DNA of 64,000 bases from assembly GCA_038065955.1 (NCBI GenBank), contig JBBTPY010000003.1:39624-103623 (forward strand). Direction: 5' to 3'. The notes below the pieces were generated by a model, which was given only the letters and a program-made list of their open reading frames with translations, ran no database searches and was not told the DNA's origin. Shown here in pieces: positions 1 through 64,000 of the stretch. Source of the stretch: Patescibacteria group bacterium. GTDB lineage: Bacteria > Patescibacteriota > Minisyncoccia > UBA6257 > UBA9933. A program made the position numbers and the translations under genes. Numbering within the stretch: the stretch's first letter is position 1; each line of letters opens with the position of its first letter.

Positions 1-33
1 ATAATGGGGCTAAATACCTCATTTTTTATTGAA

Positions 34-651
34 ATGGCTTTTATTTTAGGAAAAAAATTGAAAATGACGCAGTTTTGGAAGGGCAATAAAGTTGTGCCGG
101 CGACGCTTATCGCGGCCGGGCCGATTACGATTATTCAAATTAGAACGAAAGAAAATGATGGTTATGAAGCGGCTCAAGTCGGATTCGGAACAAAAAAATC
201 GAAAAATATAAATAAGCCGCAATTGGGCCAGTTCAAAAATTTAGGCAATTTTCAATATGTTCGGGAATTCAAGTCGAAAATCAATAATCAGCAGCCAATG
301 AATTATAAAGTAGGCGATGTTTTGGATGTAAGCCAATTTCAAGAAGGCGAAAAAGTGAAAGTAAGCGGATTAAATAAGGGCCGCGGTTTTCAAGGAGTGG
401 TAAAAAGGCACGGATTTGCCGGCGGACCGAAAACGCACGGCCAGAAAAATCGTTTGCGGGCGCCCGGTTCCATCGGCGCGACCGCGCCGCAAAGGGTAAT
501 GAAAGGAAGGAAGATGGCCGGACGAATGGGGCAAGAGCGGATTACCGTGAAAAATCTTGAAATCGCCGGCATTGATAAAGAAAAAAACATTCTTATTATT
601 AAGGGCGCTGTTCCCGGAATGAAAGGAACATTGTTGGAAATAAGGGGATAA
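34..651 (+). CDS. rplC: 50S ribosomal protein L3
   Basis: ORF 4..651; canonical L3 N-terminus ILGKKLKMTQ begins at the ATG at 34; first gene of the conserved L3-L4-L23-L2 order. Confidence 0.9.
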   Translation: MAFILGKKLKMTQFWKGNKVVPATLIAAGPITIIQIRTKENDGYEAAQVGFGTKKSKNINKPQLGQFKNLGNFQYVREFKSKINNQQPMNYKVGDVLDVSQFQEGEKVKVSGLNKGRGFQGVVKRHGFAGGPKTHGQKNRLRAPGSIGATAPQRVMKGRKMAGRMGQERITVKNLEIAGIDKEKNILIIKGAVPGMKGTLLEIRG

Positions 652-655
652 GATT

Positions 656-1279
656 ATGACTGTTGATATTTTTGATAAACAAAATAATAAAGCGGGTACG
701 GTTGATTTGCCGGATAGAATATTTGGGGTAAAATGGAATCCCGATTTGGTTCATCAGATTTTAACGGCGCAAACGGCCAATCGCCGCGAGCCTTGGGCGC
801 ATACTAAAACCAGGGGCGAAGTTTCCGGCGGCGGCAAAAAGCCGTGGAAACAGAAGGGCACGGGCCGGGCGCGACACGGTTCAACCCGTTCGCCTTTATG
901 GGTAGGCGGCGGCGTGACTTTCGGGCCGAGAAAAGAAAGGAATTATACCAAAAAAATCAATAAAAAGATGAACCGGCTGGCGATTTTCAGCGCGCTTTCC
1001 AAGAAATTAAAAGAAAATGAATTAAAAATAATTGATAAATTTGACGCGGCTTCAAACAAGACGAAAGAATGGAATAAAATTTTGAAAAACTTGTTAGGTT
1101 TAAAATTGTCGGTTTTAATGATTTCAGCGGCCAAAAATAATATTCATCGGGCAATAGGCAATATTCCGAAAACGGACGCAATCAGTTCCCACTCTTTAAA
1201 CGTTTATGACTTGTTAAAGCGCAAAAATATTTTGATTGAAAAAGAGGCGATTGAAGAAATTGAAAAACATTATGAATAA
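656..1279 (+). CDS. rplD: 50S ribosomal protein L4
   Basis: 207-aa ORF following rplC; L4-like sequence and operon position. Confidence 0.9.
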   Translation: MTVDIFDKQNNKAGTVDLPDRIFGVKWNPDLVHQILTAQTANRREPWAHTKTRGEVSGGGKKPWKQKGTGRARHGSTRSPLWVGGGVTFGPRKERNYTKKINKKMNRLAIFSALSKKLKENELKIIDKFDAASNKTKEWNKILKNLLGLKLSVLMISAAKNNIHRAIGNIPKTDAISSHSLNVYDLLKRKNILIEKEAIEEIEKHYE

Positions 1280-1559
1280 ATCAAAATCGCAAATATTGAA
1301 GCAAAATTGGATTACCGAAAAATCAACCGCTTTGGCAAATTTCGGGAAGTATGTTTTTTTAGTGGACAAAAAAGCGAATAAGCCGGAAACGGCCAAGCTT
1401 ATTGAAGAGATTTACAAAGTGAAAGTAAAAGACATAAATATGATAAATACGAAAAGTAAAACCAGGCGGCTCGGCAGGAGCGTCGGCAGAGTTCCCGGTT
1501 TTAAAAAAGCGATTGTGACGCTAAAAGAAGGACATAAAATTGACGCAATGCCGGCATGA
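1272..1559 (+). CDS. rplW: 50S ribosomal protein L23
   Basis: ORF 1236..1559; the in-frame ATG at 1272 overlaps the rplD stop by 8 nt; L23-like; operon position. Confidence 0.85.
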   Translation: MNKSKSQILKQNWITEKSTALANFGKYVFLVDKKANKPETAKLIEEIYKVKVKDINMINTKSKTRRLGRSVGRVPGFKKAIVTLKEGHKIDAMPA

Positions 1560-2380
1560 TAAAACAATACAAACCTACAACTCCATCAAGAAGATCTATG
1601 ACCGTTGTTGATTACGGCGTATTAACTGCGGTTAAACCTCATAAAAAATTATTGACGAAATTGAAAAAACGCGGCGGCCGCAATAATTCCGGCAGAATCA
1701 CAATGCGTCATCAGGGAGGAGAAAATAAAAAGCTTTATCGGTTAGTGGATTTTAAGCAGGATAAATTGGACATTCCCGCGAAGATTGAGACGATAGAATA
1801 CGACCCGTATCGGACGGCTTTTATCGCTTTGGTTTTATATTCCGACGGCGAGAGGCGTTATATTCTCGCTTCAAAAAATATGAAAGTCGGCGATGAAATT
1901 ATTACTTCCGAGAATGCGCCCATAAAAGAAGGCAATCGTTCGGCTTTAAAAAATATTCCAGTCGGCTATTTTGTTTATAATATTGAAATGAATAGAGGCG
2001 GCGGCGGAAAACTGGCGAGATCGGCCGGCGCTTCTTGCCAGATAATGGCTCAGGAAAAAAGTTGGACGCAATTAAAGCTTTCTTCCGGAGAAGTAAGGAA
2101 AATTAATCGGGAAAATTTCGCTTCTCTTGGACAACTTTCAAATCCGGATTATATTTTAACGACAATCGGCAAGGCCGGCCGTTCGCGTTGGCTCGGCATC
2201 AGGCCGACGGTAAGAGGTTCAGCAATGAATCCGCGCGACCATCCTTACGGAGGCGGCGAAGGCCGGGCCGTGCGCGGCACGAAGCGTCCGAAAACAAAAT
2301 GGGGAAAAATTACAGGAGGTCGAAAAACTAGAAAGAAAAAGAAATGGAGCAATAAGATGATTATTAAAAGAAGAAAATAA
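1556..2380 (+). CDS. rplB: 50S ribosomal protein L2
   Basis: 274-aa protein with the characteristic Gly/Arg-rich L2 C-terminus (HPYGGGEGR). Confidence 0.95.
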
Positions 2381-2385
2381 ATATT

Positions 2386-2685
2386 ATGTCGCGAAGTTCA
2401 AAAAAAGGTCCTTATATTGACCAAAAATTATTAAAAAAAATATCAAAGTTGAAACCCGATGATAAGACGGTAATTAATACTTGGTCGCGGGACAGCGAAA
2501 TTTCTCCTGAGATGATAGGGTTTATTTTCGGCGTTCATAACGGGAAAATTTTTATTCCGGTTAAAGTGACGGAAGATATGATTGGCCATCGTTTCGGCGA
2601 ATTCTCATTGACGAGAAAATTTGTCAGACACGGAGGAAAGATGCAGAAGGAATTGGAGAAAAAAGCGGTAGAACCGAAAAAATAA
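2386..2685 (+). CDS. rpsS: 30S ribosomal protein S19
   Basis: 99 aa, S19 motifs (GPYID, NGK.F.PV), operon position. Confidence 0.95.
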
Positions 2686-2686
2686 T

Positions 2687-3199
2687 ATGAAAATTCAAAT
2701 CGCAAAATTAAATTATCTTCATATGGCTCCGCGCAAGGTGCGGTTGATTGCCAATATCATAAAAGGCCTTTCGGTTAATGAAGCGGAGGCTCAATTGATG
2801 GTTAACCCGCAAAAAGCGGGCGGCCCTATTTTAAAATTATTGCGTTCGGCGGTTGCCAACGGCAAGCAGAAAGAATTAAAACCGGAAAATCTTATTGTTA
2901 AAGATATTAAAGTTGACCAGGGTCCGGTTTCAAAGCGTCATATGCCGAGAGCTCAAGGCAGAGCGACTTTAATTTTAAAAAGAAGCAGTCATATTACTTT
3001 AATTTTAGCCGAATCTCAAAATCCGAAAATTTCAAGATTTAAAATAATAAAACCACAAAGAGTTTCAAAGAGAGTTAAGGCTGGGATGGCAAGTAAAGAA
3101 GCGGGAATGGAAAAAATTGGCGGAAAAGAACCGGCGAAACCGGCAATAAAAGAAAAAGAAGGATTTATGAAAAAAATGTTCAGACGCAAAGTAGTTTAA
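2687..3199 (+). CDS. rplV: 50S ribosomal protein L22 (with K/E-rich C-terminal extension)
   Basis: L22-like core followed by a basic C-terminal tail; operon position. Confidence 0.9.
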   Translation: MKIQIAKLNYLHMAPRKVRLIANIIKGLSVNEAEAQLMVNPQKAGGPILKLLRSAVANGKQKELKPENLIVKDIKVDQGPVSKRHMPRAQGRATLILKRSSHITLILAESQNPKISRFKIIKPQRVSKRVKAGMASKEAGMEKIGGKEPAKPAIKEKEGFMKKMFRRKVV

Positions 3200-3217
3200 T
3201 GAATAATTAATAAAATT

Positions 3218-3901
3218 ATGGGGAAAAAAATCAGACCAAATTCATTTAGATTAGGAATAACAAAAGATTGGAGCTCTCGCTGGTTTCCGAAGGACAATAA
3301 TTTTAAATCTTATTTGGAAGAGGATGTTTTGTTGCGGAAAATAATCGGGGAAAAAATCGGCAGCGCCGGCATTGATAAAATAGACATAGAACGAGTCGGT
3401 AATAAATGCAGAATTTTAATAAAAGCCAGTCGGCCGGGATTAATTATCGGTCGAGGCGGCAAAGGGATTGAGGAGTTGACCAAAGCGCTTGAATCCGCTT
3501 TGAAAAAGCTTAGATTGAAAAAAGGCGTGAAAGAATCGCCGATTTTGAGCGTTAACATAGAAGAATTAAAGCGCTCGGATGTTTCGGCCAATGTTACGGC
3601 GCAGAATATCGCATGGGATATAGAAAGAAGAATGCCGTTTCGCCGAACGATAAAAAAATATCTTACTTCCATTTTACAAAATAAAGAAATTCAAGGGGCA
3701 AAAATTGAAATTGCCGGCAGATTGGACGGAAATGAAATTGCCCGGACGGAGCATTTGATAAAAGGACGCTTGCCGCTTCAGAAATTAAGGGCTAATATAG
3801 ACTACGGTCAAGCTACCGCTTTTACCACATATGGAACCGTTGGAGTAAAAGTATGGGTGTATAAAGGCGATATATTTGAAAAATCGGATAATAATAATTG
3901 A
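3218..3901 (+). CDS. rpsC: 30S ribosomal protein S3
   Basis: 227 aa, KH-domain S3 signature ([12 protein letters not shown]). Confidence 0.95.
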
Positions 3902-4317
3902 TTATGTTATTGCCTAAAAAAGTAAAACATAGAAAATGGCATAAAGGAAAATCGCGTTATCGGCAAGTTGAGACGCGGGGGATTTTTTTGAGCTTCGGTT
4001 CTTTCGGATTACAGTCTTTGGGAAGTTGCTGGATTAATTCCAGACAAATTGAAGCCGCCAGAAAATCCATTACTCATTACACTAAACGAGGCGGGAAAAT
4101 TTGGATAAGAATTTTTCCGGATAAGCCGGTTACCAAAAGGCCGCCGGAAACAACAATGGGCGGCGGCAAAGGAGCGGTTGACCATTATGTTTTTCCGGTA
4201 AAGCCCGGAAGGATTTTATTTGAAATAGACGGCGTAAGCGATGAAATAGCGAGAGAAGCTTTGCGGAGAGCCAGTCATAAATTACCGGTAAAAACAAGAG
4301 TAATCGCGAAAATATGA
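3898..4317 (+). CDS. rplP: 50S ribosomal protein L16
   Basis: 139 aa, L16-like; 4-nt overlap with rpsC. Confidence 0.95.
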
Positions 4318-4505
4318 AGAAATCTGAAATTCAACAATTAAAAAATAAGCCATTAGCTGAACTTCAAAAACAGCTGGTTTTGGCGTACGATCGGTTAAGA
4401 AAGTTGAAATTTGATTTAAGCCAGGGCAAAGTAAAGAATATTAAAAGCATTAAAGAGGCGAAAAAATTGATTGCGAGAATATTAACGATAATTAATAATT
4501 TATGA
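4314..4505 (+). CDS. rpmC: 50S ribosomal protein L29
   Basis: 63 aa, helical, operon position between L16 and S17. Confidence 0.85.
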
Positions 4506-4732
4506 AACGAACACTGCAAGGAATAATTGTTTCGGATAAAATGGATAAGACCTGCGTGGTTGAGATTTCGCGTCTTAAAAAACATCCGCTTTATAAAAAA
4601 TATTATAAAGCGACGCGGAAATTTAAAGCGCATGACGAAAAGAATGAATATAAATCCGGCGATAAAGTAATTATTGAAGAAACAAGGCCGTTATCTAAAG
4701 ATAAAAGGTGGAGAATAGTGTCTAAAATATGA
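4502..4732 (+). CDS. rpsQ: 30S ribosomal protein S17
   Basis: 76 aa, S17-like ([11 protein letters not shown]), operon position. Confidence 0.9.
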
Positions 4733-5097
4733 TACAAGAAAGAAGTGTATTAAAAGTGGCTGATAATTCCGGAGCGAAAATAATTCGCTGTTTTCGGGTT
4801 TTAGGAGGAAGCCGGCGCCGTTACGCCGGTATAGGCGATATTATCGTGGCTTCCGTTCAAAAAGCTGAACCGCGAAAAGCGGTTAAAAAGAAAGAGGTGG
4901 TTAAAGCGGTAATCGTTAGGACTAAAAATGTCCGTCGGCGGCCGGATGGTTCGTATGTAAGATTTGACGACAATGCGGCGGTTTTAATTGATGCCAAACT
5001 TGAACCGCGAGGAACTAGGATTTTTGGTCCGATTCCGCGGGAAATGAAAGAAAAAGGTTTCGAAAAAATAGCCACTATGGCCGATGAAATAGTATGA
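4729..5097 (+). CDS. rplN: 50S ribosomal protein L14
   Basis: 122 aa, L14 signature ([13 protein letters not shown]). Confidence 0.95.
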
Positions 5098-5399
5098 AAA
5101 TTCGCAAAAACGACAAAGTTAAAATAATCGCCGGAAAAGATAAAGGAAAAACCGGAAAAGTAATAAAAATTTTATCGCAAAGCGGAAGAATTTTAGTTGA
5201 AGGATTGAATTTGTATAAAAAACATGTCCGGCCGAAAAAACAAGGAGAAAAAGGCGAAACGGTTTTAACGCCCCGGTCCATTCAGGCGTCAAACGCGATG
5301 ATTATTTGTTCATCTTGCGCCCGAGCCGTTAAGGTTGGCCATTCAATAGAAGGCGACATTAAGACAAGAATATGTAAAAAATGCGGAGTTAAAATATGA
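5094..5399 (+). CDS. rplX: 50S ribosomal protein L24
   Basis: 101 aa, KOW-type L24 ([18 protein letters not shown]). Confidence 0.9.
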
Positions 5400-5953
5400 A
5401 GCAAATAAATTTAAAAGAAAAATATAATCAGGAAGTGATTCCGAAAATGAAAGAAAAATTCAATTACAAAAATGATTTGGCGGTTCCGAGATTGGGAAAA
5501 ATCGTGATTAACGTAAGCGCGGGAAGATTATCCCAGCAAGCAGGTTTTGAAGATAAAATTTTACCAGAAATAATGAAAAGTTTGGCGATTATTTCCGGGC
5601 AAAAACCGATTACCACGGTTGCTAAAAAATCTATTGCCGGATTTAAGACCAGGGAAGGACAAATTGTCGGTTTAAAAATCACTTTGCGCCGGCGGAGAAT
5701 GTATGATTTTTTGGAAAGATTAGTGAGAATTGTTTTGCCGCGCGTAAAAGATTTTAAAGGAATAGAACTTAAAAATATTGACCAAGGCGGAAATTTAAAT
5801 ATCGGAATCAGAGAACAGGCGGTGTTTCCTGAAATAATTTCGGAGACGCTGAAAGTTGACTTTGGATTGGAAATTAGTATTGTAAGTAATGCCAAAAGTC
5901 GAGATGAGGCAATTGAATTATATCGGCAACTGGGGTTGCCGCTAAAGAAATAA
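5396..5953 (+). CDS. rplE: 50S ribosomal protein L5
   Basis: 185 aa, L5-like, operon position. Confidence 0.95.
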   Translation: MKQINLKEKYNQEVIPKMKEKFNYKNDLAVPRLGKIVINVSAGRLSQQAGFEDKILPEIMKSLAIISGQKPITTVAKKSIAGFKTREGQIVGLKITLRRRRMYDFLERLVRIVLPRVKDFKGIELKNIDQGGNLNIGIREQAVFPEIISETLKVDFGLEISIVSNAKSRDEAIELYRQLGLPLKK

Positions 5954-6139
5954 ATGGCAAAAACATCTGTTATCGCGCGAGCTTTAAAATCACCGAAATA
6001 TTCAACGCGAATCGTTCTCCGATGTTTTCGTTGCGGCCGCAAAAGAAGCTATATAAGGGATTTCGGACTTTGTCGGATTTGTTTCAGGGAGATGGCGTCC
6101 CGCGGAGAAATACCCGGGATAAAAAAAGCGTCATGGTAA
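5954..6139 (+). CDS. rpsN: 30S ribosomal protein S14 type Z (zinc-binding)
   Basis: 61 aa with a CxxC...CxxC zinc ribbon (CFRCGR...CRIC). Confidence 0.9.
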
Positions 6140-6148
6140 AATAAAAAT

Positions 6149-6529
6149 ATGTATACGGATTTATTAACAAAAATTAAAAACGCTCAAGCGGTAAAGAAGG
6201 AAAATATTAAGGTTTTTCATTCTAAAACAGACGAAAAAATCGTTGAAGTTTTGACGGCCAATAATTATTTGGAAAAATTTGAAAAAAAGGGCAGGGGAGT
6301 GAAGAAAATTTTAGATATAAAGTTGAAATATAACGATGGCAATGGAGCGATTGACGGGTTTAAATTTATCAGCAAACCGTCTCGCCGAATTTATATCGGT
6401 TATGATGAAATAAGACCGGTGAGACAGGGTTATGGTTTAATGATAGTTTCCACGCCAAAAGGAATTATGACCGGAAAAGAGGCTAAAAAATTAAAAGTCG
6501 GCGGAGAAGCGTTGTTTCAAATATGGTAA
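6149..6529 (+). CDS. rpsH: 30S ribosomal protein S8
   Basis: 126 aa, S8-like, operon position. Confidence 0.95.
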   Translation: MYTDLLTKIKNAQAVKKENIKVFHSKTDEKIVEVLTANNYLEKFEKKGRGVKKILDIKLKYNDGNGAIDGFKFISKPSRRIYIGYDEIRPVRQGYGLMIVSTPKGIMTGKEAKKLKVGGEALFQIW

Positions 6530-6530
6530 T

Positions 6531-7076
6531 ATGAGTAAAATAGGCAAAAAACCAATAATTATTCCGGAAGGAGTTGAGGTTAAAATTGACGACGGAATTT
6601 TGAAAATTAAAGGGAAAAAAGGAGAATTATCTCTTCTAATTTTACCTTTTATTAAAATTAATTTAAATGAGAAAGCGATTTCTTTCGGCGCCGAAGGCGA
6701 TTTTAAGCAAGCGCGATCCAATTGGGGCACGATGAGAGCGTTGGCGAACAATGCCGTTATCGGCGTAAGTGATGGATTTTCCAAGGCGTTGGAGATAGGA
6801 GGAGTCGGCTATAGGGCTTCATTGGAAGGAAATAATCTTGTTTTAAATATCGGTTTTACCAATCCGGTTAAGATTATTCCGCCGGAAGGGATTATTATTT
6901 CAGTTGAAAAAAACGTCATTAAAGTTTCCGGAAACGACAAAGCGCTGGTCGGCAAGACGGCGGCGGAGATTAGGGCAAAGAAGAAACCGGAGCCGTATAA
7001 GGGAAAGGGAATTAAATATCAAGGAGAAATAATCAGAAGAAAAGAAGGTAAAAAAGCGGCGGCGGCGGCGAAATAA
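6531..7076 (+). CDS. rplF: 50S ribosomal protein L6
   Basis: 181 aa, L6-like duplicated-domain protein. Confidence 0.95.
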   Translation: MSKIGKKPIIIPEGVEVKIDDGILKIKGKKGELSLLILPFIKINLNEKAISFGAEGDFKQARSNWGTMRALANNAVIGVSDGFSKALEIGGVGYRASLEGNNLVLNIGFTNPVKIIPPEGIIISVEKNVIKVSGNDKALVGKTAAEIRAKKKPEPYKGKGIKYQGEIIRRKEGKKAAAAAK

Positions 7077-7092
7077 ATTATAATTTAAATTT

Positions 7093-7425
7093 ATGAATAA
7101 AGTAAAAATTTTAAATAAAACTAGGATTAGGCGTAAAAATCGGACGCGCGCAAAAATATTCGGCACTTTGGAGCGTCCTCGTCTTTCTGTTTTCCGCAGT
7201 AATCGTCAAAGTTATGTTCAGCTGATTAATGATGAAAAAGGAGAGACTTTAGCCGGCGCTTCGACTAATAAATTAATAACCGAGGAAAAATTGGGCGAGT
7301 TGATTGCCGAGAAAGCGGTTAAAAAAGAGATTAAAAAAATTATTTTTGACCGAAGGGGATATAAATATCACGGTCGAGTGAAAGCAATCGCCGAAGGAGC
7401 GAGAAAAAGAGGATTGAAATTTTAA
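7093..7425 (+). CDS. rplR: 50S ribosomal protein L18
   Basis: 110 aa, L18-like, operon position. Confidence 0.9.
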
Positions 7426-7427
7426 TT

Positions 7428-7919
7428 ATGGCGGAACAAAGAGAAAGAAAAATATTTAATAGGGGAAGAGGCGATAAAAAAGTTTCTGAATTTAAAGAAA
7501 AAGTATTGGATTTACGACGGGTAACCAGGGTGGTTGCCGGCGGCAAGCGCATGCGTTTTAGGGTAACGATAGTTGTCGGCGATGAAAAAGGAAGAGTCGG
7601 CCTTGGTATTGGTAAAGGATTGGATGTGGCTCAAGCGGTTGATAAAGCCAAAGCCAATGCCAAAAAAAATATAATCACTGTAAAACTTAAGGGAAAAACC
7701 ATTCCTCATGAAACAGAGGCGAAATTCAGCGCGGCTCATATAATAATAAAACCGGCGAAAGCCGGACACGGATTAAAAGCGGGCGGAGCGGCGCGGCAGG
7801 TTTTGCTTTTATCCGGTATTCGGGACGCCACGGCTAAATGTTTAGGGGGAACTAAAAATAAATTAACAAACGCGATGGCGGCGGTAGAAGCGTTAAAGAA
7901 GTTAAAAGTTAAAAGTTAA
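7428..7919 (+). CDS. rpsE: 30S ribosomal protein S5
   Basis: 163 aa, S5 dsRBD plus C-terminal domain; the 3' end carries a GTTAAAA heptamer tract. Confidence 0.95.
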   Translation: MAEQRERKIFNRGRGDKKVSEFKEKVLDLRRVTRVVAGGKRMRFRVTIVVGDEKGRVGLGIGKGLDVAQAVDKAKANAKKNIITVKLKGKTIPHETEAKFSAAHIIIKPAKAGHGLKAGGAARQVLLLSGIRDATAKCLGGTKNKLTNAMAAVEALKKLKVKS

Positions 7920-7924
7920 AAAGT
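7893..7924 (+). repeat. heptamer tandem repeat GTTAAAA x4 spanning the rpsE stop
   Basis: gttaaag aa gttaaaa gttaaaa gttaaaa agtt. Confidence 0.85.
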
Positions 7925-7925
7925 T

Positions 7926-8345
7926 ATGCAACTTCATCAATTAAAACCAAAAATTAAATTAAAAAATAAAAAGCGCGTTGGCCGCGGCGGCAAGCGCGGT
8001 TCTTTTTCCGGTAAAGGAATAAAAGGACAGAAAGCGCATGCCGGCCGGAAAATAAAATCGCAGATAATGGAGCTTATCCAAAGACTTCCGAAACTTAGAG
8101 GTTTTAAAAATAAATCTTTTTTTCCGAAGGCGATTGCCGTAAATGTCGGTGATTTGGATAAAAAGATAACGGTGAATATAATAAATAAAGAGGCGCTTTT
8201 TAAAGCGGGATTGATTAAAAAAATTGACAGTCCGGTAAAAATTTTAAGTGAAGGAGAAATCAAGCGCTCGCTTCAAATTGAAGGATTGAAAGTTTCAAAA
8301 ACCGCGAAAGAAAAGATTGAAGCCGCCGGCGGCAGTATAAAGTAA
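7926..8345 (+). CDS. rplO: 50S ribosomal protein L15 (rpsE is followed directly by rplO; no L30 gene)
   Basis: 139 aa, Gly/Arg-rich L15 N-terminus (KRVGRGGKRGSFSGKG). Confidence 0.9.
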   Translation: MQLHQLKPKIKLKNKKRVGRGGKRGSFSGKGIKGQKAHAGRKIKSQIMELIQRLPKLRGFKNKSFFPKAIAVNVGDLDKKITVNIINKEALFKAGLIKKIDSPVKILSEGEIKRSLQIEGLKVSKTAKEKIEAAGGSIK

Positions 8346-8383
8346 TAAGTAATAAGTAATAAGTAATAAGTAGTAAGGCAGTA
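8342..8383 (+). repeat. heptamer tandem repeat GTAATAA x4 plus degenerate units, between rplO and secY
   Basis: gtaataa x4, gtagtaa, ggcagta. Confidence 0.9.
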
Positions 8384-8393
8384 GGCGTGGAAT

Positions 8394-9662
8394 ATGAACA
8401 AACTTATTCAGCTTTTTAAAATTAAAGATTTGCGCGATAAAATCCTGAAAGTGGTTTTTTTGCTGGTTTGTTTTCGGGTATTGGCGGTTATTCCCATTCC
8501 TAATATTGATCTTGAAAGATTAAGGGAATTTTTGACTTCCAACCAGCTTTTCGGGCTTTTGAGTATTTTTTCCGGCGGCGCTTTGCAGAATCTTTCAATT
8601 GTGATGCTCGGCGTCGCTCCTTATATTACGGCGACTATTATCATGCAGCTTTTGACGATGATTTTTCCGCAATTGAAAGAAATGTATTATGAAGAAGGCG
8701 CGGCCGGCAAAGCGAAGTTCAACCGCTATTCGCGTTATTTGACCGTTCCTTTGGCCGCTTTGCAGTCTTACGGATTTTTAAATATTTTAATTTCTCAAAA
8801 TATTTTGCCTCGCGTCGGCTTGTTTGAAACAATGACGAATGTCGTTTTAATCACGGCCGGCTCAATGATTTTGGTCTGGATCGGCGAACTTATCAGCGAA
8901 CAGAAAATCAGCAACGGAATTTCTTTGATTATTTTTGCCGGCATTGTCAGTCAGTTGCCGGCGGTTATTCAAAATATTATTTTTTCTTATAATCCTGGCG
9001 ATCTAATGAATTATGCCGTTTTCGCGCTGATTTCAATTATTGTAATCGCCGGCGTCGTTTTTATGCAGGAGGGCGAAAGAAAAATTCCCATTGCTTACGC
9101 TAAGCGCGTGAGAGGAATGAAAATGTACGGCGGCGCCGCCACTTATTTGCCGCTTAAAGTCAATTCCGCGGGCGTGATTCCGATTATTTTCGCCATTTCA
9201 GTTTTGTTGTTCCCTCAATTTATCGCTCAAGCCTCTTCAATAATTTCCGCCGATTTATCGATAAAAATTAACGAGTTCGTAAGCCGTTTTTTTAACAATC
9301 AATATATTCACAGTTTGATTTATTTTTCATTAGTGGTGATTTTTACGTATTTTTATACGGCTGTTACTTTTGACCCGAAAGAAATTTCCAAAAATCTTCA
9401 GCGCGCCGGCGCTTTTATCACGGGTATTCGTCCGGGCGAATCAACGACTTTGGTTTTGTCGAAAATCGTCAATCGTCTTACATTAAGCGGCGCCGTTTTT
9501 CTGGGATTAATAGCGGTTTTGCCGAATGTTACTCAAATAATTACGGGAATTTCTGTTTTAACTATCGGTGGCACAGCGCTTTTAATCGTCGTTTCCGTGG
9601 CTCTGGAAACAATGAAACAAATTAACTCTCAACTGGTAATGAGAGAATATGAAGAAATTTAA
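8394..9662 (+). CDS. secY: preprotein translocase subunit SecY
   Basis: 422 aa, 10-TM SecY topology and motifs. Confidence 0.95.
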   Translation: MNKLIQLFKIKDLRDKILKVVFLLVCFRVLAVIPIPNIDLERLREFLTSNQLFGLLSIFSGGALQNLSIVMLGVAPYITATIIMQLLTMIFPQLKEMYYEEGAAGKAKFNRYSRYLTVPLAALQSYGFLNILISQNILPRVGLFETMTNVVLITAGSMILVWIGELISEQKISNGISLIIFAGIVSQLPAVIQNIIFSYNPGDLMNYAVFALISIIVIAGVVFMQEGERKIPIAYAKRVRGMKMYGGAATYLPLKVNSAGVIPIIFAISVLLFPQFIAQASSIISADLSIKINEFVSRFFNNQYIHSLIYFSLVVIFTYFYTAVTFDPKEISKNLQRAGAFITGIRPGESTTLVLSKIVNRLTLSGAVFLGLIAVLPNVTQIITGISVLTIGGTALLIVVSVALETMKQINSQLVMREYEEI

Positions 9663-9668
9663 TTTATT

Positions 9669-10355
9669 ATGATTGCAGTCATAATTTACGGTCCTCCCGG
9701 TTCCGGCAAAGGCACGCAAGCTCAGCTTTTGGCCGAAAAATTTGATTTAATTCATCTTGATTCCGGCCGCTATCTTCGGGAAATTCTTTATAATCCGAAA
9801 TTTAAAAAAAATAAAATTATTCAGCGAGAAAGAAAAATAAACGAAGCCGGCAAACTGAATACTCCTTCGTGGGTTTTGAAAATAATCGGCGAGCGGGTGG
9901 AAAAAATAGGCAAATTGAATAAAGGCATTGTTTTTAGCGGTTCGCCGCGAACTCTTTATGAGACGGTAAGCGTTCAAAAGCGAAAAGGAATAATTGAGCT
10001 TCTGGAAAAAATTTACAAAAAGAAAAATATTTTCATTTTTAAAATTAATGTTTCAGAGGAACAAACCATTAAAAGAAATGGCAATCGTTTAGTTTGTTCG
10101 GTTTGCCGAAATCCTGTTTTGGGGCAAAAATCAATCATCGGCTGCAAATTGTCAAAGTGTCCGCTTTGCGGCGCGAAATTGGAACATCGTTTTGATGACA
10201 AAAAAGAAGTGATTTCAATAAGATTAAAAGAATATCGAGAAAGAACTTTGCCGATTATTCTGTTTCTAAAAAAAAGAGGCTATAAAATAGCGGAAATTGA
10301 CGGCAGTCCGTTGCCTTATAAAATTCATAATAATATTTTGACAAAATTAAAATAA
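9669..10355 (+). CDS. adk: adenylate kinase (zinc-finger LID variant)
   Basis: P-loop GPPGSGKGTQ; CxxC...CxxC LID; conserved position after secY. Confidence 0.9.
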   Translation: MIAVIIYGPPGSGKGTQAQLLAEKFDLIHLDSGRYLREILYNPKFKKNKIIQRERKINEAGKLNTPSWVLKIIGERVEKIGKLNKGIVFSGSPRTLYETVSVQKRKGIIELLEKIYKKKNIFIFKINVSEEQTIKRNGNRLVCSVCRNPVLGQKSIIGCKLSKCPLCGAKLEHRFDDKKEVISIRLKEYRERTLPIILFLKKRGYKIAEIDGSPLPYKIHNNILTKLK

Positions 10356-10358
10356 ATA

Positions 10359-11120
10359 ATGACGATTAAATTGAAAAGTTCTCGGGAAATTGAAATAATT
10401 GCCGTTTCCGGAAAGATATTGGCGCAAGTTTTTAAGGCAGTTATTAAAGAGGCGAAAATCGGCGCCAGTTTGAAAAATTTGGACGAATTGGCTTATAAAC
10501 TTATTAAAAAGGCAGGCGCTCAACCGGCCTTTTTAGGTTATCGGCCGGAAGGCGCCAAACATCCTTATAACGCTTCAATTTGCGCTTCGGTTAATGACGT
10601 GATTGTTCATGGTTTTCCGACGGATTATAAGCTTAAAGACGGCGATGTTTTAAAACTTGATTTTGGAGTGAAATATCAGGATTTTTATTCCGACGCGGCC
10701 GCGACTTTGGAAATCGGCGCGATTTCCAATCAAGCCGTTCAATTGATTAAAGCGACAAAAGAAGCGCTGGAAGAAGCCGTTAAGGCGGCGCGAGCCGGCA
10801 ATCATCTCGGCGATATCGGATTCGTGGTTTCAAAAATCGCCAAAAAATACGGTTTTAAGCCGATTAAGGGTTTAACCGGCCATGGTATTGGCAAAGAACT
10901 TCACGAAGAGCCAACGATTTATAATTACGGTAAAAAAGGCGAGGGGATTGAATTAAAACCAGGAATGGTTTTAGCTATTGAGCCGATGCTTTCAGCTGGC
11001 GCGGATGAAATTATTCAGAAACCCGATGAAAGTTGGGCTACGGCAGACGGTTCTTTGTCGGCTCATTTTGAGCATACGGTGGCGATTACGGAAAAAGAGC
11101 CATTAGTTTTAACTAAATAA
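10359..11120 (+). CDS. map: type I methionine aminopeptidase
   Basis: 253 aa, MetAP pita-bread fold motifs; follows adk. Confidence 0.9.
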   Translation: MTIKLKSSREIEIIAVSGKILAQVFKAVIKEAKIGASLKNLDELAYKLIKKAGAQPAFLGYRPEGAKHPYNASICASVNDVIVHGFPTDYKLKDGDVLKLDFGVKYQDFYSDAAATLEIGAISNQAVQLIKATKEALEEAVKAARAGNHLGDIGFVVSKIAKKYGFKPIKGLTGHGIGKELHEEPTIYNYGKKGEGIELKPGMVLAIEPMLSAGADEIIQKPDESWATADGSLSAHFEHTVAITEKEPLVLTK

Positions 11121-11170
11121 TTAAATTGCTTTATTTTTTTGATAACGTATAATGAATAAAATTTAAAATT

Positions 11171-11914
11171 ATGAAACCTTATCTTTCGGTTATAATTCCC
11201 GCTTACAATGAAGCCAAGCGTTTATCTTTGACGCTAATTGACATTAACAAACATCTTTCGCGAGTTGATTTTTCTTATGAAATTATTGTGATTGACAATA
11301 ATTCATCTGATGCGACCAAAGAAATCGCCGAAAGATTTTCCCGCTTGTTCAAAAATTTAAGAGTGATAGAATGTTTTACTCGCGGGAAAGGAGCGGCGGT
11401 AAAATACGGAATGTTGGAAGCGAAAGGAGAAATAAGATTGTTTATGGATGCCGATAATTCCACTTCCATTGACCAATTTAATAAAATGATACCTTATTTT
11501 AATAGCGGTTATTCGGTTGTTATCGGTTCGCGCGATATTGAAGGAGCCGAACTTGTGCCGCCTCAACCGTGGCATAAAAGAATTGCCGGCAATCTCGGCA
11601 ATCTGTTTATTCAATTTATGCTTTTACCGGGGATTTGGGATACGCAGTGCGGTTTTAAGGCGTTTACGGAAGAAGCGGCGGAGAAAATTTTTCCGCTTAT
11701 TAAAATTAGTCATTGGGGATTTGACGTTGAAATTTTGGCTTTGGCGAATAAAATGGGTTATAAAATAAAAGAAATTCCGGTTTTTTGGGTTAACAATCCG
11801 TTTTCTCTCGTAAGTTCTTTCGCCTATATTCAGGTTTTATGGGAAGTGGTAAAAATAAAATGGTGGATAATTACAAATAAATATGCAATATCATCTTACA
11901 AAAGAACGTTTTGA
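11171..11914 (+). CDS. family 2 glycosyltransferase (dolichyl-phosphate glucosyl/mannosyl-transferase-like)
   Basis: N-terminal SVIIPAYNE and DxD (MDADN) GT-A motifs. Confidence 0.75.
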   Translation: MKPYLSVIIPAYNEAKRLSLTLIDINKHLSRVDFSYEIIVIDNNSSDATKEIAERFSRLFKNLRVIECFTRGKGAAVKYGMLEAKGEIRLFMDADNSTSIDQFNKMIPYFNSGYSVVIGSRDIEGAELVPPQPWHKRIAGNLGNLFIQFMLLPGIWDTQCGFKAFTEEAAEKIFPLIKISHWGFDVEILALANKMGYKIKEIPVFWVNNPFSLVSSFAYIQVLWEVVKIKWWIITNKYAISSYKRTF

Positions 11915-12338
11915 GGAATTAAAAATAGAATTGGAGCGGCTTAAAAAAGAAGTTCGCGCCGAAATCAGGGAGCGGCTTCGCCGGGCCAAGGAATACGGCG
12001 ACCTTTCGGAGAACGCCGAATATTCCGAAGCTAAAGACGAACAGGCAAAAGTTGAGGGCCGTATTTTTGAATTGGAAAATATTTTAAAAAACGCTTCAAT
12101 AATCAGGAAAACAAGCGGCAAGGACAGCGTTACGATAGGAGCAACGGTTGAAGTCAGGCGGGGCGGAAAAGTTTTTAAATATACGATTGTCGGTTCCAAT
12201 GAAGCGCGGCCGGAAGCGAATTTGATTTCCAATGAATCGCCTTTGGGCGGCGCTTTTTTAGGCAAGAAATCCGGCGATGTCGTTGAAATAAGCGTTCCCG
12301 GCGGAAAAGCGAAATATGAGATAATAAAAATAGGGTAA
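11883..12338 (+). CDS. greA: transcription elongation factor GreA
   Basis: 151 aa; coiled-coil N-domain plus FKBP-like C-domain (GDLSENAEY). Confidence 0.9.
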   Translation: MQYHLTKERFEELKIELERLKKEVRAEIRERLRRAKEYGDLSENAEYSEAKDEQAKVEGRIFELENILKNASIIRKTSGKDSVTIGATVEVRRGGKVFKYTIVGSNEARPEANLISNESPLGGAFLGKKSGDVVEISVPGGKAKYEIIKIG

Positions 12339-12346
12339 AGCAAATT

Positions 12347-13684
12347 ATGCTAGATGATATTATTCAAGAACGTCGGCGAAAATTAAATAATTTTATTAAA
12401 GAAGGCATTGATCTTTATCCTTCAAAAATTAAGCGGACGCTTACAATAGCCGTTGCCTTAAAAAATTTCACCGAGCTTTCGCGCGCCTCTAAAAACATTT
12501 TTCTTGTCGGTCGGCTTATGGCTTTAAGGGACCAAGGCAATTTGATTTTTCTTGATTTAAAAGACGAATCCGGGAAAATTCAAGTTGTTTTTAAAAAAGA
12601 CAGCCTTAAAAATTATAAAATCTTAAAACAAAATTTGGACATCGGCGATTTTTTGGAAATTGGCGGTTTGCTTTTTAAAACTAAAAAGGGAGAGAAAAGC
12701 ATATTGGCGAAAACCGCGCGAATTATCGTTAAGTCAATTATGCCTTTGCCGGTTCAATGGTATGGTTTAAAAGATGTTGAAGAAAGATTTCGCAAGCGCT
12801 ATCTGGATATTATTTTAAATCCGGAAATTAAGGAGAAATTCATTAAACGTTTTGAGGCGCTAGTTTATTTGCGCGCTAAATTGATTGAAGAAGGTTTTTT
12901 GGAGGTGGAAACGCCGATGCTTCAGGCGATTCCCGGCGGAGCCAAAGCACGGCCGTTTATCACTCATCACAACGCTTTTGATGTTGATTTTTATCTGAGA
13001 ATCGCGCCGGAACTTTATCTTAAAAGACTGCTCGTCGCCGGTTTTGAAAAAATTTTTGAAATTGGACGGGTTTTCAGAAATGAGGGCATTGATAGGGACC
13101 ACAATCCGGAATTTACCATGTTGGAACTTTATTGGGCTTATCAGGATTGGGAAGGGTTGATGAGTTTTACCGAAAAATTGCTTAAAAAATTTCTCGGCGG
13201 GAAAAAATGGCCGAGAATAGGTTTTTCCGAAGCGTTTAAAAAATACGCTCTCATTGATATAAATAAACTTAAAAGCGATGAACTCGACGAAATTTTCAAA
13301 AAACAAGTAAGGCCGAAAATTATTAAACCGACTTTTATCACTCATTATCCGAAATCAATTTCTCCCTTGGCGAAATCATGCGCTGACAATCCCGATTTAA
13401 CCGAACGATTTCAATTAATTGTTGACGGCACGGAAATCGTTAATGGATTTTCCGAATTAAATAATCCGATTGAACAAAGAAACAGAATGGAAGAACAGGA
13501 AAAAATGTATCGCGGCGGCGATATTGAGGCTTCGCGTTTGGATGAAGATTTTTTGGAGGCCTTGGAATATGGTATGCCGCCGGCCGCCGGATTCGGCATC
13601 GGCATTGACCGGCTTGCGGCGTTTATTACTAAAAGCCATAATATAAAAGAAGTAATAATATTTCCGACGTTAAAACCGAAATAA
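12347..13684 (+). CDS. lysS: lysine--tRNA ligase (class II)
   Basis: 445 aa, OB anticodon-binding domain plus class II motifs (FRNEG, GxGxDR). Confidence 0.9.
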   Translation: MLDDIIQERRRKLNNFIKEGIDLYPSKIKRTLTIAVALKNFTELSRASKNIFLVGRLMALRDQGNLIFLDLKDESGKIQVVFKKDSLKNYKILKQNLDIGDFLEIGGLLFKTKKGEKSILAKTARIIVKSIMPLPVQWYGLKDVEERFRKRYLDIILNPEIKEKFIKRFEALVYLRAKLIEEGFLEVETPMLQAIPGGAKARPFITHHNAFDVDFYLRIAPELYLKRLLVAGFEKIFEIGRVFRNEGIDRDHNPEFTMLELYWAYQDWEGLMSFTEKLLKKFLGGKKWPRIGFSEAFKKYALIDINKLKSDELDEIFKKQVRPKIIKPTFITHYPKSISPLAKSCADNPDLTERFQLIVDGTEIVNGFSELNNPIEQRNRMEEQEKMYRGGDIEASRLDEDFLEALEYGMPPAAGFGIGIDRLAAFITKSHNIKEVIIFPTLKPK

Positions 13685-13686
13685 AT

Positions 13687-14946
13687 ATGTTAGATATTAA
13701 TTTAATCCGGCAAAATCCGGAAAAAATTAAAAAAGGGATGGTGGCTAAAAATGTCAGTTCAAAATTAGTGGACGATTTTTTGGCGCTTGACGAAGGGTGG
13801 AGAAAATTAACCAAAGAAATTGATGATTTAAGGGCGGAACAGAAAAAACTTTCCGAAGTCCGTAAGATTGAAGAAGCTAAAAAAAATAAGGAAAAAATAA
13901 AAAATGCGGAAATAGAATTAAATGAAACGGAAAAACGGCGGGAAGAAATTTTGCGCGGCTTGCCGAATTTGCCGTTTGACGACGCGCCGGTTGGCAAAAA
14001 TGAAAGCGGCAATGTTGTTTTAAGAGAAATTGGCGAAAAATCGAAATTCGGCTTTGAGCCGAAAGACTATTTGGAAATTGTCGAAAAATTGGATTTAATT
14101 GACACAGAGCGGGCGGCTAAAGTTTCGGGCAGCCGTTTCGGTTATATTAAAGGCCAATTGGTTCTTTTGGAATTCGCTTTGGTCAAACTCGCATTAGATA
14201 CGGCGGTAAAAAAAGGATTTATTCCAATAATTCCGCCGGTGATAATTAAAGAAGAGATGATGCGGGCGATGGGGTACATTGACAGCCATAAGGACCGCGA
14301 AGAAACTTATTTTTTGGAAAAAGACAATTCGTATTTGGTGGCCACTTCGGAACAGTCAATCGGTCCTATGCATAGCGGCGAAATTTTTAACGAAAACGAA
14401 TTGCCGAAAAGATATATCGGTTTTTCAACTTGTTTTCGGCGCGAGGCTGGTTCTTATGGTAAAGACACTAAGGGAATTTTAAGAGTTCATCAGTTTGATA
14501 AAGCGGAAATGTTCAGTTTTTGCGAACCGGAGAAATCTAAAGAAGAACACGAATTACTGCTTTCAATAGAAGAAGATTTAATGAAATTATTAAAAATTCC
14601 TTATCGTGTTCTTAATATCTGTACCGGTGATTTAGGCGGTCCGGCCGCGAAAAAATACGATATTGAAGCGTGGCTGCCGGGGCAAAACGGCGGAAAAGGA
14701 GAATATCGCGAAACCCATTCCACTTCCAATTGTACTGATTTTCAGGCGCGGAGATTAAACATTAAATATAGGTCAAGTGTCAGAGGTCAAATGTCAAAGG
14801 TTGATTTTGTTCATACTCTCAATGGCACAGCTTTCGCTATTGGCCGAATGCTTATCGCTATTATTGAAAACTGCCAACAAAAAGACGGTTCAATTTTAAT
14901 GCCGGAAGTTTTGCGGGGATATTTGGGATTTAAGGAAATTAGATAA
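13687..14946 (+). CDS. serS: serine--tRNA ligase
   Basis: 419 aa; coiled-coil N-arm; class II core (TLNGTA..R); the loop before FVHTLNG is encoded by a GTCA-heptamer tract. Confidence 0.9.
   Translation: MLDINLIRQNPEKIKKGMVAKNVSSKLVDDFLALDEGWRKLTKEIDDLRAEQKKLSEVRKIEEAKKNKEKIKNAEIELNETEKRREEILRGLPNLPFDDAPVGKNESGNVVLREIGEKSKFGFEPKDYLEIVEKLDLIDTERAAKVSGSRFGYIKGQLVLLEFALVKLALDTAVKKGFIPIIPPVIIKEEMMRAMGYIDSHKDREETYFLEKDNSYLVATSEQSIGPMHSGEIFNENELPKRYIGFSTCFRREAGSYGKDTKGILRVHQFDKAEMFSFCEPEKSKEEHELLLSIEEDLMKLLKIPYRVLNICTGDLGGPAAKKYDIEAWLPGQNGGKGEYRETHSTSNCTDFQARRLNIKYRSSVRGQMSKVDFVHTLNGTAFAIGRMLIAIIENCQQKDGSILMPEVLRGYLGFKEIR
14771..14798 (+). repeat. GTCA-core heptamer tract inside serS
   Basis: gtcaagt gtcagag gtcaaat gtcaaag; encodes SVRGQMSKV. 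Confidence 0.75.
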
Positions 14947-14958
14947 TAAACAGAACAG

Positions 14959-15738
14959 ATGGGTAATGTATATTTTGATGAAAAACAAAGAAAAAAAAGA
15001 CGTTGGATTCTGAAATTAAAAATTTACGGCTCGCTGTCGGTTTTTTTTATTTTAATAATTGGCGCCGGCTATTTAATTGTTTATTCACCATTATTTCGGA
15101 TTAAAAATATTTTAATATTAGGGACGTCGAACGTCCCTAAATTAGAAGAAAACATTAAAGTTTTTTTCGCCAATCAATCAAAAATCGACAAGTTTTTTGG
15201 AGCGAATAATATTTTAATTTGGAAACAAGAAAAAATAGGGGAGTTTCTAAAAAACGAGCCGCAAATCGCCGAATTAACGATTAAAAAGGATTATTTTAAG
15301 CGGCTGATAAAAATAGAAGTTAAAGAAAGGGAAAAATTCGGTATTTGGTGCGCCAACAATTGTTTTTGGTTTGATAAAAAGGGCGTTGTTTTTTTAGAGT
15401 CGCCGTCAACGGAAGGCAGTTTAATTAATAAAATAGACGATTTTTCCGATAGGTCGTTTAATCTTGGAGATAAAATTCTCGAAGAAAAATTTTTATCAAA
15501 CTTGATTAAAATTTTTGAAATTCTTGAAAAATCCGGCTTGAAAATAAAATCGTTGAAATTGGAAGATATTGCGCTTCAGGAAATAATTACCGATTCATCG
15601 CCTAAAATTTATTTCAGCTTGCGGATAGAGCCGAATTTCGCTTTGGCGGCGCTTCAATCGTTGGAAAATATCGGTTTTGAAAAGATGGAATATATTGATT
15701 TGCGGGTGGAAAATCGGGCGTATTATAAAATGAAGTAG
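14959..15738 (+). CDS. FtsQ/DivIB-like POTRA-domain cell-division protein (putative)
   Basis: basic N-terminus, a single TM, then a POTRA-like segment (FRIKNILILGTSNV); called from topology and motif only. Confidence 0.45.
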   Translation: MGNVYFDEKQRKKRRWILKLKIYGSLSVFFILIIGAGYLIVYSPLFRIKNILILGTSNVPKLEENIKVFFANQSKIDKFFGANNILIWKQEKIGEFLKNEPQIAELTIKKDYFKRLIKIEVKEREKFGIWCANNCFWFDKKGVVFLESPSTEGSLINKIDDFSDRSFNLGDKILEEKFLSNLIKIFEILEKSGLKIKSLKLEDIALQEIITDSSPKIYFSLRIEPNFALAALQSLENIGFEKMEYIDLRVENRAYYKMK

Positions 15739-15744
15739 ATTATT

Positions 15745-17565
15745 TTATAGTTTGTAAATAAATATGGAAGTTCCCGCTTTATAATCCGGTTCATAAGGAT
15801 TTTTTATTTCTTTCAGCCATTGATATTCGTCTTCGGGATTTCGCTGTTGGCCCGGGTGAAGTTTGCCTAAAGCGCCTTGCAGATTGTTTATTGAAATCGC
15901 CAGCCATTCAATATTATAATCTTTCGGATTGCCTTTTGACGATTGCCACTGTTCAAACTTATCGTTTAAATAATATTTCGGACTGCCGCCGCCGAAATAA
16001 TCAATGGCAATTTTATTAATTTTTTCGCCGGCGGGCGGATTTTCAACAAAATTTTTAAGCCGTTTCAAATCTTGCCCCCAATCGTAATTGGAATCAGTTA
16101 CGTATTTATAGCCGTTTTCAACGCCGCCGCTAATTTGGTTAAAGTAAGAAAGATAATAAGGAGCGCTTAAAAATGTTTCCGCTAAATACCAGATTATCAA
16201 AATAGCGATAACGGCAGATTTAAATATGACTTTTGAATTATAGTTTATCCATTTTTTGAGCGCTGAAGCGGCGAGAATATAAATAAACGGCATTGTTGGC
16301 ATTAAGTGTCTAATGCCGATGTTAAGCGGGCTTTTAATGCTGTAAAGCCAGTAGAAAATCGCGAATGACAGCATTGAAAATTCGGCAAAATGGTTGCCGA
16401 GATAGTCCATAAAAGTTTGTAGTTTGTAGTTTGTGGTTTGTAGTTTTCTGATAATACCCCAAACGCTTAAAAAAAGCGCGATAAAAATTAGAATTAACGA
16501 TGGAACGGGTTCTTTTAAAATAAAAACAATTGGGAAATAATACCACCAGCCGCCGGCCGACACTTCGCCTAAGAAATATCCGGTGTTTCCGCCGGAAGAG
16601 CGTTGAAGCACCATTAAAACTCCTAAAAGATATTGGCCGAGCGGCCTTAAAATTTTATTTCCGGCCATCCAGATATTTATTTCCGCCGGAGCGCCGGAAA
16701 AAGAAGTTAAAATAAATTTTGTGTCGGCGACTTGTTTTTCAATCGGATAATTTATAGTAAATAAAAAATAAATCGCATAGATTAAAATATAACCGATAAT
16801 AAAGATGGCTGAAATTGATTTAAAATAGCGCAGTCCTCGGATGGAAAATCGTTTTAATCGCGCCGAAGGAGCGGTTTGTCGCCAGTCGTGATAGATTTTC
16901 CATATTAAAAAAACAGTAATTAAAAATATAAAAAATGGAATAAGTAAAAAGGCGGAAAATTTCATCGACTGGGCGATGCCGAAAGCCAATCCAGCGAATA
17001 TTAAATGCCGGCGCGACTGTCCAAAAAGGAATTTTACGAAATAATAAGTGGCGATAAATATTCCTAAAGCCGCGCCAATGTCTGTGGTTACATAATGACC
17101 GTGAGTCAAGACTGTCGGCGAAAAAGCGAATAAAAATGTCGGAAATAATGCCCACCAGCGGCCAATCAGTTCTTTTGACCAGATATAAATGAAAATTATT
17201 AAAATTAACGTAAGGAGCATCGGGCCGAGCCGCGACCATTGAATGATTGTGTCGGCATTATTGCCTGATTCGTAAAGAAATTGCGCGCCGGCGGCCCATT
17301 GGCCGTTGATATCCGTTTGCCAAGGCGATTTGTCGGTTGGAAAGTTTAATTTTTGAAATAACAGCGGAAAAGCGGCTAAAGCTTTTACTAATGGCGGATG
17401 TTCGGGGTTTAAGCGAAAATCCAGGTATTTGACATAACCATAGCCGGCCGGAATATGGGCAAGCTCATCCATTGTGGCGGACTCTTGAAAAGACGCATTA
17501 AGCATTAAAGCAAATGAAACGGCGGCGATTAAATAAAGAAACAATAAAGAAAGATGTTTAGACAT
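15745..17565 (-). CDS. GT-C superfamily membrane glycosyltransferase (GT39/PMT/ArnT-like)
   Basis: 606 aa polytopic protein with DE motif in the first loop (ATMDELAH); internal AGTTTGT x5 tract. Confidence 0.7.
   Translation of the reverse strand: MSKHLSLLFLYLIAAVSFALMLNASFQESATMDELAHIPAGYGYVKYLDFRLNPEHPPLVKALAAFPLLFQKLNFPTDKSPWQTDINGQWAAGAQFLYESGNNADTIIQWSRLGPMLLTLILIIFIYIWSKELIGRWWALFPTFLFAFSPTVLTHGHYVTTDIGAALGIFIATYYFVKFLFGQSRRHLIFAGLAFGIAQSMKFSAFLLIPFFIFLITVFLIWKIYHDWRQTAPSARLKRFSIRGLRYFKSISAIFIIGYILIYAIYFLFTINYPIEKQVADTKFILTSFSGAPAEINIWMAGNKILRPLGQYLLGVLMVLQRSSGGNTGYFLGEVSAGGWWYYFPIVFILKEPVPSLILIFIALFLSVWGIIRKLQTTNYKLQTFMDYLGNHFAEFSMLSFAIFYWLYSIKSPLNIGIRHLMPTMPFIYILAASALKKWINYNSKVIFKSAVIAILIIWYLAETFLSAPYYLSYFNQISGGVENGYKYVTDSNYDWGQDLKRLKNFVENPPAGEKINKIAIDYFGGGSPKYYLNDKFEQWQSSKGNPKDYNIEWLAISINNLQGALGKLHPGQQRNPEDEYQWLKEIKNPYEPDYKAGTSIFIYKL
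16414..16448. repeat. heptamer tandem repeat AGTTTGT x5 inside the GT-C gene
   Basis: agtttgt agtttgt agtttgt ggtttgt agttttc. Confidence 0.9.
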
Positions 17566-17588
17566 ATAAATTCGTATATAATTATAAT

Positions 17589-17951
17589 ATGTTTTTTATC
17601 CATAAATCCAGCGCAAAAATTCATTGGACAAATCATGTTAAAATAAAGATGCGATTTTATAAATTATCCGAGCAAAGAGTAAGGCGGATTTTAAATTCTC
17701 CGAAAAGAACGGAAGAAGGAATAGCGCCGAATACCGTGGCGCTTATGCAGGTTGCCGGCAGTGAAAAACATCCGTACGAAATTTGGGTAATGCTTCAAAA
17801 AATAAATCAGAAATCAGACATCAAGAGTCAGATGTTAAAAGTGATAAGCGCCTGGAAATATCCCGGCAGAACTAAACCTCGCGGCGAAATTGCGTTTAAT
17901 TTTATTCAGCAAGAATTTGCCGAATATAAAAATGAAGAAAAATCCGTTTAA
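17589..17951 (+). CDS. hypothetical protein
   Basis: 120-aa ORF; no motif recognised. Confidence 0.4.
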   Translation: MFFIHKSSAKIHWTNHVKIKMRFYKLSEQRVRRILNSPKRTEEGIAPNTVALMQVAGSEKHPYEIWVMLQKINQKSDIKSQMLKVISAWKYPGRTKPRGEIAFNFIQQEFAEYKNEEKSV

Positions 17952-17965
17952 CGGTTTAACGACGG

Positions 17966-18214
17966 TCAGGCGGCTTTTTTCATTTCTTCATATTCTTCTC
18001 TAAGAGGAATACTGCCGTCCGGCGACATTTTTTTCCCTAAAATTTTCGGCCATTGCGGGACATAAGGCTCTTTTTTGTCTTTTAGCTTTTCGTCTTCGTT
18101 TTTTTCACGGCTCTCACAACTTTCACAGCTTTCGCCCTTATCCATTTCCTCGCTTTCTTTTTTAATTTTTTTCGTTGACTGGGAATTTAAAAAATCAGAT
18201 ATTTTTTCAAACAT
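17966..18214 (-). CDS. hypothetical small acidic protein
   Basis: 82-aa ORF convergent with the previous gene; CESCES motif. Confidence 0.35.
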   Translation of the reverse strand: MFEKISDFLNSQSTKKIKKESEEMDKGESCESCESREKNEDEKLKDKKEPYVPQWPKILGKKMSPDGSIPLREEYEEMKKAA

Positions 18215-18302
18215 TGGAATTTTTATATTTTAAATATTTTTTATAATTAAACGACCTTTATTTTTAAAAATTATACTATAAAAATAAATAGAAATATATG
18301 GT

Positions 18303-18344
18303 CTTACTAAACCATTCTGACGGCCGTCAGAATGGTTTAGTAAG
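18303..18344. repeat. perfect 42-bp palindrome (cttactaaaccattctgacgg|ccgtcagaatggtttagtaag)
   Basis: read directly; in a divergent intergenic region. Confidence 0.9.
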
Positions 18345-18399
18345 TTAGTAAGATTAGAAGAAGATTATAAAATATATCGTCGAATAAATTATATCATAT

Positions 18400-18441
18400 C
18401 AATTTCGGTTATTTCAACGATCGTTGAAATAACCGAAATTG
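18400..18441. repeat. second perfect 42-bp palindrome (caatttcggttatttcaacga|tcgttgaaataaccgaaattg)
   Basis: read directly; 55 bp downstream of the first palindrome. Confidence 0.9.
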
Positions 18442-18697
18442 GCTGAAACATTAAATGTTCTCCTATAAAATTAATAAATGATTATACTATTTTAAAAACC
18501 GAATCTCACAAAACCGCTCACGATTGACAAATATAAAGAAAGTATGTTATTTTTAAAAATCATTTATATGTCTGTTTTTCGGTTTATTCCAACATTAACT
18601 CGGCCCGCTTAAATTTCTGCAATAAGGCAGGATAAAAAGCGACGCCACAATCGCCTCCGCTAATTTAATTAGCGGTTGGCAAAAAGGAGGACTTGTT

Positions 18698-19228
18698 ATG
18701 AAAGACGCACCACTTCCGCTGCTTCTTAAGCCTGTGGGTACCATTTATATACCTGCGACTATCGAAAAATTTGTGGTTCGGGAAAAGTTTGTGGTTCGGG
18801 AAAAGTTTGTGGTCAACACCAGCAGTAAATACGCGAAAATTTCTTATATTGGATATCTTTTTTCGAAATGGTTTCTCAATAAAATTGAGGAACCGAAGCC
18901 GGAAACGCATCTCCAGTATGCTGATTTACTGAGAGCGTCTTCGGGTAATCATATTCTCGCCGAGCTTGGCGAGAAAAAAGAAACAACCCTTGCCGAAATC
19001 TTTGATTTGATGATAATCCAACCGACTGGCGAGGACGACGTGTTGTTCACTAATGATTATAATAATAATATTTTTTGTGTCCGCGATGTTAATAATGAGC
19101 TTCGTGGTGTGAGAGTTTGGAATGTTTGGAATAATGACAGTTGGAGTAGAAGTATTAGTTGGCGTGTAGGCGCGTTTTTAGTTAATAATATGTGGCCTGA
19201 TGGTATCCGCGTCTTCTCTCGTGGTTAA
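18698..19228 (+). CDS. hypothetical protein with tandem KFVVRE repeats
   Basis: 176-aa ORF with a strong SD (aaaggagga) 8 nt upstream; internal 18-bp tandem repeat; higher GC than its neighbours. Confidence 0.5.
   Translation: MKDAPLPLLLKPVGTIYIPATIEKFVVREKFVVREKFVVNTSSKYAKISYIGYLFSKWFLNKIEEPKPETHLQYADLLRASSGNHILAELGEKKETTLAEIFDLMIIQPTGEDDVLFTNDYNNNIFCVRDVNNELRGVRVWNVWNNDSWSRSISWRVGAFLVNNMWPDGIRVFSRG
18770..18814 (+). repeat. 18-bp tandem repeat (tttgtggttcgggaaaag) x2.5
   Basis: direct reading; encodes (E)KFVVRE repeats. Confidence 0.9.
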
Positions 19229-19248
19229 TAAAACACTTAAATCTCTTA

Positions 19249-19287
19249 GCTCCTTGGTTCGGTTATTTCCGAACCAAGGAGCTTTTT
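19249..19287 (+). terminator. rho-independent terminator
   Basis: gctccttggttcggttatttccgaaccaaggagc followed by TTTTT. Confidence 0.8.
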
Positions 19288-19395
19288 ATTTATAATAATT
19301 TTTAGTCATTTACTCGCATGTGCGAGTAAATGACTAAAATGACTAAAAAGTTGTTTTCTTAAATTTTCTTAAAATTTAAAATAGCGGCAATAATT

Positions 19396-19404
19396 TGGTA
19401 TAAT
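19396..19404 (+). promoter_or_regulatory. extended -10 promoter element (TGgTATAAT) upstream of ychF
   Basis: tggtataat about 90 nt upstream of the ychF ATG. Confidence 0.35.
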
Positions 19405-19495
19405 TTCTTTAAAAGATTGCTAAAAAATATAAATTTCAATATGGATAATTTGATTAAAAACTGAAATTAAAATAAGATATTACGAAACTTTCAAA

Positions 19496-20506
19496 ATGAA
19501 ATTATCAATCGGCATCGTGGGTTTGCCCAATGTTGGCAAATCAATGCTTTTTAAAATTTTAACCAAACAGGATATCAATATCGCCAATTATCCCTTCGCC
19601 ACTATTGACCCGAATGTCGGGATTGTTTCTGTTCCGGACGAACGGTTGGACAAACTGACGAAATTAAGCGCTTCAAAAAAAATCGTTTCGGCCATCGTGG
19701 AATTTTACGACATCGCCGGCTTGGTCAAGGGCGCGAACAAGGGCGAAGGTTTGGGAAATAAGTTTTTGTCGCACATCCGCGAAACAAATGCCATTGTCCA
19801 TATTGTCCGCTGTTTTAAAGACCCCGAAATTATCCATGTGGAAACGGAAGTCAATCCGTTGAGAGATTTGGAAATTATCAATACGGAGCTGATTTTGAAA
19901 GATTTGGAAACGGTTGAAAAGCGGCTTGTTAGTATAGAAAAAGAAGCCAGAGGAGACAAGAAAAAAATAAAGGATTTGGAAATTCTTAAAAAAGTTCGGG
20001 AGAATTTAAGCAACGGTATTTTGGTTTTTAACTGCGGCGAGGAAATCGCCAATGAGTCTGTGATAAAAGAATTAAATCTTTTAACCGCTAAACCGCAAAT
20101 TTATCTTTTAAATGGCGAGTCCAGAGACGTAAGCGAAGAATTGAAAAACAAGATAAAATTTTTGAATGCAGATTATTTAATCATTAATCTCTCGGCGGTC
20201 GACGCCGCTGTCATCGGAGAGTTGATAAAAAAATCTTACGAAATTTTGGGATTAATCAGTTTTTTCACGACCGGCGAAGACGAAACAAAAGCGTGGACGA
20301 TTAAAAATGGCGCCAAAGCGCCGCAAGCAGCCGGCGAGATTCATACCGATTTTGAAAAGAAATTCATCAAAGCAGAAGTTATTAATTGGCAAAAATTAAT
20401 TGAAGCCGGTTTTTGGGCAAGCGCCAAACAAAAAGGTTTGGTTCGTTTAGAGGGTAAAGAATATATTGTCCAAGACGGCGATGTAATGATTATTAAACAT
20501 GGTTAA
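19496..20506 (+). CDS. ychF: ribosome-binding ATPase YchF (Obg-family GTPase)
   Basis: G1 motif GIVGLPNVGKS; TGS C-terminal domain. Confidence 0.9.
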   Translation: MKLSIGIVGLPNVGKSMLFKILTKQDINIANYPFATIDPNVGIVSVPDERLDKLTKLSASKKIVSAIVEFYDIAGLVKGANKGEGLGNKFLSHIRETNAIVHIVRCFKDPEIIHVETEVNPLRDLEIINTELILKDLETVEKRLVSIEKEARGDKKKIKDLEILKKVRENLSNGILVFNCGEEIANESVIKELNLLTAKPQIYLLNGESRDVSEELKNKIKFLNADYLIINLSAVDAAVIGELIKKSYEILGLISFFTTGEDETKAWTIKNGAKAPQAAGEIHTDFEKKFIKAEVINWQKLIEAGFWASAKQKGLVRLEGKEYIVQDGDVMIIKHG

Positions 20507-21911
20507 AAAAACAAAAATTGTTGCCACCATCGGGCCGGTGACGGAAAATAAAAAAACGATAGAAAAAATGATTGAAGCCGGAACAAATGTTTTTCGGTTG
20601 AATTTCAGTCACGGCAATTACGAAGAACATTTAAACAGAATAAAACTGGTAAGGGCGGCGGCCAAGAAATTTGAAAAACCGACGGCGATTTTACAGGACC
20701 TTTGCGGGCCGAAAATAAGAATAGGGGATTTTTATAAAGAAAGCGTCGTTTTGAAAAACGGCCAGACGTTTATTTTAACGACGAAAAAATGCGTTGGCGA
20801 TGAAGGGCGGGCTTTTATTAATTACAAAAATTTGCCGAAAGAAATTGAAAAAGGAGCTAAAATAATGCTCAATGACGGAAAGAACGAATTGGTCGTTGAA
20901 AAAATTGCGGGCGATGAAATTTTTTGCCGTGTTCTTGTCGGCGGAGAAATAAAAGGGAGAAGGGGCGCGAATTTTCCGGGAACTTCCTTAAAAATCAACT
21001 CGCTGACTTCTAAAGACAAAAAAGACATTAAATTCGGCGTTAAATATAAAGTTGATTTTATGGCGATTTCGTTCGTGCGGACGGCGGACGACGTTTTGGA
21101 ATTGAAAGACATATTAAAACGGGCGAAAGCGAACATAAAAATAATCGCGAAAATTGAAACGCAGGAAGCGATTGAAAATATTGACGAAATTATCGCGGCG
21201 GCCGACGGAATTTTGGTGGCGCGCGGCGATTTGGCGGTTGAAGGCCCTCTGGAACACGTGCCGACGCTTCAAAAAATGATTATTAAAAAATCAAACGCCG
21301 CGGGTAAACCGGTGATTACCGCCACCCAGATGCTTGAATCAATGATTAAAAATCCATTGCCGACGAGAGCCGAAGTCAACGACGTGGCTAACGCCATCAT
21401 TGACGGCACGGATGCCGTAATGCTTTCGGAAGAAACGACGCTCGGCGCTTATCCGGTGAAAGCGGTTGAAGTGATGAGCCGCATTGCCCGCCATACGGAA
21501 GAAAAATTGGATTATGAGGAAATTTTGAAACATAACCATCTTTTACCGAAATCAATAAGCGATTCAATAAGTTTCGCCATCGTTAACACCGCCCATAATA
21601 TCGACGCCAAAGGAATCGTGGCGCTGACGGAAACCGGTTTTACCGCCCGCGTTATTTCCCGTTATCGGCCCAAACAGCCAATTTTGGTTTTGACGCCGAA
21701 CGCCAAAACGTTTAATCAGCTGGCCGTCAGTTTCGGCTGTAATCCGTGGATGGTGAAAAAATTCAACAATGTTTCCGAAGTGATTGAGATGGCGAAAAAA
21801 ATGTCGGTGAAGCATAAAATCGCCGAGAAAGGAGATAAAATCGTCATCGCCGCCGGCATTCCTTTTGGTAAAGCCGGCGCCACGAATTTATTGATTGTTC
21901 AAGTAGTGTAA
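20499..21911 (+). CDS. pyk: pyruvate kinase
   Basis: 470 aa; PK barrel motifs (KIVATIGP, MVARGDLAVE). Confidence 0.9.
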   Translation: MVKKTKIVATIGPVTENKKTIEKMIEAGTNVFRLNFSHGNYEEHLNRIKLVRAAAKKFEKPTAILQDLCGPKIRIGDFYKESVVLKNGQTFILTTKKCVGDEGRAFINYKNLPKEIEKGAKIMLNDGKNELVVEKIAGDEIFCRVLVGGEIKGRRGANFPGTSLKINSLTSKDKKDIKFGVKYKVDFMAISFVRTADDVLELKDILKRAKANIKIIAKIETQEAIENIDEIIAAADGILVARGDLAVEGPLEHVPTLQKMIIKKSNAAGKPVITATQMLESMIKNPLPTRAEVNDVANAIIDGTDAVMLSEETTLGAYPVKAVEVMSRIARHTEEKLDYEEILKHNHLLPKSISDSISFAIVNTAHNIDAKGIVALTETGFTARVISRYRPKQPILVLTPNAKTFNQLAVSFGCNPWMVKKFNNVSEVIEMAKKMSVKHKIAEKGDKIVIAAGIPFGKAGATNLLIVQVV

Positions 21912-21916
21912 ACGGA

Positions 21917-23425
21917 TTATTTTATAATTACTGTATAACCGTTTTCCGGAATTTGGTTTTTCTGTTCCGGTAAGACGTAATAAATATTTTTCTCTTTTTG
22001 TTTTTCCGGCGTGAATGTGTCAGTGATAAACATCACGGTTTGCGCCGGCATCGGAATGCCTCTCACTAAAACGCCGCCGGTTTCAACAACCACGTATTTC
22101 GGCAATTCTTTCGGCAGAGCGTTCAGTTCGCGGCCGATATCAACGTAATTTTGATTAAAAGCTCCGGCAGTGTGTTCGCCTTTGCCCCACTTAATGAAAT
22201 AAGTATGATAGGCTTCAAATATTAAAAATGTTAAAAATATCGCCGCTGAAACGTTTAAAATTATTAATTTTATCTTGCTATCATTGATAATAGCAAGATT
22301 TTTTATTAAATTATAAATCCAGACGCCGCCGAATCCCGCCAAAATGAATATTGCCGGAGCCATTAAGATGGCGCGCAAGGCGTGTGGCAGGCCTTCATTG
22401 GAAACAACAACGGGTAAAGCGGCCGCTGAAAGCCATGCGAATAAAATTCCGAAAAGTTTTTTCTCGTTGGAATTATTTGTAAAAAATTTAATAATACCCA
22501 AAATGATTCCTGTTAAAAATAATATGCCGACCGGCAATAAAAGTTCCGGCTTGCTCGCGTAATTGTGCCGCCAATTATAATCGCCGCTAAAATTAAACAT
22601 ACCAGCGGTTTTTATAATATTAAGAGTTAAATCTTTAAGAGGAGCAGGGGAGCTGAAAATTGAAACTTGTGCGGTACGTCCCATAAAATCTTTAGGATTT
22701 TCAATGAAATAATAGCTAAGCGGAGCAAAGGCAATTAAAAAAATCGCCGCGGCCCAGATGAAAATTTTAACAAGCGATTTTCGTCGTGATGGATTTTTAA
22801 ACCAATCAATCGCAAAGATAATTAAAATTAAAATCGGTAATCCGCGGAAAGCGATATAAGAATGAAATCCCAGGCCGAAAAATAAACCGGCCAGCATTCC
22901 GGAGCCGAGGGAATAATTTTTATTTAAGGCTCTGAAAAGAAAATAAAGAGCGAATGTTATGAAAAAAGGCGCCATAATTGCCCGAAAACCGATGCGCGAA
23001 AAATTAATGTGCCAAAAACTCACGGCAAGAAAAAAACTGCTCAATAAGGCAATTTTAATTTTCGTATTTTCATATAATTTCGTAATTTCGTAAGAGAATA
23101 ATTCTTTAGTTAAAAGATATATGCTCAAGACCGTTAAAATTCCGAAAATCGCGCTTACTCCGCGGAGCGCCCATGGTTCATTGCCGAAAATATAAATAGA
23201 AAGCGCCTGAATATTTATAAACAGGCCTTCTCGGCCGTTGTTCTCCGGATAGAACCATTTAAAATGCCCGTCTGGCGATAAAGCTTCCAGCGCGTTATTG
23301 CCGTTCATGGCTTCGTCCGGATAAAGTCCTGGCGGCAATTCGGCAATATTGTAGAGTCTTAAAAAAGAGGCTATTATTATAATAATAGTTAGTAGTAGGT
23401 ATTTAACGATCAGTATTTTATTCAT
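21917..23425 (-). CDS. GT-C family membrane glycosyltransferase (GT39/ArnT-like)
   Basis: 502 aa polytopic protein; DE motif (YPDEAMN) in the first periplasmic loop. Confidence 0.75.
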   Translation of the reverse strand: MNKILIVKYLLLTIIIIIASFLRLYNIAELPPGLYPDEAMNGNNALEALSPDGHFKWFYPENNGREGLFINIQALSIYIFGNEPWALRGVSAIFGILTVLSIYLLTKELFSYEITKLYENTKIKIALLSSFFLAVSFWHINFSRIGFRAIMAPFFITFALYFLFRALNKNYSLGSGMLAGLFFGLGFHSYIAFRGLPILILIIFAIDWFKNPSRRKSLVKIFIWAAAIFLIAFAPLSYYFIENPKDFMGRTAQVSIFSSPAPLKDLTLNIIKTAGMFNFSGDYNWRHNYASKPELLLPVGILFLTGIILGIIKFFTNNSNEKKLFGILFAWLSAAALPVVVSNEGLPHALRAILMAPAIFILAGFGGVWIYNLIKNLAIINDSKIKLIILNVSAAIFLTFLIFEAYHTYFIKWGKGEHTAGAFNQNYVDIGRELNALPKELPKYVVVETGGVLVRGIPMPAQTVMFITDTFTPEKQKEKNIYYVLPEQKNQIPENGYTVIIK

Positions 23426-23444
23426 ATAAATTTATTTTAGCATT

Positions 23445-23870
23445 ATGGAAATAAATCCACAAAATTTTGAACACAGCGCTTTGGAAGCGGATATTGAACG
23501 TTTAAGCAGAGAAATCGCCGAGAAAAAAAATTTACTTGAACATAGAAATTTGTCCGCCAAAGAACTAGTGAAAGAATCGCTTGAGCCGATGTTTAGGCAA
23601 AATATCGGACAGCCGAATGTCGGACAGCCGGTTCAGTCCGTTGTAGTTAATCAACAAACATCTCAAAGCCGGATTTTGCCGGATTATCTTCAGAATGTTT
23701 CGTCTGAAATTAAACTTCGCGTGGAAGAATTAGTTGATTCGCTTTTTCATCAGGGGATTGAAAAAGTTATAAGCCGCGCCCGGCGCGCCAGCCCGTTTAT
23801 TTTGGACGCTTTTCACGACGCTTTGACCGACAAGCTTCACGAAGAACTAAAAAAAAGAAAATTGATATAA
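23445..23870 (+). CDS. hypothetical protein
   Basis: 141-aa ORF immediately upstream of the ATPase and probably co-transcribed with it. Confidence 0.45.
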   Translation: MEINPQNFEHSALEADIERLSREIAEKKNLLEHRNLSAKELVKESLEPMFRQNIGQPNVGQPVQSVVVNQQTSQSRILPDYLQNVSSEIKLRVEELVDSLFHQGIEKVISRARRASPFILDAFHDALTDKLHEELKKRKLI

Positions 23871-26255
23871 ATGGAATTTTATTTAATTTTATCAATACCG
23901 CTTACTATTGCCGTCGCCGGCGTTATTTCTTTTTTTATTTTAAAAATTGCGCGCCGCCGGCGCTTGTCAGACGCTCTTAATTTGAAACTTCTTTTAATCC
24001 GTTTGCCGCAAAAAAGCCAAAAAGATTTTTCCGCCGAAGGCGGACCAGCCTCTGACTGGAAAGACGAACTTAATCTTTCGGCTCAATTGTTTGGAATTTT
24101 AGCAAGTTTGAAATCGCCGTTCGGATTTGAAGCCGGAGTTCATCATATTGGCGAAGAAATTCATTTTTACGCGGCCGTGCCGAGAGAATCAATTGAATTT
24201 GTCTGTCGGCAAATAGAAGGTTTATGGAAAGAAGCGCAAGTGGAGCCGGTTGACGATTATAATATCTTTAATCCGGCCGGCAATTCGTCCGGAATTTATT
24301 TGAGGCAAAAATTTTCTTACGCTTTGCCGATAAGGACTTACGCCGAGGCTAACATTGACACTTTCAGCCCTATTTTAAGCGGGCTTTCAAAAATAAGCGA
24401 GGCCGGCGAAGGCGCGGCGATTCAGATATTAGTCAGGCCGGCGCCGGCATCGGCAAAAAAATCCGTTGTGCAAATAATTGAAAATTTAAAAAAAGGCGGC
24501 AAATTGGAAAATGTTTTGAAAGGCGGCGATTTTAAAATCAACTTAAAAGACATTCAAAAAGCCATAAATCCGGAAAAAGAAGAAGAAAAAAAGGAAAAAA
24601 TAATTGACGAGGAAGCGATTAAAGCTTTGGAATCAAAAATTTCCAAGCCGTTATTATCGGCGAATGTCAGGGTTTTCGTTTCGGCTCAGAATCAGCTTCA
24701 GGCGGACGCGATTTTAGAAAGCATTGCCGGCGGTTTTTCGCAGTTTGGCGCGCCGAAAAGGCAGGAATTAAAAATTATCAAGCCGCGCGATATTAAAAAA
24801 CTCGTTTATCAATTTTCTTTTCGCGAGTTTGACGATAATCAGGCGATAATTTTAAACACCGAGGAATTGGCTTCAATATTTCATTTGCCGGCTTTTTCCA
24901 GCGACGTGCCGAAAATAAACTGGCTTAAATCCAAAGAAGCGGCCGCGCCGACCAATTTGCCGAAATCCGGCACGCTTATCGGCAAAACTTCTTTTCGCGG
25001 CCAGAGCCAGCCGGTTTATATTGCCGAAGACGACCGGCGCCGCCATATTTACATTATCGGCCAGACCGGCACCGGCAAAACGACATTAATCGCCAATATG
25101 GCGGTTGAAGACATCAGAAACGGCAAGGGAGTTTCCATTATTGACCCGCACGGCGAATTAATTGAAAAAATATTAGGGCAAATACCAAAAGAACGGATTG
25201 ACGATGTGATTGTTTTTGACCCGGGAGATTTATTAAGGCCGCTTGGGATGAATATGTTGGAGTATGATATTGATAAGCCGGAACAGAAAACTTTTATCGT
25301 TAACGAATTGTTTAATATTCTGGATAAACTTTACGATATGAAGACCGTCGGCGGGCCGATGTTTGAACAATATATGAAAAACGCCATATTGCTTTTAATG
25401 GAAGATATGGCGAATGAGCCCGCGACTTTAATGGAATTACAGAAATTGTTCACGGACAATGATTACCGTAATCGCAAACTTGCCAGAATTAAGAATCCGG
25501 TGGTGATTGATTTTTGGGAAAAAGAAGCGGCCAAAGCCACCGGTGATTGGTCGTTGGCCAATATGGGCCTGTATGTTAATTCAAAATTTAACAATTTCAC
25601 CGCCAATGATTATATGCGGCCGATTATCGGCCAGCCAAAATCCGCTTTTAATTTTCGCCAAGCGATGGATGAGGGAAAAATTTTATTGATTAATTTATCC
25701 AAAGGCAAAATAGGGGACTTAAACGCCAATCTGTTGGGCCTGGTGATTGTCGGGAAAATTTTAATGGCCGCGTTGAGCCGCGTTGATATCATTGATGAAT
25801 ATCGGCGCCGCGATTTCTATCTTTATATCGACGAGTTTCAGAATTTCGCCACGGATTCAATTTCAACTATTTTGTCGGAAGCGAGAAAATATCGCTTGAA
25901 TTTAACTATGGCGCATCAGTTTATCGCCCAATTGACGGAAAAAATCAGAGACGCGGTTTTCGGAAACGTCGGCGCGATTATTTCTTTAAGAGTCGGCGCG
26001 ACGGACGCCGAGTTTTTGGTCAAACAATTTGAACCGGTTTTTAATGAAAATGATTTGATTAATATAGACAATTTTAACGCTTACGCGAAAATTTTGATAA
26101 ACGGTCAGACGGCTAAGCCGTTTAACATAAAAATTATTCCGCCCGAACGAAGCGGCGGGGAATTAGCCGTTCAAATAAAAGAAATTTCCCGCCTTAAATA
26201 CGGCCGCGACCGGCAGGAAGTAGAAGAAGAAATTTTGAAAAGGTTGCGCCAATAG
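23871..26255 (+). CDS. membrane-anchored T4SS coupling-protein-like ATPase (VirD4/TraD/DUF87 HerA-FtsK superfamily)
   Basis: N-terminal TM; Walker A (IIGQTGTGKTT); Walker B (LYIDEFQNF); 794 aa. Confidence 0.7.
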   Translation: MEFYLILSIPLTIAVAGVISFFILKIARRRRLSDALNLKLLLIRLPQKSQKDFSAEGGPASDWKDELNLSAQLFGILASLKSPFGFEAGVHHIGEEIHFYAAVPRESIEFVCRQIEGLWKEAQVEPVDDYNIFNPAGNSSGIYLRQKFSYALPIRTYAEANIDTFSPILSGLSKISEAGEGAAIQILVRPAPASAKKSVVQIIENLKKGGKLENVLKGGDFKINLKDIQKAINPEKEEEKKEKIIDEEAIKALESKISKPLLSANVRVFVSAQNQLQADAILESIAGGFSQFGAPKRQELKIIKPRDIKKLVYQFSFREFDDNQAIILNTEELASIFHLPAFSSDVPKINWLKSKEAAAPTNLPKSGTLIGKTSFRGQSQPVYIAEDDRRRHIYIIGQTGTGKTTLIANMAVEDIRNGKGVSIIDPHGELIEKILGQIPKERIDDVIVFDPGDLLRPLGMNMLEYDIDKPEQKTFIVNELFNILDKLYDMKTVGGPMFEQYMKNAILLLMEDMANEPATLMELQKLFTDNDYRNRKLARIKNPVVIDFWEKEAAKATGDWSLANMGLYVNSKFNNFTANDYMRPIIGQPKSAFNFRQAMDEGKILLINLSKGKIGDLNANLLGLVIVGKILMAALSRVDIIDEYRRRDFYLYIDEFQNFATDSISTILSEARKYRLNLTMAHQFIAQLTEKIRDAVFGNVGAIISLRVGATDAEFLVKQFEPVFNENDLINIDNFNAYAKILINGQTAKPFNIKIIPPERSGGELAVQIKEISRLKYGRDRQEVEEEILKRLRQ

Positions 26256-26289
26256 CGTTTTCTCATTATTATAATGAAGCCGTTAAAAA

Positions 26290-26365
26290 GCCACCTTAGC
26301 TCAGTTGGCAGAGCAGTGCTTTCGTAAAGCAAAGGTCCCGAGTTCGAATCTCGGAGGTGGCTCCA
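26290..26365 (+). tRNA. tRNA-Thr (anticodon CGT), CCA encoded
   Basis: cloverleaf folded by hand: acceptor GCCACCT/AGGTGGC; D arm GCTC..GAGC; anticodon loop TTCGTAA; T arm CCGAG-TTCGAAT-CTCGG; 76 nt. Confidence 0.85.
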
Positions 26366-26399
26366 GTTTTGTATAAAAAGACACGGAAGACCCCAGAGC

Positions 26400-26424
26400 G
26401 TGGGACGCGCTTCGCGCGTCCCAC
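26400..26424 (+). terminator. GC-rich hairpin downstream of tRNA-Thr
   Basis: gtgggacgcgc-ttc-gcgcgtcccac; weak T-tract follows. Confidence 0.5.
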
Positions 26425-26459
26425 CAAAAAGTCGGTCTTTTGTCTGAAAGTCTGATTCT

Positions 26460-26514
26460 GGAGTGTCTTTACGACTTCGCTCGAACTTACTTTATCAAAA
26501 ATTCGTAATGATGG
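26460..26514. repeat. left inverted repeat of the island (reverse complement of 29120..29170, about 90% identity)
   Basis: ggagtgtctttacgacttcgctcgaacttactttatcaaaaattcgtaatgatgg compared with the reverse complement of catcacgaatttttgctaaagtaagttcgagcgaagtcgtaaagacactcc. Confidence 0.85.
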
Positions 26515-26568
26515 CTAATCGCACGCGCGGAGCGCGTGGTGAAGCGAAACTAAATCGTACGCTCCACA

Positions 26569-26753
26569 AAAGCCCCGCCACACTGCCTGAATACTTGGAA
26601 GGTTGAACCCAAAAAGAAAAATGTTCTTTCCATTTTAGAAAAATCCACCCCCGCGCAAAATCAGAAAAGCAAGGAGTGTTTTCTTTCGGGGTTGCCGAGT
26701 GGAGCGAGGCGGTGGCGGGGCTTTTGTTCATCACGAATTTTTGCTAAAGTAAG
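26569..26753 (+). repeat. about 185-bp direct repeat, copy A (upstream of the foreign ORF)
   Basis: near-identical to 28959..29144; its ends form a 13-bp stem aaagccccgccac / gtggcggggcttt. Confidence 0.85.
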
Positions 26754-26756
26754 GTC

Positions 26757-28682
26757 ATGGAAAAGCATCCGTTACATCTCAAAAATCCCGAATTGCAGAC
26801 CTCTCCCGAAGTAGAGCGGGCGGTTGAACATGAGGAGGAGATATCGGGTGAAAAAGTGCCTAACGACCCAGCCGAGCGCATTGAGGCCTATTTGAAGCGG
26901 CTCGAAAATCTGGTTCTTGATCCCAAGAAAGAGCAGAAAAGGAAAGATATGCGCGATGTAGAACATACTGGGCGTCCTCGCGCACTGTCACTTTTACGCG
27001 AGATGGTGCTAAACGAGTATGTTCGACCAAATAAAGAACAAATGGCGCAATGTGCCGCCCGCATAGAACAACGCGCCGCACGCCAAATGGGCATTCAGGC
27101 GGAATATAATGACGAAACACTTGAACAGCGAGGCGAGATTGCCGTCGGCGATCTCGAAAGCTCGCTTGACCAGTGGATTAACTACCTTTCCGATCCCAAT
27201 GAACCCTATCCGACATGGTTTCGATACTATGCGTTTAGAAATATCCTGAATCTGGGAGAATACGACAAAGATAAACATGAATTCCCAAAGCGGTCAAAAG
27301 GCACATTCAAGCTCTTTCCCGATATTGATCGTGGTGCCTTGGCCTATGTTGAGGAGATTATGACCGCAGCGCAGGACGATGCTGTTCTTGCTCGCGTGCG
27401 CGAATCTCAAAAAGAATTCGGTACCCCAGAAGCTGATATGTGGACACCACAAAAAGCGCGAGCCTTTGTGAGTATGTCTTTCGCAAAACAGTATGCGAAA
27501 GGTATCGAAGCCCAAGGCACAATTACTCCAGAACTCCGTGCGGAAACGCGAGGTGAATGGGCGCAGTATCGCCAAAACGACGACCCAAAAGAACTTTGGA
27601 AATCATTGCAGAATAAAGGCACTGCATGGTGTACGAGAGGATATCCCACAGCGAAAACACAACTTAAGGGCGGAGATTTTTATGTCTATTACACTCTCAA
27701 TGCAATAGGCAAGCCAACTATCCCGCGCATTGCCATTCGGATGGAAGGCCAAAACAAAATTGCCGAGCCGCCACGTGGCGTATTCGACTCACAACAAAAT
27801 CTCGAACCGAACATGATAGATATTCTTGATGAAAAACTGAAAGAATTTGGAGGAGAGGCGGACGCTTATCGCAAGAAGAGCGAGGATATGCGAATGCTCA
27901 CCGCCCTTGAGAAAAAAAGAGAAAATGAGGAACCGTTCACCAAAGACGATCTTATTTTGTTGTACGAAATCAACGGCACCATCGAAGGCTTCGGCTATCA
28001 GAAAGACCCGCGCATCGTTGAACTCCGACAAGGAAGAAATGCCGAGGAAGACATACTCGTCATCTTTGAATGCACGAGAGACGAGATTGCTCACGTGCCG
28101 AGCCAAATAAACGAAAATACAAAGGCCTATGTCGGCCAGCTTGAACCGGGCATATTTCAAAAACTGCCGGAAAATCTTGAGCATGTGTATACGTCATTTC
28201 CCGATAAGAAAATCCGCAGAGAAAATGTCGAGATAGGAGGCAAGTCCGCAGAGCAACTCATCTCCGAAATGGAAGCGGCCGGTATTAACATTTCCAACTA
28301 CGCAAAGTCGATGCTCAAGAATAGAGAGTTCGTGCCGGGTAAAAGTCCGGAGGAAGCCACTCTCATTCGTTTGACCGTCGCCGATCTTGGATTTAAGAGC
28401 AGTGCCACGACCGACCAAATTTATGAGCGTGCTCAAATCCTCGGTTTGGAACTGTGTCCGGCTGATACCGGTCCCAACTATCGTTTGAAGTATCGAAACC
28501 AACCCTTAAATGAATGGATTTATATGGGCATGAAGCAAATCACCGACTCTGACGGCAACCCGCACGTCTTCAAGCTGGCACGCCACGACGACGGTTTGTG
28601 GCTGCACGACCATTGGGCGCTACCCGACAACGAGTGGAATCCGGACAACAAGTTCGTGTTCCGTCTCCGCAAGCCTGCCTGA
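26757..28682 (+). CDS. hypothetical protein (compositionally foreign, about 50% GC)
   Basis: 641-aa ORF with no TM and no recognised motif; codon usage unlike the neighbouring genes; flanked by direct and inverted repeats. Confidence 0.6.
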   Translation: MEKHPLHLKNPELQTSPEVERAVEHEEEISGEKVPNDPAERIEAYLKRLENLVLDPKKEQKRKDMRDVEHTGRPRALSLLREMVLNEYVRPNKEQMAQCAARIEQRAARQMGIQAEYNDETLEQRGEIAVGDLESSLDQWINYLSDPNEPYPTWFRYYAFRNILNLGEYDKDKHEFPKRSKGTFKLFPDIDRGALAYVEEIMTAAQDDAVLARVRESQKEFGTPEADMWTPQKARAFVSMSFAKQYAKGIEAQGTITPELRAETRGEWAQYRQNDDPKELWKSLQNKGTAWCTRGYPTAKTQLKGGDFYVYYTLNAIGKPTIPRIAIRMEGQNKIAEPPRGVFDSQQNLEPNMIDILDEKLKEFGGEADAYRKKSEDMRMLTALEKKRENEEPFTKDDLILLYEINGTIEGFGYQKDPRIVELRQGRNAEEDILVIFECTRDEIAHVPSQINENTKAYVGQLEPGIFQKLPENLEHVYTSFPDKKIRRENVEIGGKSAEQLISEMEAAGINISNYAKSMLKNREFVPGKSPEEATLIRLTVADLGFKSSATTDQIYERAQILGLELCPADTGPNYRLKYRNQPLNEWIYMGMKQITDSDGNPHVFKLARHDDGLWLHDHWALPDNEWNPDNKFVFRLRKPA

Positions 28683-28958
28683 CGGTAGGCAGGTCTGAAT
28701 CTTAAATCTTTTGTTTCTTTATAATTCTTGACCCTTTGGCTCTTGGACTCTTTGATCCTTTGCATTCGCTTGCGGAGCAAGCTCGTAAAAATTTTTAGTT
28801 TGAGAATCTCTCTTAGACTCAAAATTTCCGCCGAAAAAATCCGAAACAGAAGCCCGCGCGGATTCCTCCCCAGACCCCTCCTCCGCGCGGGAAATTAGCA
28901 GAGGTTTTGCCAAATTCTTTTCTCCAGAAAATAGTTTTGGCAAAACCGAGTCCGCATT

Positions 28959-29144
28959 GAAGCCCCGCCACACTGCCCGAATACTTGGAAGGCAGAACCC
29001 CGAAAGAAAACACCCTTTCCTTTTTCAGAAAAAATCCACCCCCGCGCAAAATCAGAAAAGCAAGGAGTGTTTTCTTTCGGGGTTGCCGAGCGGAGCAAGG
29101 CGGTGGCGGGGCTTTCGTTCATCACGAATTTTTGCTAAAGTAAG
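28959..29144 (+). repeat. about 185-bp direct repeat, copy B (downstream of the foreign ORF)
   Basis: aligns to 26569..26753; identical 60-bp core aaaatccacccccgcgcaaaatcagaaaagcaaggagtgttttctttcggggttgccgag. Confidence 0.85.
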
Positions 29145-29170
29145 TTCGAGCGAAGTCGTAAAGACACTCC
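29120..29170. repeat. right inverted repeat of the island
   Basis: see the left IR; continuous with direct-repeat copy B. Confidence 0.85.
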
Positions 29171-29191
29171 AAAAAGAGCGGGGATAATAAG

Positions 29192-29236
29192 TTGACATTG
29201 TATGTTATGTACGCTATTATGTACATAAAGTATAAT
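29192..29236 (+). promoter_or_regulatory. sigma70-like promoter overlapping operator-like repeats, upstream of the TA operon
   Basis: -35 TTGACA (29192-29197), 17-nt spacer, -10 TATTAT (29215-29220); TTATGTAC direct repeats and the ATGTACAT palindrome overlap the -10. Confidence 0.5.
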
Positions 29237-29249
29237 GTAATTTAAATCT

Positions 29250-29612
29250 ATGGATACTAAAACAACTTTGCCAATATCGGAGGCGAGAAAAAAAATATTT
29301 AAAATCGCGGAAGACGTGCAAGAACCTAGCCGGCATTACACTTTGACTGAAAAAGGACGTCCTAAAGCCGTAATTATATCCGCGGACGAATTTGAATCCT
29401 GGCAAGAAACTTTGGAGATAATGCGAGAATTTCCGGACCTTAAAAAAGATATTAAAGAAACAGACAGAGCTGTTAAAACCGGCGAATATAAAAAATGGAC
29501 AACATTAGAGGAACTTTTAAGAAAGGAAGGTTTTTTCATTGCCGATAAATCCGCTAAAAAATATGAATTATCAGGTAAAATTAAAACCAAGCGCCGAAAA
29601 GGAATTAAGTAA
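29250..29612 (+). CDS. type II antitoxin, Phd/YefM family
   Basis: N-terminus TLPISEARKK...AVIISADEFESWQETLEIM is typical of Phd/YefM. Confidence 0.7.
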   Translation: MDTKTTLPISEARKKIFKIAEDVQEPSRHYTLTEKGRPKAVIISADEFESWQETLEIMREFPDLKKDIKETDRAVKTGEYKKWTTLEELLRKEGFFIADKSAKKYELSGKIKTKRRKGIK

Positions 29613-29817
29613 ATTTTCTCAAAAAGATTATTATAGGATTATGGCGACTTTGACAGGTTTGGCGGTTAATCCTTTTATCGGAAAAAAATTAGAGGGCAAA
29701 TACAAGGGTTATTATTCAATCCGCGTTTGGCCGCATAGAATTATTTATCAAATTTACAAAAAAGAACTTTTAATTTTTATCATTTGCATTGGTCACCGCC
29801 GGGGAGTTTATAAATAA
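29563..29817 (+). CDS. type II toxin, RelE/ParE family
   Basis: ORF 29539..29817; the ATG at 29563 gives MNYQVKLKPSAEKELSKF...YYSIRVWPHRIIYQIYKKELLIFIICIGHRR. Confidence 0.75.
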   Translation: MNYQVKLKPSAEKELSKFSQKDYYRIMATLTGLAVNPFIGKKLEGKYKGYYSIRVWPHRIIYQIYKKELLIFIICIGHRRGVYK

Positions 29818-29852
29818 AAATGGTTTTTTTGTAAAAGTATGTTATTATACTA

Positions 29853-30891
29853 ATTATAGACGATTTAAAGCAACAATTTAAAGAACTTCAAAATGAAGCC
29901 CGGCTAATGGCCGGGCGGTTTTGACATTGCGTCAAAGCGCAATCGCGTTAAAGAAATTGAGTTTGAACTTTCCGACCCGGACTTTTGGAAAAATCGGGAA
30001 ATTGCCGACGCCAAAATAAAAGAACTCGGCGAATTAAACAGTTTAATAAAAAGATTTGACGATATAGAACAAGGATTGGCGCGGATTGAAACGCTTATTG
30101 ATTTAAAAGACGGCGAAAAGTTATTAAAAGAAATTCGAAATAAAATTCGCCAATTGGAAATTGAAAGGCTTTTTACCGGCAAATATGATAAACAATCGGC
30201 GATTGTTTCTGTTTTTGCCGGCGCCGGCGGAGAAGATGCGGAAGATTGGGCAAATATACTTTATAAAATGTATGCGAAATTCTCAGAAAAACGCGGTTGG
30301 AAAATAAAAATAATTGATGAAAATCCAATTACTTTTGAAATAAAAGGGGATTATGCTTACGGTTATTTAAAAAAAGAAGCCGGCGTTCATCGTTTAGTGA
30401 GAATTTCGCCGTTTTCGCCCGAGCAAAAAAGGCACACTTCTTTCGCCTTAGTGGAAGTTCTTCCCGATTTACCGGAAATTGACGAAAAGAAATTTGAAAT
30501 TCCTCAAGAAGACATAAAAGTTGAATTTTCTCGCGCCGGCGGACCCGGCGGCCAGAATGTCAATAAAGTGGAAACCGCCGTCAGGATTATTCATTTACCG
30601 ACGGGCATCAGTGTTGGTTCGCGGGTGGAGCGGTCGCAGGCTCAAAATCGCGTTCGAGCGATGAAAACGCTTAAAACAAAACTGTTTAAATTAATGGAAG
30701 AAAAACAAACTAAAGAATTGGGGCAGTTGCGGACCAAAGTAAAGCCGGAATGGGGAAATCAAATCCGTTCTTATGTTTTAAATCCTTATAAAATGGTTAA
30801 AGACCATAGAACGGGCATAGAAACCAGCCAGGCGGAAAAAGTATTGGAAGGAGAATTGGATTTATTTATTGAAAGCGATATAATTAAGTAA
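29853..30891 (+). CDS. prfB: peptide chain release factor 2, requires a +1 programmed frameshift at 29919-29925 (5' start uncertain)
   Basis: frame-0 leader ...[21 protein letters not shown]-stop (cgg ttt tga c), then the +1 frame continues DIASKRNR...; GGQ motif ([10 protein letters not shown]); no canonical ATG in the leader frame. Confidence 0.8.
29913..29925 (+). promoter_or_regulatory. prfB autoregulatory +1 frameshift site (SD-like GGGCGG then UUU UGA C)
   Basis: ggg cgg ttt tga c; in-frame UGA with a slippery UUU_U, analogous to the E. coli CUU UGA C site. Confidence 0.8.
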
Positions 30892-30895
30892 AGCG

Positions 30896-31585
30896 ATGAT
30901 TACTTTTCAAAATGTTTCTAAAATTTATAAAAATAACAGCCACGAAATGGTTGCTTTGGACGATGCTAATTTTACAATTGAATCAAAAGAGTTTATTTCA
31001 ATTGTCGGAAAATCGGGCGCCGGCAAGTCAACGATTATTAAACTTTTAATCGGCGAAGAAAAACCGACTAAAGGGCGCGTGATTGTCAGTTCTTACGATG
31101 TCAATAAATTGAAATCGCGGGAACTTCCGAAGTTGCGCCGCCATATAGGCGTTATTTTTCAGGATTTTCGGCTTTTGCCGAATAAAACCGCTTTTGAAAA
31201 TGTCGCTTTCGCTTTGGAGGTGGCCGGCCGGTTGCAGGCGGAAATAAATGAATTCGTGCCTCAGGCCTTTAAGATGGTCGGATTAGAAAATAAAATGGCT
31301 AATTTTCCAAAAGAACTTTCCGGCGGCGAAAAACAAAGAGTGGCGATTGCCCGGGCGATGATTAATAATCCCGATGTTCTTATTGCCGACGAACCGACTG
31401 GAAATTTAGACCCATTAAACACGGCTGAAATTATTAATCTGCTTTTGAAAATCAATGAATTGGGAACGATTGTTATTTTAGCCACTCATAATAAAGAAAT
31501 AGTTGATGATTTAAATCGGAGAGTGATAAGTTTGGAAAACGGAAAGATTTTTAGAGACGAAGAAAAAGGAAAATATATATGTTAA
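30896..31585 (+). CDS. ftsE: cell-division ABC transporter ATP-binding protein FtsE
   Basis: Walker A GKSGAGKST; ABC signature LSGGEKQR; followed by ftsX. Confidence 0.85.
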   Translation: MITFQNVSKIYKNNSHEMVALDDANFTIESKEFISIVGKSGAGKSTIIKLLIGEEKPTKGRVIVSSYDVNKLKSRELPKLRRHIGVIFQDFRLLPNKTAFENVAFALEVAGRLQAEINEFVPQAFKMVGLENKMANFPKELSGGEKQRVAIARAMINNPDVLIADEPTGNLDPLNTAEIINLLLKINELGTIVILATHNKEIVDDLNRRVISLENGKIFRDEEKGKYIC

Positions 31586-32487
31586 CCGCGTTATCCCGAA
31601 TAATTAAATACGGCATTCTTGGTTTTTGGAGAAACGGTTGGCTTTCAACGGCCACTATCGCCATAATGATTTTAGCGTTGGTTGTTTTTGAAGGCTTGAT
31701 TATTTTTAACGTTTTAACGGAAACAGCGCTTCAGTCGCTTCAAGATAAAATTGATATCAGTGTTTATTTTAAAATTGATTCGGCCGAAGATGAAATTTTA
31801 AAAATAAAGAAATCCTTAGAAACGCTCGGCGAAGTAAAGCGCGTTGAATATATTTCTCGGGATAAAGCGTTGGAAATTTTTCGCGCTCGGCATCAAGGTG
31901 AAGAAACAATTAATCAGGCCCTGGAAACTCTTGAAACCAATCCTCTTTCCACGTCTTTAAGGATTCAGGCTTATAATTCCAAAGATTACGCCGTTATAGA
32001 CGCTTATCTGAAAAATGAATCGTTCAAGCCGCTGATTGATAAAATATCATACAGCAAAAATTCCACAGTCATTGAACGGTTGAATAAAATCATTGAAACC
32101 GTTAAGCAATCGGGAATGTTTTTAACGGCGCTTTTTTCTTTTGTCGCCGTTTTAATAACTTTCAACACAATCAGATTGGCAATTTATTCCAATCGCGAAG
32201 AAATCGGCATTATGAGGCTCGTCGGCGCTTCCAATATTTTTATTCGCGGCCCTTATGCCGTGGAAGGAGTTATTTACGGCGTGATTGCCGGCGTTTTGAG
32301 TTTTGTCTTATTCGCGCCGGTTATTTATTATATTAACCCTTACGTAAAAATATTTATTCCGGAAATGGAAATTTGGTCTTATATAGCGTCAAATTCCGTA
32401 AAACTTATCGGTTATCAGATATTTTTCGGCGTTATTTTGGGATTAATTTCTTCAAGTATTGCCATTAGAAAATATTTAAGAATTTAA
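31579..32487 (+). CDS. ftsX: FtsX-like permease
   Basis: 4-TM FtsX topology with a periplasmic loop; paired with ftsE. Confidence 0.8.
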   Translation: MLTALSRIIKYGILGFWRNGWLSTATIAIMILALVVFEGLIIFNVLTETALQSLQDKIDISVYFKIDSAEDEILKIKKSLETLGEVKRVEYISRDKALEIFRARHQGEETINQALETLETNPLSTSLRIQAYNSKDYAVIDAYLKNESFKPLIDKISYSKNSTVIERLNKIIETVKQSGMFLTALFSFVAVLITFNTIRLAIYSNREEIGIMRLVGASNIFIRGPYAVEGVIYGVIAGVLSFVLFAPVIYYINPYVKIFIPEMEIWSYIASNSVKLIGYQIFFGVILGLISSSIAIRKYLRI

Positions 32488-32900
32488 TGGATTGTATTTT
32501 TTGTAAAATAATTAATAAGGAAATTCCGGCAAATATTATTCTTGAAGACGAATCGGCCTTGGTAATGTTGGATATTAATCCGAGAAGCCGGGGACACGCG
32601 ATAGTTTTGCCGAAAACGCATATTCAAAATATTTTAGAGCTGGCGGATAAAGACATTGAAGGAGTTTTTAAAATGGTTAAAAAGGCGACCGGTTTATTGG
32701 ATAAATCATTAAAGCCCGATGGCTTTACAATTGGAATTAACCATGGTAAAGTGAGCGGACAAACGGTTGCTCATCTGCATATTCATGTTATGCCGAGATG
32801 GTATTCTGACGGCGGCGGTTCAATTCATTCGGCGGTAAACAATCCGCCGAAAGAGTCAATTCAAGAAACAGCCGTAAAAATTTTAAATCCTAAATCCTAA
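32487..32900 (+). CDS. HIT-family (histidine triad) hydrolase
   Basis: HLHIHVMPR histidine triad; the 3' end carries a CCTAAAT/TAAATCC heptamer tract. Confidence 0.85.
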   Translation: MDCIFCKIINKEIPANIILEDESALVMLDINPRSRGHAIVLPKTHIQNILELADKDIEGVFKMVKKATGLLDKSLKPDGFTIGINHGKVSGQTVAHLHIHVMPRWYSDGGGSIHSAVNNPPKESIQETAVKILNPKS

Positions 32901-32918
32901 ATCCTAAATCCTAAATTA
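32884..32918 (+). repeat. heptamer tandem repeat TAAATCC x4-5 spanning the HIT stop codon
   Basis: taaatcc x4 then taaatta. Confidence 0.9.
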
Positions 32919-32924
32919 TTTATT

Positions 32925-33134
32925 ATGATTGAACTTAATCGTCGCAAAGGCGAATCAGTAACCGCGTTTCTGCATCGGTTCAGCACGCGAATTAAGCAGA
33001 GCGGAGTTTTGCGCGAAGCTAAAAAACGCCGCTATTACAGCCGGCCGATTAATAAAGCCAAAAGGCGGGCCGCGGCTTTGTATCGCGCCGCGAAAAAGAA
33101 AGAGTTTGAGAAAAAGAGAAAAAGCGGTAGATAA
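32925..33134 (+). CDS. rpsU: 30S ribosomal protein S21
   Basis: 69 aa, basic S21-like sequence (RYYSRPINKAKRRA). Confidence 0.9.
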   Translation: MIELNRRKGESVTAFLHRFSTRIKQSGVLREAKKRRYYSRPINKAKRRAAALYRAAKKKEFEKKRKSGR

Positions 33135-33328
33135 AAAATGTCTTTATAGACCTCTTACACAATAACCTTTTCTACTACAATTATGCTTTTTCGGCTACAA
33201 ACAACTCATCGCTCGTCAATGAATACTTTGTATTCATTTCCTCGCGCTTCGTTGTTTTCGCTCGCCCTCACACCAAAAATTTTGGCGTGAGGGCTCAAAA
33301 AATCATAATTTCGCTACGAAAAATTATT

Positions 33329-33796
33329 ATGCAAGAGGTCTTAAAGCAAACAATTTCCGATGATTTGAAAAATGCCTTAAAATCCGGCGACAGTTTCAAG
33401 GTTGGAATTTTGCGTTTGCTCTTATCGGCGCTTCATAATAAAGAGATTGAAAAACGCGGCAAAGGAGAAAAATCGGAGCTTTCAGAAGAAGAAATAATTG
33501 AAGTTTTAATGAAAGAGTCAAAAAAACGGAAAGAGGCGATTGAAATTTATTCAAAAGGCGGCCGTCAAGATTTGGCCGCTCAAGAAGCCAAAGAATCGGA
33601 AATTATAAAAATTTATTTGCCCGAACAATTAAGCGAAGCGGAAGTTGAAAAAATGGCGTTAAAAGCGATTGAAAAAATTGGCGCGAAAAATCAAAAAGAT
33701 TTCGGCAAAGCGATGGCAGAAGCGATGAAAGAATTAAAAGGAAAAACAGACGCTTCAAAAGTAAGCGAAATAATTAAAAAGAAACTTAATTCTTAA
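33329..33796 (+). CDS. GatB/YqeY-domain protein
   Basis: ORF 33287..33796; the likely start is the MQEVLKQ ATG at 33329; YqeY-like helical sequence. Confidence 0.7.
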   Translation: MQEVLKQTISDDLKNALKSGDSFKVGILRLLLSALHNKEIEKRGKGEKSELSEEEIIEVLMKESKKRKEAIEIYSKGGRQDLAAQEAKESEIIKIYLPEQLSEAEVEKMALKAIEKIGAKNQKDFGKAMAEAMKELKGKTDASKVSEIIKKKLNS

Positions 33797-33839
33797 TGGG
33801 TCTTGACAAGTTTTTTTGCGTTCCCTATAATTCTTATTT

Positions 33840-34127
33840 ATGAATATAAAACCTCTTTCTAATCATGTTTTTATTGAACCGTTAAAAGAAGAGCAAACAA
33901 CCAAAAGCGGTATTTTTTTGCCGGAAACGATGGAAAATAAACCGATTAAAGGTAAGGTTTTTGCCGTTGGTTTGGGTAAAATTAACGAAAAAGGCGAGCA
34001 AATTCCGATGTCGGTTAAAATCGGCGATACGGTTTTGTTTAAAAAATACGGTCCGGATGAAATTGAAATAGACGGTAAAAAATATCTGGTCGGAGATGAA
34101 GATGATATACTTGCGATTTTAGAATAA
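33840..34127 (+). CDS. groES: co-chaperonin GroES
   Basis: 95 aa; mobile-loop and GroES motifs; precedes groEL. Confidence 0.95.
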   Translation: MNIKPLSNHVFIEPLKEEQTTKSGIFLPETMENKPIKGKVFAVGLGKINEKGEQIPMSVKIGDTVLFKKYGPDEIEIDGKKYLVGDEDDILAILE

Positions 34128-36279
<2,152 letters not shown>

Positions 36280-36311
36280 ATAGTTAAATTATATTATAAA
36301 TTCGTTGATTT

Positions 36312-36878
36312 ATGAAATCCTTTCTTTATTCTCTTTGGGAAATTATTGAAATTACTTTAGTGGCAGTGGTTGCAGTTTTGATAATTCGCTATTTTCTCGT
36401 CCAGCCGTTTTTGGTAAACGGCGCTTCCATGGAGCCAAATTTTTCAAACGGCGATTATTTATTGATTGACGAAATCACTTATCGTTTCAGAGAGCCATTG
36501 CGCGGCGAAGCGATTGTATTTCATTATCCCCGCGACGAAAAATTTTATTACATTAAAAGAATTATCGGTTTGCCGGGCGAAGAACTGGAAATTAAAAACG
36601 GAAAAGTTTTTATTTTTAATAAAGAATATCCTAAAGGGTTTGTTTTAGATGAAAATTATCTTCCTTCGGGATTAGAAACCGTCGGCAAAGAAGGACGCGT
36701 TGTTTTGACTGAAAACGAATATTTCGCTTTCGGCGATAATCGCGGTTTTAGTTCTGATTCCCGTTTTTGGGGGTCCGTTAAATATGATAATATCGTCGGA
36801 TTGGTTCGTTTAAGGCTTTGGCCATTAAATAAAGTAATGGCGTTCGGATTTAATGAAAACTACCAAGCGTCAAAATAA
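36312..36878 (+). CDS. lepB: signal peptidase I
   Basis: catalytic Ser and Lys boxes (GASMEPNF, RGEAIVF, GDNRGFSSDSR). Confidence 0.85.
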   Translation: MKSFLYSLWEIIEITLVAVVAVLIIRYFLVQPFLVNGASMEPNFSNGDYLLIDEITYRFREPLRGEAIVFHYPRDEKFYYIKRIIGLPGEELEIKNGKVFIFNKEYPKGFVLDENYLPSGLETVGKEGRVVLTENEYFAFGDNRGFSSDSRFWGSVKYDNIVGLVRLRLWPLNKVMAFGFNENYQASK

Positions 36879-38172
36879 AAAATCCGCCGGCAGAAAGATT
36901 TTTTTTCAGTCTCCGAAAGGAATGCGCGACATTCTTCCGGAAGACCAGTTTATATGGGAAAAAATCAGGGACGAAGCCGTTAAAATTGCCGGCGAATATG
37001 GTTATCTGCGCATCGATACGCCGATTTTAGAATCGGCGGATATTTTTGAGCGCACCGGCGAGGGGACAGATATTGTGGAAAAGCAGATGTATTTTATTAA
37101 AGACAAGAAAGACGGCAGTTTAGTTTTAAGGCCGGAAGGAACGGCGCCGATAATGAGAGCTTACATTCAGAACGGTTTAAATAAAATTGCTCAGCCGTTG
37201 AAGCTTTTTTATATTGGTCCGATGTTTCGCCATGAATCTCCTCAAGCGGGGCGTTATAGGCAGTTTTATCAGGCGGGTTTTGAAATTATCGGCGCCGACG
37301 GCGACCCGATTTACGATGCTCAAATAATTTTGGCTTCTTTGCGCCTGCTGGAAGAATTAAAAATTAAAAATCTTGTTATTCAAATTAACAGTATCGGTTG
37401 CAAGCATTGCCGTTTGGCTTATCAAAGAAAGCTTCAGCAATATTACAAGAATCATCAAAATAAAATTTGTAAAGATTGCCGCGAGCGTTTACAGCCAAGG
37501 CCTTTGCGTCTCTTGGATTGCAAGGATGAAAAATGCGCTCCGATAAAAGCCAAGGCGCCGATTATTCTTGACCAGCTTTGCGGGCAATGTAAAAAACATT
37601 TTAAAAATGTTTTAGAATATTTAGATGAGCTTTCGCTTTCTTATAATTTGAATCCGCATTTAGTTAGGGGATTGGATTATTATAATCGGACGGTTTTTGA
37701 AATTTTTTCGGATATGCCGCAGTTTTCCGGATTGGCTTTGGCCAGCGGCGGCCGTTACGACCATCTTTCGGAAATGATTTCTCATAAACAAATTTGCGCC
37801 GTCGGAAGCGCCGTTGGCATGGATAGGGTGGCGGAATTATTGAAATCTTCGGAAATTAAACATTTGCCGCTGAAGGAACAAAAAGTTTTTTTGATTCATA
37901 TCGGCGATGAAGCGAAAAAAAAGGGATTGTCGCTTTTTGAAGAATTAAGAAAGGCGGGCGTTAAAGCGGTTGAATCTTTCGGCCGCGAATCGCTGAAATC
38001 GCAGTTAAAGGCGGCGGATAAATCGCGGGCTCGGTTGAGTTTAATTCTCGGCCAAAAGGAAGTTTTTGAAGAAGTAATTATTATCCGCGATATGAAAAGC
38101 GGCGCTCAAGAAACCGCGCCGCTTAAAAAAATGGTTGAAGAAGTGAAAAAAATGATGAAAGCGCCGCTTTAA
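36853..38172 (+). CDS. hisS: histidine--tRNA ligase
   Basis: 439 aa; class II motifs plus a HisRS anticodon-binding domain; GMRDILP N-terminal box. Confidence 0.9.
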   Translation: MKTTKRQNKKSAGRKIFFQSPKGMRDILPEDQFIWEKIRDEAVKIAGEYGYLRIDTPILESADIFERTGEGTDIVEKQMYFIKDKKDGSLVLRPEGTAPIMRAYIQNGLNKIAQPLKLFYIGPMFRHESPQAGRYRQFYQAGFEIIGADGDPIYDAQIILASLRLLEELKIKNLVIQINSIGCKHCRLAYQRKLQQYYKNHQNKICKDCRERLQPRPLRLLDCKDEKCAPIKAKAPIILDQLCGQCKKHFKNVLEYLDELSLSYNLNPHLVRGLDYYNRTVFEIFSDMPQFSGLALASGGRYDHLSEMISHKQICAVGSAVGMDRVAELLKSSEIKHLPLKEQKVFLIHIGDEAKKKGLSLFEELRKAGVKAVESFGRESLKSQLKAADKSRARLSLILGQKEVFEEVIIIRDMKSGAQETAPLKKMVEEVKKMMKAPL

Positions 38173-39863
38173 ATATGGTTTATTTTTCTCATCAATTCCA
38201 AATCTTTATTTCTTAATTGTTCCAAAATTTTCATTTCAGGGTCAATGGCGATAGTCTTCCCTAAATATTGGCCGGCGGTGAAATGAGGAAGTAAAACATA
38301 ATCGGCTCTTTCGCCGGCCGGTGGATTATACAAAATTTCCGCTTCTTTTTCGGTTCGGGCTCTTAAAACGACTTTAAGATTTTTTCGGTTCGGCAGGGCG
38401 CTTAATTGGCTTAAAAGCGTCAAATTATCTTCTAAATCGGGACTGGTGGAAATTGCCAATCGGGCTTGATTAAAATTGGCTTTTTCAAAAATTTCCCGGT
38501 CAGCGATATCGCCAAAAATATACTCATAACCGCGTTTTTTTAATTGAGCGATGATTTCCGGGTCAAAATCAATAATCAATAAATCTTCTTTCGGCAGGTT
38601 AAAAGCGATGCTTTGGCCGGTTCGGTGGGAGCCGATTAAAATAATCGGTTTATTGAATTCTTTTGCATGAAATTCGTCTTCTTTGAGATTTTTGCGTTCA
38701 AAGAATTTTAAGTATGGCGAAAGCCGCCTGAAAATGGAATCGGCGTAAATAATCATATAACTTGATAGGGCGATTGTGATTACGCCGATCGCGGTAATTA
38801 AGGAAACGGTATCTTTATTAATATGTCCGAGCTTGAATCCTAAGGCGGCTAAAACCAGACTGAATTCTGAAATTTGAGCTACGGTTAAGCCGGTAAGGAA
38901 ACTCGTTCTTTTGCGATAACCTAAGAGCCACATAATTATTAAAACAATTAATGGATTGCCGATTAAAACAAAAACAGAAAGAACGGCTATTGGCAGAATT
39001 AATTCGTTAATGCCGGAAAAAATAAATGAAGACCCTAAAATCGCGAAGAAAATTAAAATAAAAAAATCTCTTAACGGTTTAACGCGGCTGGAAATTTCAA
39101 AATGTTCGGCGGAATTAGCGAGAGCCAAACCGGCCAGAAAACCGCCGATTTCCAGAGAAAAACCGATTTTTTCAATAACGGCGGCAATCGCGAAAACCCA
39201 TGCCAAACTGATTAAAAATAATAATTCTTGAGAGCGGGCGGCTTTGTCAAAAATCAGGGGAAAAATTTTTCGGCCAAGATATAACATTAAAACAAACAAA
39301 ACTCCGCCCTTAACGACGGTTAAAAAAATATCCGCGAAAATCAATCCTTTGCCGGCTTCAATGCCGGCTAAAAATATCAAAAGCAGAATTGCCACAAAAT
39401 CCTGGACAAGAAGAAGGCCGACGCTAAGTTTTCCATATAAGCTGTTTAAGTCCTTTTTTTCCGATAAAAGTTTGACGACGATAATAGTGCTGGAAAAAGT
39501 CAGGGCAATGGCGATATAAGCGCTTGTAAGATTGTTAAAACCGAAAAATAAAGCGATTAAAAAACCGATAATAAAAGTAAAAACAAGCTGGCCAAGTCCG
39601 ATGATTAAAGCGGGTTTTCCCACCAATCTTAAAGAAGTATAATTGATTTCCAAGCCGACTAAAAACAGCAAAAACATTATGCCCAAGCTTGAAAATAGCT
39701 GGAAAGTTTCTTTATCGGCCAGATTAAAAAATCCGAAATAGCCGATTAAAAGGCCGGTCGCCAGATATGCCAGAATAATCGGCTGTTTTAATAATTTCGC
39801 CACGACGCCGAGCCCCGCGGCGATTACGATAACGATTGCCAGTTCCAAAATTCCGGAAGCCAT
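38169..39863 (-). CDS. CPA2 monovalent cation:proton antiporter (Kef-type) with C-terminal TrkA-N/RCK domain
   Basis: 564 aa; 12-13 TM; C-terminal Rossmann-like segment (IILIGSHRTGQ). Confidence 0.8.
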   Translation of the reverse strand: MASGILELAIVIVIAAGLGVVAKLLKQPIILAYLATGLLIGYFGFFNLADKETFQLFSSLGIMFLLFLVGLEINYTSLRLVGKPALIIGLGQLVFTFIIGFLIALFFGFNNLTSAYIAIALTFSSTIIVVKLLSEKKDLNSLYGKLSVGLLLVQDFVAILLLIFLAGIEAGKGLIFADIFLTVVKGGVLFVLMLYLGRKIFPLIFDKAARSQELLFLISLAWVFAIAAVIEKIGFSLEIGGFLAGLALANSAEHFEISSRVKPLRDFFILIFFAILGSSFIFSGINELILPIAVLSVFVLIGNPLIVLIIMWLLGYRKRTSFLTGLTVAQISEFSLVLAALGFKLGHINKDTVSLITAIGVITIALSSYMIIYADSIFRRLSPYLKFFERKNLKEDEFHAKEFNKPIILIGSHRTGQSIAFNLPKEDLLIIDFDPEIIAQLKKRGYEYIFGDIADREIFEKANFNQARLAISTSPDLEDNLTLLSQLSALPNRKNLKVVLRARTEKEAEILYNPPAGERADYVLLPHFTAGQYLGKTIAIDPEMKILEQLRNKDLELMRKINHI

Positions 39864-39966
39864 ATTTTAAATTATACAACATTTTGATTATTCATTCATT
39901 AATGTTATCCACATATTGAAAGATAAAAAAAAATTAAAAATGGTATGATTTACAATAATAATTGTA

Positions 39967-40116
39967 ATGTCCAAAACAAAATTTGTAAGAAAATTTTTTA
40001 AATTTTTCGCGATATTTTCATTAATCGCGGTTTTGGGGTTTTCCGATATTATTTCTTTTTTGCCGCAGATTTTGCAAAACAACAAATTGGCGGAAAATTT
40101 GAAAACCAAAATTTAA
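39967..40116 (+). pseudogene. duplicated 5' fragment (signal-anchor region) of the downstream 1271-aa surface protein gene
   Basis: MSKTKFVRKFFKFFAIFSLIAVLGFSDIISFLPQILQNNKLAENL...; about 100 bp are near-identical to 40536..40640. Confidence 0.55.
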
Positions 40117-40140
40117 TTTTAAAAAATAAAACGAATTTAT

Positions 40141-40368
40141 GAAAACTTTGGCCTTTATTGACGCTTCCAATCTTTTTTATGGCGGTGAGAAAAGTTTAGG
40201 TTGGAAGATTGACTATAAAAAGCTGCTGGATTATTTAAAAAATAAATAGAGGTGATTATTTTGGCAAGGGGTCCGAGGACGGTGAGAGAAATAAGGCAGT
40301 TCGCGGGAGCTAATTTCAGAGATTTTGAGTATTTGAAATATTTGTTAAAGATGGATGAAAAGTAATGA
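40141..40368 (+). pseudogene. NYN/LabA-like domain gene remnant (frameshifted)
   Basis: MKTLAFIDASNLFYGGEK... stops after 36 aa; a NYN-like continuation (IILARGPRTVREIRQFAG...) resumes in another frame. Confidence 0.45.
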
Positions 40369-40394
40369 GGCGGACTCATATAGAATCCGCCTCA
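40366..40394 (+). terminator. hairpin terminator-like element
   Basis: tgaggcgga-(11 nt)-tccgcctca, then a T-rich tract. Confidence 0.45.
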
Positions 40395-40508
40395 CGTTTA
40401 GTATTTAAAATATATGTCTGATATTGAATAATGTCAATAGTAAAATTGGGTATAACTAAAAATTAAAAAAAGAGTAAAAATAACAAAATTGTATTATAAT
40501 AAATAAAG

Positions 40509-43500
40509 ATGTCTAAGGCTTTCAGAAAATTTCTGAAATTTTTCGCGATATTTTCATTAATCGCGGTTTTGGGGTTTTCCGATATTATTTCTTTTTTGCC
40601 GCAGATTTTGCAAAACAACAAATTGGCGGAAAATTTGGAAGTTAAAGAGGCGCAAGCGGCGGCGTCAATCCGCGCCACAGGAACATATGTGAACGGCACG
40701 GCCAACTTAACGCCCGTTATTCCGGCTGGCGCGGTTGCGGGCGACATGATGCTACTCGCATACGGCACAAAGCCGTATAACGACGCACCGACAATAACCG
40801 CAGGGTGGACAAGCATCGGCTCCGCCACAGACGGCACAGTGGCCGCGGGTACTGATGTCGGGTCAATGCAGACAAGAATTTATTATAAAGAACACGACGG
40901 TTCTGAAACTAATCCTACTGTTACTAATACCACTAATAACGTATCCGGCGCCGTCATCATCGTATTTCAAAAAGGAGCGACTGAAACATGGGCAACTCCT
41001 GTTGGCGCGGGCGGTGGAGACAATTCAGCAGGCACGGGGTTTTCTGTCACTGCGGCTTCTGACCCCGGGATAACTATTGGCGATATGATCGTCGGTTATG
41101 CGGCTATTAGGTCAGACGCGGGCACGCAAACGGGCATTGGCATAACAGCCACAGGAGCTACAATTGGAGCTTTTACAGAAAGTCCTGCGGCTGATTTGGC
41201 TACTACTGCCGGTGGAGATATGGCGATGTCTGGAGGGTACAGTTTGGTGACAGCCGGCACAGCTTCAGCCGCGCCGGTTTACGCTTCTACTTTGGCGGCT
41301 TCGCATACTGGCTCGGCTTTTATCGTTAGATTACGACCAATTCCGAATGCTTCACCTACTTTGACTGTCACTCAGCCGGACGGCACGGGCGATACAGTAA
41401 CTGCCGGTGATTTATACAATATTACCTATGATTTAGCAGATACCGATAATGTTGTCACTGCCGCGATGTATTACGACACTGATGCAACCGGTTTGAATGG
41501 CACGGCGATTACCGGCGCTTGCGCCACGGCGGCCGAAGGAACGGGCGCGACTTGTTCTTGGGACACGACCGGCATGACGCCTAACAGTTATTATGTTTAC
41601 GGCACAAGCACTGACGGCATTAATCCACAAGTCAGCGATTATTCGTCGGGAGTGATTACGATAAACGCGCCAGCCAATAATTTAACCATCGGCGTTACCG
41701 CCGGTTCAAAAACAACAACTGTCAATTCCGGAGACATCTCGGTTTATGCCAATGACATTTCTTGTTCCGCGTCCTCAACTTGCGCGGCGCTGACTTTAAA
41801 TGTTTCCAATACTTCGGTAACGGTTTCTTCCATAAAAATAACGGAAATCGGAACGGCGAATGCCACTGCTGATTTGTCGCAACTGGCGCTTTTCTACGAC
41901 ACTGACGGCAATTATTCCAATGGCGTAACCGGCCAATACGGCGCCACGGTGGCGAGTTTTACATCCGAGGCCGCGACTGTAAGCGGTTCTTTGGCTTTGA
42001 CTGCGGCAACCACTTATTATTTTTACGCCCGTTTCAACGCCTCCAGCACCGCGCCCAGTTATCCCAAAGGCGGGCAGACCGTTGATTTTCAGATTGCCGC
42101 CAACGCCGACGTAACTTTATCAAGCGGCACAGCGACCATTTCCGGCGCGCCGGTTTCTCTGGCCGGCACGACCGCAATTTTACCAAGATTAACTTCTGTT
42201 ACTTATGGCACTGGATTAAGCGACGGAGCGCGGAGCAGCGAAGCAATTACTATTTCCGGTTATGGGTTTGGAGTGGTTCCCGGAGGTTCGCGGGCGAATT
42301 GCGCCGGAGCTGTTGACACCGGTTGCGTGAGGTTTATTGTCGGTGGCAATGATACGGTAGCAGACGCGAGTGTGACTGCGTGGTCTAATACTTCCATTGG
42401 CTGGACGGTTTCCTCAACTTTGGCGACTTTGGGCGGCGCTTCTTCTTTGGAAGTGGTTTCCGGAAGCCAGGGCACGGGAACTGACACGACTTATTATATT
42501 TATCCACGAGTAAATGGTATGACAACTTGTTCAGCCGGCGGCGACCGAGACAATGCCTGCGGCACCAACCAGTCGCAGGAATACGCGGCCGCGGATACTT
42601 TTGGTTTGATTAGATTAAACGGTGATCATTTCGGCGCTTCAGCCGGAACGATTACTTTTACCGGCGGCATTACTTTTACGATTCATAATACTGCCGAGGG
42701 AGCTTGCGCTGTTGCTGGTTGGGCAACGGATGGCACAAGCGTTTGCGCGGAGGTCAGTACTGCTATTGCCAGTTCAACTAATAGCGGAACAATTACCCTT
42801 AACAGAACCGATTCAAAAACAGACACTATTGCCTTAGAACTTTTGCCGCGTATCACTTCAGCGACGCCGACGAGCGGAGTAGTTGGAGACGTAATTACCA
42901 TAGACGGCGACCATTTTTGTCAGTCAGCCGGCGGTTGTCCGGCTTCGCCGCCAACAACTGATTATAAAGTTTTATTCGGCAACACCGAAGCGATTGCCGC
43001 TGATTTCACAGCTACCGGCAATTGCGCGGCTCAAGGAATTTCTTGGTCTGATAGCAGAATTTGCGTTAAGGTTCCTTCGGGCACGCCAGTTGGAACGCAA
43101 AAAATTAAAGTTGTTAAAAAGGCAACCCCTAATCAAGAATCGGAAAGAGAGAATTTTACCGTAAATTCAACCGTGCCGAATACTCCGACTAATCTTGAGC
43201 AGAAAAAAACGGACATTATCACCGCAATAGACGTTAATACCGGCACAAATCAAAGTTCGGTTGTTTTTGAGGGCGATATTTCCGCCGGCGTTTCCGTTAC
43301 AATGTGGCTGGAAGTTGAAGTTAGGGCCACCAGCACGGCGTTTGACGGAACGGTGACGGCTTCCAGTTCAGCTTTTACAGGCGCGAGTTTTGCCAATGTT
43401 ACCAGCACGGTTTCCGGATTGACTAACGGCGCGGAATATCATTGGCGGGCCAGAACAAAAAACAGCGTCGGCGAATCCTCGGCCTGGACGGCGTTCGGCA

Positions 43501-44324
43501 ATAATCCTTCGGGCGACGGAACCGGCGACGGCTCGCCGGCCAACAGAGATTTTTACATTGACACTTCGGCGCCGACGATTTCAATAGGCACGCCGCCTTC
43601 TTCGTGCACCGCCCACAGCGCCGTAACCGACCAAACCGCCACAATCAGCTGGACGGCCGGCGGAGAAATTTTAAATACCGCTTTAACGACGAACCAAACG
43701 CGTTATGGAACGGATTCAACATTAGTAAGCGGCAACACGGTTTCCGCCAGCGCCGGTTTAAGCCCGAGCGCGAATTTAACCGGTTTAAACGCCGGCACTC
43801 CTTATTATTATTGGGTAAAATCAACCGACGCGGTCGGCAATTTCACTCAAAATCCGTCAGGTTCGCCGTTTTGTTCTTTTACCACTTCGGCGGCGGTAAC
43901 CAGAATAATGAAATCCGTTGATTATTTTATTGTTCAACGCGACCAGATTACGGATACCCAAACAAGCTCTTCAACATTTACGCTTTATATCGCGGAAACT
44001 TCGTCAACGCTCAAGAACGCTTATGTTGAAATTGACGGGGTGATTATCGGCACCGGCGGAAGCGTTCCCACGTTTCAAGTCGGAGTCAACGGCCAAACTT
44101 CCTTGACCGTTGATTTGCCGAATACGACTTCGCCCCAGCCGTTTAAGATTCATTATAATCTTCCCTCTTTAACTTTAAATTGTTCTTCGCCGGTTGAAAG
44201 TCAAAACGGCATTTGCGCCAACGGAACCGGCGCCAATAAAATACTGTTTACTTTCGGAGGAGGATTTTCCAAAGCTTCGCTTGTTAACGCTAAAATGGTT
44301 ATCACTTATTTTTACACGCCGTAA
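40509..44324 (+). CDS. giant secreted/cell-surface protein, Thr/Gly/Ala/Ser-rich, with TIG/IPT-like and FN3-like domains
   Basis: 1271 aa; N-terminal signal anchor; FN3-like segment (YHWRARTKNSVGESSAW); TIG-like segments (PRITSATPTSGVVGDVITIDG); C-terminal module shared with 44912..46192. Confidence 0.75.
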   Translation: MSKAFRKFLKFFAIFSLIAVLGFSDIISFLPQILQNNKLAENLEVKEAQAAASIRATGTYVNGTANLTPVIPAGAVAGDMMLLAYGTKPYNDAPTITAGWTSIGSATDGTVAAGTDVGSMQTRIYYKEHDGSETNPTVTNTTNNVSGAVIIVFQKGATETWATPVGAGGGDNSAGTGFSVTAASDPGITIGDMIVGYAAIRSDAGTQTGIGITATGATIGAFTESPAADLATTAGGDMAMSGGYSLVTAGTASAAPVYASTLAASHTGSAFIVRLRPIPNASPTLTVTQPDGTGDTVTAGDLYNITYDLADTDNVVTAAMYYDTDATGLNGTAITGACATAAEGTGATCSWDTTGMTPNSYYVYGTSTDGINPQVSDYSSGVITINAPANNLTIGVTAGSKTTTVNSGDISVYANDISCSASSTCAALTLNVSNTSVTVSSIKITEIGTANATADLSQLALFYDTDGNYSNGVTGQYGATVASFTSEAATVSGSLALTAATTYYFYARFNASSTAPSYPKGGQTVDFQIAANADVTLSSGTATISGAPVSLAGTTAILPRLTSVTYGTGLSDGARSSEAITISGYGFGVVPGGSRANCAGAVDTGCVRFIVGGNDTVADASVTAWSNTSIGWTVSSTLATLGGASSLEVVSGSQGTGTDTTYYIYPRVNGMTTCSAGGDRDNACGTNQSQEYAAADTFGLIRLNGDHFGASAGTITFTGGITFTIHNTAEGACAVAGWATDGTSVCAEVSTAIASSTNSGTITLNRTDSKTDTIALELLPRITSATPTSGVVGDVITIDGDHFCQSAGGCPASPPTTDYKVLFGNTEAIAADFTATGNCAAQGISWSDSRICVKVPSGTPVGTQKIKVVKKATPNQESERENFTVNSTVPNTPTNLEQKKTDIITAIDVNTGTNQSSVVFEGDISAGVSVTMWLEVEVRATSTAFDGTVTASSSAFTGASFANVTSTVSGLTNGAEYHWRARTKNSVGESSAWTAFGNNPSGDGTGDGSPANRDFYIDTSAPTISIGTPPSSCTAHSAVTDQTATISWTAGGEILNTALTTNQTRYGTDSTLVSGNTVSASAGLSPSANLTGLNAGTPYYYWVKSTDAVGNFTQNPSGSPFCSFTTSAAVTRIMKSVDYFIVQRDQITDTQTSSSTFTLYIAETSSTLKNAYVEIDGVIIGTGGSVPTFQVGVNGQTSLTVDLPNTTSPQPFKIHYNLPSLTLNCSSPVESQNGICANGTGANKILFTFGGGFSKASLVNAKMVITYFYTP

Positions 44325-44334
44325 TACGGGTAAA

Positions 44335-44877
44335 ATGATTGAGCAAAATCAAAAAAAATTAATAAAATGGCTGAGCGGCGTTGTTATCGCGGCCGCGGTT
44401 TTAAGCGTTTTAATTTTTACCGGCGTTTTGAATCCCGCGAAAATAAAAAAACTTTTCATGATCGAGCCGGACAGCCATTTGATGACTAACCGCAACGCTT
44501 ATGATATCGCTTTACTCGAAGCACAGAAATGGCAGCCGGATGCCAAACTGGCATTTATGGATTCTGGTTCAATTAGCGAAAGGGGTCGTTCCAATACGTG
44601 GAAAGCTATTTTTATCTCTTCAAAAGTTAAAGCAAAAGGATTTTCAATTGAAATTGAAGATTATAAAATAATTTTATTGGCTGAAATTATTTATAACGGT
44701 GTCGGCGCCGATTTTCCAACTAATATTATTTCTTCCGAAGACGCTATCAAGATGGTTCGCGCGACTAAAGGATATGAAGATGCGGAAATTTATGGAGCGG
44801 AAGTAATTTATATGGGTAATTTATGGTATTGGGGTGTAAAAACTTCCAAAGGAGTGGTAAGTGTGAAAGGAAAATAG
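44335..44877 (+). CDS. hypothetical membrane-anchored protein
   Basis: ORF 44194..44877 overlaps the upstream gene; the ATG at 44335 gives MIEQNQKK... with one N-terminal TM. Confidence 0.45.
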   Translation: MIEQNQKKLIKWLSGVVIAAAVLSVLIFTGVLNPAKIKKLFMIEPDSHLMTNRNAYDIALLEAQKWQPDAKLAFMDSGSISERGRSNTWKAIFISSKVKAKGFSIEIEDYKIILLAEIIYNGVGADFPTNIISSEDAIKMVRATKGYEDAEIYGAEVIYMGNLWYWGVKTSKGVVSVKGK

Positions 44878-44911
44878 TTTTATAATATACAATTTCACGT
44901 AATCAAGGGTT

Positions 44912-46192
44912 ATGAAAATGAAAATCGGGATATTTTTAATTTTTGCCGCTGTTTGCGGTTTTGCCGCGTTTTTATTTTTAGGCGGCGCGTTTTTTTCTCG
45001 GGTTGAACCGGTTGAAGCGGCGGAAGAAATGAAAACGCTTTCTTTTTTTGTCGGTCAGCAAACCAGCGCCGCTTCATCAGTCAGCTGGCCTTTCACTTTT
45101 TACGTCGGCGACGATATTTCCACTTCCACCAAAAGCGCGTTTTTTGAAATCAGCGGCATCAGTCCGTCAACGGCGAATTTAATTGCCACAACCACTTTAA
45201 GCGGCGGCAGCGGCAGTTGTTCCCTAAACAGAACTTTAGACAATAACGGCCGTTTAAATAAATTTAAAATTGTTTATGATGCCACGAATTGTATTGACGT
45301 TTCGGCAAAAGGCGAATATTCCAGAACTTTAAACGTTGTTTTTAACAATCCGGTTGACGCTCTTTCGGCGAAATTCGCCATTACTTACCGTTTTACCGCG
45401 CCGACCAGCAACGGTTCAACCGCCATAAAAACAATTTCTTATTCCGCCAATGAGGGAACCGCCAGTTCTTCCGTCCCGGCCGGCCAAAATATTGTTTTAA
45501 ATTTCAGCCCTTACATCGGCGATGAAATTTCCACTTCCACTAAAAGCGCGTTTTTTGAAATCAGCGGCGTCAGTTTGGCCGCCGGCGCTTCGGCGATTGA
45601 TTTATCTTTAGGCGGCGGCAGCGGCAGTTGTTCCGTAAATCGGACGCTGGATACGACCGGATTTATCAATAAATTTCACATTTTGTACAACGTCAACGAT
45701 TGTATTAATATTTTTTCAAAAGGGGAATACAGCCGTTCTTTGACGATTAACGCCAGCGGCGCGGCGGTTTACATTTATTCGGCGAAATTGGTTTTAACTT
45801 ATCAATTCACGCCGCCTTCGGCCGGCGGCTACTGGGCAACCGGCACTTTTTATTCGCCGATTTTTGACACGGGCGCCATCAACGGCGCGTCTTATAATTG
45901 GATTATGTGGAAAGGGACGCTTAACGGCGGGAACGGGAAAATAAGATTACAACTGGCGACTTCCAATTCTTCCGGAGGGCCGTGGACTTATATCGGAGAA
46001 ACGCCGGGTTGTGATTCTTCGGTTTATTTTGAACCGCTTACGGACATTTCCAAGGAAATAAAATGTTTTTCAAGCCATAATAATAAAAGATATTTCCGTT
46101 ATAAATTGATTATTTGCTCTTCCAGCGATTGTTCAGCGGCTGGAACTAATACGCCGCAAGTGAACGACATGATTGTGAATTGGAGCCCATAA
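44912..46192 (+). CDS. secreted protein with two tandem ~145-aa domain repeats (paralogous to the C-terminal module of the 1271-aa protein)
   Basis: signal peptide; repeats DDISTSTKSAFFEISG...ITYRFTAP and DEISTSTKSAFFEISG...LTYQFTPP. Confidence 0.6.
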   Translation: MKMKIGIFLIFAAVCGFAAFLFLGGAFFSRVEPVEAAEEMKTLSFFVGQQTSAASSVSWPFTFYVGDDISTSTKSAFFEISGISPSTANLIATTTLSGGSGSCSLNRTLDNNGRLNKFKIVYDATNCIDVSAKGEYSRTLNVVFNNPVDALSAKFAITYRFTAPTSNGSTAIKTISYSANEGTASSSVPAGQNIVLNFSPYIGDEISTSTKSAFFEISGVSLAAGASAIDLSLGGGSGSCSVNRTLDTTGFINKFHILYNVNDCINIFSKGEYSRSLTINASGAAVYIYSAKLVLTYQFTPPSAGGYWATGTFYSPIFDTGAINGASYNWIMWKGTLNGGNGKIRLQLATSNSSGGPWTYIGETPGCDSSVYFEPLTDISKEIKCFSSHNNKRYFRYKLIICSSSDCSAAGTNTPQVNDMIVNWSP

Positions 46193-46198
46193 ACGACA

Positions 46199-46258
46199 AC
46201 TGACATATGACATTTGACAATTGACAGATTGATAACAAATGACAACTGACATATGAAC
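46199..46258 (+). repeat. heptamer tract NNNTGAC x~8 (ATCTGAC-family orientation)
   Basis: aactgac atatgac atttgac aattgac agattga ... tgacaac tgacata. Confidence 0.8.
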
Positions 46259-46468
46259 AATTTTAATAAAATATTTAGATTTCGGGAATTTCAAGTTTAT
46301 AAAGATTCAAGGAAATTCAGCAATGAATTAAAGAATTTTTCCAAAAAAAAATTTCCAAGTGAAGAGAGGTTTTGTCTTTTATCTCAATTTTGGCGAGCGC
46401 TTGATTCTATAATTTTAAATATCGCCGAAGGAACCGACATTATTATCCCGTCAATTAACGGCTTTTAG
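46253..46468 (+). pseudogene. four-helix-bundle (23S rRNA IVS-type) protein gene, 3'-truncated
   Basis: FREFQVYKDSRKF...KKFPSEERFCLLSQFWRALDSIILNIAEG matches the 4HB family consensus but stops after NIAEG (about 70 of the expected about 120 aa). Confidence 0.5.
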
Positions 46469-46482
46469 AAAAAAATTATTAA

Positions 46483-47040
46483 ATGAACAAAATAAATAAA
46501 AGTAAAAGGTCAGATGTCAGATGTCAGATGTCAGATGTCAATTGTCAGATGTCTGGCTTTTCCCTGTTGGAACTCATTATCTACATCGCCATTTTTGGGA
46601 CTGTGGTTTTGGCGACGACGAGCGTTTTGGTGACGGTTTTTGAAGGACGCGATTCAACGAATTCGCGCTATGAAGTTTTACAAAATATCCGTTTCTCTTC
46701 GGAAAAAATCAGGCAATTGGTTTATGACGCTTCGTCTTTTGCTGTTTCCGGCGCCTGTCCGTTTAATATTTTGGAAACGACAATCGGTTCGGCGACAACG
46801 AGCGTGGCCATTAATAGCGGTATTTTAACGCTTACTTCCGGCGGAAGCAGTACGCCGCTTATCGCCGAAAGCGTAACCGCCACCAGCACTTCCGGCAATT
46901 GTTTGTTCGCGAAAATTTCCAATCCCGCTCCAGCCAAATCCACGCTTCAAATGCGGTTCACAATCAGTTATAATGATAACGGAAACCAGCAATTGAAATT
47001 TTCCGATGAAATCAAAACGACAATCAGCCAGAGACAATGA
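46483..47040 (+). CDS. type IV pilin-like protein (prepilin) with an unusually long repeat-encoded leader
   Basis: class III signal G|FSLLELIIYIAIFG; the 25-aa leader MNKINKSKRSDVRCQMSDVNCQMSG is encoded by (GTCAGAT)n. Confidence 0.75.
   Translation: MNKINKSKRSDVRCQMSDVNCQMSGFSLLELIIYIAIFGTVVLATTSVLVTVFEGRDSTNSRYEVLQNIRFSSEKIRQLVYDASSFAVSGACPFNILETTIGSATTSVAINSGILTLTSGGSSTPLIAESVTATSTSGNCLFAKISNPAPAKSTLQMRFTISYNDNGNQQLKFSDEIKTTISQRQ
46509..46557 (+). repeat. heptamer tandem repeat GTCAGAT x7 (4 perfect units, then 3 degenerate) inside the pilin leader coding sequence
   Basis: gtcagat x4, gtcaatt, gtcagat, gtctggc. Confidence 0.95.
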
Positions 47041-47043
47041 AAC

Positions 47044-47115
47044 AACTGACAACTGACATCTGACCGCTTAAATGTCATATGTCATATGTTAAATCACATG
47101 TTAAATGTCAAATAT
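47044..47115 (+). repeat. heptamer tracts that switch orientation (AACTGAC/ATCTGAC then ATGTCAT/GTCAAAT) across the start of ORF 47086
   Basis: aactgac aactgac atctgac cgcttaa atgtcat atgtcat atgttaa atcacat gttaaat gtcaaat. Confidence 0.85.
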
Positions 47116-47499
47116 CAAAAGGGCGTAATCGCTTTGCCTTCAATAATAATGATTTCATTTTTGGTTTTAATCGCCGGCATCGGCATCGCTTCCAGCGGAT
47201 TTTTTGAAAATATGATGAGTTACGGCGACGTTAATTCCAAAAAAGCCCTTGTTTACGCCGAAGCCGGCGCCGAAGACGCGTTTGAACGGCTGGTAAAAAA
47301 CAAAAATTGCTCCTGCTCTTCTTATTCTTTAAGTTTCAGCGACGGTTCCGCCGCGATTGCGGTTTCCGGCGGAGCGAGCAGTAAAACCGTCGTTTCCGAA
47401 GGGACGGTAAACGGCAAAAAAAGAAAGGTTCAGGTGACGGTTTCTTTTGATGCCAATGATGAAGCGACGCAAACCGGCTGGCAGGAGATTGTTGATTAA
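47086..47499 (+). CDS. hypothetical membrane protein in the pilus locus (possible minor pilin/assembly factor)
   Basis: 137-aa ORF with an N-terminal hydrophobic segment; the start lies inside a heptamer tract. Confidence 0.4.
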   Translation: MLNHMLNVKYQKGVIALPSIIMISFLVLIAGIGIASSGFFENMMSYGDVNSKKALVYAEAGAEDAFERLVKNKNCSCSSYSLSFSDGSAAIAVSGGASSKTVVSEGTVNGKKRKVQVTVSFDANDEATQTGWQEIVD

Positions 47500-47505
47500 A
47501 TTAAT

Positions 47506-49011
47506 ATGTTAAATACTTTTAAAAAATTGTTAAACCGTTTTAAGAATATTGATTTAAGCGGCTTATTGCATCACGAGGAAAAAATTGGCGGCTTGGCAAT
47601 TGACGAAAACGGCGTTTTTTTAACTTATCTTGTCAAAAATAAAGACGGGAAAGAAGAGGAAATATTTAAAAAAGAAATTTCTTTGCCTATCGGAACGATT
47701 GAAAATGGGATTTTGAAAAATCCGGAAGCGTTTTTGGCCGGGCTTAAGGAACTGCAAAAAAATAAACCGCCTTCAAAATCAATTATCGTTTCTTTGCCTT
47801 CGGCGAGCGTCCAGCCGTTTATTTTTGAATTTTTTCCTAATTTAAAACAAGAAGAAATCAATAACGCCGTTTCTTTGATAATTAATTCTTCTTTGCCTTT
47901 GCCGCCGGAAAAAATTTACGCCGATTGGGAAGAAATTAAAGACGAAAACCTTCAAAAGAAAAAAGTTTTATTGGGAATGGGGTTAAAAGAATTGATTGTT
48001 CCGTATTTGGAAGTCATTAAAAAAGCCGATTTCGCGCCGGTGGCTTTAGAAACCCACGGTTGGAGTTTGGGACGGCTGCTTGATAAAAATGAACAATCAA
48101 TGGCGCTTAATTTTGAATCCGGCGGCGCGGTTTTCAGCGTTTTTTCCGGCGGTTCGCCGGTTTTTCAATTTTATTTGCCGGATGCGGATAAAAATTTTCT
48201 GGAAAAAGCCGCCGTTTTCGCCGAGCGGATTATGTATTTTTTGGCTTCCGACAATGAATACGGCTTTAAAATTAAAAATTTTCTGCTTTTAGGAGCCAAT
48301 GAAATACAAAATGAATTTAAAAACATATTTCAAAAACGTTTGTCGTTGAAATTCAATAAAGAAGAAATGGCGTTTAGCGGCGGCGAATCGCCGAAAGCGC
48401 GAATTTTTTCCGCCGGCGCCGCCAAAAGGGGACTTTTGCCCAGATACCAGGACGCCATTTGCAGTTTAATGCCTATCGGCACGGAATCGGCTTACGAACG
48501 CCAGCGTTTTGTTTCGTTTCTTGATTTTTTTCAAAAATTCGCCATTGCTTTCGGAGGATTTTTTATTATTTTGTTTTTAGGAACTTTCCTTTTAATCAAT
48601 GTTGTTTCCCGCAATGCCGCCAAATCTTTAATTGAAGAACAGACGATTGTTTTGCCGGAATTGGCGGTCATTAAAGAAACCGCCGCGCTTTTTAACGAAA
48701 AAATGGAACAATTTTCGGCGATTGCCGCCAAATCTCCAAAATGGGAAAATTTATTCAACGAAATTGATAAACTGAACAATCCCGGGATGATAATCGGCAA
48801 TTTATCCGTTGCCGTCGCTCAACCGGTAACAATCAGCGGCGCGGCGCGGGACAGAGACAGCCTGCTTCAATTAAAATCAACTTTGGAAAATTCACCGGTT
48901 TTTACCGCGCCGCCTTTGCCGCTTTCCGCTTTAATCGACAAGGAAAATATCGCCTTTTCGTTTAATTTGGGGTTAAAAGACGGTGGATTATTGATATATA
49001 ATAGAGATTAG
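47506..49011 (+). CDS. pilM: type IV pilus assembly protein PilM fused to a PilN-like membrane segment
   Basis: N-terminal actin-like PilM region (GLAIDENGVFLTYL...); a TM (FAIAFGGFFIILFLGTFLLI) about 340 aa in, then a periplasmic domain. Confidence 0.65.
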   Translation: MLNTFKKLLNRFKNIDLSGLLHHEEKIGGLAIDENGVFLTYLVKNKDGKEEEIFKKEISLPIGTIENGILKNPEAFLAGLKELQKNKPPSKSIIVSLPSASVQPFIFEFFPNLKQEEINNAVSLIINSSLPLPPEKIYADWEEIKDENLQKKKVLLGMGLKELIVPYLEVIKKADFAPVALETHGWSLGRLLDKNEQSMALNFESGGAVFSVFSGGSPVFQFYLPDADKNFLEKAAVFAERIMYFLASDNEYGFKIKNFLLLGANEIQNEFKNIFQKRLSLKFNKEEMAFSGGESPKARIFSAGAAKRGLLPRYQDAICSLMPIGTESAYERQRFVSFLDFFQKFAIAFGGFFIILFLGTFLLINVVSRNAAKSLIEEQTIVLPELAVIKETAALFNEKMEQFSAIAAKSPKWENLFNEIDKLNNPGMIIGNLSVAVAQPVTISGAARDRDSLLQLKSTLENSPVFTAPPLPLSALIDKENIAFSFNLGLKDGGLLIYNRD

Positions 49012-49023
49012 AGTTTAAAATTT

Positions 49024-49563
49024 ATGGACGACAAGATTATTTTTAGAAAAAAAATTATCAAATCGCTGATTATTACGGCGGCGATTTTAGCGTTGGAAGT
49101 CGGTATTTTAATTTTTGTTATAGACGTTATTTCCAAAAAAACGGCGGAAATAAAAGAAAGAAAAATACTGGCGATTTCTTTTGAGCGGGAAGCGGCCGAT
49201 TTTGAAGATTTGAAAAAAGATTATGAAAAAATCAAGCCGTATCTGGGAACGATTGACAGCGCCATACCCAATGAAGAAAATTTATTCAGAATACTTGAAG
49301 CGATTGAAAACGTCGGATTAAAATCGGGTATTCGGATTTCTTTGAGATTGGAAAGCCAGTCAGCCTTGCCGAGCGAAATCAGCGGCGTCAATTACGTGCC
49401 TTTTTCCGCTTCTTTTGAGGCCAATTATGATATTTTGCGGAATTATTTAAAAGCGCTTAATGATTCGCCGATTTTTGTAAGTGTTGATTCCGTCAGTATC
49501 GGCGGCGGTTCAATTTTCAATAACAGCGCGATTAGATTAAGCGGTAAAATTTACACAAAATAA
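49024..49563 (+). CDS. PilO-like pilus assembly protein (putative)
   Basis: 179 aa; N-terminal TM then a coiled-coil/periplasmic domain; sits after pilMN. Confidence 0.45.
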   Translation: MDDKIIFRKKIIKSLIITAAILALEVGILIFVIDVISKKTAEIKERKILAISFEREAADFEDLKKDYEKIKPYLGTIDSAIPNEENLFRILEAIENVGLKSGIRISLRLESQSALPSEISGVNYVPFSASFEANYDILRNYLKALNDSPIFVSVDSVSIGGGSIFNNSAIRLSGKIYTK

Positions 49564-50156
49564 TGATGGAGAAAATTTTGAAATATTTTAAATCAAAACC
49601 GGCGCAAAGTTTTTTTTACGCGGCCATTTTGATTATTTTTTCCGTTACGGCCGTTATTTTATTCGTTTGGTCGTTAATTTTTATTGTTAGACTGATTAAT
49701 TCAATTGTTATTACCGAAGATGAAGAATTACCGGTTTTGGCGTTTAATTTTACAGACTCCATCGTTTTATCGCGAAAATTGGGCATTATTTTTCCGGCGG
49801 AAATTTTAAATTCAACGGAAATTTTGAAAGAAACGGTTTCTTCAACTTCTTCGGCGGAAATCGTTCCGACGCTTTCTGAAATTTCCGTTCAAGTTTTGAA
49901 TGGCACCGACACAAAAGGATTGGCGAAATCCTGGGGAGAAAAATTTAAAGCAGCCGGTTTTTTGAAAATAGAAACCGGAAACGCCGACAAAAAAAATGAA
50001 CAGGGAATACAAATCGGCTATAAGCCGTCAAAAAAAGAAGCGCTGGATTCGGTTAAAAACGTTTTAATTTCCAATAATATTGAAGCGTCTTCAATAGCGG
50101 AAAAAGAGAGCGCGGAAAGTGAAAATTTTGACTTTACGATTATAATCGGAAAATAA
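49563..50156 (+). CDS. membrane protein with C-terminal LytR_C-like domain
   Basis: N-terminal TM; C-terminal VQVLNGTDTKGLA...GNADKK motif typical of LytR_C. Confidence 0.45.
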   Translation: MMEKILKYFKSKPAQSFFYAAILIIFSVTAVILFVWSLIFIVRLINSIVITEDEELPVLAFNFTDSIVLSRKLGIIFPAEILNSTEILKETVSSTSSAEIVPTLSEISVQVLNGTDTKGLAKSWGEKFKAAGFLKIETGNADKKNEQGIQIGYKPSKKEALDSVKNVLISNNIEASSIAEKESAESENFDFTIIIGK

Positions 50157-50165
50157 TCCGCGTGA

Positions 50166-51872
50166 TTACTCCGAGGAGACGCGTAAAATTTCTTCAATGG
50201 ACGTGAAGCCGGCGGAGATTTTTTCCAGTCCGTCTTCAAAGAGCGTTTTCATTCCTTCTTCGCGCGCTTTCTTGCGAATAACGTGGGCGGGCGAGTTTTT
50301 AAGAATTAAGTCTTTAACGGCGTCGTTGATGAAAATAATTTCAAATATTCCGATTTGCCCCCGATAGCCGCTGAAGCCGCAGACGGAACATCCCTTGGAG
50401 GCGTAAATAATTTTTGGCAGATTTTCTATTTTTAAATTAAGAGTTTTGGCTTGTTTGTTCAGCAATTTTTTGTTTTGTTCGTCTATTTCTTTGGAAGAAA
50501 TGCAAACCGCGCAGAGCCGACGAACCAATCGCTGGGCAATGGCGATATTAAGGGTGGACGCCAACAGAAACGGCTGGATGCCGAGTTCAATCAGGCGCGG
50601 CACGGTCGTCGGCGCGTCGTTGGTGTGTAGGGTGGACAAAAGCAAATGGCCGGTCATAGCGGCGTTAATGGCAATATCGGCGGTTTCCTCGTCTCTGATT
50701 TCGCCGATCATAATAATGTCCGGATTTTGGCGCATCAGGGACCGAAGGCCGGTGGCGAAAGTAATGCCGCCTTTAACATTGACCTGGGTCTGGTTTACCC
50801 GCGGAATATCGTATTCTATCGGGTCTTCAATGGTCGTAATATTCACTTTTGGCGTGTTTAAGATTTCTAAAATCGCGTAAAGAGTGGTGGTTTTGCCGGA
50901 GCCGGTCGGGCCGGTGACTAAAACCAAGCCGTGCGGTTTTTTGACGGCTTCGTTCAGTTTTTCCAGATTTTGGCGGGAAAATCCGAGCTCGGTTAAAGAC
51001 AGCGGCCGGAGAGAGCCTTTTAACAGCCGCATTTCGGCTTTTTCGCCGTGAAAAGTCGGGATTACCGAAACCCGGATATCAATAAATTGGTCTTCCAGTG
51101 GAAAACGAAAACGGCCGTCCTGAGGAGCGTTATGAATGTCTATTTGAAGATTGGAAACGACTTTGATTCTGGCAATTAAAATAGGGGAGATTTCTTTCGG
51201 CAAAGAAAGAATTTCCTGAAGAATTCCGTCCAGGCGGTAGCGGACCAAAAGTTTGTCCCTGAACGGTTCAAAATGAATATCCGAAGCGCCCAATGAGGCG
51301 GCGTGTTCAATGACGCTGTCTAAAATCCTGATAATAGGCACGGCTTCAACGATTTTGGAAATGTTGCCGGTTTCTTTAAGGCCGACGGTCGCTTTGATAT
51401 TTTCTTCAATAATTTTGTTAAAATCTTCGCCGATTTTTCTTTTATACGATTTTAAAGCGTATTTCAGACTTGCCGAGGTGGCCAGATAAACGTTCAGCCA
51501 AGCGTTTAATTTTAAACGAAGATAATTTATGGTTTCAAAATCGTTCGGGTCAGCCATCGCCAAAGAGCCGATTTTTTTCTCGGCGTCAAATTCAAAAAGA
51601 ATGACGCCGCGGCTTTTGGCGTATGATTCCGGAATAAGTTCAATAATGTCGGAATTGAGATTCAGCCGTTCCAATTTAACGCTCGGAACTTCCAAAAAAT
51701 CGGCAAGGGAATCCGTAAGGTTTTGTTCGGAAATGGCGCCGCGGCCTATTAAGACTTCGGTAATCGGCCGGTTGGAGCGCAGAGATTCGTTTTCGGCGGC
51801 AATTAATTCTTCTTCCGCCACAACGCCGGAATCAATAATGATTTTTTTAATATCGTCTTTGGCGAGATGCAT
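50166..51872 (-). CDS. pilB: type IV pilus assembly ATPase PilB (GspE family)
   Basis: Walker A GPTGSGKTTT; Asp and His boxes; N-terminal GSPII domains; ORF extends to a TTG at 51923, but the ATG at 51872 (MHLAKDD) is the likely start. Confidence 0.9.
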   Translation of the reverse strand: MHLAKDDIKKIIIDSGVVAEEELIAAENESLRSNRPITEVLIGRGAISEQNLTDSLADFLEVPSVKLERLNLNSDIIELIPESYAKSRGVILFEFDAEKKIGSLAMADPNDFETINYLRLKLNAWLNVYLATSASLKYALKSYKRKIGEDFNKIIEENIKATVGLKETGNISKIVEAVPIIRILDSVIEHAASLGASDIHFEPFRDKLLVRYRLDGILQEILSLPKEISPILIARIKVVSNLQIDIHNAPQDGRFRFPLEDQFIDIRVSVIPTFHGEKAEMRLLKGSLRPLSLTELGFSRQNLEKLNEAVKKPHGLVLVTGPTGSGKTTTLYAILEILNTPKVNITTIEDPIEYDIPRVNQTQVNVKGGITFATGLRSLMRQNPDIIMIGEIRDEETADIAINAAMTGHLLLSTLHTNDAPTTVPRLIELGIQPFLLASTLNIAIAQRLVRRLCAVCISSKEIDEQNKKLLNKQAKTLNLKIENLPKIIYASKGCSVCGFSGYRGQIGIFEIIFINDAVKDLILKNSPAHVIRKKAREEGMKTLFEDGLEKISAGFTSIEEILRVSSE

Positions 51873-51921
51873 GTTGATAACAAATAACTTATTTATATAA
51901 TAACATAACCGGATTAAAAAC

Positions 51922-51955
51922 AAAAACTCCGGTTATCTTATAATCCGGAGTTTTT
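51922..51955 (-). terminator. bidirectional rho-independent terminator/attenuator between the major pilin gene and pilB
   Basis: aaaaactccgg-ttatcttataat-ccggagttttt. Confidence 0.75.
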
Positions 51956-51974
51956 GTTGATGTTTTATTTGATT

Positions 51975-52679
51975 TTAATGTTGATTAGCAGATGCTTGTC
52001 CGCCACCCATAATTGTCAATTTTGTGCCAACTTCATATAAAGAGCTGTTATTGCCGCCGTCTTTCGTCATTTTAGCTCCAATAGAAGAACTTTCCAGTCT
52101 GGCATTAATTTCAAAAGTAAGATCGCTGGAATAACAAGTATAGCGATAAAAAAGATCAGTATATCGAACATCGGAAACTGAGCCATCAACAAAAGAGTTT
52201 GTCGGGTCAAGCGGCATATCGGAAATCGGCGAACCGCCGACTAAACTTGAAAGGTTAACCGGAATCCAACCTGTGCCGTCAACCAAACTTGAACTGGCTA
52301 CCGTTCTTTGGGTTGAAGTTGGGTATGATGTTGCGCTATCAAGTGTTGCATCTGTAATCGCTGCGCCCGGGCTGTCTGATGGATAACTATAATTAATTCC
52401 ATCGCCGCTTGCCCATGATGCGGAATCTTTACAAGTCGTATTGCTTCCGCTATTACCTAAATATATTGTGCTTGTAGTTTTAGTGATATAAAGCGCGATG
52501 GCGGTTTTCATGGTCGCTAAATCCGAAACTCTTTGGGCGTCCCGCGTTTCTCTTAATGTTTCGGCCGGGTTAAGGACGAAAATAGCCACTGCGGCTAAAA
52601 TAGCCATAATGGCGATAACGATTAAAAGCTCAAGTAATGTGAAACCTTTTTTGGGCGATATTGAATTATTGTTAGTCAT
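51975..52679 (-). CDS. type IV pilin (likely major pilin)
   Basis: canonical prepilin signal KKG|FTLLELLIVIAIMAILA; 234 aa; followed by an attenuator hairpin. Confidence 0.85.
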   Translation of the reverse strand: MTNNNSISPKKGFTLLELLIVIAIMAILAAVAIFVLNPAETLRETRDAQRVSDLATMKTAIALYITKTTSTIYLGNSGSNTTCKDSASWASGDGINYSYPSDSPGAAITDATLDSATSYPTSTQRTVASSSLVDGTGWIPVNLSSLVGGSPISDMPLDPTNSFVDGSVSDVRYTDLFYRYTCYSSDLTFEINARLESSSIGAKMTKDGGNNSSLYEVGTKLTIMGGGQASANQH

Positions 52680-52740
52680 ATATTTATTTTACAAGAAATT
52701 GAACAAAATACAAAATTAAATCTGTGGATAACTTTAGTGG

Positions 52741-53115
52741 TTATTTTATATATTTCAGCGCTTTGGCGATGACGTCGTCAATTCTGGTGTCGGCTTTTAT
52801 TAAATAATCTTTTACGCCAAGATTTTTAGCTCTTTCCATATCCGCTTCCTGGCTTAAATTGGAAAGAATAATCACTGGAACGTTTTGCCATTTTTTATTT
52901 TTTCTCATTGTTTCCAGTATTTCAAATCCCGAGACGAAAGGGAGCATTAAATCCAAAAGCGCGACTGCCGGCGGTTCGTTATTTTCCCCGATAAATTTAA
53001 CCGCTTCATTGCCGTCGCTTACGGATTTTATTTCAACGCCGGCTTTGGCGAATTTCATCTGGTAAGCTTTTTGCGCCAAAAGGTCGTCTTCAATTATTAA
53101 GACATAATTTTTCAT
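52741..53115 (-). CDS. single-domain response regulator (CheY-like receiver)
   Basis: 124 aa; Asp pocket (DD...D...K). Confidence 0.85.
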   Translation of the reverse strand: MKNYVLIIEDDLLAQKAYQMKFAKAGVEIKSVSDGNEAVKFIGENNEPPAVALLDLMLPFVSGFEILETMRKNKKWQNVPVIILSNLSQEADMERAKNLGVKDYLIKADTRIDDVIAKALKYIK

Positions 53116-53525
53116 ATATGCTTCGTCACGCGGCTAATGATTTCATCAAGTTTATATTCGCTTTTGACGAGGTAATCGGTTATGCCTAATTTTTCCGCTT
53201 TTTCTTTTATTTCTTCTCCGCCGGAAACGGAAACAATGACGACTTTTTTATCCTTAAATCGCGAATCGTTTCTTAATATCTTTAAAAAATCCAAACCATG
53301 CATTTTAGGCAAGCGCAAATCAAGCCAAATCAAATCAATATCGTTCTTTTTCATAATTTCCAACGCTTCCTCGGCCGATGGAACGGCGGAAACGTTAAAA
53401 TCAAGCTTCGCCAATTTCAATTTAACGGCTTCGGCCAAAGGTTTTTCGTCTTCAACCACTAAAATAGTTTTTGTCATAATGGTATAGTGAAATAAAATGC
53501 CGTTCCTTTTTTTTCTTTGCCCCAA
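53112..53525 (-). CDS. single-domain response regulator (receiver)
   Basis: 137 aa; receiver motifs; translationally coupled to neighbours. Confidence 0.8.
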   Translation of the reverse strand: MGQRKKRNGILFHYTIMTKTILVVEDEKPLAEAVKLKLAKLDFNVSAVPSAEEALEIMKKNDIDLIWLDLRLPKMHGLDFLKILRNDSRFKDKKVVIVSVSGGEEIKEKAEKLGITDYLVKSEYKLDEIISRVTKHI

Positions 53526-55084
53526 TCGGCCGGCGATTCAAACCAAATTTTTCCTTTCCATAATTCTACCAGATTTTTAACCAGATACAAACCGAGGCCG
53601 TTTCCGTCCGGCGCTTTCAAGACCGCGTTTTCGGCCCGGAAAAATCTTTCAAAAAGACGGGCTTGCTCTTCCGGCGGAACGCCGATGCCGTTATCTTTGA
53701 CGGAATAAAGTATTTCATTTTCCCGGCGCCCGATTTTAATTTCTATTTTTCCTTTTTCGTCAGAATAACGGATGGAATTCGTTAGCAGATTGGAAATTAC
53801 CTGATTAATCATCAGAGAATCAAGCGTGATTTCCGGCAATTGATTTTCCGCGACGATTTCAATTTTAATATTTTTCGGTTTAATCAGCGGTTCCAAATCT
53901 TTTATTATTCCTTCAGTAAAATTATGAAGATTGATTTTCAATGGATTGAGTTTGAGAAGGCCGCTTTCAATCCGGGCGAGCGCCAAAAGCATATTCAAAG
54001 TGCCGGCAAGCCGCAAAACGGCGCTGTAAATTTCATTAAGAAAACTCTTTTGGTTTTTATTGAGTTTGCCGACGTCTTCCGATTCAAGCATTTCCGTGTA
54101 CCATCTGATGGTCGTTAAAGGAGTGCGCAATTGATGGGAAGCGATTGAAATAAAATTAGTTTTAGATTCGTCAAGTTTTTTCTCATTAGTAATATCGCGG
54201 AAAATAATAATGGCGCCGATTGTTTCATTTCCCCTTTTAAGGGGAGTGTCAACAAGAGTAATGGGAAATTTTTTGCCGGAAGGAAGCGAATAATAAAAAT
54301 CGTCTTCTATTCCTATTTTTATGGTTTGACCGGTTTTTAACATTTTTGCCGCTGGCAAGTCATCACCGGATATTTCTTGTTTCCCTTTATAAAGTGATAA
54401 AATTTCTTTTCTGTTTTTGCCGAGCGCTTTTTCCGCCGAGATTTCAAGCATTTGAGCGGCCGCGTCGTTGATTAAAACAACGCGCAGATTGTTATCAAGG
54501 ACAAAAAGCCCCTCGCCCATTGAAGAAATAATCGTGTTTAATTTATCGCGTTCATTTTTTAAAACATCCCGATTTTTCTCAATGTCTTCAAGAATATTAT
54601 AAAGGGCGATTTTTATGTTTTCCAAATTTTTGACTTTTTGGACGATTTCTTCGGTTTTTTCTTTCACTTTTCGCTCCAATCCGCCGTAAGATTCTTTTAA
54701 TTTCGCCGACATTTCATCAAATGATTTTGCCAATTGGTCAATTTCGTTTTCCGGCTGAATTTCCGTTTTGTCGCGGACTTTATAATTCAGATTTCCATCG
54801 GCTATTATTTCCGCGCCTTGATGAAGTTTTTTCAGAGGATTAATAATAGTCCTTTTTAAACTGAAATAAATCGCGGTTATTAAAATTAAAATTAAAACAA
54901 TAAGAATCGCGGTAAGGAAAATTACGTTTTGTTCAATTATTTTAGCCGTTAAATCGGCTGAGATTTCCGATTTCGTTAGAACGCCTTTGAAAAATTTAAT
55001 AAAAACGGCGCCTCCGACAAAAAGCGCGAAAGCGACCGTAGCCGCGATATCAAATATAATTTTTACGATGATTGACCTTTTCAT
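53474..55084 (-). CDS. sensor histidine kinase (TM-HAMP-PAS-HisKA-HATPase)
   Basis: H box SHQLRTPLTTI; N and G boxes (DNGIGV, GNGLGL); HAMP after TM2. Confidence 0.85.
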   Translation of the reverse strand: MKRSIIVKIIFDIAATVAFALFVGGAVFIKFFKGVLTKSEISADLTAKIIEQNVIFLTAILIVLILILITAIYFSLKRTIINPLKKLHQGAEIIADGNLNYKVRDKTEIQPENEIDQLAKSFDEMSAKLKESYGGLERKVKEKTEEIVQKVKNLENIKIALYNILEDIEKNRDVLKNERDKLNTIISSMGEGLFVLDNNLRVVLINDAAAQMLEISAEKALGKNRKEILSLYKGKQEISGDDLPAAKMLKTGQTIKIGIEDDFYYSLPSGKKFPITLVDTPLKRGNETIGAIIIFRDITNEKKLDESKTNFISIASHQLRTPLTTIRWYTEMLESEDVGKLNKNQKSFLNEIYSAVLRLAGTLNMLLALARIESGLLKLNPLKINLHNFTEGIIKDLEPLIKPKNIKIEIVAENQLPEITLDSLMINQVISNLLTNSIRYSDEKGKIEIKIGRRENEILYSVKDNGIGVPPEEQARLFERFFRAENAVLKAPDGNGLGLYLVKNLVELWKGKIWFESPADWGKEKKGTAFYFTIPL

Positions 55085-56077
55085 TTACGCGATTATCAGC
55101 CAATAACCCAATATAAAAACGGCTATCGCTCCCAGCCAAATGAGAAGACCAAGAATCAGCGGTCTGAATAAATCTTTTAATAATCCCTTTATGTCTATGG
55201 TCAAGCCGATGCTTGCCATCGCCAATGTCCAGAGAATCGCGGAATAAGGTTTAAGCGTTTTGGCGTACGCCGTCAATTCCGGAACAAAAGAAAATAAAAT
55301 TCCCGTTATAACAAAGCCCGCCAACGCCCAGTAAATCAGAAACGGCGATTGATTTTCTTCAGATTGTTGTTGCTCTTTCCGAAAAATAAAAACTAAAACA
55401 GCGAGAATCGGGATTATCAAAGCGGTTCTCGCCAGTTTTATTGACAAGGCGAACGCTTCAATATTTTTGCCTAAAAATAAAACCGCGGTTTTGACGGTGC
55501 CGGTGGTGTGCAGAGTGGTAGCGGCGAACAAAGCGTAAATGTCTTCCGGCATCGCTAAAAATTTCTGGACAAAAGGATAAAGAAACGCGCCGATTATTCC
55601 CCAAAAAACTACGACTAAAATCGCTTTGCTTACGTCTTTTTTTTCGGCTTTTATCGCCGGACCGGCCATCATTACCGCTGAAGCGCCGCAAATGGCCGTG
55701 CCGATTGCCGTTAAAACGCCGGTTTTTTCGCTTACTTTAAGCCATCGTCCGAGAAAATCCGCCAGCCAAAAAATAATCACAATGCCAACCAGCATTTGAA
55801 GCCACGCCATCGGCATTACTTTTGAAAGTTTCTGAAATTCCAGGTTTACGCCGTACAGAACGATGCCAACGGGAATAATCAAACGCGGAGTAAGTCCCAA
55901 GCCCGGCGAAAACAAAGGTCTGGCGCCGATTATTAATCTGACCAAGAGCCCAAGTAAAATTCCGTTGACCAGCGGGTCAAACAAAATATGAAATTGGGAT
56001 AAATAATAAGCGGCCGAGCCGATAATGACGCTAAAAATTAAACCGGGTAAGAACCGCAAAATTTTATTATTCATCAT
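55085..56077 (-). CDS. YeiH/UPF0324-family membrane protein (putative sulfate exporter family)
   Basis: 330 aa, about 10 TM; motifs FLPGLIF, IGTAICGASAV and KAEKKDV parallel E. coli YeiH. Confidence 0.6.
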   Translation of the reverse strand: MMNNKILRFLPGLIFSVIIGSAAYYLSQFHILFDPLVNGILLGLLVRLIIGARPLFSPGLGLTPRLIIPVGIVLYGVNLEFQKLSKVMPMAWLQMLVGIVIIFWLADFLGRWLKVSEKTGVLTAIGTAICGASAVMMAGPAIKAEKKDVSKAILVVVFWGIIGAFLYPFVQKFLAMPEDIYALFAATTLHTTGTVKTAVLFLGKNIEAFALSIKLARTALIIPILAVLVFIFRKEQQQSEENQSPFLIYWALAGFVITGILFSFVPELTAYAKTLKPYSAILWTLAMASIGLTIDIKGLLKDLFRPLILGLLIWLGAIAVFILGYWLIIA

Positions 56078-57369
56078 AAATTTTTCTTTAATTCTTCAAG
56101 TTCTTTTTTTAATTCTATCATTTTTAATTCTCTGCCAATAGTGAGATTTTTGAATTTTTCAAGCTCCGCCAGTTTTTCTTCTATTTTCACGTCTTTTTCT
56201 TTTAATTCTTTCTGGTTTTTTTCAATATTATTAAGCATTTCGTTGAAAATTTCGCCGAGAGAACCGATTTCGTCTTTGGATTTTATGTTTGTTCGGGCGC
56301 TGAAATTATTTTCGGAAATTTTTTTCGCGATTTCGGCGATTGACGTCAGGCCTTTTAAAAGCCAATTACTCAATAAGGCGATGCCGGCAATAGTTAAAAT
56401 TAAAATAAAAATTCCGCCAAAAATAATCCGCTCTTGAATTTTTTTAAGCAGAGACAAAATTTCCGCCGATTGAGCTTCCACTATTAAAACAATCTCGTCT
56501 TTTTCAATACACATTGACGCTCCTAAAACCTTTTTGCCGTCATAATTCAAATATTCGCCGGCCATTTCCAGATTATTTTCAAAACAGGCGCTAACCGGCT
56601 CAGTGTCAACTTTATGTTTTAAAATATTGTATTCAATAAAGCGGGATTGGGTAATCATCAGCCGGTCTTTGTTTACCAGATAAATTTCCGCGGTTTGATA
56701 TTCGTCAAAAAAGGCGGCGCCGGTAAGCGCTCCTTTTTCTTTTTGCCATTTGCCGCTTAAGAGAGCGCTTAATCTGTCGGTGTTTACGAAATGGAGCAGC
56801 ATTACGGCGTCAAGGGGAACGAATTTTTTGTCCGCGGATTCTTTGGTTGAAAAAATTCTGGCGGAAATGTGAATCATTGGTTCGGAGCTTTCATATTCTT
56901 CGTAAACTACCGGAGCCACGAGCGCTTCTCCGAATCCGGCGGCAATGGCTTCATGAAATCTTATGTTTTCGTCGCTTTCGTCTTCGCCGATTCTGTCGGC
57001 CAAAGAAGAAGATATGACAATTCCGTCTTTATTTAGTATGTCAATAATAACCACTTCCGGGTCGTAAATAATCTTTTTTTCTTTCAGATAAAAATTCAGA
57101 TTTTTAACGGATTCTTTTTTGCCCGATAAAATCTCTTCAACGGCGTTTCGGATATAACCGTCCGAAGACCAGTCAATGGTTCTTGTTTTTAGCGATTCAA
57201 TAAAAGAAAAATAAGAGCCTTCGCTGGTTTCCGCCAAAAGTTGAAAATTATCAATCGTTCGAGCTTTGAAATAATTTTTTAAGTAAGCGTTTAAATAAAA
57301 AGTCAGGCCGGCAATCATTAAAACAATAACGCCGGAAAAAAATAAAATAAATTTTATTCGGAGATTCAT
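56074..57369 (-). CDS. HAMP-domain membrane sensor protein (no kinase domain)
   Basis: N-terminal TM, periplasmic Cache-like region, second TM, HAMP (EIGSLGEIFNEM), coiled coil. Confidence 0.55.
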   Translation of the reverse strand: MNLRIKFILFFSGVIVLMIAGLTFYLNAYLKNYFKARTIDNFQLLAETSEGSYFSFIESLKTRTIDWSSDGYIRNAVEEILSGKKESVKNLNFYLKEKKIIYDPEVVIIDILNKDGIVISSSLADRIGEDESDENIRFHEAIAAGFGEALVAPVVYEEYESSEPMIHISARIFSTKESADKKFVPLDAVMLLHFVNTDRLSALLSGKWQKEKGALTGAAFFDEYQTAEIYLVNKDRLMITQSRFIEYNILKHKVDTEPVSACFENNLEMAGEYLNYDGKKVLGASMCIEKDEIVLIVEAQSAEILSLLKKIQERIIFGGIFILILTIAGIALLSNWLLKGLTSIAEIAKKISENNFSARTNIKSKDEIGSLGEIFNEMLNNIEKNQKELKEKDVKIEEKLAELEKFKNLTIGRELKMIELKKELEELKKNL

Positions 57370-57427
57370 AATTTAAGCGTCAAATATCGGCTGTTTATTT
57401 TTTATAATATTATTATATAATAATATT

Positions 57428-58657
57428 ATGCCGCTGTATAGTTATAAAGCCGTTGATAAAAATGGTTCGCCGACATCGGGAGAAATTTTGGCGGACAGCC
57501 GCGAAGAAGCGGTGGAAAATCTTTCGCGCGACGGATTATTGCCGATTATCGTTGAAGAAAAATCCGTCGGCAAGCTTTCGCAGTTTTCCGATTTGGCGCA
57601 ATTTTTTCCGTTTTTTCAGAAAATCGGCGCCATTGACAAAATTCTCTTAACCCGTTATTTGGCCGCGATTTTGAAAGCCGGCATCGGGTTGGCGGAAGCT
57701 TTGGAAATTATTTTAAACGACGCGAAAAAACCTTTGATTAGAAAAATTCTTCTGGAAATTAAAGCCGGCGTGGAAAGAGGGGAACCGCTTTCATCAATGT
57801 TCGCCGATTATCCGCGATATTTTTCCCCGATTTTTGTCGGGATGATAAAAGCCGGCGAACTTTCGGGCAGTTTGGAAAGCGCTCTGGAAAATCTTTCCGG
57901 CCAATTAATAAGGGATTACGACTTGTTAAAAAGGGTGAGAATGGCGATGATTTATCCGCTGATTCTTTTAATCGGTTCCGCCGGCATTATCGTGCTGATG
58001 ATGACTTTTGTTTTGCCGCGGATGGCGAAAGCTTTCAAAGGCATGCTCGCCGAATTGCCCCTGATTACGAGATTTTTTATCGCTTTAAGCGATTATTTAA
58101 GCAGAAGCCCGATTTTAACGATTTCCGTTTTTTTTATTTTAATCGCCGCGGGCTTTTATTTTTCCCGTTCGGTTTTCGGCAAAAAAATCATTTTCCGCGT
58201 TTTTGAAAAATTGCCGGTCGCTTCGGAACTTGTCAAGAAATTGGCACTGGCGCGTTTCAGCCGAACTTTCAAAAATCTTTTGGGAAGCGGCGTTTCGGCT
58301 ATTGAAGCGATTGAAATGAGCGCTTTAACGGTCGGCAATCCGACTTATCAGAAGTCGTTTTTGAATATTATGGAAGAATTAAAAAAGGGGTCAAATTTTT
58401 CCGCGGTTTTCAAATCGCGTCCCGCTCTTTACCCGAGTTTTTTTGCCAATATCATCGCCATCGGCGAACGAACCGGCACTTTGGAAAAATCGCTGGAAAC
58501 TTTAAGCGCGTTTTACGAAGAAGAAGTGGACGGACTTTTGAAAAATCTGGTTTCGCTTTTGGAACCGCTGCTGATTTTTGCAATGGGTATAATTGTGGCA
58601 ATGGTGGCTTTGTCCGTGCTTTTGCCGATATTCCGAATGGTCAGAATGTTTCAGTGA
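57428..58657 (+). CDS. pilC: type IV pilus/T2SS platform protein PilC (GspF family)
   Basis: 409 aa; duplicated GspF domains; 3 TM. Confidence 0.85.
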   Translation: MPLYSYKAVDKNGSPTSGEILADSREEAVENLSRDGLLPIIVEEKSVGKLSQFSDLAQFFPFFQKIGAIDKILLTRYLAAILKAGIGLAEALEIILNDAKKPLIRKILLEIKAGVERGEPLSSMFADYPRYFSPIFVGMIKAGELSGSLESALENLSGQLIRDYDLLKRVRMAMIYPLILLIGSAGIIVLMMTFVLPRMAKAFKGMLAELPLITRFFIALSDYLSRSPILTISVFFILIAAGFYFSRSVFGKKIIFRVFEKLPVASELVKKLALARFSRTFKNLLGSGVSAIEAIEMSALTVGNPTYQKSFLNIMEELKKGSNFSAVFKSRPALYPSFFANIIAIGERTGTLEKSLETLSAFYEEEVDGLLKNLVSLLEPLLIFAMGIIVAMVALSVLLPIFRMVRMFQ

Positions 58658-58666
58658 GGGTAAATT

Positions 58667-58695
58667 GACATCTAACATCTGACAACTGACATATT
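58667..58695 (+). repeat. heptamer tract AATTGAC ATCTAAC ATCTGAC AACTGAC upstream of a pilin gene
   Basis: direct reading; reverse-complement family of GTCAGAT. Confidence 0.85.
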
Positions 58696-58715
58696 AATAA
58701 TTTTAATAAAATATA

Positions 58716-59237
58716 ATGAATCAGATAAATAAATGTCAAAAGTCAGATGTCAGATGTCGTGTCAGCTGTCAGTTGTCTGGCTTCTCTCTTTTAGAATTGA
58801 TTTTGGTAATCGGAATTCTGGTTATTATCAGCGGTGTTGTTTCGCCATTTTTATTCGGCGGCAAAACTTCAATTGAAGTGGAGGAAGAAGCGAAAAAAAT
58901 AGCCGGCGTTTTGCGGCTGGCGCAAAATAAGGCGATGAGCCGCGAAGATGGATTAAGCTGGGGAGTTCATTTTGACAACATTACTTCAACGGAGCCGTTT
59001 TATGATTTTTTTCAGGGGAACAGCTATACGGCCGGCACTTCTACGGAACGATATTATTTATCCGGCGTCGTTGTTTTTCAAACGCCGGCAAGCGGCACTT
59101 CAACCGACATAATTTTTATTAAGCGCAGCGGCAGTTTGGCAAACGGAACGACTACGACTATTGCCGTAAAATCGCTTTCGCCGGAAATTATTAAAAATGT
59201 CATTATTTATCCAAACGGCAGGGTTAACGCGCAGTAA
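58716..59237 (+). CDS. type IV pilin-like protein with long repeat-encoded leader
   Basis: G|FSLLELILVIGILVI; 22-aa leader MNQINKCQKSDVRCRVSCQLSG; paralogous to 46483. Confidence 0.75.
   Translation: MNQINKCQKSDVRCRVSCQLSGFSLLELILVIGILVIISGVVSPFLFGGKTSIEVEEEAKKIAGVLRLAQNKAMSREDGLSWGVHFDNITSTEPFYDFFQGNSYTAGTSTERYYLSGVVVFQTPASGTSTDIIFIKRSGSLANGTTTTIAVKSLSPEIIKNVIIYPNGRVNAQ
58742..58781 (+). repeat. degenerate GTCAGAT heptamer repeat inside the pilin leader coding sequence
   Basis: gtcagat gtcagat gtcgt gtcagct gtcagtt gtctggc. Confidence 0.9.
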
Positions 59238-59239
59238 TC

Positions 59240-59917
59240 ATGAAAAATAAAGGCCAAATTTTGTCGGAACTTTTAATCGCCATTGCCGTCGGCGTGGTTT
59301 TAGCCGTTGTCGGGGCCCAGCTTATAATCGTCAGTTTGACTTCAACTAAAACTTCCAAAGAAAAAAGCGAGGCAATCGGTTTGGCGCAGGAAGGAATGGA
59401 GGCGACAAGGGCTATTATCCGCGGCAATGACGCGACATCGCAGGGTTGGAACAGAATTTATTTGCCGCCGGACGGAACGGGCAACGCTTCAACTTCAAAA
59501 GGAACCAACAGCCCTTGGCATCCGGAAATTATCGGCAATGTCTGGCAATTGGTTTCAAGCACCGAAACCATAGTTTTGGCGGGAGAGACATACACGAGAA
59601 AAATTATCATTGAAAATGTCTGCCGCAACGATACCGACGGAACGATAAGCGGCATTTCTCCTTGTACCGGAGGAAATTCGGACGACCCGACCACTCAAAA
59701 AATCACCGTCAGCGTTTCCAAAACGGACGCGCCGGACGTAAACTTAATCGCTTATATGAGCCGTTATATAAATGAATCAATGCTCCAAACCGGCTGGAAC
59801 GGGGGATTAAACGACGGGCCGTTTTCCGCCACTTCCACGACTAACACCAATTACGGCGCCAATACCGAAACAACTAAACTCGATTTAATAACAGAAATTA
59901 AATTAAAAACGCAGTAA
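59240..59917 (+). CDS. pseudopilin/minor pilin (prepilin-type N-terminal domain)
   Basis: MKNKGQILSELLIAIAVGVVLAV is a prepilin-like N-terminus; 225 aa. Confidence 0.7.
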   Translation: MKNKGQILSELLIAIAVGVVLAVVGAQLIIVSLTSTKTSKEKSEAIGLAQEGMEATRAIIRGNDATSQGWNRIYLPPDGTGNASTSKGTNSPWHPEIIGNVWQLVSSTETIVLAGETYTRKIIIENVCRNDTDGTISGISPCTGGNSDDPTTQKITVSVSKTDAPDVNLIAYMSRYINESMLQTGWNGGLNDGPFSATSTTNTNYGANTETTKLDLITEIKLKTQ

Positions 59918-59924
59918 AATTTAA

Positions 59925-59941
59925 CTGCGGGACTTGGATTC
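59925..59941. repeat. 17-bp direct duplicate of the tRNA-Gln 3' end (att-like)
   Basis: ctgcgggacttggattc is identical to 60293..60309. Confidence 0.8.
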
Positions 59942-60021
59942 TCTTCGGCCTTCGGCTCGCATTGAGCTCGCCGAAATGCTCAGAGCAAGTCATCCAAGCC
60001 CACAATAAATCGTCAAACTCA

Positions 60022-60276
60022 TTACAAGCTATTATGTATTAAGGCAAATTTCTTCTTCCTACTCCATCCTTTAAGTTGCCGCTCTCGTTTTGCGGCTTCT
60101 GTTTTTGAATTAAATTGCTCTTTATAAACCATTTCCAATTTAGAAAACTTTTTTGTAAAAAATGATTTCTTATTTCTGTGCTCTATAAATCTAGACTCTA
60201 AATCATTTGTCATACCGACGTAAAAAGTTTTCTTATCGCAATTTAATATATAGATATACCACATAATAGCTTGCAC
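60022..60276 (-). CDS. GIY-YIG nuclease family protein
   Basis: 84 aa: YIYILNCDKKTFYVGMTNDLESRFIEHRN...ALIHNSL matches the GIY-YIG fold motifs. Confidence 0.8.
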   Translation of the reverse strand: MQAIMWYIYILNCDKKTFYVGMTNDLESRFIEHRNKKSFFTKKFSKLEMVYKEQFNSKTEAAKRERQLKGWSRKKKFALIHNSL

Positions 60277-60292
60277 TGAGCTTGTCGAAGTG

Positions 60293-60363
60293 CTGCGGGA
60301 CTTGGATTCGAACCAAGATAGATGCCTTCAAAGGGCACAGTCCTACCGTTAGACGATCCCGCA
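60293..60363 (-). tRNA. tRNA-Gln (anticodon TTG), U1-A72, G73, no encoded CCA
   Basis: reverse complement folds as acceptor TGCGGGA/TCCCGCA, anticodon stem GTGCC/GGCAT with loop CTTTGAA, T arm CTTGG-TTCGAAT-CCAAG. Confidence 0.8.
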
Positions 60364-60368
60364 AAAAT

Positions 60369-60396
60369 AAATACCGACTAGTGATAGTCGGTATTT
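60369..60396. terminator. bidirectional hairpin terminator
   Basis: aaataccgacta-gtga-tagtcggtattt flanked by A-runs and T-runs. Confidence 0.7.
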
Positions 60397-60441
60397 ATTT
60401 TACTCGTTTTTTTATATTCCGTAAATCCCTAACACCATATT

Positions 60442-61224
60442 TTAATTTGCCCAGATAACAAAAGTGAAAAGTTTTTCTCCTCTCCCTAAATCGCGTCCAA
60501 ATAGAGAGTGATTTTCCCGACTATCTTTGCGAAGACTCTTACCCCAAGCGGACGGATTGTCTAAATCAACATTATCACCGTTGCCTTTTGGAAGCGCCGC
60601 CCCGCCAGCAAGCTTACTAGCAAGAGTGGTAGTCCCGTCAAGATGGGTGTAAATTAACTCAAGCTGGTCGTAATCGTGCTGATTTGGATGCTGATTAGTT
60701 GACGGGTCGTTGGTGTAATCCATGCAAGTGCCGAGATTTGGATTATCAAAATTTTCGTCCTGATGGTCAAGCCCGAGCGTGTGGCCGACTTCCTGACACA
60801 TAACCAAATTTTTCCAAGCTTCGGTGTTATAGGTTGGCGTATTGAAATAAGTATCGTTTACTTTAACGGCGCCTTTAGTAATATGATCGCCGCTTACCCA
60901 AATTTGAGCTACGCCTAACCAACCGTTTCTGCCGTATTTTTTATTGCACACTTCTACGCGGCCGTTAACGGGTTTGCAGTTTTTTAAATACGCTCCGGAA
61001 ACAATTGCCGTGTCTAAAACCGAAGACACGCTCCAATCGCCGGAAGTAGTGGAAAGATAAGCGTCCCAATCAGAAGAAAGATTGTCTCCCAATTTCAATG
61101 TAAGGGGATTACTAGTTCGCGCCCAGTGATAATTGCCCCAGGAATGGATAGCGTTTACGATTGACGCGGAAAGAATAACGACAGCCGCCAATACTCCAAA
61201 AATTACCGAATATTTTTTAATCAT
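60442..61224 (-). CDS. secreted metzincin-like protein with a variant zinc motif (QExxHxxGxxH plus Met-turn)
   Basis: signal peptide; CQEVGHTLGLDHQ...GTCMDYT. Confidence 0.5.
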   Translation of the reverse strand: MIKKYSVIFGVLAAVVILSASIVNAIHSWGNYHWARTSNPLTLKLGDNLSSDWDAYLSTTSGDWSVSSVLDTAIVSGAYLKNCKPVNGRVEVCNKKYGRNGWLGVAQIWVSGDHITKGAVKVNDTYFNTPTYNTEAWKNLVMCQEVGHTLGLDHQDENFDNPNLGTCMDYTNDPSTNQHPNQHDYDQLELIYTHLDGTTTLASKLAGGAALPKGNGDNVDLDNPSAWGKSLRKDSRENHSLFGRDLGRGEKLFTFVIWAN

Positions 61225-61290
61225 ATTTAATATTTAATTTATGCGACCTTTTTATTTTTATTTCCTTAAATTTTCAATCTTTCGACAAGC

Positions 61291-62394
61291 TCAAGATTTC
61301 AGGTTTTCAATTATCGCCACTTCCAGAGGGACAATGGGAAAAGGGGAGTAGCGCATTTCCGTGTAAGCCCGGATTAGCGATTTAATCAAGTTGATTGTTT
61401 TTTGTTCATCAATTAACCGGCTGTGTTCTTTGATTTTTCCGAGTTCCATTTCAGTCAATTCTTTTTTAAATTCGTTTTCCAAAGCCGGGGCGAATTTCAG
61501 GGCCAAAACGCGGCGGAAATAATGTATTAAGTCTTTATTAAATTGCGTCAGATTATAACCGGCTTCGTTTATTTTAGAAAGATAATTTAAAGCGATTTCC
61601 GTATTGTTTTTAAGCAGAGCTTCCGCCATTTGGCTTGTTTTGGAAAAACTTACCCGGCCGAGAATCGTTTCCACGCTTTCAAGGGTGATTTCTTCTTCAA
61701 GCGACGCTATTTGGTCCAAAAGCGATTCGGCGTCGCGGAAACTGCCTTCGGCCGAGGCGGCGATAAGTTCCAGCGCCTCTTCGTTCGCGGAAATTTTTTC
61801 CGCTTTAGCGATGGATTTTAATTTTTCAACCAAAATCATCAGCGGCAGGCGTTTAAAATGAAATCTTTGCGTTCGCGAAAGAATCGTTGCCGGCATTTTT
61901 TCGTATTCGGTGGTGGCCAAAATGAAAATGGCGTGAGCCGGCGGCTCTTCCAAAGTTTTAAGCAGGGCGTTAAAAGCGTCTTTGGTAAGCTGGTGGGCTT
62001 CGTCAATAATATAAATTTTGTATTTTGAGGAAGCGGGGGAGACGCGAACGCTTTCTTTAAGGTTTCTGATTTCATCAATACCGCGATTGGAAGCGGCGTC
62101 TATTTCAATCACGTCCAAATTGCGGCCGTTATCAATATCTTGGCAAGTTCGGCATTCATTACAAGGTTCGCCGACAGTCTTAAATTTTTTGTCGTTTTGC
62201 CGTTTTTCGCAGTTGGCGATTTTGGCGAGCAATCGCGCCGTGGTGGTTTTACCGCTGCCGCGCGGGCCGAAAAACAAATAAGCGTGCGCCAGGCGGTCAA
62301 GCTTGGCGGCGTTTTTCAAAATCTCAACAATGGTATTTTGGCCGAGCAAATCATTTAAACTTTTAGGCCGATATTTGCGATATAAAGCAAGCAT
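61291..62394 (-). CDS. dnaX: DNA polymerase III subunit gamma/tau (short form)
   Basis: YRPKSLNDLLGQ; Walker A GPRGSGKTT; zinc module CxxC; 367 aa. Confidence 0.9.
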   Translation of the reverse strand: MLALYRKYRPKSLNDLLGQNTIVEILKNAAKLDRLAHAYLFFGPRGSGKTTTARLLAKIANCEKRQNDKKFKTVGEPCNECRTCQDIDNGRNLDVIEIDAASNRGIDEIRNLKESVRVSPASSKYKIYIIDEAHQLTKDAFNALLKTLEEPPAHAIFILATTEYEKMPATILSRTQRFHFKRLPLMILVEKLKSIAKAEKISANEEALELIAASAEGSFRDAESLLDQIASLEEEITLESVETILGRVSFSKTSQMAEALLKNNTEIALNYLSKINEAGYNLTQFNKDLIHYFRRVLALKFAPALENEFKKELTEMELGKIKEHSRLIDEQKTINLIKSLIRAYTEMRYSPFPIVPLEVAIIENLKS

Positions 62395-62480
62395 ATATTT
62401 TCATTTTACCAAATTTTCTTTATTTTGGCTAATTTATTAAACATTTACAACTGTTATTTTATGATTTAACATTAAGCAAA

Positions 62481-63797
62481 ATGCGGTATTATGTCTTCGG
62501 TTTTTTATTTTTAACGGTCGCGGCGGGCGCCTCTTTTTTTGTTTTGACGAAAAATAATAATATTGAAATTATTACAGATATTGTTGATTTTACCGGTAAG
62601 GTTAATAGTTCTTCAACCGTAAATAATACCAATAACGAATCGGTTGTTAAAAATATTGATATTGAAAATCAAAAGCCGTTAAGCAATCCGCCAGAAACTA
62701 TTAAGGCGATTTATTTGACCGGCTGGTCGGCTGGCAGTTCCAAAAAAATAGATTATCTCGTGAATCTGGCGAAAGAAACAGAAATAAACGCCGTGGTCAT
62801 TGACATTAAAGATTACTCCGGCTACATCGCTTATGACATAGATAACGAAGAAATTGAAAAATACAAAGCCAAAAAAATAATGATTCCGAAAATAAACGCT
62901 TTGATTAAAAAACTTCACGATGAAGGCATTTATGTTATTGCCAGAATCACGGTTTTTCAGGACCCTGTTTTGGCGAAAGCCCGACCGGATTTGGCAATTC
63001 ACTCCAAAGCAAAGTGTCAAGTGTCAGGTGTCAAGTGTCAGGTGTCGCCGTCAACTCTTTGGCTTGACAATAAAAAACTCGCCTGGATTGACCCGGCCGC
63101 CGAAGAAGCGTGGAATTATAATATTACCATCGCCAAAGACGCGGCAAGCAGGGGATTTGACGAAATAAATTTTGATTATATCCGTTTCGCTTCGGACGGC
63201 GATTTGAAAGATATGATTTTTCCATCAACACAGATAGACACAGATAAAACGCAGATAAACACAGATAATAATTATAACTCGGTAGCTTTAAGAAGAAAAG
63301 TTATCAAAAGTTTTTTTAAATATTTAAGAGAACAATTGCCGAATATAAAAATTTCAGCGGATTTATTCGGTTTAGTCACCGTAAATAAAGACGATATGGG
63401 AATCGGCCAGATTATTGAAGACGCTTATGAATATTTTGATTATGTTTCTCCAATGGTTTACCCGTCGCATTACGCCAAAGGATTTATCGGTTATCAAAAT
63501 CCGGCGAAATATCCGTATGAAGTGATAAAATATTCAATGGATAGCGCTCTGTCGCGACTAACGACTCACAACTTACGACTTACAACAGCGACTTCCACAA
63601 CTATATCTACAACTACTTCGTCGTTGGTCAAACTCCGTCCCTGGCTTCAGGATTTCAATTTAGGGGCGAAATATGACGCAAAAATGGTAAAAGAGCAAAT
63701 TCAGGCGGTTTATGATGCCGCTTCAAGCACTCCGGAACTGGCAAACGGATGGATGTTGTGGAATCCGGCGAATAATTATACGCGCGACGCGCTTTAA
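62481..63797 (+). CDS. putative secreted glycoside-hydrolase-like TIM-barrel protein (YngK/DUF4015-like)
   Basis: signal anchor; IKAIYLTGWSAG...INAVVIDIKDYSGYIAYD motif; three internal tandem-repeat tracts. Confidence 0.45.
   Translation: MRYYVFGFLFLTVAAGASFFVLTKNNNIEIITDIVDFTGKVNSSSTVNNTNNESVVKNIDIENQKPLSNPPETIKAIYLTGWSAGSSKKIDYLVNLAKETEINAVVIDIKDYSGYIAYDIDNEEIEKYKAKKIMIPKINALIKKLHDEGIYVIARITVFQDPVLAKARPDLAIHSKAKCQVSGVKCQVSPSTLWLDNKKLAWIDPAAEEAWNYNITIAKDAASRGFDEINFDYIRFASDGDLKDMIFPSTQIDTDKTQINTDNNYNSVALRRKVIKSFFKYLREQLPNIKISADLFGLVTVNKDDMGIGQIIEDAYEYFDYVSPMVYPSHYAKGFIGYQNPAKYPYEVIKYSMDSALSRLTTHNLRLTTATSTTISTTTSSLVKLRPWLQDFNLGAKYDAKMVKEQIQAVYDAASSTPELANGWMLWNPANNYTRDAL
63014..63055 (+). repeat. 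heptamer tandem repeat GTGTCAA/GTGTCAG x6 inside the coding sequence
   Basis: gtgtcaa gtgtcag gtgtcaa gtgtcag gtgtcgc cgtcaac; encodes KCQVSGVKCQVSPS. Confidence 0.9.
63229..63270 (+). repeat. about 10-bp tandem repeat (cagata-rich) inside the coding sequence
   Basis: cagatagaca cagataaaac gcagataaac acagataata; encodes QIDTDKTQINTDNN. Confidence 0.8.
63555..63620 (+). repeat. about 12-bp tandem repeat (tacgact-tacaac-like) inside the coding sequence
   Basis: cgactaacgactcacaacttacgacttacaacagcgacttccacaactatatctacaactacttcg; encodes RLTTHNLRLTTATSTTISTTTSS. Confidence 0.8.
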
Positions 63798-63809
63798 GCG
63801 ACACTAAAA

Positions 63810-64000
63810 ATGCGAATACACACGAATGACACAAATAAAATTATATATCCTGAGTTATCTTATAAGATAACCGGTTTATGTTATAAAGTTCAAAATGAAT
63901 TAGAAAGATTTTGTAGAGAGAAACAATATTCTGATGCGCTGGAAATAAAATTAAAACAAAATAATATTAAATATGAGCGAGAGAAAATAATTATAAATGA
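63810..64000 (+). CDS. GxxExxY family protein (partial, runs off the window end)
   Basis: MRIHTNDTNKIIYPELSYKITGLCYKVQNELERFCREKQYSDALEIKLKQNNIKYEREKII matches the family N-terminal pattern. Confidence 0.6.
   Translation, partial: MRIHTNDTNKIIYPELSYKITGLCYKVQNELERFCREKQYSDALEIKLKQNNIKYEREKIIIN

Follow-up and report, generated by a model that had tools for sequence, protein, structure and literature searches.

Heptanucleotide arrays in the window

The window, that is, the whole stretch of 64,000 nucleotides from a Patescibacteria group bacterium that was analysed, carries period-7 arrays at about 16 sites when scanned in full with Tandem Repeats Finder, and these sites include all the tracts named in an earlier reading made from the sequence alone (the sequence-only reading). 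The arrays lie at cistron junctions, within coding regions and next to type IV pilin genes, and are given below on the plus strand unless otherwise stated. Exact tracts of at least three copies number five at period 7 and one at period 6, with none at periods 4, 5 and 8-15. With mismatches allowed, there are six near-perfect tracts of at least three copies at period 7, whereas 100 third-order Markov simulations gave none at all (mean 0.00), which bears out the high density of heptamer tracts claimed before. The window also contains 27 exact two-copy 7-mers (8.5 expected), nine period-7 tracts of at least 2.5 copies (0.3 expected) and 22 occurrences of GTCANNNGTCA (0.33 in shuffles), so that the tracts are commoner than in randomised sequence. 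This enrichment is far above chance, is confined to period 7 and is lineage-wide, as 1.1 Mb of sequence from relatives holds 60 period-7 tracts and 0-1 at each of periods 8-15.

Period 7 is enriched regardless of the sequence of the unit, both in the window and in the relatives, and this favours plain replication slippage, an idea reportedly put forward by Mrazek and colleagues. According to it, some property of the lineage's replication or repair machinery would favour slippage by seven nucleotides, arrays would arise independently at proto-repeats and persist where tolerated, and the link to PF05635 genes described below would be incidental. The heptamer excess seen across many bacteria, for which polymerase slippage has been hypothesised (PMC4679880, PMC4692102), agrees with it.

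Solitary arrays at gene junctions and in coding regions

The (AAGTTAA)n array at 7,892-7,926 (3.3 perfect copies, 4.5 imperfect) is solitary and unstructured; it forms the last residues (...ALKKLKVKS*) and the stop codon of rpsE, and 4 nt separate its end from the rplO ATG. In relatives this junction is compact (...AAAGTTTAAAAGTT|ATG), which indicates that the array is a local expansion of a proto-repeat. A second solitary array, (AAGTAAT)n at 8,340-8,377 (4.7 perfect copies, 5.4 in all), begins within the final codons and stop of rplO and leaves 16 nt up to the secY ATG; in relatives, the two genes are 1-10 nt apart. Both would have grown in place from a proto-repeat, and, as expanded local junction sequence, they are what slippage predicts. 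Finally, the (TAAATCC)4.7 array at 32,884-32,916 provides the last five HIT residues and the stop codon, and ends 8 nt before the ATG at 32,925 of the downstream gene, which is rpsU (S21; Pfam E=5e-7). The array is solitary, and its unit family occurs at scattered sites in relatives, where TAAATCC is found directly before rplN, rplF and adk (L138, L140, L146, L169 and L173), often as the 3' arm of a hairpin.

Within coding regions, a GTCA-core array (GTCAAGT GTCAGAG GTCAAAT GTCAAAG) at 14,770-14,801 in serS encodes RSSVRGQMSKV. Comparison with the Aquifex SerRS structure (2dq3) places it in a beta-hairpin turn that immediately precedes motif 3 and is three residues longer than in Aquifex, in agreement with the loop position proposed earlier. 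SerRS proteins of 91% identity lack the array, as does locus L254 (92.4% identical), whose loop reads RD-KSDKLNY and contains GTCCGAT, one mismatch from the unit; the net gain in the window is 12 nt. From these comparisons, the serS array is a recent gain at a near-match. On the minus strand, a PMT-type GT-C glycosyltransferase gene contains (ACAAACT)n on its coding strand (AGTTTGT x4.7; 16,414-16,446), encoding KLQTTNYKLQT. This array has equal length in L254, with point substitutions only, and its position is occupied by arrays of other units in L138 and L152. A degenerate ATCAGAA/GTCAGAT array at 17,804-17,845 in the hypothetical ORF 17,589-17,951 (encoding INQKSDIKSQMLKVI) likewise has the same length in L254. 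The DUF4015 glycoside-hydrolase-like gene (62,481-63,797) contains a GTCA-core array, (GTGTCAA GTGTCAG)2.5, at 63,012-63,046, encoding KCQVSGVKCQVS; the GTGTCAR tract reported there is present, with five copies instead of six. A weak period-7/14 array (CGACTTA-like; 63,555-63,603) in the same gene encodes RLTTHNLRLTTATSTTI, and its membership of a unit family is uncertain. The related peptides noted in the sequence-only reading do recur, as RCQMS and NCQMS in the pilin leader, RGQMS in SerRS and KCQVS in the DUF4015 hydrolase.

A PF05635 cassette in front of the pilin genes

The GTCA-core family of the window is the inverted arm pair of a cassette built around a PF05635 gene (23S_rRNA_IVP, or S23p, a four-helix bundle). 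In the most complete copy, the 5' arm (46,191-46,262) consists of TGACA-type heptamers (GACAACT, GACATAT, GACATTT, GACAATT and others), starts 3 nt past the stop of ORF 44,912-46,192 and runs into the ATG of the S23p ORF. The PF05635 gene itself (46,253-46,468; Pfam E=1.4e-10, profile positions 1-50 of 106) is decayed, with an internal out-of-frame deletion beyond which the original 3' end (..QLTAFRKKLLNEQNK*) is readable up to 46,500; a full-length 128-aa homologue with the same arms, layout and pilin junction is present in L219 and L220. The 3' arm, (GTCAGAT)6.4 at 46,509-46,553, lies inside the annotated leader of the pilin ORF 46,483-47,040 (MNKINKSKRSDVRCQMSDVNCQMSG|FSLLEL), which has the N_methyl motif, and ends at the Gly(-1) codon, with an in-frame ATG in its last unit (MSG|F). 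The 5' arm pairs with 46,505-46,556 (duplex -52 kcal/mol, z=-10, with 38 arm-to-arm pairs in the minimum-energy fold). Pilin orthologues of 72-86% identity have short, tract-free leaders, the shortest being MKG|F, and the uninserted state of this site is seen in L011.

Two reduced forms accompany this copy. The first, at 47,042-47,119, is an ORF-less foldback with a TGAC-type arm (47,042-47,064), 5 nt and a GTCA-type arm (47,070-47,119), which takes up all the space after the stop of the preceding pilin as far as the Gly(-1) codon in the minor pilin ORF 47,086-47,499 (MLNHMLNVKYQKG|VIALPS); its fold is -18.4 kcal/mol (z=-2.3; duplex z=-5.8), and L011 has 11 nt plus MNFIRSQRG|V at this position. 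The second lies at 58,666-58,777, between pilC (57,428-58,657) and the pilin ORF 58,716-59,237, and alignment to both cassette ends identifies it as a deletion derivative. It comprises a 5' arm (58,666-58,692), the first ~25 nt and last ~20 nt of the S23p ORF joined together (58,693-58,732) and a 3' arm (58,733-58,777) terminating at the Gly(-1) codon (fold -39.7 kcal/mol, z=-5; duplex z=-7.5). The Azambacteria-type genome L255 has a full-length cassette at the same pilC-to-pilin position.

At three type IV pilin genes, a cassette of the window fills exactly the interval that separates the preceding stop from the Gly(-1) codon, which implies that the native spacer, start codon and leader-coding sequence were replaced. 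The arms form the closing stem in all ten elements folded (z=-4.5 to -13). Neither a transposase nor a target-site duplication, nor any other sign of mobility, was found with the cassettes, and the window has no rnc motif. The arrangement of the GTCA tracts as inverted, stem-forming pairs bracketing a decayed 23S_rRNA_IVP gene had been missed by the sequence-only reading. The shared 5' ends of the pilin genes could also stem from gene conversion between paralogues instead of separate insertions.

Recurrence of the cassette in other genomes and phyla

Twenty plasmid-borne PF05635 genes were chosen on protein similarity only, and their arrays were judged by eye. Short-period arrays bracket 19 of them (15 at period 7, three at period 8 and one roughly periodic), and one has no array; a period of seven is thus not an absolute rule. 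The plasmid sample is mostly cyanobacterial and array-rich anyway, although a control within the loci argues against this being the full explanation: of the PF05635 gene ends in the first 11 loci, 14/22 have a period-7 tract at a distance of no more than 60 nt, against 7/129 other gene ends (Fisher p=1.3e-9), and the same test at periods 5, 6, 8, 9 and 10 gives 0-1/22. In Chromatiales, Pyrinomonadaceae, Bacteroidales and Prevotella, four of five PF05635 genes are bracketed by arrays, while the fifth has a rough upstream array only, on a contig that ends at the ORF. The 23S rRNA intervening sequence (IVS) of Azospirillum (L231) has GACAGAG/GACGGAT arms. All six CPR cassettes scored for their arms have TGACA/GTCA units, and five of seven independent ones lie directly before a pilin gene, with a conserved ATG-TCN-GGN junction.

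Conversely, no PF05635 gene was found near the ~100 arrays in the ribosomal-protein loci of the relatives (1.1 Mb), and ~0.9 Mb of loci picked for TGTCANN arrays contained five PF05635 genes, of which one adjoins a picked array. Given this scarcity, the majority of arrays do not represent cassette arms in cis, and an origin from cassettes is established for the GTCA family only.

Several of these features could also be read as marks of a binding site. HutP and TRAP are multimeric proteins that bind one repeat unit per subunit, and the arrays might similarly bind a multimeric RNA- or DNA-binding protein that regulates translation of the downstream cistron; candidates would be the pentameric S23p protein or, in line with a proposal made for the TAACTGA repeats of Beggiatoaceae, a translational regulator such as S1, CsrA or a cold-shock protein. 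Many arrays stop short of a start codon by 0-16 nt and take the place of any Shine-Dalgarno sequence, ribosomal-protein genes are often neighbours here and in Beggiatoaceae, and the GTCA unit has five conserved positions (1.05-1.5 bits) and two variable ones (about 0.5 bits). Among the CPR cassettes, all those with S23p proteins of 66-100% identity have the same unit type, but common descent of whole cassettes would equally make protein subfamily and unit vary together. Moreover, the GTCA family also occurs inside the coding regions of serS and the hydrolase gene, where a regulatory site is improbable, and units at the same junction differ widely between genomes. We consider a binding function quite unlikely as the explanation of the arrays.

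Stability and spread of the arrays

The rpsE tract is identical in 10/10 other assemblies, obtained from different samples and with different assemblers (one being a 695-kb contig), the rplO tract is unchanged in 9/9, and the serS, PMT and ORF 17,589-17,951 tracts are each unchanged in 3/3. The sister strain L216 (98.9% identity) has the same unit numbers despite 58 substitutions in 5.5 kb, and in L254, 7.6% diverged, they are the same at the PMT and ORF 17,589-17,951 arrays. Differences in unit number were sought in up to ten covering assemblies and in L216, and none was found. That the assembler had collapsed or expanded the repeats has a negligible probability, given the identity of the tracts across samples, assemblers and read types and the intact reading frames of every coding tract; as far as consensus assemblies go, an assembly artefact is rejected.

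The same constancy bears on phase variation. In Neisseria, CTCTT repeats in the opa leaders switch expression on and off. Haemophilus HMW1/2 genes have 7-bp promoter repeats (PMC8262952), and both systems resemble the pilin arrays in that the 5' end of a surface-protein gene carries a repeat with a unit length not divisible by three. Gain or loss of units in the pilin leader could accordingly toggle pilin expression: pilins are typical targets of phase variation, translation from the upstream MNxINK start would place the arrays inside the pilin reading frame, and four genes have leaders of 54, 63, 72 and 75 nt, every one of which preserves the frame. However, in contrast to simple-sequence contingency loci, there is no copy-number polymorphism here, whether in up to ten covering assemblies, in the 98.9%-identical sister strain or at two arrays of L254; the tracts, short and imperfect with no more than 4.6 perfect units, mostly lie in or next to housekeeping genes, and the last unit offers an in-frame start, ATG or TTG, that does not depend on unit number. 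The contingency-locus analogy drawn earlier therefore fails, and phase variation is a very improbable function. Selection for variable surface loops, suggested at the same time, is not indicated either, as the arrays occupy constraint-free intervals (stop-to-start spacers, cleaved prepilin leaders, a hairpin turn and C-terminal tails).

A repeat-spreading process, by contrast, is indicated, as had been suspected. Array pairs agree within one mismatch in 29.5% of cases within a genome against 9.6% between genomes (permutation p<=0.001), the GTCA family of the window is tied to a mobile-looking cassette, and the serS array is a recent gain. Adjacent array pairs are inverted in 16/16 cases in the window and its relatives, and L140 has identical composite elements, variant unit included, at two junctions. 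Replication slippage by itself accounts neither for these inverted complements and composite elements, nor for the sharing of units within genomes and the presence of TAAATCC before different genes in several of them, nor for the ~30-fold enrichment of arrays at PF05635 gene ends, and unit numbers that stay constant over 1-8% sequence divergence are at odds with it. It does fit the variation in array length between L233 and L235 and among Coxiella strains, but as the whole explanation we regard it as unlikely. Both routes may have contributed, with slippage building the rpsE/rplO and rplO/secY arrays; for the serS, hydrolase-gene and TAAATCC-before-rpsU arrays, whose unit families occur scattered through this genome or related ones, template switching or conversion at a near-match is the probable seeding event.

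Proposed origin and comparison with known systems

The explanation that we favour, and hold to be probable, is that these are stable heptamer arrays of the STRR or long-simple-sequence-repeat type, the dominant TGTCA-N-N family being the arms of a PF05635 foldback cassette of the IVS type and the others solitary. In the transcript, the TGACA-unit array abutting the S23p ATG would pair with the complementary GTCA-unit array into a closing stem of 20-40 bp, with the ORF in the loop. Having replaced the native front end of the pilin gene, the cassette would now supply its start codon, presumably the ATG or TTG of the last unit or an upstream MNxINK start overlapping the 3' end of S23p. By analogy, RNase III would cut the stem and separate the pilin message from the upstream cistron. 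A selfish hairpin cassette, so far known mainly from rRNA genes, would thus supply the front ends of pilin genes in a tiny groundwater bacterium.

Dispersed hairpin elements in operon spacers are also formed by REP/REPIN, Correia (CREE) and other bacterial miniature hairpin elements and by eukaryotic Foldback transposons. Correia elements are RNase III substrates (PMC2649163), the terminal inverted repeats of Foldback elements consist of short tandem repeats (PMC3573991), and ORF-less derivatives occur beside an ORF-bearing parent, as in the window. The cassettes differ in that no transposase (RAYT or other) or target-site duplication is seen, and in having arms made of pure short-period arrays instead of unique inverted repeats.

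The TAACTGA repeats of Beggiatoaceae (PMC4679880) share further traits with the arrays: they lie immediately upstream of start codons, overlap upstream stop codons, have stops in all three frames in one orientation and are tolerated in the other within ORFs near protein ends, and are frequent in ribosomal-protein operons, including before S21. One unit here, CAACTGA, is a single mismatch away; nevertheless, the units of the window are not TAACTGA, belong to several families and form many hairpin-paired arrays. The resemblance to cyanobacterial STRR heptamers noted in the sequence-only reading is apt. As summarised in two later papers, these and the bacterial heptanucleotide excess (Mrazek et al. 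2007, via PMC4679880, PMC4692102) share the period of 7, several unit families per genome, a mostly intergenic location, some inverted pairs and an unexplained function and origin, whereas here the genome is that of a CPR/Patescibacteria member of <1 Mb and a particular gene cassette can be linked to one of the unit families. Arrays do bracket PF05635 genes in those cyanobacterial plasmids that were examined, a link not found in the literature searched. PF05635 genes have been noted inside cas operons, in a passage naming the family that does not mention repeats (PMC3936711), and in CPR rRNA insertions, where the naming passage is likewise silent on repeats and the terms 'tandem repeat' and 'inverted repeat' do not appear in the paper (bioRxiv 10.1101/2024.02.27.582315).

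A close counterpart is the S23p-encoding IVS of 23S rRNA genes, as in Coxiella burnetii and Leptospira; an Azospirillum lipoferum example (L231) was examined here. In Coxiella, where the S23p ORF is decaying, (GACAGAT)3 lies right before its ATG, in two or three copies depending on the strain, and the first repeat is the site of the RNase III cut (PMC4990558). The cassettes share with these elements a PF05635 ORF in the loop of a long inverted-repeat stem, GACA-core heptamers before its ATG (GACAGAT there, GACANNT here), an ORF that is often decaying or deleted and a patchy distribution suggestive of horizontal spread (PMC4990558). They differ in that RNase III excision is proposed here by analogy only, and in that, while the rRNA elements sit in an rRNA helix, the cassettes lie between protein-coding genes, where the 3' arm enters and supplies the 5' end of a pilin gene.

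Heptanucleotide arrays in the window

In the window, Tandem Repeats Finder detects about 16 sites with period-7 arrays. These include all the tracts named by the sequence-only reading, with corrections to their size: the array in the glycoside-hydrolase-like gene has five units rather than six, and the one at the rpsE stop, described as four copies, is present with 3.3 perfect copies. Among exact tandem tracts of at least three copies, five have period 7 and one has period 6, with none at periods 4, 5 or 8-15. When mismatches are allowed, six tracts of at least three copies occur at period 7, against none in 100 third-order Markov simulations of the window, and the tract density does exceed that of shuffled sequence, as had been proposed. 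Two-copy 7-nt duplications number 27 (8.5 expected), period-7 tracts of at least 2.5 copies nine (0.3 expected), and matches to the pattern GTCANNNGTCA 22 (0.33 in shuffles).

The tracts of the window are heptanucleotide arrays, a kind of repeat familiar from cyanobacteria for decades. The suggested likeness to cyanobacterial STRR elements is borne out by the over-representation of 7-nt arrays relative to other periods, by the presence of multiple unit families in one genome and by their location chiefly outside constrained coding sequence, the coding tracts lying in loops, tails and leaders. All of the arrays occupy intervals that are free to vary, and the other explanation put forward for them, selection for variable surface loops, is not supported. 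Two further tandem repeats have other periods, namely an 18-nt unit in 2.8 copies at 18764-18813 (GAAAAGTTTGTGGTTCGG, 96% matches) and a 10/21-nt unit in 4.1 copies at 63227-63268, inside the DUF4015 gene (AACACAGATA).

The window comes from a Patescibacteria (CPR) genome of Hainich groundwater, and contigs from other samples and assemblers, including one of 695 kb, are 99.9-100% identical to it. The tracts are base-for-base the same in these other assemblies (10/10 for rpsE, 9/9 for rplO and 3/3 each for serS, PMT and orf17589, a hypothetical ORF at 17589-17951). Since they recur identically in independent samples and with different assemblers, in up to 10 assemblies, the possibility that they are assembly artefacts is ruled out.

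The S23p cassette and its derivatives

The GTCA-core family, with the unit TGTCA-N-N, comprises tracts in the pilus locus, in serS and in the DUF4015 glycoside-hydrolase-like gene, and at the three pilus-locus elements these tracts form inverted pairs. In the element at 46191-46553, a TGACA arm (46191-46262) and a GTCA arm (46509-46553) enclose a 71-codon ORF (46253-46468), which matches the first half of PF05635 (23S_rRNA_IVP or S23p, 'four helix bundle protein'; Pfam E=1.4e-10). This S23p gene has decayed through an internal out-of-frame deletion, with its original 3' end still readable, and the tandem heptamers of the 5' arm run into its ATG at 46253. An intact 128-residue S23p gene has the same layout in L219 and L220, two loci of another lineage in which the pilin is only 47% identical. 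The order there is upstream stop, (GACATCT)3-GACAACT, S23p gene, (GTCAGAT)4 and the pilin Gly(-1) codon, which encodes the glycine just before the prepilin cleavage point; full-length S23p copies in this layout are found in L219, L255 and L258. The element at 58666-58777 is a deletion derivative, since it can be aligned with the cassette at either end: its 5' arm and 25 nt from the ORF start are fused directly to the final 20 nt of the ORF and the 3' arm. The element at 47042-47119 consists of two arms 5 nt apart. For the elements at 46191-46553, 58666-58777 and 47042-47119, respectively, the arms pair with duplex energies of -52, -32 and -16 kcal/mol (z against shuffled arms of -10, -7.5 and -5.8) and with 38, 21 and 18 arm-to-arm pairs in the minimum-energy fold.

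With its PF05635 ORF, its enclosing inverted-repeat stem and its heptamers at the ORF start, the window cassette has the features of an S23p-type intervening sequence (IVS), and the GTCA family belongs to a known element type; instead of being inserted in an rRNA helix, the cassette lies between protein-coding genes, and the window holds no rRNA. Neither a transposase nor a target-site duplication is seen adjoining the three window elements, Rfam assigns no RNA family to any tract and yields only two tRNAs in the window, and no RNase III gene turned up when all six frames of the window were searched for its signature motif.

Promoter functions have also been considered for the arms. Sigma-70-like matches occur at the last TGACA unit of the 5' arm (CTGACA-18-AATATT, 46246-46275, 9/12) and at 58672-58701 (CTAACA-18-AATAAT), and a perfect TTGACA is the unit in other CPR cassettes. 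The reading of the 5' arms as sigma-70 promoters was rejected, as the matches in the window are weak and their count is not above shuffles in one region and only modestly above in the other. An invertible promoter or shufflon was dropped because the loop of the element at 58.7 kb is only 40 nt long and there is no recombinase in the vicinity.

Replacement of the pilin 5' ends

In pilin orthologues of 72-86% identity, the leaders are short and free of tracts, the shortest being MKG|F. In the uninserted relative L011, 19 nt separate the upstream stop from ATG AAA GGA TTT, and at the next gene 11 nt precede MNFIRSQRG|V. In three pilin-type genes of the window, the entire interval from the upstream stop to the Gly(-1) codon is cassette: their native spacer, start codon and leader-coding sequence have been replaced by it. 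Two candidate pilin starts are available, an MNxINK start, which lies over the S23p 3' end but in a different frame, and the ATG (once TTG) of the last unit, which would give MSG|F. The ATG-TCN-GGN junction encoding MSG|F is conserved in the window, in L218 and L219 and in an Azambacteria-type genome. The frame is preserved by all four leader lengths, 54, 63, 72 and 75 nt, a mild argument for translation of the array.

Of seven independent CPR cassettes, five immediately precede a type IV pilin gene, namely those of the window pilin (46191-46553), L218, L219 (180-670), L255 (1167-1700) and L258 (1166-1760), the last of these 3' of pilD and two pilin genes. The L255 cassette is placed between pilC and pilin, the position of the deletion derivative in the window (58657-58780), which gives two cases of an S23p cassette or derivative between these genes. 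The cassettes without a pilin lie between a glycosyltransferase gene and asnB (L233) and after frr (L236). The frequent position before pilin genes may reflect a preference of insertion, gene conversion by way of the conserved segment that codes for GFSLLEL, or selection, the selected feature being perhaps a processing site that would release a stable pilin message. This last idea draws on the pap operon of E. coli, in which endonucleolytic processing yields a stable major-pilin mRNA. In P0007, a pilin homologue of 203 aa, an N-terminal extension (MKTTSYKDLIVWQK...) looks by eye like the start of a four-helix-bundle protein, which suggests that the cassette remnant of another lineage has been fused upstream of the pilin.

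The analogy with contingency loci, drawn by the sequence-only reading, is not upheld by the data. Contingency loci show unit-number polymorphism among close strains, and at the level of consensus assemblies none is seen in the window's tracts: unit numbers are unchanged in up to 10 assemblies and are equal in all pilus-locus arrays of the sister strain L216 (98.9% identical, with 58 substitutions in 5.5 kb), and the PMT and orf17589 arrays of the 92.4% identical relative L254 have the same length as in the window, with only point substitutions inside units. A change in unit number would shift the pilin frame if translation began at the upstream start, and would not if it began at the ATG or TTG of the last unit. 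A role as phase-variation switches was rejected on the stable unit numbers, which removes a tempting but unsupported reading of the tracts. Among close CPR strains, unit numbers were seen to differ only between L233 and L235, which have the same gene and neighbours and an identical S23p protein, and in which the 5' arm (L233 2428-2486) differs by about three units. Over longer time scales array lengths do change, as is also seen among Coxiella strains.

Array-bracketed PF05635 genes in other bacteria

The S23p protein of L219 has 1057 homologues, and the best 120 of these 1057 are 66-100% identical to it. The best 120 come from Azambacteria, Spechtbacteria, Staskawiczbacteria, Uhrbacteria, Paceibacterota and one Ignavibacteria record, a spread over several candidate phyla that fits a horizontally moving element. 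TGACA/GTCA arms are present in 6/6 CPR cassettes read.

The association of PF05635 genes with arrays extends to plasmids. Twenty plasmid PF05635 genes, picked by protein similarity alone, were read, the periods being taken from the flanks by eye; the tract-finder missed several imperfect arrays. Short-period arrays, usually inverted, bracket 19 of the 20 genes. The period is 7 in 15 cases, with units that differ from case to case (ACAGGTG, AGTCAGG, AGTAGGG, AAAAGCT, GGGAAAA, AGGGTGT, GGTTTAA, CTTCTGC and GACAGAG), and 8 in three, on plasmids of Gemmatirosa (L246 529-608, 1040-1073), Oscillatoria (L250 469-640, 1395-1455) and Tolypothrix (L253 1101-1128). One Picosynechococcus gene has only roughly periodic inverted repeats, of the GGAGATA type, and the gene of Pseudanabaena PCC 7367 has no bracketing array. 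Across the first 11 loci, 14 of 22 PF05635 gene ends have a period-7 tract no more than 60 nt away, versus 7 of the 129 other gene ends in these loci (Fisher p=1.3e-9), and each of periods 5, 6, 8, 9 and 10 is found at 0-1 of the 22. Inverted period-7 arrays also bracket four of five PF05635 genes in Chromatiales, Pyrinomonadaceae, Bacteroidales and Prevotella loci, the exception being a second Prevotella gene with only a rough upstream period-7 stretch, where the contig ends at the ORF. In all, short-period bracketing of this gene family holds in six other phyla that were sampled, and a closing stem between the arms is present in 10/10 elements folded.

The PF05635 genes typically lie between operon cistrons and in operon orientation, with hosts such as cas6-cas4, cas10-cmr3, ribonucleotide reductase genes, an Fe-S assembly gene and sufB. 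In cyanobacteria, PF05635 genes with arrays have been inserted between the members of the cas6/cas4, cas10/cmr3 and ribonucleotide reductase gene pairs (L221 2661-3480; L222 2950-3380; L226 2881-3442; L224 2907-3397). PF05635 genes have been noted in cas loci before, in a naming passage that makes no mention of repeats (PMC3936711), and these earlier 'cas-associated' 23S_rRNA_IVP genes may be intervening cassettes and not Cas components. The bracketing of PF05635 genes by short-period arrays across phyla is absent from the literature searched, and may bear on why heptamers dominate bacterial long microsatellites.

The reverse association, from arrays to PF05635 genes, is not general. Searching all ORFs with jackhmmer found five PF05635 genes in TGTCANN-array loci and none in the ribosomal loci of relatives; with so few such genes in the fetched loci, most arrays do not lie beside one, and a general cis-association was rejected. 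A scan of GTDB genomes for four TGTCANN units has many phyla among the matches listed. The listed matches are for the most part perfect microsatellites of a single unit in which TGTCA happens to occur; the scan thus shows that heptamer arrays are common and not that the TGTCA core is special across bacteria. An identical TGTCAAT-TGTCAAT/C-TGTCAAC tract is shared by genomes of Bacteroidales and Clostridia from gut and rumen (L030, L034, L035, L039, L056, L064, L068, L075, L080, L081, L086 and others), and is probably part of one widely shared mobile element.

Ribosomal-protein operons and the remaining tracts

Eighty loci of relatives, collected by way of SecY (59-79% protein identity, 1.1 Mb in total), hold 60 period-7 tracts versus 0-1 at each of periods 8-15. 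Tract density is patchy and ranges from 4-6 per 10 kb in certain genomes to none in others, which are mostly the more distant ones. In these ribosomal-protein operons, many tracts run across the upstream stop, and their ends lie 0-16 nt before the following ATG. All 16 pairs of neighbouring tracts, which belong to at least seven unit families, are inverted complements. One genome has whole composite elements, variant unit included, repeated at two junctions, and another has them at the orthologous junction. Sharing of units is far more frequent between arrays at separate loci of the same genome than between arrays from different genomes, which supports the spreading process that had been suggested for the repeats. 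None of the approximately 100 arrays in these ribosomal loci adjoins a PF05635 gene.

Composite hairpins lie between cistrons of the relatives (L140 4216-4284, 9429-9497; L146 9341-9409; L138 6150-6233; L155 2933-3020, 5112-5204, 5942-6027), in the forms (AGGTTTT)n-loop-(CTAACAC)n-ATG, (TAGAATW)n-TAGGGA...(TCCTAAA)n-ATG and (AATAACC)n-GCGCATnAGAAAGCGCATCCC-(GTTATAG)n. Their 3' arm extends up to the start codon, with no Shine-Dalgarno sequence left. A plant-type telomere repeat, (AACCCTA)5, is located 1 nt before the secY start codon in a relative (L182 9351-9385; L183 3307-3341).

For the remaining tracts of the window, three origins are indicated. The rpsE/rplO tract is an expansion of a junction sequence present in about 1.7 copies in relatives, and the rplO/secY tract of a stop context, and both may have arisen by local slippage. 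In the window, rpsE is directly followed by rplO (7919-7926), with no rpmD (L30) gene between them, an absence reported for many CPR genomes. TAAATCC, the unit of the HIT tract, whose 3' neighbour is rpsU (S21), is also found directly before rplN, rplF and adk in several relatives, where it is often the 3' arm of a hairpin, and the tract would stem from a dispersed unit family.

As for serS, mapping of the repeat-encoded residues on SerRS places them in the hairpin turn before motif 3. The array is missing from 91%-identical proteins, and the serS loop of L254 reads ...AAGTCCGATAAATTA..., in which GTCCGAT is one mismatch from GTCAGAT. Several other relatives have arrays with other units at this site, which could be taken as one ancient array with drifting units; this was rejected, since the array-free relative of 91-92% identity makes recurrent gain or frequent loss more likely. 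The serS array is read here as a recurrent gain at a permissive site, where the genome's own GTCA family would have been seeded.

Proposed mechanism and comparison with known systems

Directly observed are the arrays, which pair and are stable, the PF05635 gene along with its deletion derivative, the replaced pilin 5' ends and the recurrence across genomes and phyla. Mechanistically, the stems may be cut by RNase III, by analogy with rRNA, solitary arrays may be seeded by template switching or conversion, and the pilin start would be one of the two putative codons in the cassette. A tentative joint reading, rather doubtful as a whole, would take short-period (mostly 7-nt) inverted arrays as the structural hallmark of S23p (PF05635) foldback 'intervening' elements, a class that would span the bacteria and be present in the transcripts of both rRNA and protein-coding operons. 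These elements, their ORF-less derivatives and the arrays seeded from them would be a main source of the long-unexplained heptamer excess (STRR, long simple sequence repeats), a pentameric S23p would recognise or maintain the arrays, and CPR bacteria would have co-opted the element as a type IV pilin 5' module that provides start codon, leader and processing site. HutP is a ring-shaped protein that binds UAG-N4 repeats, one unit per subunit, and an S23p ring that would similarly bind one array unit per subunit is an attractive idea. Derivation of all arrays from cassettes is spoken against by the arrays of the ribosomal loci, which lack an adjoining PF05635 gene.

One heptamer family is demonstrably the paired arms of an S23p cassette, which offers a concrete handle on the heptamer excess. 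If the link is general, this excess turns into a question on one element and one small protein, a question open to bench tests. The range of IVS-type elements is likewise extended from rRNA genes into operons, where they directly adjoin the start and leader of pilin genes and apparently provide both; the episymbiotic lifestyle of CPR bacteria is thought to depend on pili.

PF05635 owes its name to an ORF in 23S rRNA intervening sequences. With the TAACTGA repeats of Beggiatoaceae, the arrays share their position just 5' of start codons and over upstream stops, often in ribosomal-protein operons; the TAACTGA unit itself is not among the window units, which are CAACTGA, CATCTGA and others. Passages in two papers refer to a 2007 report that, in many bacteria, no class of long simple sequence repeats is as over-represented as heptamers (PMC4679880, PMC4692102). 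In the literature searched, no link between PF05635 and heptamer arrays was found beyond the Coxiella description (PMC4990558), and an S23p element that acts as a pilin start within CPR protein-coding operons is absent. PF05635 in CPR rRNA insertions has been noted before, in a naming passage without mention of repeats, and the terms 'tandem repeat' and 'inverted repeat' do not occur in that paper (bioRxiv 10.1101/2024.02.27.582315).

The IVS of Coxiella burnetii, described by Warrier and colleagues, is a stem-loop with the S23p ORF in the loop and three tandem GACAGAT heptamers plus a degenerate fourth directly before the ATG (PMC4990558). Its heptamers are present in two or three copies depending on the strain, RNase III makes the 5' cut at the first repeat, and the S23p ORF is decaying, with a 176-bp deletion in one strain (PMC4990558). 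In the 23S rRNA IVS of Azospirillum lipoferum (L231), GACAGAG/GACGGAT arms pair as the closing stem. S23p-type IVSs are cut out of the transcript by RNase III and the ends are not religated. The window cassette has the anatomy of the Coxiella IVS, GACA core included, and by analogy may also be cleaved by RNase III. It differs from the rRNA IVSs in that it lies between protein-coding genes, in a CPR bacterium, and forms the starts of pilin genes.

Follow-up and report, generated by a model that had tools for sequence, protein, structure and literature searches.

A probable orphan DGR target gene inserted with its own transcription unit upstream of ychF in a Patescibacteria group bacterium

We examined the region at 18215–19495 of the window (the whole 64,000-nt stretch of DNA analysed here) and suggest that ∼1.1 kb of foreign DNA has been inserted there into what was a short promoter region between divergent genes. 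The core of the insert (18524–19297) appears to be a self-contained transcription unit, in which a sigma-70-type promoter is followed by a structured leader RNA, the gene and its terminator. The first-pass annotation of the region missed its main point: on sequence comparison, the single gene of the insert, a 176-aa ORF, is a homologue of the variable (target) proteins of diversity-generating retroelements (DGRs). The window copy is most likely a frozen orphan target, probably a fossil, that would be merely transcribed and translated. We consider this explanation, taken as a whole, to be probable.

The corresponding site spans 8–96 nt in five related genomes (L136–L140) versus 1281 nt in the window. 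In four of them (L137–L140), 58–96 nt separate ychF from a small divergent gene; in the fifth (L136), ychF lies 8 nt past a same-strand 107-aa gene. We therefore take ∼18264–19380 to be an insertion (boundaries approximate, ±20–30 nt each side), which bears out the first-pass suggestion of a possibly acquired gene. The left limit of the insert is set by a conserved motif, AACGACCTTTATT, whose last base is 18263. On the right side stands GGTATAAT at 19397–19404, which holds the ychF –10 (19399–19404). The flanking host genes are the small divergent gene itself (17966–18214, minus strand, 82 aa), with homologues at the equivalent position in L137–L140, and ychF (19496–20506, plus strand). Within the insert, the sole ORF of at least 50 aa without heavy overlap is the DGR-target homologue.

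This ORF lies on the plus strand at 18698–19228, with AAAGGAGGA upstream as its SD, as annotated at first pass; the reported 18-bp internal tandem repeat is also present (18764–18799) and varies between strains, L001 having one unit fewer. The ORF had been described as compositionally odd, which it is not: its GC of 0.409 and GC3 of 0.401 compare with means of 0.406 and 0.413 for 40 long ORFs of the window. Its GC is higher than that of the AT-rich flanks (0.27–0.30) but not than that of other window ORFs. No domain or profile matches were found in Pfam, PHROGs, NCBIfam or PDB sequence profiles, and no fold matches in PDB or BFVD. A tblastn search of phage genomes with the ORF gave no match, and the window holds no paralogue. 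The search for homologues of the protein, in turn, returned a family of 26 proteins and 42 + 80 loci, nearly all from Patescibacteria, counting titles that name the organism (some MAG titles read otherwise). One locus at a similar contig position (L035) was considered for synteny and rejected because its neighbouring genes are different.

The family carries the signature of DGR targets. A second ungapped copy of the 3′ end of the gene was found within the locus in 33–35 loci, usually ∼350 nt downstream. Pairs of a variable region (VR) and a template repeat (TR), 108–129 nt long (79–90% identity), were obtained for 30 loci, and 508 of the 555 mismatches in these pairs fall on TR adenines, the pattern expected of DGR targets. 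L025 is a complete DGR: its VR has VDVCWFDDGWDVDAF where its TR has VNVNWNDDGWNVNAN, and downstream it encodes a reverse transcriptase of 344 aa with the YADD motif, but no apparent avd. At least 26 related loci encode a reverse transcriptase, and truncated remnants of one remain in L014, L012/L013, L042 and L129. In complete relatives, the downstream TR and reverse transcriptase would replace the last ∼40 codons of the gene (the VR) with adenine-mutagenised cDNA. The window protein aligns across the whole family domain and is without the family N-terminal domain of ∼55 aa: the window reads MKDA-PLP-LLLKP, the L106 homologue MKDA + 58 aa + LLKP.

Like mtd of the Bordetella phage BPP-1, the window gene has a C-terminal variable region; its relatives show adenine-specific TR/VR differences, and the complete ones have the TR and reverse transcriptase downstream. 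Unlike in BPP-1, the window has neither of the two and the VR is static. DGRs of Patescibacteria/CPR form clade 2 of Roux et al. 2021 (PMC8144416) and include a CPR set with the unclassified VR classes UVR1-6 (Wu et al. 2018, PMC5758913). The family shares with them the host phylum, a groundwater source and targets without a recognisable domain. It differs in that the window copy stands alone and is truncated, and the family is not mapped to a named UVR class.

Expression signals surround the gene on the plus strand. The cassette promoter (18524–18553) matches TTGACA, an 18-nt spacer and TATTTT. It is followed by a structured 5′ leader (18598–18697) made of a module, GGCCCGCT...GCGACGCC (18602–18646), an SD-proximal hairpin, CCGCTAAT/ATTAGCGG (18657–18675), and the SD. 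L106, L024, L067, L009 and L078 share the conserved leader. Pairing holds for 98.5% of cells in the module, with compensatory changes at five pairs; the leader fold has a z-score of –3.2. The palindrome ccgctaatttaattagcgg, noted at first pass at 18657–18675, is thus accounted for: judging from covariation, it is a hairpin of this conserved leader RNA. At the gathering and E-value thresholds, Rfam 15 revealed no known RNA family in the window or in 20 related loci beyond tRNAs (and a tmRNA in L009). The leader regions gave sub-threshold matches to generic hairpins only.

Downstream of the ORF, a hairpin at 19248–19283 begins 20 nt past the stop codon. As the first-pass annotation had it, this is a terminator-like structure, with a 15-bp stem (9 G-C pairs), a 6-nt loop and a T-run, TTTTATTTAT. 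The stretch 19248–19291 hence has the G+C-rich stem-loop running directly into Ts that characterizes rho-independent terminators, and the hairpin probably serves as an intrinsic terminator. The same post-VR hairpin occurs in ∼80 related loci, with the consensus TTGACCCTCGGTYTGC-TTCG-GCRGAYTGGGGGTCAA followed by Ts; close variants are found in L106, L014 and L059. Its sequence is conserved and its stem includes G.U pairs. An inverted repeat shortly downstream of the VR, as known from DGRs, is a family-wide feature, placed 4–76 nt past the gene, which again resembles BPP-1.

In BPP-1, a hairpin/cruciform was reported to be necessary for target recognition (Guo et al. 2011, PMC3240598), and experimentally studied phage elements have 7–10-bp GC stems and GRNA loops (PMC3240598). 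By analogy, the post-VR hairpin of active family members might also mark the DGR target. To this extent, the first-pass idea of hairpin or cruciform recognition sites fits, since the terminator hairpin matches the DGR hairpin/cruciform type; as a reading of the other palindromes as IS ends or MITEs it does not hold (see below). Unlike the phage elements, the family hairpins have stems of 12–20 bp, mostly UUCG loops, G.U pairs and a trailing T-run, and are therefore RNA-terminator-like; most relatives have the UUCG loop, the window its 6-nt loop. Due to these differences in stem and loop, a role in retrohoming is an analogy only.

The boundaries of the transcription unit are delineated by a second, independent insertion. 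The L106 insert, of ∼1.14 kb, sits between recG and fba; two genomes without it (L141 and L142) have 42 nt between these genes. L106 holds the closest homologue of the window gene, TR-less and frameshifted. Homology between the two inserts is restricted to 18524–19297: it begins exactly at the –35, TTGACAAATAT, and runs through the terminator T-run, so that the shared block is TTGACAAATAT...AAAATCATTTATATG. In k-mer content, the upstream parts of the two inserts are no more alike than shuffled controls. The two insertions are of similar size and layout, and both went into short promoter regions.

Outside the shared block and within the insert lie three long palindromes, here called P1, P2 and P4. 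Two perfect 42-bp palindromes had been reported at first pass and both are there: P1 (18303–18344, GGCC centre) and P2 (18400–18441, CGATCG centre), each of 21 + 21 nt, 100% complementary and without a spacer. A third had been placed at 19306–19337; it is present and larger, P4 (19300–19339) having 19-nt arms at 19300–19318 and 19321–19339 around TG. It starts 3 nt beyond the end of the L106 homology and is a near-perfect 40-bp palindrome, perfect over 40 bp in strain variant L056. A short palindrome, aacattaaatgtt (18447–18459), is present as described. Across the 64 kb, just seven perfect stems reach 11 bp or more, and four of these fall within this 1 kb. The last 8 nt of P1 (TTAGTAAG) are duplicated in tandem at 18345–18352, and the last 9 nt of P4 (ATGACTAAA) at 19337–19345. 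The arms of P1 and P4 are unrelated in sequence; a motif common to their ends, TTAGT[AC]A, was judged not significant after discounting palindromic and tandem copies. None of the three has a T-run directly after the stem (tails TTAGTAAG / ACCATATA for P1, GCTGAAAC / ATATGATA for P2 and TGACTAAA / ATTATTAT for P4), and among them only P4, on the minus strand, passes a lax terminator scan.

Each arm of P2 includes the 12-mer TTCGGTTATTTC and a –35-like hexamer, TTGAAA. The 12-mer does recur in the terminator (p ∼0.02), as the first-pass annotation observed, which hints at a relationship. P2 as a relic of another post-VR hairpin was considered and rejected, the similarity being confined to the 12-mer.

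The origin of these palindromes is the weakest step of our explanation, and the answer given here is a rather doubtful one. P1, P2 and P4 may be DNA-level products of fold-back or template-switch copying in poorly constrained AT-rich flanks, acting at most as cruciforms or transcription barriers between a strong cassette promoter and its neighbours. In quasipalindrome template-switch mutagenesis, fold-back copying perfects or creates inverted repeats; the process is known mainly for minor alterations and point mutations where a quasipalindrome already exists. As in its products, the symmetry of P1, P2 and P4 runs perfectly through the centre and the DNA is non-coding and AT-rich, and the short tandem repeats that adjoin P1 and P4 could give the microhomology for switching back. 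Unlike in the known cases, the palindromes would have formed de novo and at 40–42 bp.

It is also conceivable, if rather doubtful, that P1, P2 and P4 are selected functional hairpins, namely cruciform-forming insulators, transcription barriers without U-tracts or operators. Their task would then be to keep the strong cassette promoter from acting on its neighbours, the small divergent gene and ychF, or to regulate a promoter on the minus strand with which P2 overlaps. Such a promoter is well matched (18417→18388, TTGAAA-18-TATAAT with an upstream TG as extended –10; 11/12), has its –35 inside P2, and has P1 downstream. In both independent insertions, the palindrome clusters sit in equivalent places, which argues against mere accidents; of 76 loci ordered by how much of the sequence upstream of the promoter is palindromic, the window comes second and L106 third. 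Perfect symmetry is retained across strains that differ by 0.7%, but fewer than one substitution would be expected in 84 nt, too few to speak of constraint. Moreover, the stems lack U-tracts, neither sequence nor number is conserved between the window and L106, and there is no evident candidate binding protein.

The orphan state of the gene is suggested by its VR and surroundings. Aligning the gene to the VR/TR pairs of L014 and L060 places its VR-equivalent region at 19094–19228 (plus strand; ELRGV to RVFSRG-stop). Relative to canonical VRs, this region carries two insertions and its 3′ end has diverged. There is no second copy of 19041–19300, and hence no cognate TR, within the 64-kb window. 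A tblastn search of the window with the L025 reverse transcriptase gave only E > 0.5, and no reverse-transcriptase-like ORF with Y[AVILMC]DD was found there; the orphan state is in this way judged within 64 kb of a ∼0.7-Mb genome. An identical protein is encoded on 23 contigs from many samples, and the VR is unchanged in the variants L001 and L056. No diversification of the VR was observed across population contigs (a comparison of assembled contigs). The missing TR and reverse transcriptase, the N-terminal deletion, the VR indels and the invariant VR together led us to regard the gene as an orphan target. With its intact reading frame and host-like composition, the ORF may still be functional and selected.

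One could instead expect an active remote target, served by a TR and reverse transcriptase elsewhere in the ∼0.7-Mb genome and recognised by means of the post-VR hairpin. DGR targets that are non-adjacent or remote have been described (PMC5758913; PMC8144416), among others for Treponema and further elements of Lineage 4 (PMC5758913). The window gene is likewise far from any reverse transcriptase, its ORF and hairpin are retained, and a nearby TR is also missing in 43 of the 76 related loci with enough flank, a count that we take in favour of the orphan reading as well. However, remote targets match their TR except at adenines and vary over time (PMC5758913), whereas no TR is known for the window gene and its VR is invariant, being identical in the 23 contigs and both strain variants. 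The VR also has indels against all canonical VR/TR pairs, its IMH-equivalent 3′ end is diverged, the 64 kb hold neither TR nor reverse transcriptase, and L106, with the closest homologue, is likewise TR-less and also frameshifted. Active diversification of this copy is hence unlikely.

We give a similarly low probability to a broader proposal in which promoter-to-terminator DGR target cassettes move alone in Patescibacteria, without TR or reverse transcriptase, by hairpin-dependent insertion at short promoter regions. The unrelated perfect palindromes upstream, and P4 downstream, would then be recognition sites or footprints. In a separate and lesser proposal, the covarying leader RNA of these targets would be a new cis-regulator of DGR expression.

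Somewhat more improbable is a non-autonomous mobile element of ∼1.1 kb, with P1 (left) and P4 (right) as folded-DNA sites for a recombinase acting in trans, either an IS200/IS605-type HUH transposase or an integron-like integrase. P1 and P4 are similar in size and sit ∼39 and ∼41 nt, respectively, from the estimated junctions. The resemblance of the two insertions in size, layout and choice of short promoter regions, and the palindrome clusters in both, would also fit. Like IS200/IS605, REP/RAYT and MITEs, the segment has hairpin-forming sequences near its ends. Unlike in these, the palindromes are single-copy, perfect, without bulged bases and mutually unrelated. The insert contains no transposase or integrase ORF, and has no terminal inverted repeats and no recognisable target-site duplication. 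A right-end palindrome is absent from L106, and the L106 palindromes have nothing in common with those of the window. By eye, all hairpins are perfect and without the GTTRRRY core of integron attC, which is an imperfect palindrome with bases outside the helix and lies next to an intI/attI platform. The IS200/IS605-like ends proposed at first pass are thus not supported: there is no TnpA Y1 HUH or TnpB gene, P1 and P4 are unlike one another rather than related end hairpins, and P1, P2 and P4 lie outside the block common to both insertions. The idea of a repeated MITE family fares no better, as the window and ∼634 kb of related loci hold no further copies of the three palindromes, and viral contigs no exact 24-mers of the P1 and P2 cores; multiple copies with terminal inverted repeats and target-site duplications, as in MITEs, were absent from the sequences searched.

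That the palindromes are chance events or assembly artefacts has a negligible probability: short-read contigs do break inside P2 and inside the terminator (L006 and L007 begin inside P2), but P1, P2 and P4 recur in independent assemblies of different samples (L002–L007 at 98.8–100% identity, L056 at 99.3%), large contigs of 133 kb and 695 kb with identical sequences among them, and, in agreement with the first-pass judgement that they are too long for chance, we estimate ∼3e–8 perfect 21-bp arms per 64 kb (per-base match probability ∼0.26).

Overall, an odd-looking locus is explained by a known system, with perfect 40–42-bp palindromes that break short-read assemblies at the site. Two of its features were not found described in the literature examined or in Rfam: the leader RNA with covariation that precedes DGR targets of Patescibacteria, and the post-VR terminator hairpin with its conserved sequence. 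As the two independent insertions show, relocation of a target's own transcription unit is possible. Across the related loci, a decay series leads from the complete DGR through truncated reverse transcriptases to the TR-less orphan, and the window locus would be a clean natural example of a DGR target gene outliving its retroelement.

The locus is most likely an orphan target cassette of a diversity-generating retroelement (DGR) that has inserted into a promoter region in a Wolfebacteria-like genome of the Patescibacteria. Its 176-aa ORF (18698-19228, plus strand) has no match in Pfam, PHROG or NCBIfam, and a Foldseek search with its AlphaFold model (pLDDT 86) found none in the PDB or BFVD. 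The gene had been described as compositionally odd, a view that its GC (0.409) and GC3 (0.401) do not bear out, the values for 40 long window ORFs being 0.406 and 0.413. We found 26 homologues of the protein and 42 + 80 related loci, almost exclusively from Patescibacteria where the record gives the organism. The last ~45 residues of the family combine an invariant scaffold (W, G, RVFSRNS) with interleaved hypervariable positions, all of which are Asn in one homologue. At 33-35 loci the 3′ end of the gene is duplicated ungapped elsewhere in the locus, mostly ~350 nt downstream, and across 30 pairs of 108-129 nt the adenines of the downstream copy account for 508 of the 555 mismatch sites. Locus L025 carries a complete DGR, in the order promoter and leader, target gene with its variable region (VR, VDVCWFDDGWDVDAF), hairpin, template repeat (TR, VNVNWNDDGWNVNAN) and a 344-aa reverse transcriptase with a YADD motif; this enzyme is matched in at least 26 loci (tblastn). 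The adenine-biased second copies, the L025 layout and the reverse transcriptases together show that members of the family serve as variable protein in a DGR lineage of the Patescibacteria. In this it agrees with published CPR DGRs, for which targets without recognisable domains have already been described (PMC8144416; PMC5758913).

The gene order SerRS, PMT-family gene, small plus-strand gene, small divergent gene, ychF is retained in those genomes whose YchF is most similar (80-85% identity). The small divergent gene lies 58-96 nt from ychF in relatives L137-L140, and in L136 the ychF start is 8 nt beyond a 107-aa gene on the same strand. At this site the window holds 1281 nt, as against these 8-96 nt, which upholds the earlier suggestion of an acquired gene. 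The insert spans ~18264-19380, as judged from motifs conserved in the flanks: on the left AACGACCTTTATT, which ends at 18263, and on the right the ychF -10 element GGTATAAT (19397-19404). All relatives (L137, L138, L139, L140) retain the motif (A)ACGACCTTTA (window 18250-18263) in the divergent promoter region that separates the small gene from ychF. The closest relative, L140, has a perfect 20-bp palindrome (AAACTTATTTAAATAAGTTT, ~205-224) between the ychF promoter and start codon, so the empty site also bears AT-rich palindromes. A 794-aa gene (~23871-26255), for which the annotation of L002 gives DUF8128, DUF87 and T4SS-DNA_transf (VirD4/TraG-like ATPase) domains, follows the insert at a distance of ~4.4 kb, and its position is kept in L137 and L138.

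A second, independent insertion is found in L106, a locus from a different Wolfebacteria-like genome, which encodes the closest homologue (58% identity to the window protein). Here the cassette sits between recG and fba, which are 1192 nt apart versus 42 nt in its insert-free relatives L141 and L142. At the DNA level, the window and L106 are homologous from exactly the -35 element (TTGACAAATAT, window 18524) to the terminator T-run (~19297); these limits define the shared unit as promoter, leader, gene and terminator. The L106 gene has a frameshift at a C-run between the N-terminal and conserved domains (L106:1985-2015), so it is a pseudogene unless the frameshift is a sequencing error.

Neither a TR-like copy of 19041-19300 nor a reverse transcriptase was found in the 64-kb window. 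Compared with canonical VR/TR pairs, the window VR contains two insertions and its 3′ end has diverged, reading RVFSRG-stop in place of RVFSRNS. The protein also lacks the N-terminal ~55-aa domain, reading MKDA/PLP/LLLKP where L106 has MKDA, 58 residues and LLKP. Twenty-three contigs, drawn from many groundwater samples of Hainich, encode an identical protein, and the VR is the same in both strain variants, L001 and L056. The 18-bp FVVREK repeat is strain-variable, and the ORF start codon (window 18700) is ATA in L056. Over window positions 16698-20401, L056 differs by 4 SNPs in the 1281 nt of 18215-19495 versus 22 in the 2423 nt of flanks, a lower density inside. A remote TR elsewhere in the ~0.7-Mb genome is an unlikely complement to this copy. 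Stand-alone copies are common: a TR is absent from 43 of the 76 family loci whose downstream flank covers at least 1.2 kb. Truncated reverse-transcriptase remnants lie downstream of other members (L014:3791-4306, L012:1461-1619, L013:1451-1573, L042:3721-3846 and L129:688-846). Complete loci, loci with a truncated reverse transcriptase and fully orphan loci form a DGR decay series, and the orphan cassette is probably a fossil.

Within a conserved leader RNA, the palindrome at 18657-18675 makes up the SD-proximal hairpin. The module preceding it (18602-18646) is common to the window, L106, L024, L067, L009 and L078, with 98.5% of cells paired and compensatory changes at five pairs (e.g. GGC/GCC to GAC/GTC); the fold of the window leader has a z-score of -3.2. 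An extra 5′ leader hairpin of ~90 nt occurs in many complete DGR loci; it shows covariation at 15 of 21 pairs, contains G.U pairs, scores far higher on the coding strand and has a strong TTGACA/TATAAT promoter in front (L023:2686-2779, L025:2694-2777, L051:2695-2789 and ~35 other related loci). Its covariance model matched the coding strand in ~35 of the 99 loci searched and had no match in the window. Neither leader element is present in Rfam. In L108:59-213 (tcctagagctaagctcttggaa-t-ttccaagagcttagctctagga), L073:1692-1799 and L050:616-772, the apical loop of the extra hairpin itself contains perfect 21-45-bp palindromes; palindromic insertions thus seem recurrent in these genomes.

The ORF terminator reported in the first-pass annotation is present as a 15-bp stem with a 6-nt loop (19248-19283) followed by Ts, and most resembles those of L106, L014 and L059. 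About 80 family members have a sequence-conserved hairpin 4-76 nt past the stop codon (consensus TTGACCCTCGGTYTGC-TTCG-GCRGAYTGGGGGTCAA, then Ts), which points to an RNA terminator encoded on the coding strand by its G.U pairs and UUCG loops. In phage BPP-1, retrohoming requires a hairpin/cruciform shortly downstream of the VR, at 4-34 bp; its GC stem is 7-10 bp long and its loop is of the GRNA type (PMC3240598). By analogy, the post-VR hairpin may double as a target mark in active elements.

The two 42-bp palindromes, P1 (18303-18344) and P2 (18400-18441), are each perfectly complementary over 21+21 nt with no spacer. The last palindrome, P4, exists as well and is larger than first described (arms 19300-19318 and 19321-19339); the remaining features listed there were likewise found. 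Four of the seven perfect stems of at least 11 bp in the whole 64 kb fall inside this 1 kb. The other long perfect hairpins of the window are a 26-bp A/T-only palindrome (57404-57429), a 17-bp stem (60364-60401) abutting tRNA-Gln (60292-60363, minus strand) and a GC-rich 11-bp stem (26400-26424) 35 nt past tRNA-Thr. Other samples, assembled independently, contain the same palindrome-region sequences (98.8-100% identity), as does L056 (99.3% identical), so the palindromes are real; in L056 the P4 centre (window 19319) is CG, giving a perfect 40-bp palindrome. Some short-read contigs of this population end exactly within P2 (L006 and L007 start at window 18402 and 18427) or in the terminator loop (L005, ~19267), and 13 of the 25 index blocks listing the ORF protein hold only contigs <2 kb. 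Assemblies are fragmented here by the long perfect palindromes.

The shared unit does not include P1, P2 and P4, which do lie within the insert: 82 nt separate the end of P2 from the cassette -35 downstream of it, and P4 starts 3 nt past the end of L106 homology. They are mutually unrelated, have no further copies in the window or ~634 kb of related loci, and are not followed by T-runs; the P1 and P2 cores have no copy in viral contigs. P1 and P4 are both built as rc(X)-core-X-X, X being TTAGTAAG in P1 and ATGACTAAA in P4. The L106 insert has four other palindromes in the equivalent relative place, and comparison of the window and L106 upstream segments revealed no common sequence. When 76 loci are ordered by palindrome coverage over the 300 nt preceding the promoter, the window comes second and L106 third. 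A predicted minus-strand promoter has its -35 within P2 and points through P1 toward the small gene. The 12-mer common to P2 and the terminator has p ~0.02 by chance, and the similarity stops there.

P1, P2 and P4 may have arisen in AT-rich flanks free of constraint, through fold-back or template-switch copying; this is the origin we tentatively favour, and the palindromes might in addition act as cruciforms or transcription barriers. A hairpin-dependent insertion mechanism appears improbable, and integron attC sites are unlikely by eye. The proposal of hairpin or cruciform recognition sites survives for one hairpin of known recognition type, the post-VR terminator; its IS/MITE part is not supported. 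In the loci covered, P1, P2 and P4 lack the defining features of IS200/IS605 elements and MITEs, and also those of canonical terminators. Overall, the DGR identity is ordinary for Patescibacteria; the points that merit follow-up are the relocation of a whole unit from promoter to terminator, the leader RNA and the perfect palindromes.

Follow-up and report, generated by a model that had tools for sequence, protein, structure and literature searches.

Layout of the locus

What occupies the space downstream of the tRNA-Thr gene in this patescibacterial contig? In the stretch of 64,000 nucleotides that we analysed, referred to here as the window, a 2.7-kb unit carrying one open reading frame (ORF) of 641 codons lies between tRNA-Thr and a Phd/YefM-ParE toxin-antitoxin pair (Table 1). 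An earlier note on this DNA had drawn attention to the unit's terminal inverted repeats, to two direct repeats of about 185 bp with closing stems, to the GC-rich ORF, to a chain of strong hairpins from the ORF to repeat B and to the adjacent toxin-antitoxin pair, and all of these are present. The inverted repeats end in a sequence that has turned out to be widespread and conserved, the closing stem of each direct repeat (AAGCCCCGCCAC/GTGGCGGGGCTT) measures 12-16 bp, and GC content is 0.46-0.50 across the unit vs 0.34-0.43 in the flanks. Folding of the region 28835-29180 yields -128.7 kcal/mol (z = -7.5 vs shuffles). The toxin-antitoxin pair has its own TTGACA-17-TATTAT promoter in a promoter scan and stands outside the arm-bounded unit.

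Table 1. Features at the tRNA-Thr locus, in window coordinates
Feature	Position	Strand	Description
tRNA-Thr(CGT)	26290-26365	+	ARAGORN, Rfam
Recombinase remnant	26322-26423	-	3'-terminal ~34 codons of a large serine recombinase gene; overlaps tRNA-Thr on the opposite strand
Putative collapsed 'solo' form of the recombinase-unit inverted repeats	26366-26459		94-nt scar
Perfect palindrome	26400-26424		25 nt, GTGGGACGCGC-TTC-GCGCGTCCCAC, between two ~35-nt outer segments
Inverted repeat, left and right copies	26456-26511; 29119-29174		56 nt, 95% complementary
Left arm	26460-26565	-	conserved ~50-nt end block (26460-26511) and short GC hairpin variant (~26518-26541)
Direct repeats A and B	26570-26756; 28960-29147		two blocks (83 nt, 77%; 118 nt, 97%), shifted against each other by a 1-nt indel
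Direct repeat A as extra right-type arm copy	26566-26756	+	long hairpin and 29-mer, without the outer 27 nt
641-aa ORF	26757-28682	+	DGR variable (target) protein, Patescibacteria family
Variable repeat (VR)	28541-28669	+	aligned with the template repeats of L009, L030 and L031
GC hairpin	28674-28693	+	7-bp stem, inserted directly after the IMH-like end
Gene-family 3' flank	28694-28790	+	CTTTGR repeats, then hairpin GCTTGC-GGA-GCAAGC (28768-28782)
Full right arm	28829-29170	+	three hairpins and conserved end block (29119-29170)
Right-arm hairpins	28853-28891; 28903-28947; 28957-29118		the last is the long hairpin (= direct repeat B)
Phd/YefM-ParE pair	29250-29817	+	Pfam on the source's gene calls; between right arm and prfB

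A 31-nt core of the inverted repeat occurs exactly twice in the 64 kb, where no copy would be expected, and no further copy of the direct repeats was found anywhere in the window. As the final 29 nt of each direct repeat coincide with the inward-facing half of the right inverted repeat, this 29-mer is present three times. Only tRNAs reach the Rfam threshold in the window and in 28 loci, the other hits being weak matches to miRNA-type hairpins and snoRNAs.

The inverted repeats belong to two longer arms, which are different variants and have only the 56-nt block in common. The end block of the left arm includes the 56-nt inverted repeat, with its motif TTTTTGATAAAGT pointing left, and this arm is 80-90% identical to arms of L084, L058, L146, L099 and others. 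The right arm has homologues in the arms of L108, L069, L154 and L115 and in the two arms of L032; its end block carries TTTTTGCTAAAGT at 29129-29141, pointing outward. The same promoter-like motif recurs in direct repeat A (26738-26750), ending 6 nt upstream of the ATG of the ORF. Direct repeat A is chimeric and combines two hairpin variants, with the joint near the loop: its left half is of the ATGTYC type and its right half of the GGAGTGT type, so that pairs are broken (alignment A3).

The ORF encodes a DGR variable protein

The cargo, which had been left uncharacterised, is a member of a very large Patescibacteria family whose proteins are the variable proteins of diversity-generating retroelements (DGRs). 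In an intact DGR cassette, an error-prone reverse transcriptase (RT) copies the RNA of the template repeat, and the variable repeat is overwritten at the positions of template adenines. Differences between the template and variable repeats of homologous loci fall largely at such positions, with 16 of 17 mismatches in L031, 20 of 27 in L030, 19 of 21 in L006/L007 and, in L009, 24 of 29 substitutions, to which 6 indel positions have to be added. Among 16 VRs, 30 of the 34 template-adenine columns vary, compared with 12 of 114 other columns. RT and Avd homologues adjoin ORF homologues in L031, L009 and L006/L007, and RT fragments do so in L013 and L010.

At its 3' end, the VR of the window matches the template repeats through GTTCGTGTTCCGTCTCCG and then diverges (CAAG vs AAAC or AATA), a transition that is IMH-like in its sequence. 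The loop of the hairpin that directly follows holds the stop codon of the ORF (28680-28682); this hairpin is missing from L011, L009 and L010, and L001, L018 and L023 have similar insertions at this position. The 3' flank beyond it is kept at the nucleotide level in L003, L009, L010, L012, L016, L018, L020, L024 and L028, and its hairpin covaries in L002, L030 and L031.

The protein has no transmembrane segment and no known domain, and about 450 N-terminal residues are without an assigned function; published work describes the DGR targets of the CPR as devoid of recognisable domains (PMC8144416). Searches with it returned no transposase, integrase or RT match, in agreement with the earlier note. 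The C-terminal domain, for which the AF2 model has a pLDDT above 90, models as a C-type-lectin-fold ligand-binding domain, its best Foldseek matches being C-type-lectin domains with modest scores (E = 0.064, probability 0.93).

Neither a template repeat nor, by tblastn, RT or Avd was found in the 64-kb window; thus, the ORF would be either a target that is diversified in trans by a DGR located elsewhere in the genome or a stranded, frozen one. A search for DGR RTs yielded no protein of the source contig (695,280 nt) among the best 120 of ~8000 matches. The ORF copy retains both the promoter-like 5' flank and the conserved 3' flank that are the family's own. Homologues at 80-90% identity lie in unrelated contexts without the window's repeats, and no synteny was found among the close homologues.

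The unit is inserted at the tRNA-Thr/prfB junction

In relatives, the CCA end of tRNA-Thr marks the ancestral junction with prfB. L036 presents the empty site, in which tRNA-Thr is followed by 6 nt and prfB, L032 has homologous inverted 340-bp arms around HAD and isochorismatase genes at the same junction, and L037 has another insert there. These junctions support the earlier note's proposal that the unit was inserted beside tRNA-Thr, and they mark this site as a hotspot. The alternative of a long-resident gene whose regulatory regions were duplicated is practically excluded by the empty site and by the different contents of L037 and L032, by the raised GC content of the unit and by close homologues that are not syntenic; the only point on its side is the gene's own conserved promoter-like flank. 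The pattern which the earlier note had associated with such a gene, the same ORF with the same repeats at a syntenic position in many genomes, was not found.

No target-site duplication was seen where arm flanks were compared, in the window and in L056. The flanks in the window (...GATTCT/GGAGTG vs CACTCC/AAAAAG) have no direct repeat in common.

The arms recur around unrelated cargo

The end block of the arms was found in at least 120 metagenome contigs, a lower bound on its range given that the search pattern was derived from the window itself. An arm is composed of GC-rich hairpins followed by the conserved block of ~50 nt, which contains an outward, promoter-like TTTTTGnTAAAGT motif; conservation covers 45-50 nt of it, ~20 nt of them past the motif, and ends sharply at ...ACTCC. 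Compensatory changes are found in 11 of 40 hairpin pairs. A generic promoter scan did not call a promoter or terminator in the arms. Metagenome contigs tend to break at the end block.

Where a contig holds two copies of the block, these face each other in 12 of 15 cases and usually enclose 1.6-4 kb of unrelated cargo, among it methylase, Asn synthase, radical-SAM, Ddl and DKNYY genes. The paired inverted repeats, 110-340 bp in length, are 96-100% identical within a locus, whereas between the window and L032 the identity of the hairpin part drops to ~70%. None of the ~120 other arm-bearing contigs contains a homologue of the 641-aa ORF. The block is located directly upstream of tRNAs, prfB, pheS, glyA and other genes; in L032 and L074 the arm abuts a release-factor gene, with the motif directly upstream of it, and in L073 the motif directly precedes pheS.

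These observations bear on two simpler accounts of the unit. The first sees in it a small transposon or MITE-like element that is complete in itself, with a transposase, which could be the 641-aa protein, acting on the 56-nt repeats; this is very improbable. The ORF is a DGR target from a family found in many contexts without the window's repeats, other arm pairs enclose unrelated genes instead of its homologues, the arms of the window and of L056 show no direct target duplication, and the window's two arms are different variants; these points count for more than the real 56-nt inverted repeats, the insertion relative to the empty site and an end block that is multi-copy in metagenomes and at which contigs often break. 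Of the small mobile element envisaged in the earlier note, then, the insertion holds, but not the self-contained transposon: no target-site duplication was seen in the window or in L056, the arm variants differ and the cargo is not repeated in the ~120 other arm-bearing contigs.

According to the second account, the arms are the lineage's common terminator-plus-promoter module, and their inverted pairs arose passively as foreign DNA landed within or next to such a module and the module was duplicated. The extended -10-like motif directly upstream of tRNAs, prfB, pheS and glyA, the GC hairpins that precede the block and the occurrence of the same type of motif upstream of the DGR-target gene and of the recombinase gene would all be expected of such a module. 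It is nonetheless unlikely in view of the conservation that extends ~20 nt past the motif to a sharp boundary, the strong excess of facing pairs, the much higher identity of arms within a locus than between the window and L032, and the physical linkage of a serine recombinase.

A serine recombinase unit and its putative scar

One of the arms in related loci is connected to a unit of ~1.75 kb that encodes a large serine recombinase. Of the ~120 contigs, each represented by at most ~14 kb of sequence, 23 have a Resolvase/Recombinase/Zn-ribbon gene next to one arm. The recombinase unit is bracketed by inverted repeats of its own, 114-152 nt long and built around the 25-nt palindrome, and it abuts the CCA end of a tRNA gene in all intact units examined (9/9). 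Intact recombinase genes overlap the 3' end of the tRNA, as does the remnant in the window, which was matched by tblastn with residues 507-540 of the L154 recombinase (68% identity, E = 2e-7).

The hairpin after the tRNA, to which the earlier note had assigned the role of tRNA terminator, exists, but it is not simply a terminator: its 25-nt palindrome recurs beside recombinase genes elsewhere. The solo-repeat module is also found in L059, L115 and L154, and in L154 and L084 two inverted copies of it bracket the recombinase gene, so that both 'solo' and 'filled' states occur. From their sequences, the palindrome and the ~50-nt arm block are candidate att sites. No intact recombinase gene is present in the window or in L032, both of which bear arms; any action of a recombinase on these arms would thus be in trans or in the past. 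The scaffold of paired arms, serine recombinase and tRNA is widespread and apparently undescribed, no published account of it having been found in a literature search of incomplete coverage.

With inverted sites around a segment and a serine recombinase gene just outside, the arrangement recalls Gin, Cin and Pin, and the arm-bounded segment could be a phase-variable cassette that is inverted by the adjacent recombinase or through homologous recombination of its long arms. The near-perfect identity of the arms would fit repeated exchange, and in L058 and L084 one and the same end of the cargo has different flanks, a pattern for which short-read assembly across identical 339-bp arms accounts equally well. 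An inversion would leave the outward-facing promoter unchanged, however, and the window has lost the recombinase and has no more than 56 nt in common between its arms, making an invertible cassette improbable.

Discussion

What can be concluded about the origin of the unit? We consider it likely that two unrelated systems are superimposed at this locus, with the DGR variable protein as the current cargo of an island scaffold at the tRNA-Thr/prfB junction. For the mode of action of the arms, we infer that the recombinase inserts and removes DNA at dyad-symmetric sites, leaving inverted-repeat flanks, and that the arms, as far as their sequence can tell, double as terminator-plus-promoter insulators which keep downstream housekeeping genes expressed. 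In the window, the recombinase unit would have collapsed to the 94-nt scar, and the DGR-target gene would have become fused behind the extra, chimeric arm copy, probably through recombination within ~22 nt of promoter-like sequence common to the gene's 5' flank and the arm.

A more far-reaching proposal, which we put forward tentatively and hold to be rather unlikely, is that the arms and the one-gene recombinase unit constitute an undescribed cassette-capture platform of Patescibacteria. A serine recombinase parked at the 3' end of a tRNA gene would insert and swap cassettes of a single or a few genes at long dyad-symmetric sites, and the inverted hairpin arms left around each cassette would stop transcription that runs inward and provide the flanking housekeeping gene with a new promoter, a system integron-like in function and different in mechanism. 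The window would then hold a decayed platform that has lost its recombinase, gained one chimeric extra arm and kept a stranded DGR target as its cargo.

Recognition of the ORF as belonging to the known hypervariable class of CPR DGR targets, hypermutated binding proteins of tiny bacteria from groundwater, here with its retroelement missing, removes the false lead of a foreign protein of unknown function, and it makes the window well suited to asking whether targets of this kind are fossils or are acted on in trans. The pairing of the arm block around very diverse cargo and its link to a minimal recombinase unit at tRNA ends have a scope beyond the window. A recombinase-driven cassette system, if real, would help to explain how the tiny, streamlined genomes of the CPR swap accessory genes, such as those for restriction-modification, cell-wall, radical-SAM and DGR-target proteins, and would yield new enzymes of the large serine recombinase type, with palindromic sites that are long and unusual.

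Comparison with known systems

With the Mtd protein of Bordetella phage, TvpA of Treponema and the 'clade 2' DGRs of Patescibacteria (Roux et al., 2021; PMC8144416), the ORF shares a C-terminal variable repeat. Further common traits of this family and known DGRs are the adenine-specific differences from the template repeat in homologous loci, the RT and Avd genes beside homologues, and the IMH-like divergence point, followed by a hairpin in some members. The family departs from them in the inverted template repeat just upstream of the target gene in L009, L030 and L031, and the window copy in that its 64 kb contain neither a template repeat nor RT or Avd.

The Resolvase-Recombinase-Zn-ribbon protein resembles those of Tn4451/Tn5397 (TnpX/TndX), IS607 and the large serine integrases of phage type, and, as in these elements, the ends are dyad-symmetric, the location is site-specific (tRNA 3' ends) and the one-gene unit is IS-like. 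Unlike them, the scaffold has 114-152-nt inverted repeats around a perfect palindrome of 25 nt and a second, separate, arm-bounded compartment for cargo beside the recombinase unit, and the window holds only a recombinase remnant.

Integron cassettes, with their attC hairpins, likewise consist of single-gene cargo bounded by imperfect, hairpin-folding palindromes, and in integrons, too, the recombinase gene reads away from the insertion point and an outward promoter is present. In contrast to integrons, the arms are inverted (12/15 pairs) and not direct, and there is usually one cassette per locus. No IntI tyrosine recombinase, nor any other integrase family, was found among the genes within ±8 kb, and no R''/R' core (RYYYAAC/GTTRRRY) was seen by eye. 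We rejected an integron cassette on the grounds of the missing integrase within ±8 kb, the inverted arms and the serine nature of the associated recombinase.

Islands adjacent to tRNA genes, including tycheposons, mainly employ tyrosine recombinases and are flanked by direct att repeats copied from the tRNA, unlike the scaffold with its long inverted repeats and serine enzyme. What the scaffold has in common with such islands, for example the tycheposons of Prochlorococcus (bioRxiv 10.1101/2020.12.28.424599), is a hotspot at the tRNA side with cargo that differs between close relatives, and the existence of recombinase-less 'satellite' versions. Finally, the Gin/Hin/Cin/Pin inversion systems are similar in placing inverted sites around a segment and a serine recombinase gene adjacent to it; their invertases are small, act on 26-bp sites and exchange one gene end for an alternative one, whereas the recombinase of the scaffold is large, its repeats span 100-340 bp and its cargo consists of unrelated whole genes.

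Repeats and composition of the unit

Every sequence feature that an earlier note had described for this region is present at or near the place it named; the observation is confirmed, and its interpretation is supported in part. A 641-aa ORF lies between two direct repeats (A and B) and within terminal inverted repeats, next to tRNA-Thr. Within the 64-kb window, the core of the inverted repeats has just its two copies, against 0 expected by chance; the direct repeats have no third copy in the same 64 kb, and each is shut by a GC stem of 12-16 bp. The foreign composition is borne out by a GC content of 0.46-0.50 over the unit versus 0.34-0.43 around it, and the chain of hairpins between the ORF and repeat B folds strongly (z = -7.5 against shuffles). 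What had been missed is that each direct repeat ends in 29 nt that make up the inner half of the right inverted repeat, so that this 29-mer is present three times in the window, with one copy right before the ATG.

Features of the window and of compared loci (L-numbers); positions without a locus are window coordinates
Feature	Position	Remark
tRNA-Thr(CGT)	26290-26365	
Recombinase remnant	26423-26322 (-)	last 34 codons
Palindrome, 'solo' state	26366-26459	one copy, one outer segment per side
Terminal inverted repeats	26456-26511 and 29119-29174	56 nt, 95% complementarity
Left arm	26460-26565	different variant, common to L084, L058 and L146
Direct repeats A and B	26570-26756 and 28960-29147	blocks of 83 nt at 77% and 118 nt at 97%
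641-aa ORF	26757-28682	
Variable repeat	28541-28669	
7-bp GC hairpin inserted at IMH-like point	28674-28693	stop codon inside
Right arm, complete	28829-29170	95% identical to L108
Divergent 5' end of prfB	29852-29925	
Recombinase-unit inverted repeats	L154:139-285 and 1751-1897	
Recombinase-unit inverted repeats	L084:125-262 and 1728-1865	
ORF homologue	L027	between gatA and gatB
GC-rich insertion in gatA	L027:7885-7945	
ORF homologue	L028	between yceG and mnmA
ORF homologue	L030	adjoins Abi_C
Direct repeats of an ORF homologue	L003:3964-4034 and 6098-6168	71 nt, 97%
SET-domain-like ORF	L011:7750-8106 (-)	
Adjacent arm end-blocks	L060:12420-12545	
Single arm	L081:11684-11893	

Insertion at the tRNA-Thr|prfB junction

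Syntenic relatives, picked through the upstream neighbour gene, a T4SS-type ATPase, show that the unit is an insertion at the tRNA|prfB junction, as had been proposed. The empty site is found in L036 (77% identity), in which prfB starts 6 nt after tRNA-Thr; in L037, an NTP-transferase gene lies between the two. L032 (85% identity) shares the window's flanking gene order, and its junction is occupied by a segment of 2.9 kb that carries PRTase-like, HAD and isochorismatase genes. This segment is bounded by 340-bp inverted repeats (98%), homologous to window 28840-29174 and to the window's left 56-mer, of which the right one stops 7 nt short of the prfB start. As homologous repeats at the same site thus enclose other genes, the repeats belong to the site and to the scaffold in this lineage, and it is the cargo that differs.

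The adjacent toxin-antitoxin pair that had been noted, a Phd/ParE pair, sits between the window's right arm and prfB. The 5' end of the window's prfB is unlike that of the relatives, with TTT TGA C versus CTT TGA C in the region of the frameshift site, and it lacks an evident ATG start behind the inserted toxin-antitoxin pair.

Arms of a widespread scaffold

What, then, are the repeats? The 25-nt core of the inverted repeat that is conserved between the window and L032, used as a search query, matches at least 120 metagenome contigs. Conservation reaches about 6 nt inward and 18 nt outward of this core and ends sharply at ...ACTCC, and on the inner side of the block follow GC-rich hairpins that differ between loci; block and hairpins together form an arm. 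Among the matches listed, 15 contigs have two copies, which face each other in 12 of the 15, at a spacing of 40 nt to 8.7 kb, and ten of the facing-pair contigs have long inverted repeats of 110-340 bp at 96-100%. The cargo between arm pairs comprises a type IIG-like methylase/restriction protein, asparagine synthase, radical-SAM enzymes, D-Ala-D-Ala ligase, a DKNYY protein and a PGA_cap protein; no homologue of the 641-aa gene is found in the arm-bearing contigs among the matches listed. Contigs break just inside the block in 29 of 105 cases versus 13 of 105 outside it. The long hairpin of the window type recurs in L038, L069, L082, L105, L108, L115 and L154 and shows compensatory changes at 11 of its 40 pairs; the arm hairpins are under structural constraint. 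The repeats of the window are arms of this widespread scaffold, to which a large serine recombinase is physically linked. A viral origin of the arms was discarded, the arm block being without a match in viral contigs.

Two further arrangements were seen. L060 has two inverted arm end-blocks about 10 nt apart, devoid of hairpins and cargo, possibly an 'empty' arm pair. In L081 and L078, from other lineages, a single arm stands upstream of tRNA-Thr-prfB-ftsE-ftsX with its promoter-like motif directed into the operon, so an arm can take different positions with respect to the tRNA. In L058 and L084, one end of the same cargo is connected to different flanks, as an inversion of the segment would produce, yet assembly across the identical 339-bp arms accounts for this equally well.

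In the window itself, the left arm is another variant than the right arm, which is why the inverted repeat spans just 56 nt. Direct repeat A is an additional copy of the right-type arm, minus its outer 27 nt; its stem is broken, and as its halves are two different hairpin variants, it is a recombinant. Its junction with the ORF coincides with the end of a promoter-like sequence of ~22 nt that is common to the arm and to the 5' flank of the ORF family. A 2.39-kb circle may at some time have integrated in Campbell fashion via the direct repeats, but this model is not needed, since two arm variants are fused in repeat A and arms are already at the site in L032.

A serine recombinase unit beside tRNA genes

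In many contigs, a conserved leader of ~350 nt lies outside one arm, followed by a gene starting M..QKFFLYARKSTDVEDKQ, with Resolvase, Recombinase and Zn-ribbon domains. This gene is present in 23 of the ~120 listed contigs, each of which is at most ~14 kb long. It is bracketed by inverted repeats of 114-152 nt (87-100%), 1.45-1.57 kb apart, each of which contains a perfect palindrome of 25 nt. All nine intact units examined adjoin a tRNA gene (Thr, Gly, Val or Lys), and at all eight junctions read the unit begins right after the tRNA CCA end. This ~1.75-kb unit looks like an insertion-sequence-like element driven by its serine recombinase; such units were also seen in L132, L131 and L144.

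The hairpin behind tRNA-Thr in the window, previously read as the terminator of the tRNA, is actually the palindrome of this unit. It is in a 'solo' state, with the inverted repeat alone instead of two copies bracketing the gene ('filled'), as also found in L059 and L115, and a remnant of the recombinase overlaps the tRNA (tblastn, E = 2e-7). Some 200-330 nt outside the arm in L056, L073, L077, L131, L137, L144 and L150, the recombinase leader carries a TTTTTGCTATAAT promoter-like motif, and a long covarying hairpin (AATGGCCGTCTT...GGGCGGCCATT), possibly a regulatory 5' UTR, immediately precedes the start of the recombinase gene.

The ORF as a member of a DGR-target family

Single-protein and profile searches with the 641-aa ORF gave no match in Pfam, NCBIfam, PHROGs, PADLOC and PDB sequences. 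Its description as uncharacterised cargo has to be revised: its full-length homologues number more than 2100, at 56-90% identity, exclusively in Patescibacteria and none of them named, its family profile matches 7474 clusters (50% identity clustering), and the family is one of targets of diversity-generating retroelements (DGRs), in which the variable repeat of a target gene is rewritten from a template repeat by a reverse transcriptase (RT), usually accompanied by Avd. The decisive locus is L031, in which the target gene comes after an RT and a bAvd gene; RT and Avd homologues also flank it in L009 and L006/L007, and RT fragments do so in L013 and L010. In L009, L030 and L031, the last ~130 nt of the target gene recur as an inverted copy, 250-400 nt upstream of it. 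Compared with the 3' end of the gene, this template has 16 of 17 mismatches at its adenines in L031, 20 of 27 in L030 and, counted as substitutions, 24 of 29 in L009; in L006/L007, where the repeats are direct instead of inverted, 19 of 21 mismatches fall on adenines. Over 16 homologues, variation affects 30 of the 34 columns in which all three template repeats have A, versus 12 of 114 others. The neighbouring RT and Avd, the mismatches at template adenines and the family-wide variability at these positions together show that the ORF belongs to a DGR-target family. This agrees with the published finding that the targets of Patescibacteria 'clade 2' DGRs have no recognisable domains (PMC8144416).

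Variable and template repeats part after ...CTCCG, an IMH-like point. Insertions resembling the GC hairpin that the window has there are present in L001, L018 and L023 and absent from L011. A template repeat, an RT and Avd are all absent from the 64-kb window, and no protein of the source contig is among the best 120 of about 8000 RT matches. Against the L009 template, its variable repeat has seven adenine differences (six A-to-C, one A-to-T), all in the 5' half, and the 3' halves are identical. The 185-bp direct repeats were rejected as a template/variable pair, as they are located outside the ORF and do not differ specifically at adenines.

Homologues at 80-90% identity occupy unrelated contexts. 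In 15 homologous loci, no tRNA lies near the gene, which rules out a tRNA-targeted insertion of the ORF gene itself, and the window's repeats are absent from all 15. A 63%-identical homologue in L003 is flanked by direct repeats of its own, unrelated to these. In L011, a SET-domain-like ORF seems cut off at the outer edge of the conserved 3' flank of the target gene, suggesting that a target-gene cassette landed within another gene. The coding sequence of gatA in L027 has a hairpin-forming insertion (CCCCTCC...GGAGGGG) resembling the small GC hairpin added at the end of the window's ORF. In the public ENA contig of the window locus (L026), the 641-aa gene is split as 450 + 195 aa, and pyruvate kinase, prfB and GroEL are likewise split, a pattern suggestive of the indel errors that typify long-read assemblies; that record therefore lacks the exact 641-aa protein.

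The family-conserved 5' flank of the gene covers ~22-37 nt up to ...GAATTTTTGCTAAAGTAAGGTC-ATG, which we infer to be an extended -10 element with a leaderless start; the 3' flank, of ~100 nt, has CTTTGR repeats and a covarying hairpin. A further conserved block of ~100 nt (GGTCTTGAAAAGCCGTAACCGTTCAATGAAACCAATCTGAAAATAGTATAGC), ~30-160 nt before the target ATG in L002, L009, L011, L028, L030 and L031, sits between template repeat and target gene and may be part of the DGR RNA. It is still present in L011, L002 and L028, from which the template repeat is gone, which shows that DGR cassettes decay. A group I intron, considered for the conserved upstream block of L002, L009 and L011, received no support from Rfam, which at gathering and permissive thresholds returned only tRNAs for the window and 28 loci.

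Proposed mechanism and relation to known elements

How might such islands arise? The serine recombinase would work on dyad-symmetric sites; if the incoming and the resident site were both long palindromes, integration would leave inverted-repeat flanks as observed, and the recombinase unit, with its 'filled' and 'solo' states, would fit such an event. The arms may insulate their cargo, with hairpins directed inward and the promoter-like motif outward to prfB, pheS or tRNAs. A generic promoter/terminator scan picked up neither the motif nor the hairpins of the arms, so these roles of the arms are putative. The DGR-target gene probably came in via recombination within the promoter-like sequence that it shares with the arm. 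An integron reading is out on recombinase type and repeat orientation.

The scaffold class exposed by the window is of more interest than the window itself, and we found no prior description of it in the searchable literature. It is akin to serine-recombinase elements (Tn4451/Tn5397, IS607, phage-type integrases) and to tRNA-adjacent islands. However, it differs from both in its long inverted arms, in its separate cargo compartment, and in a one-gene recombinase unit that is bounded by palindrome-centred repeats.
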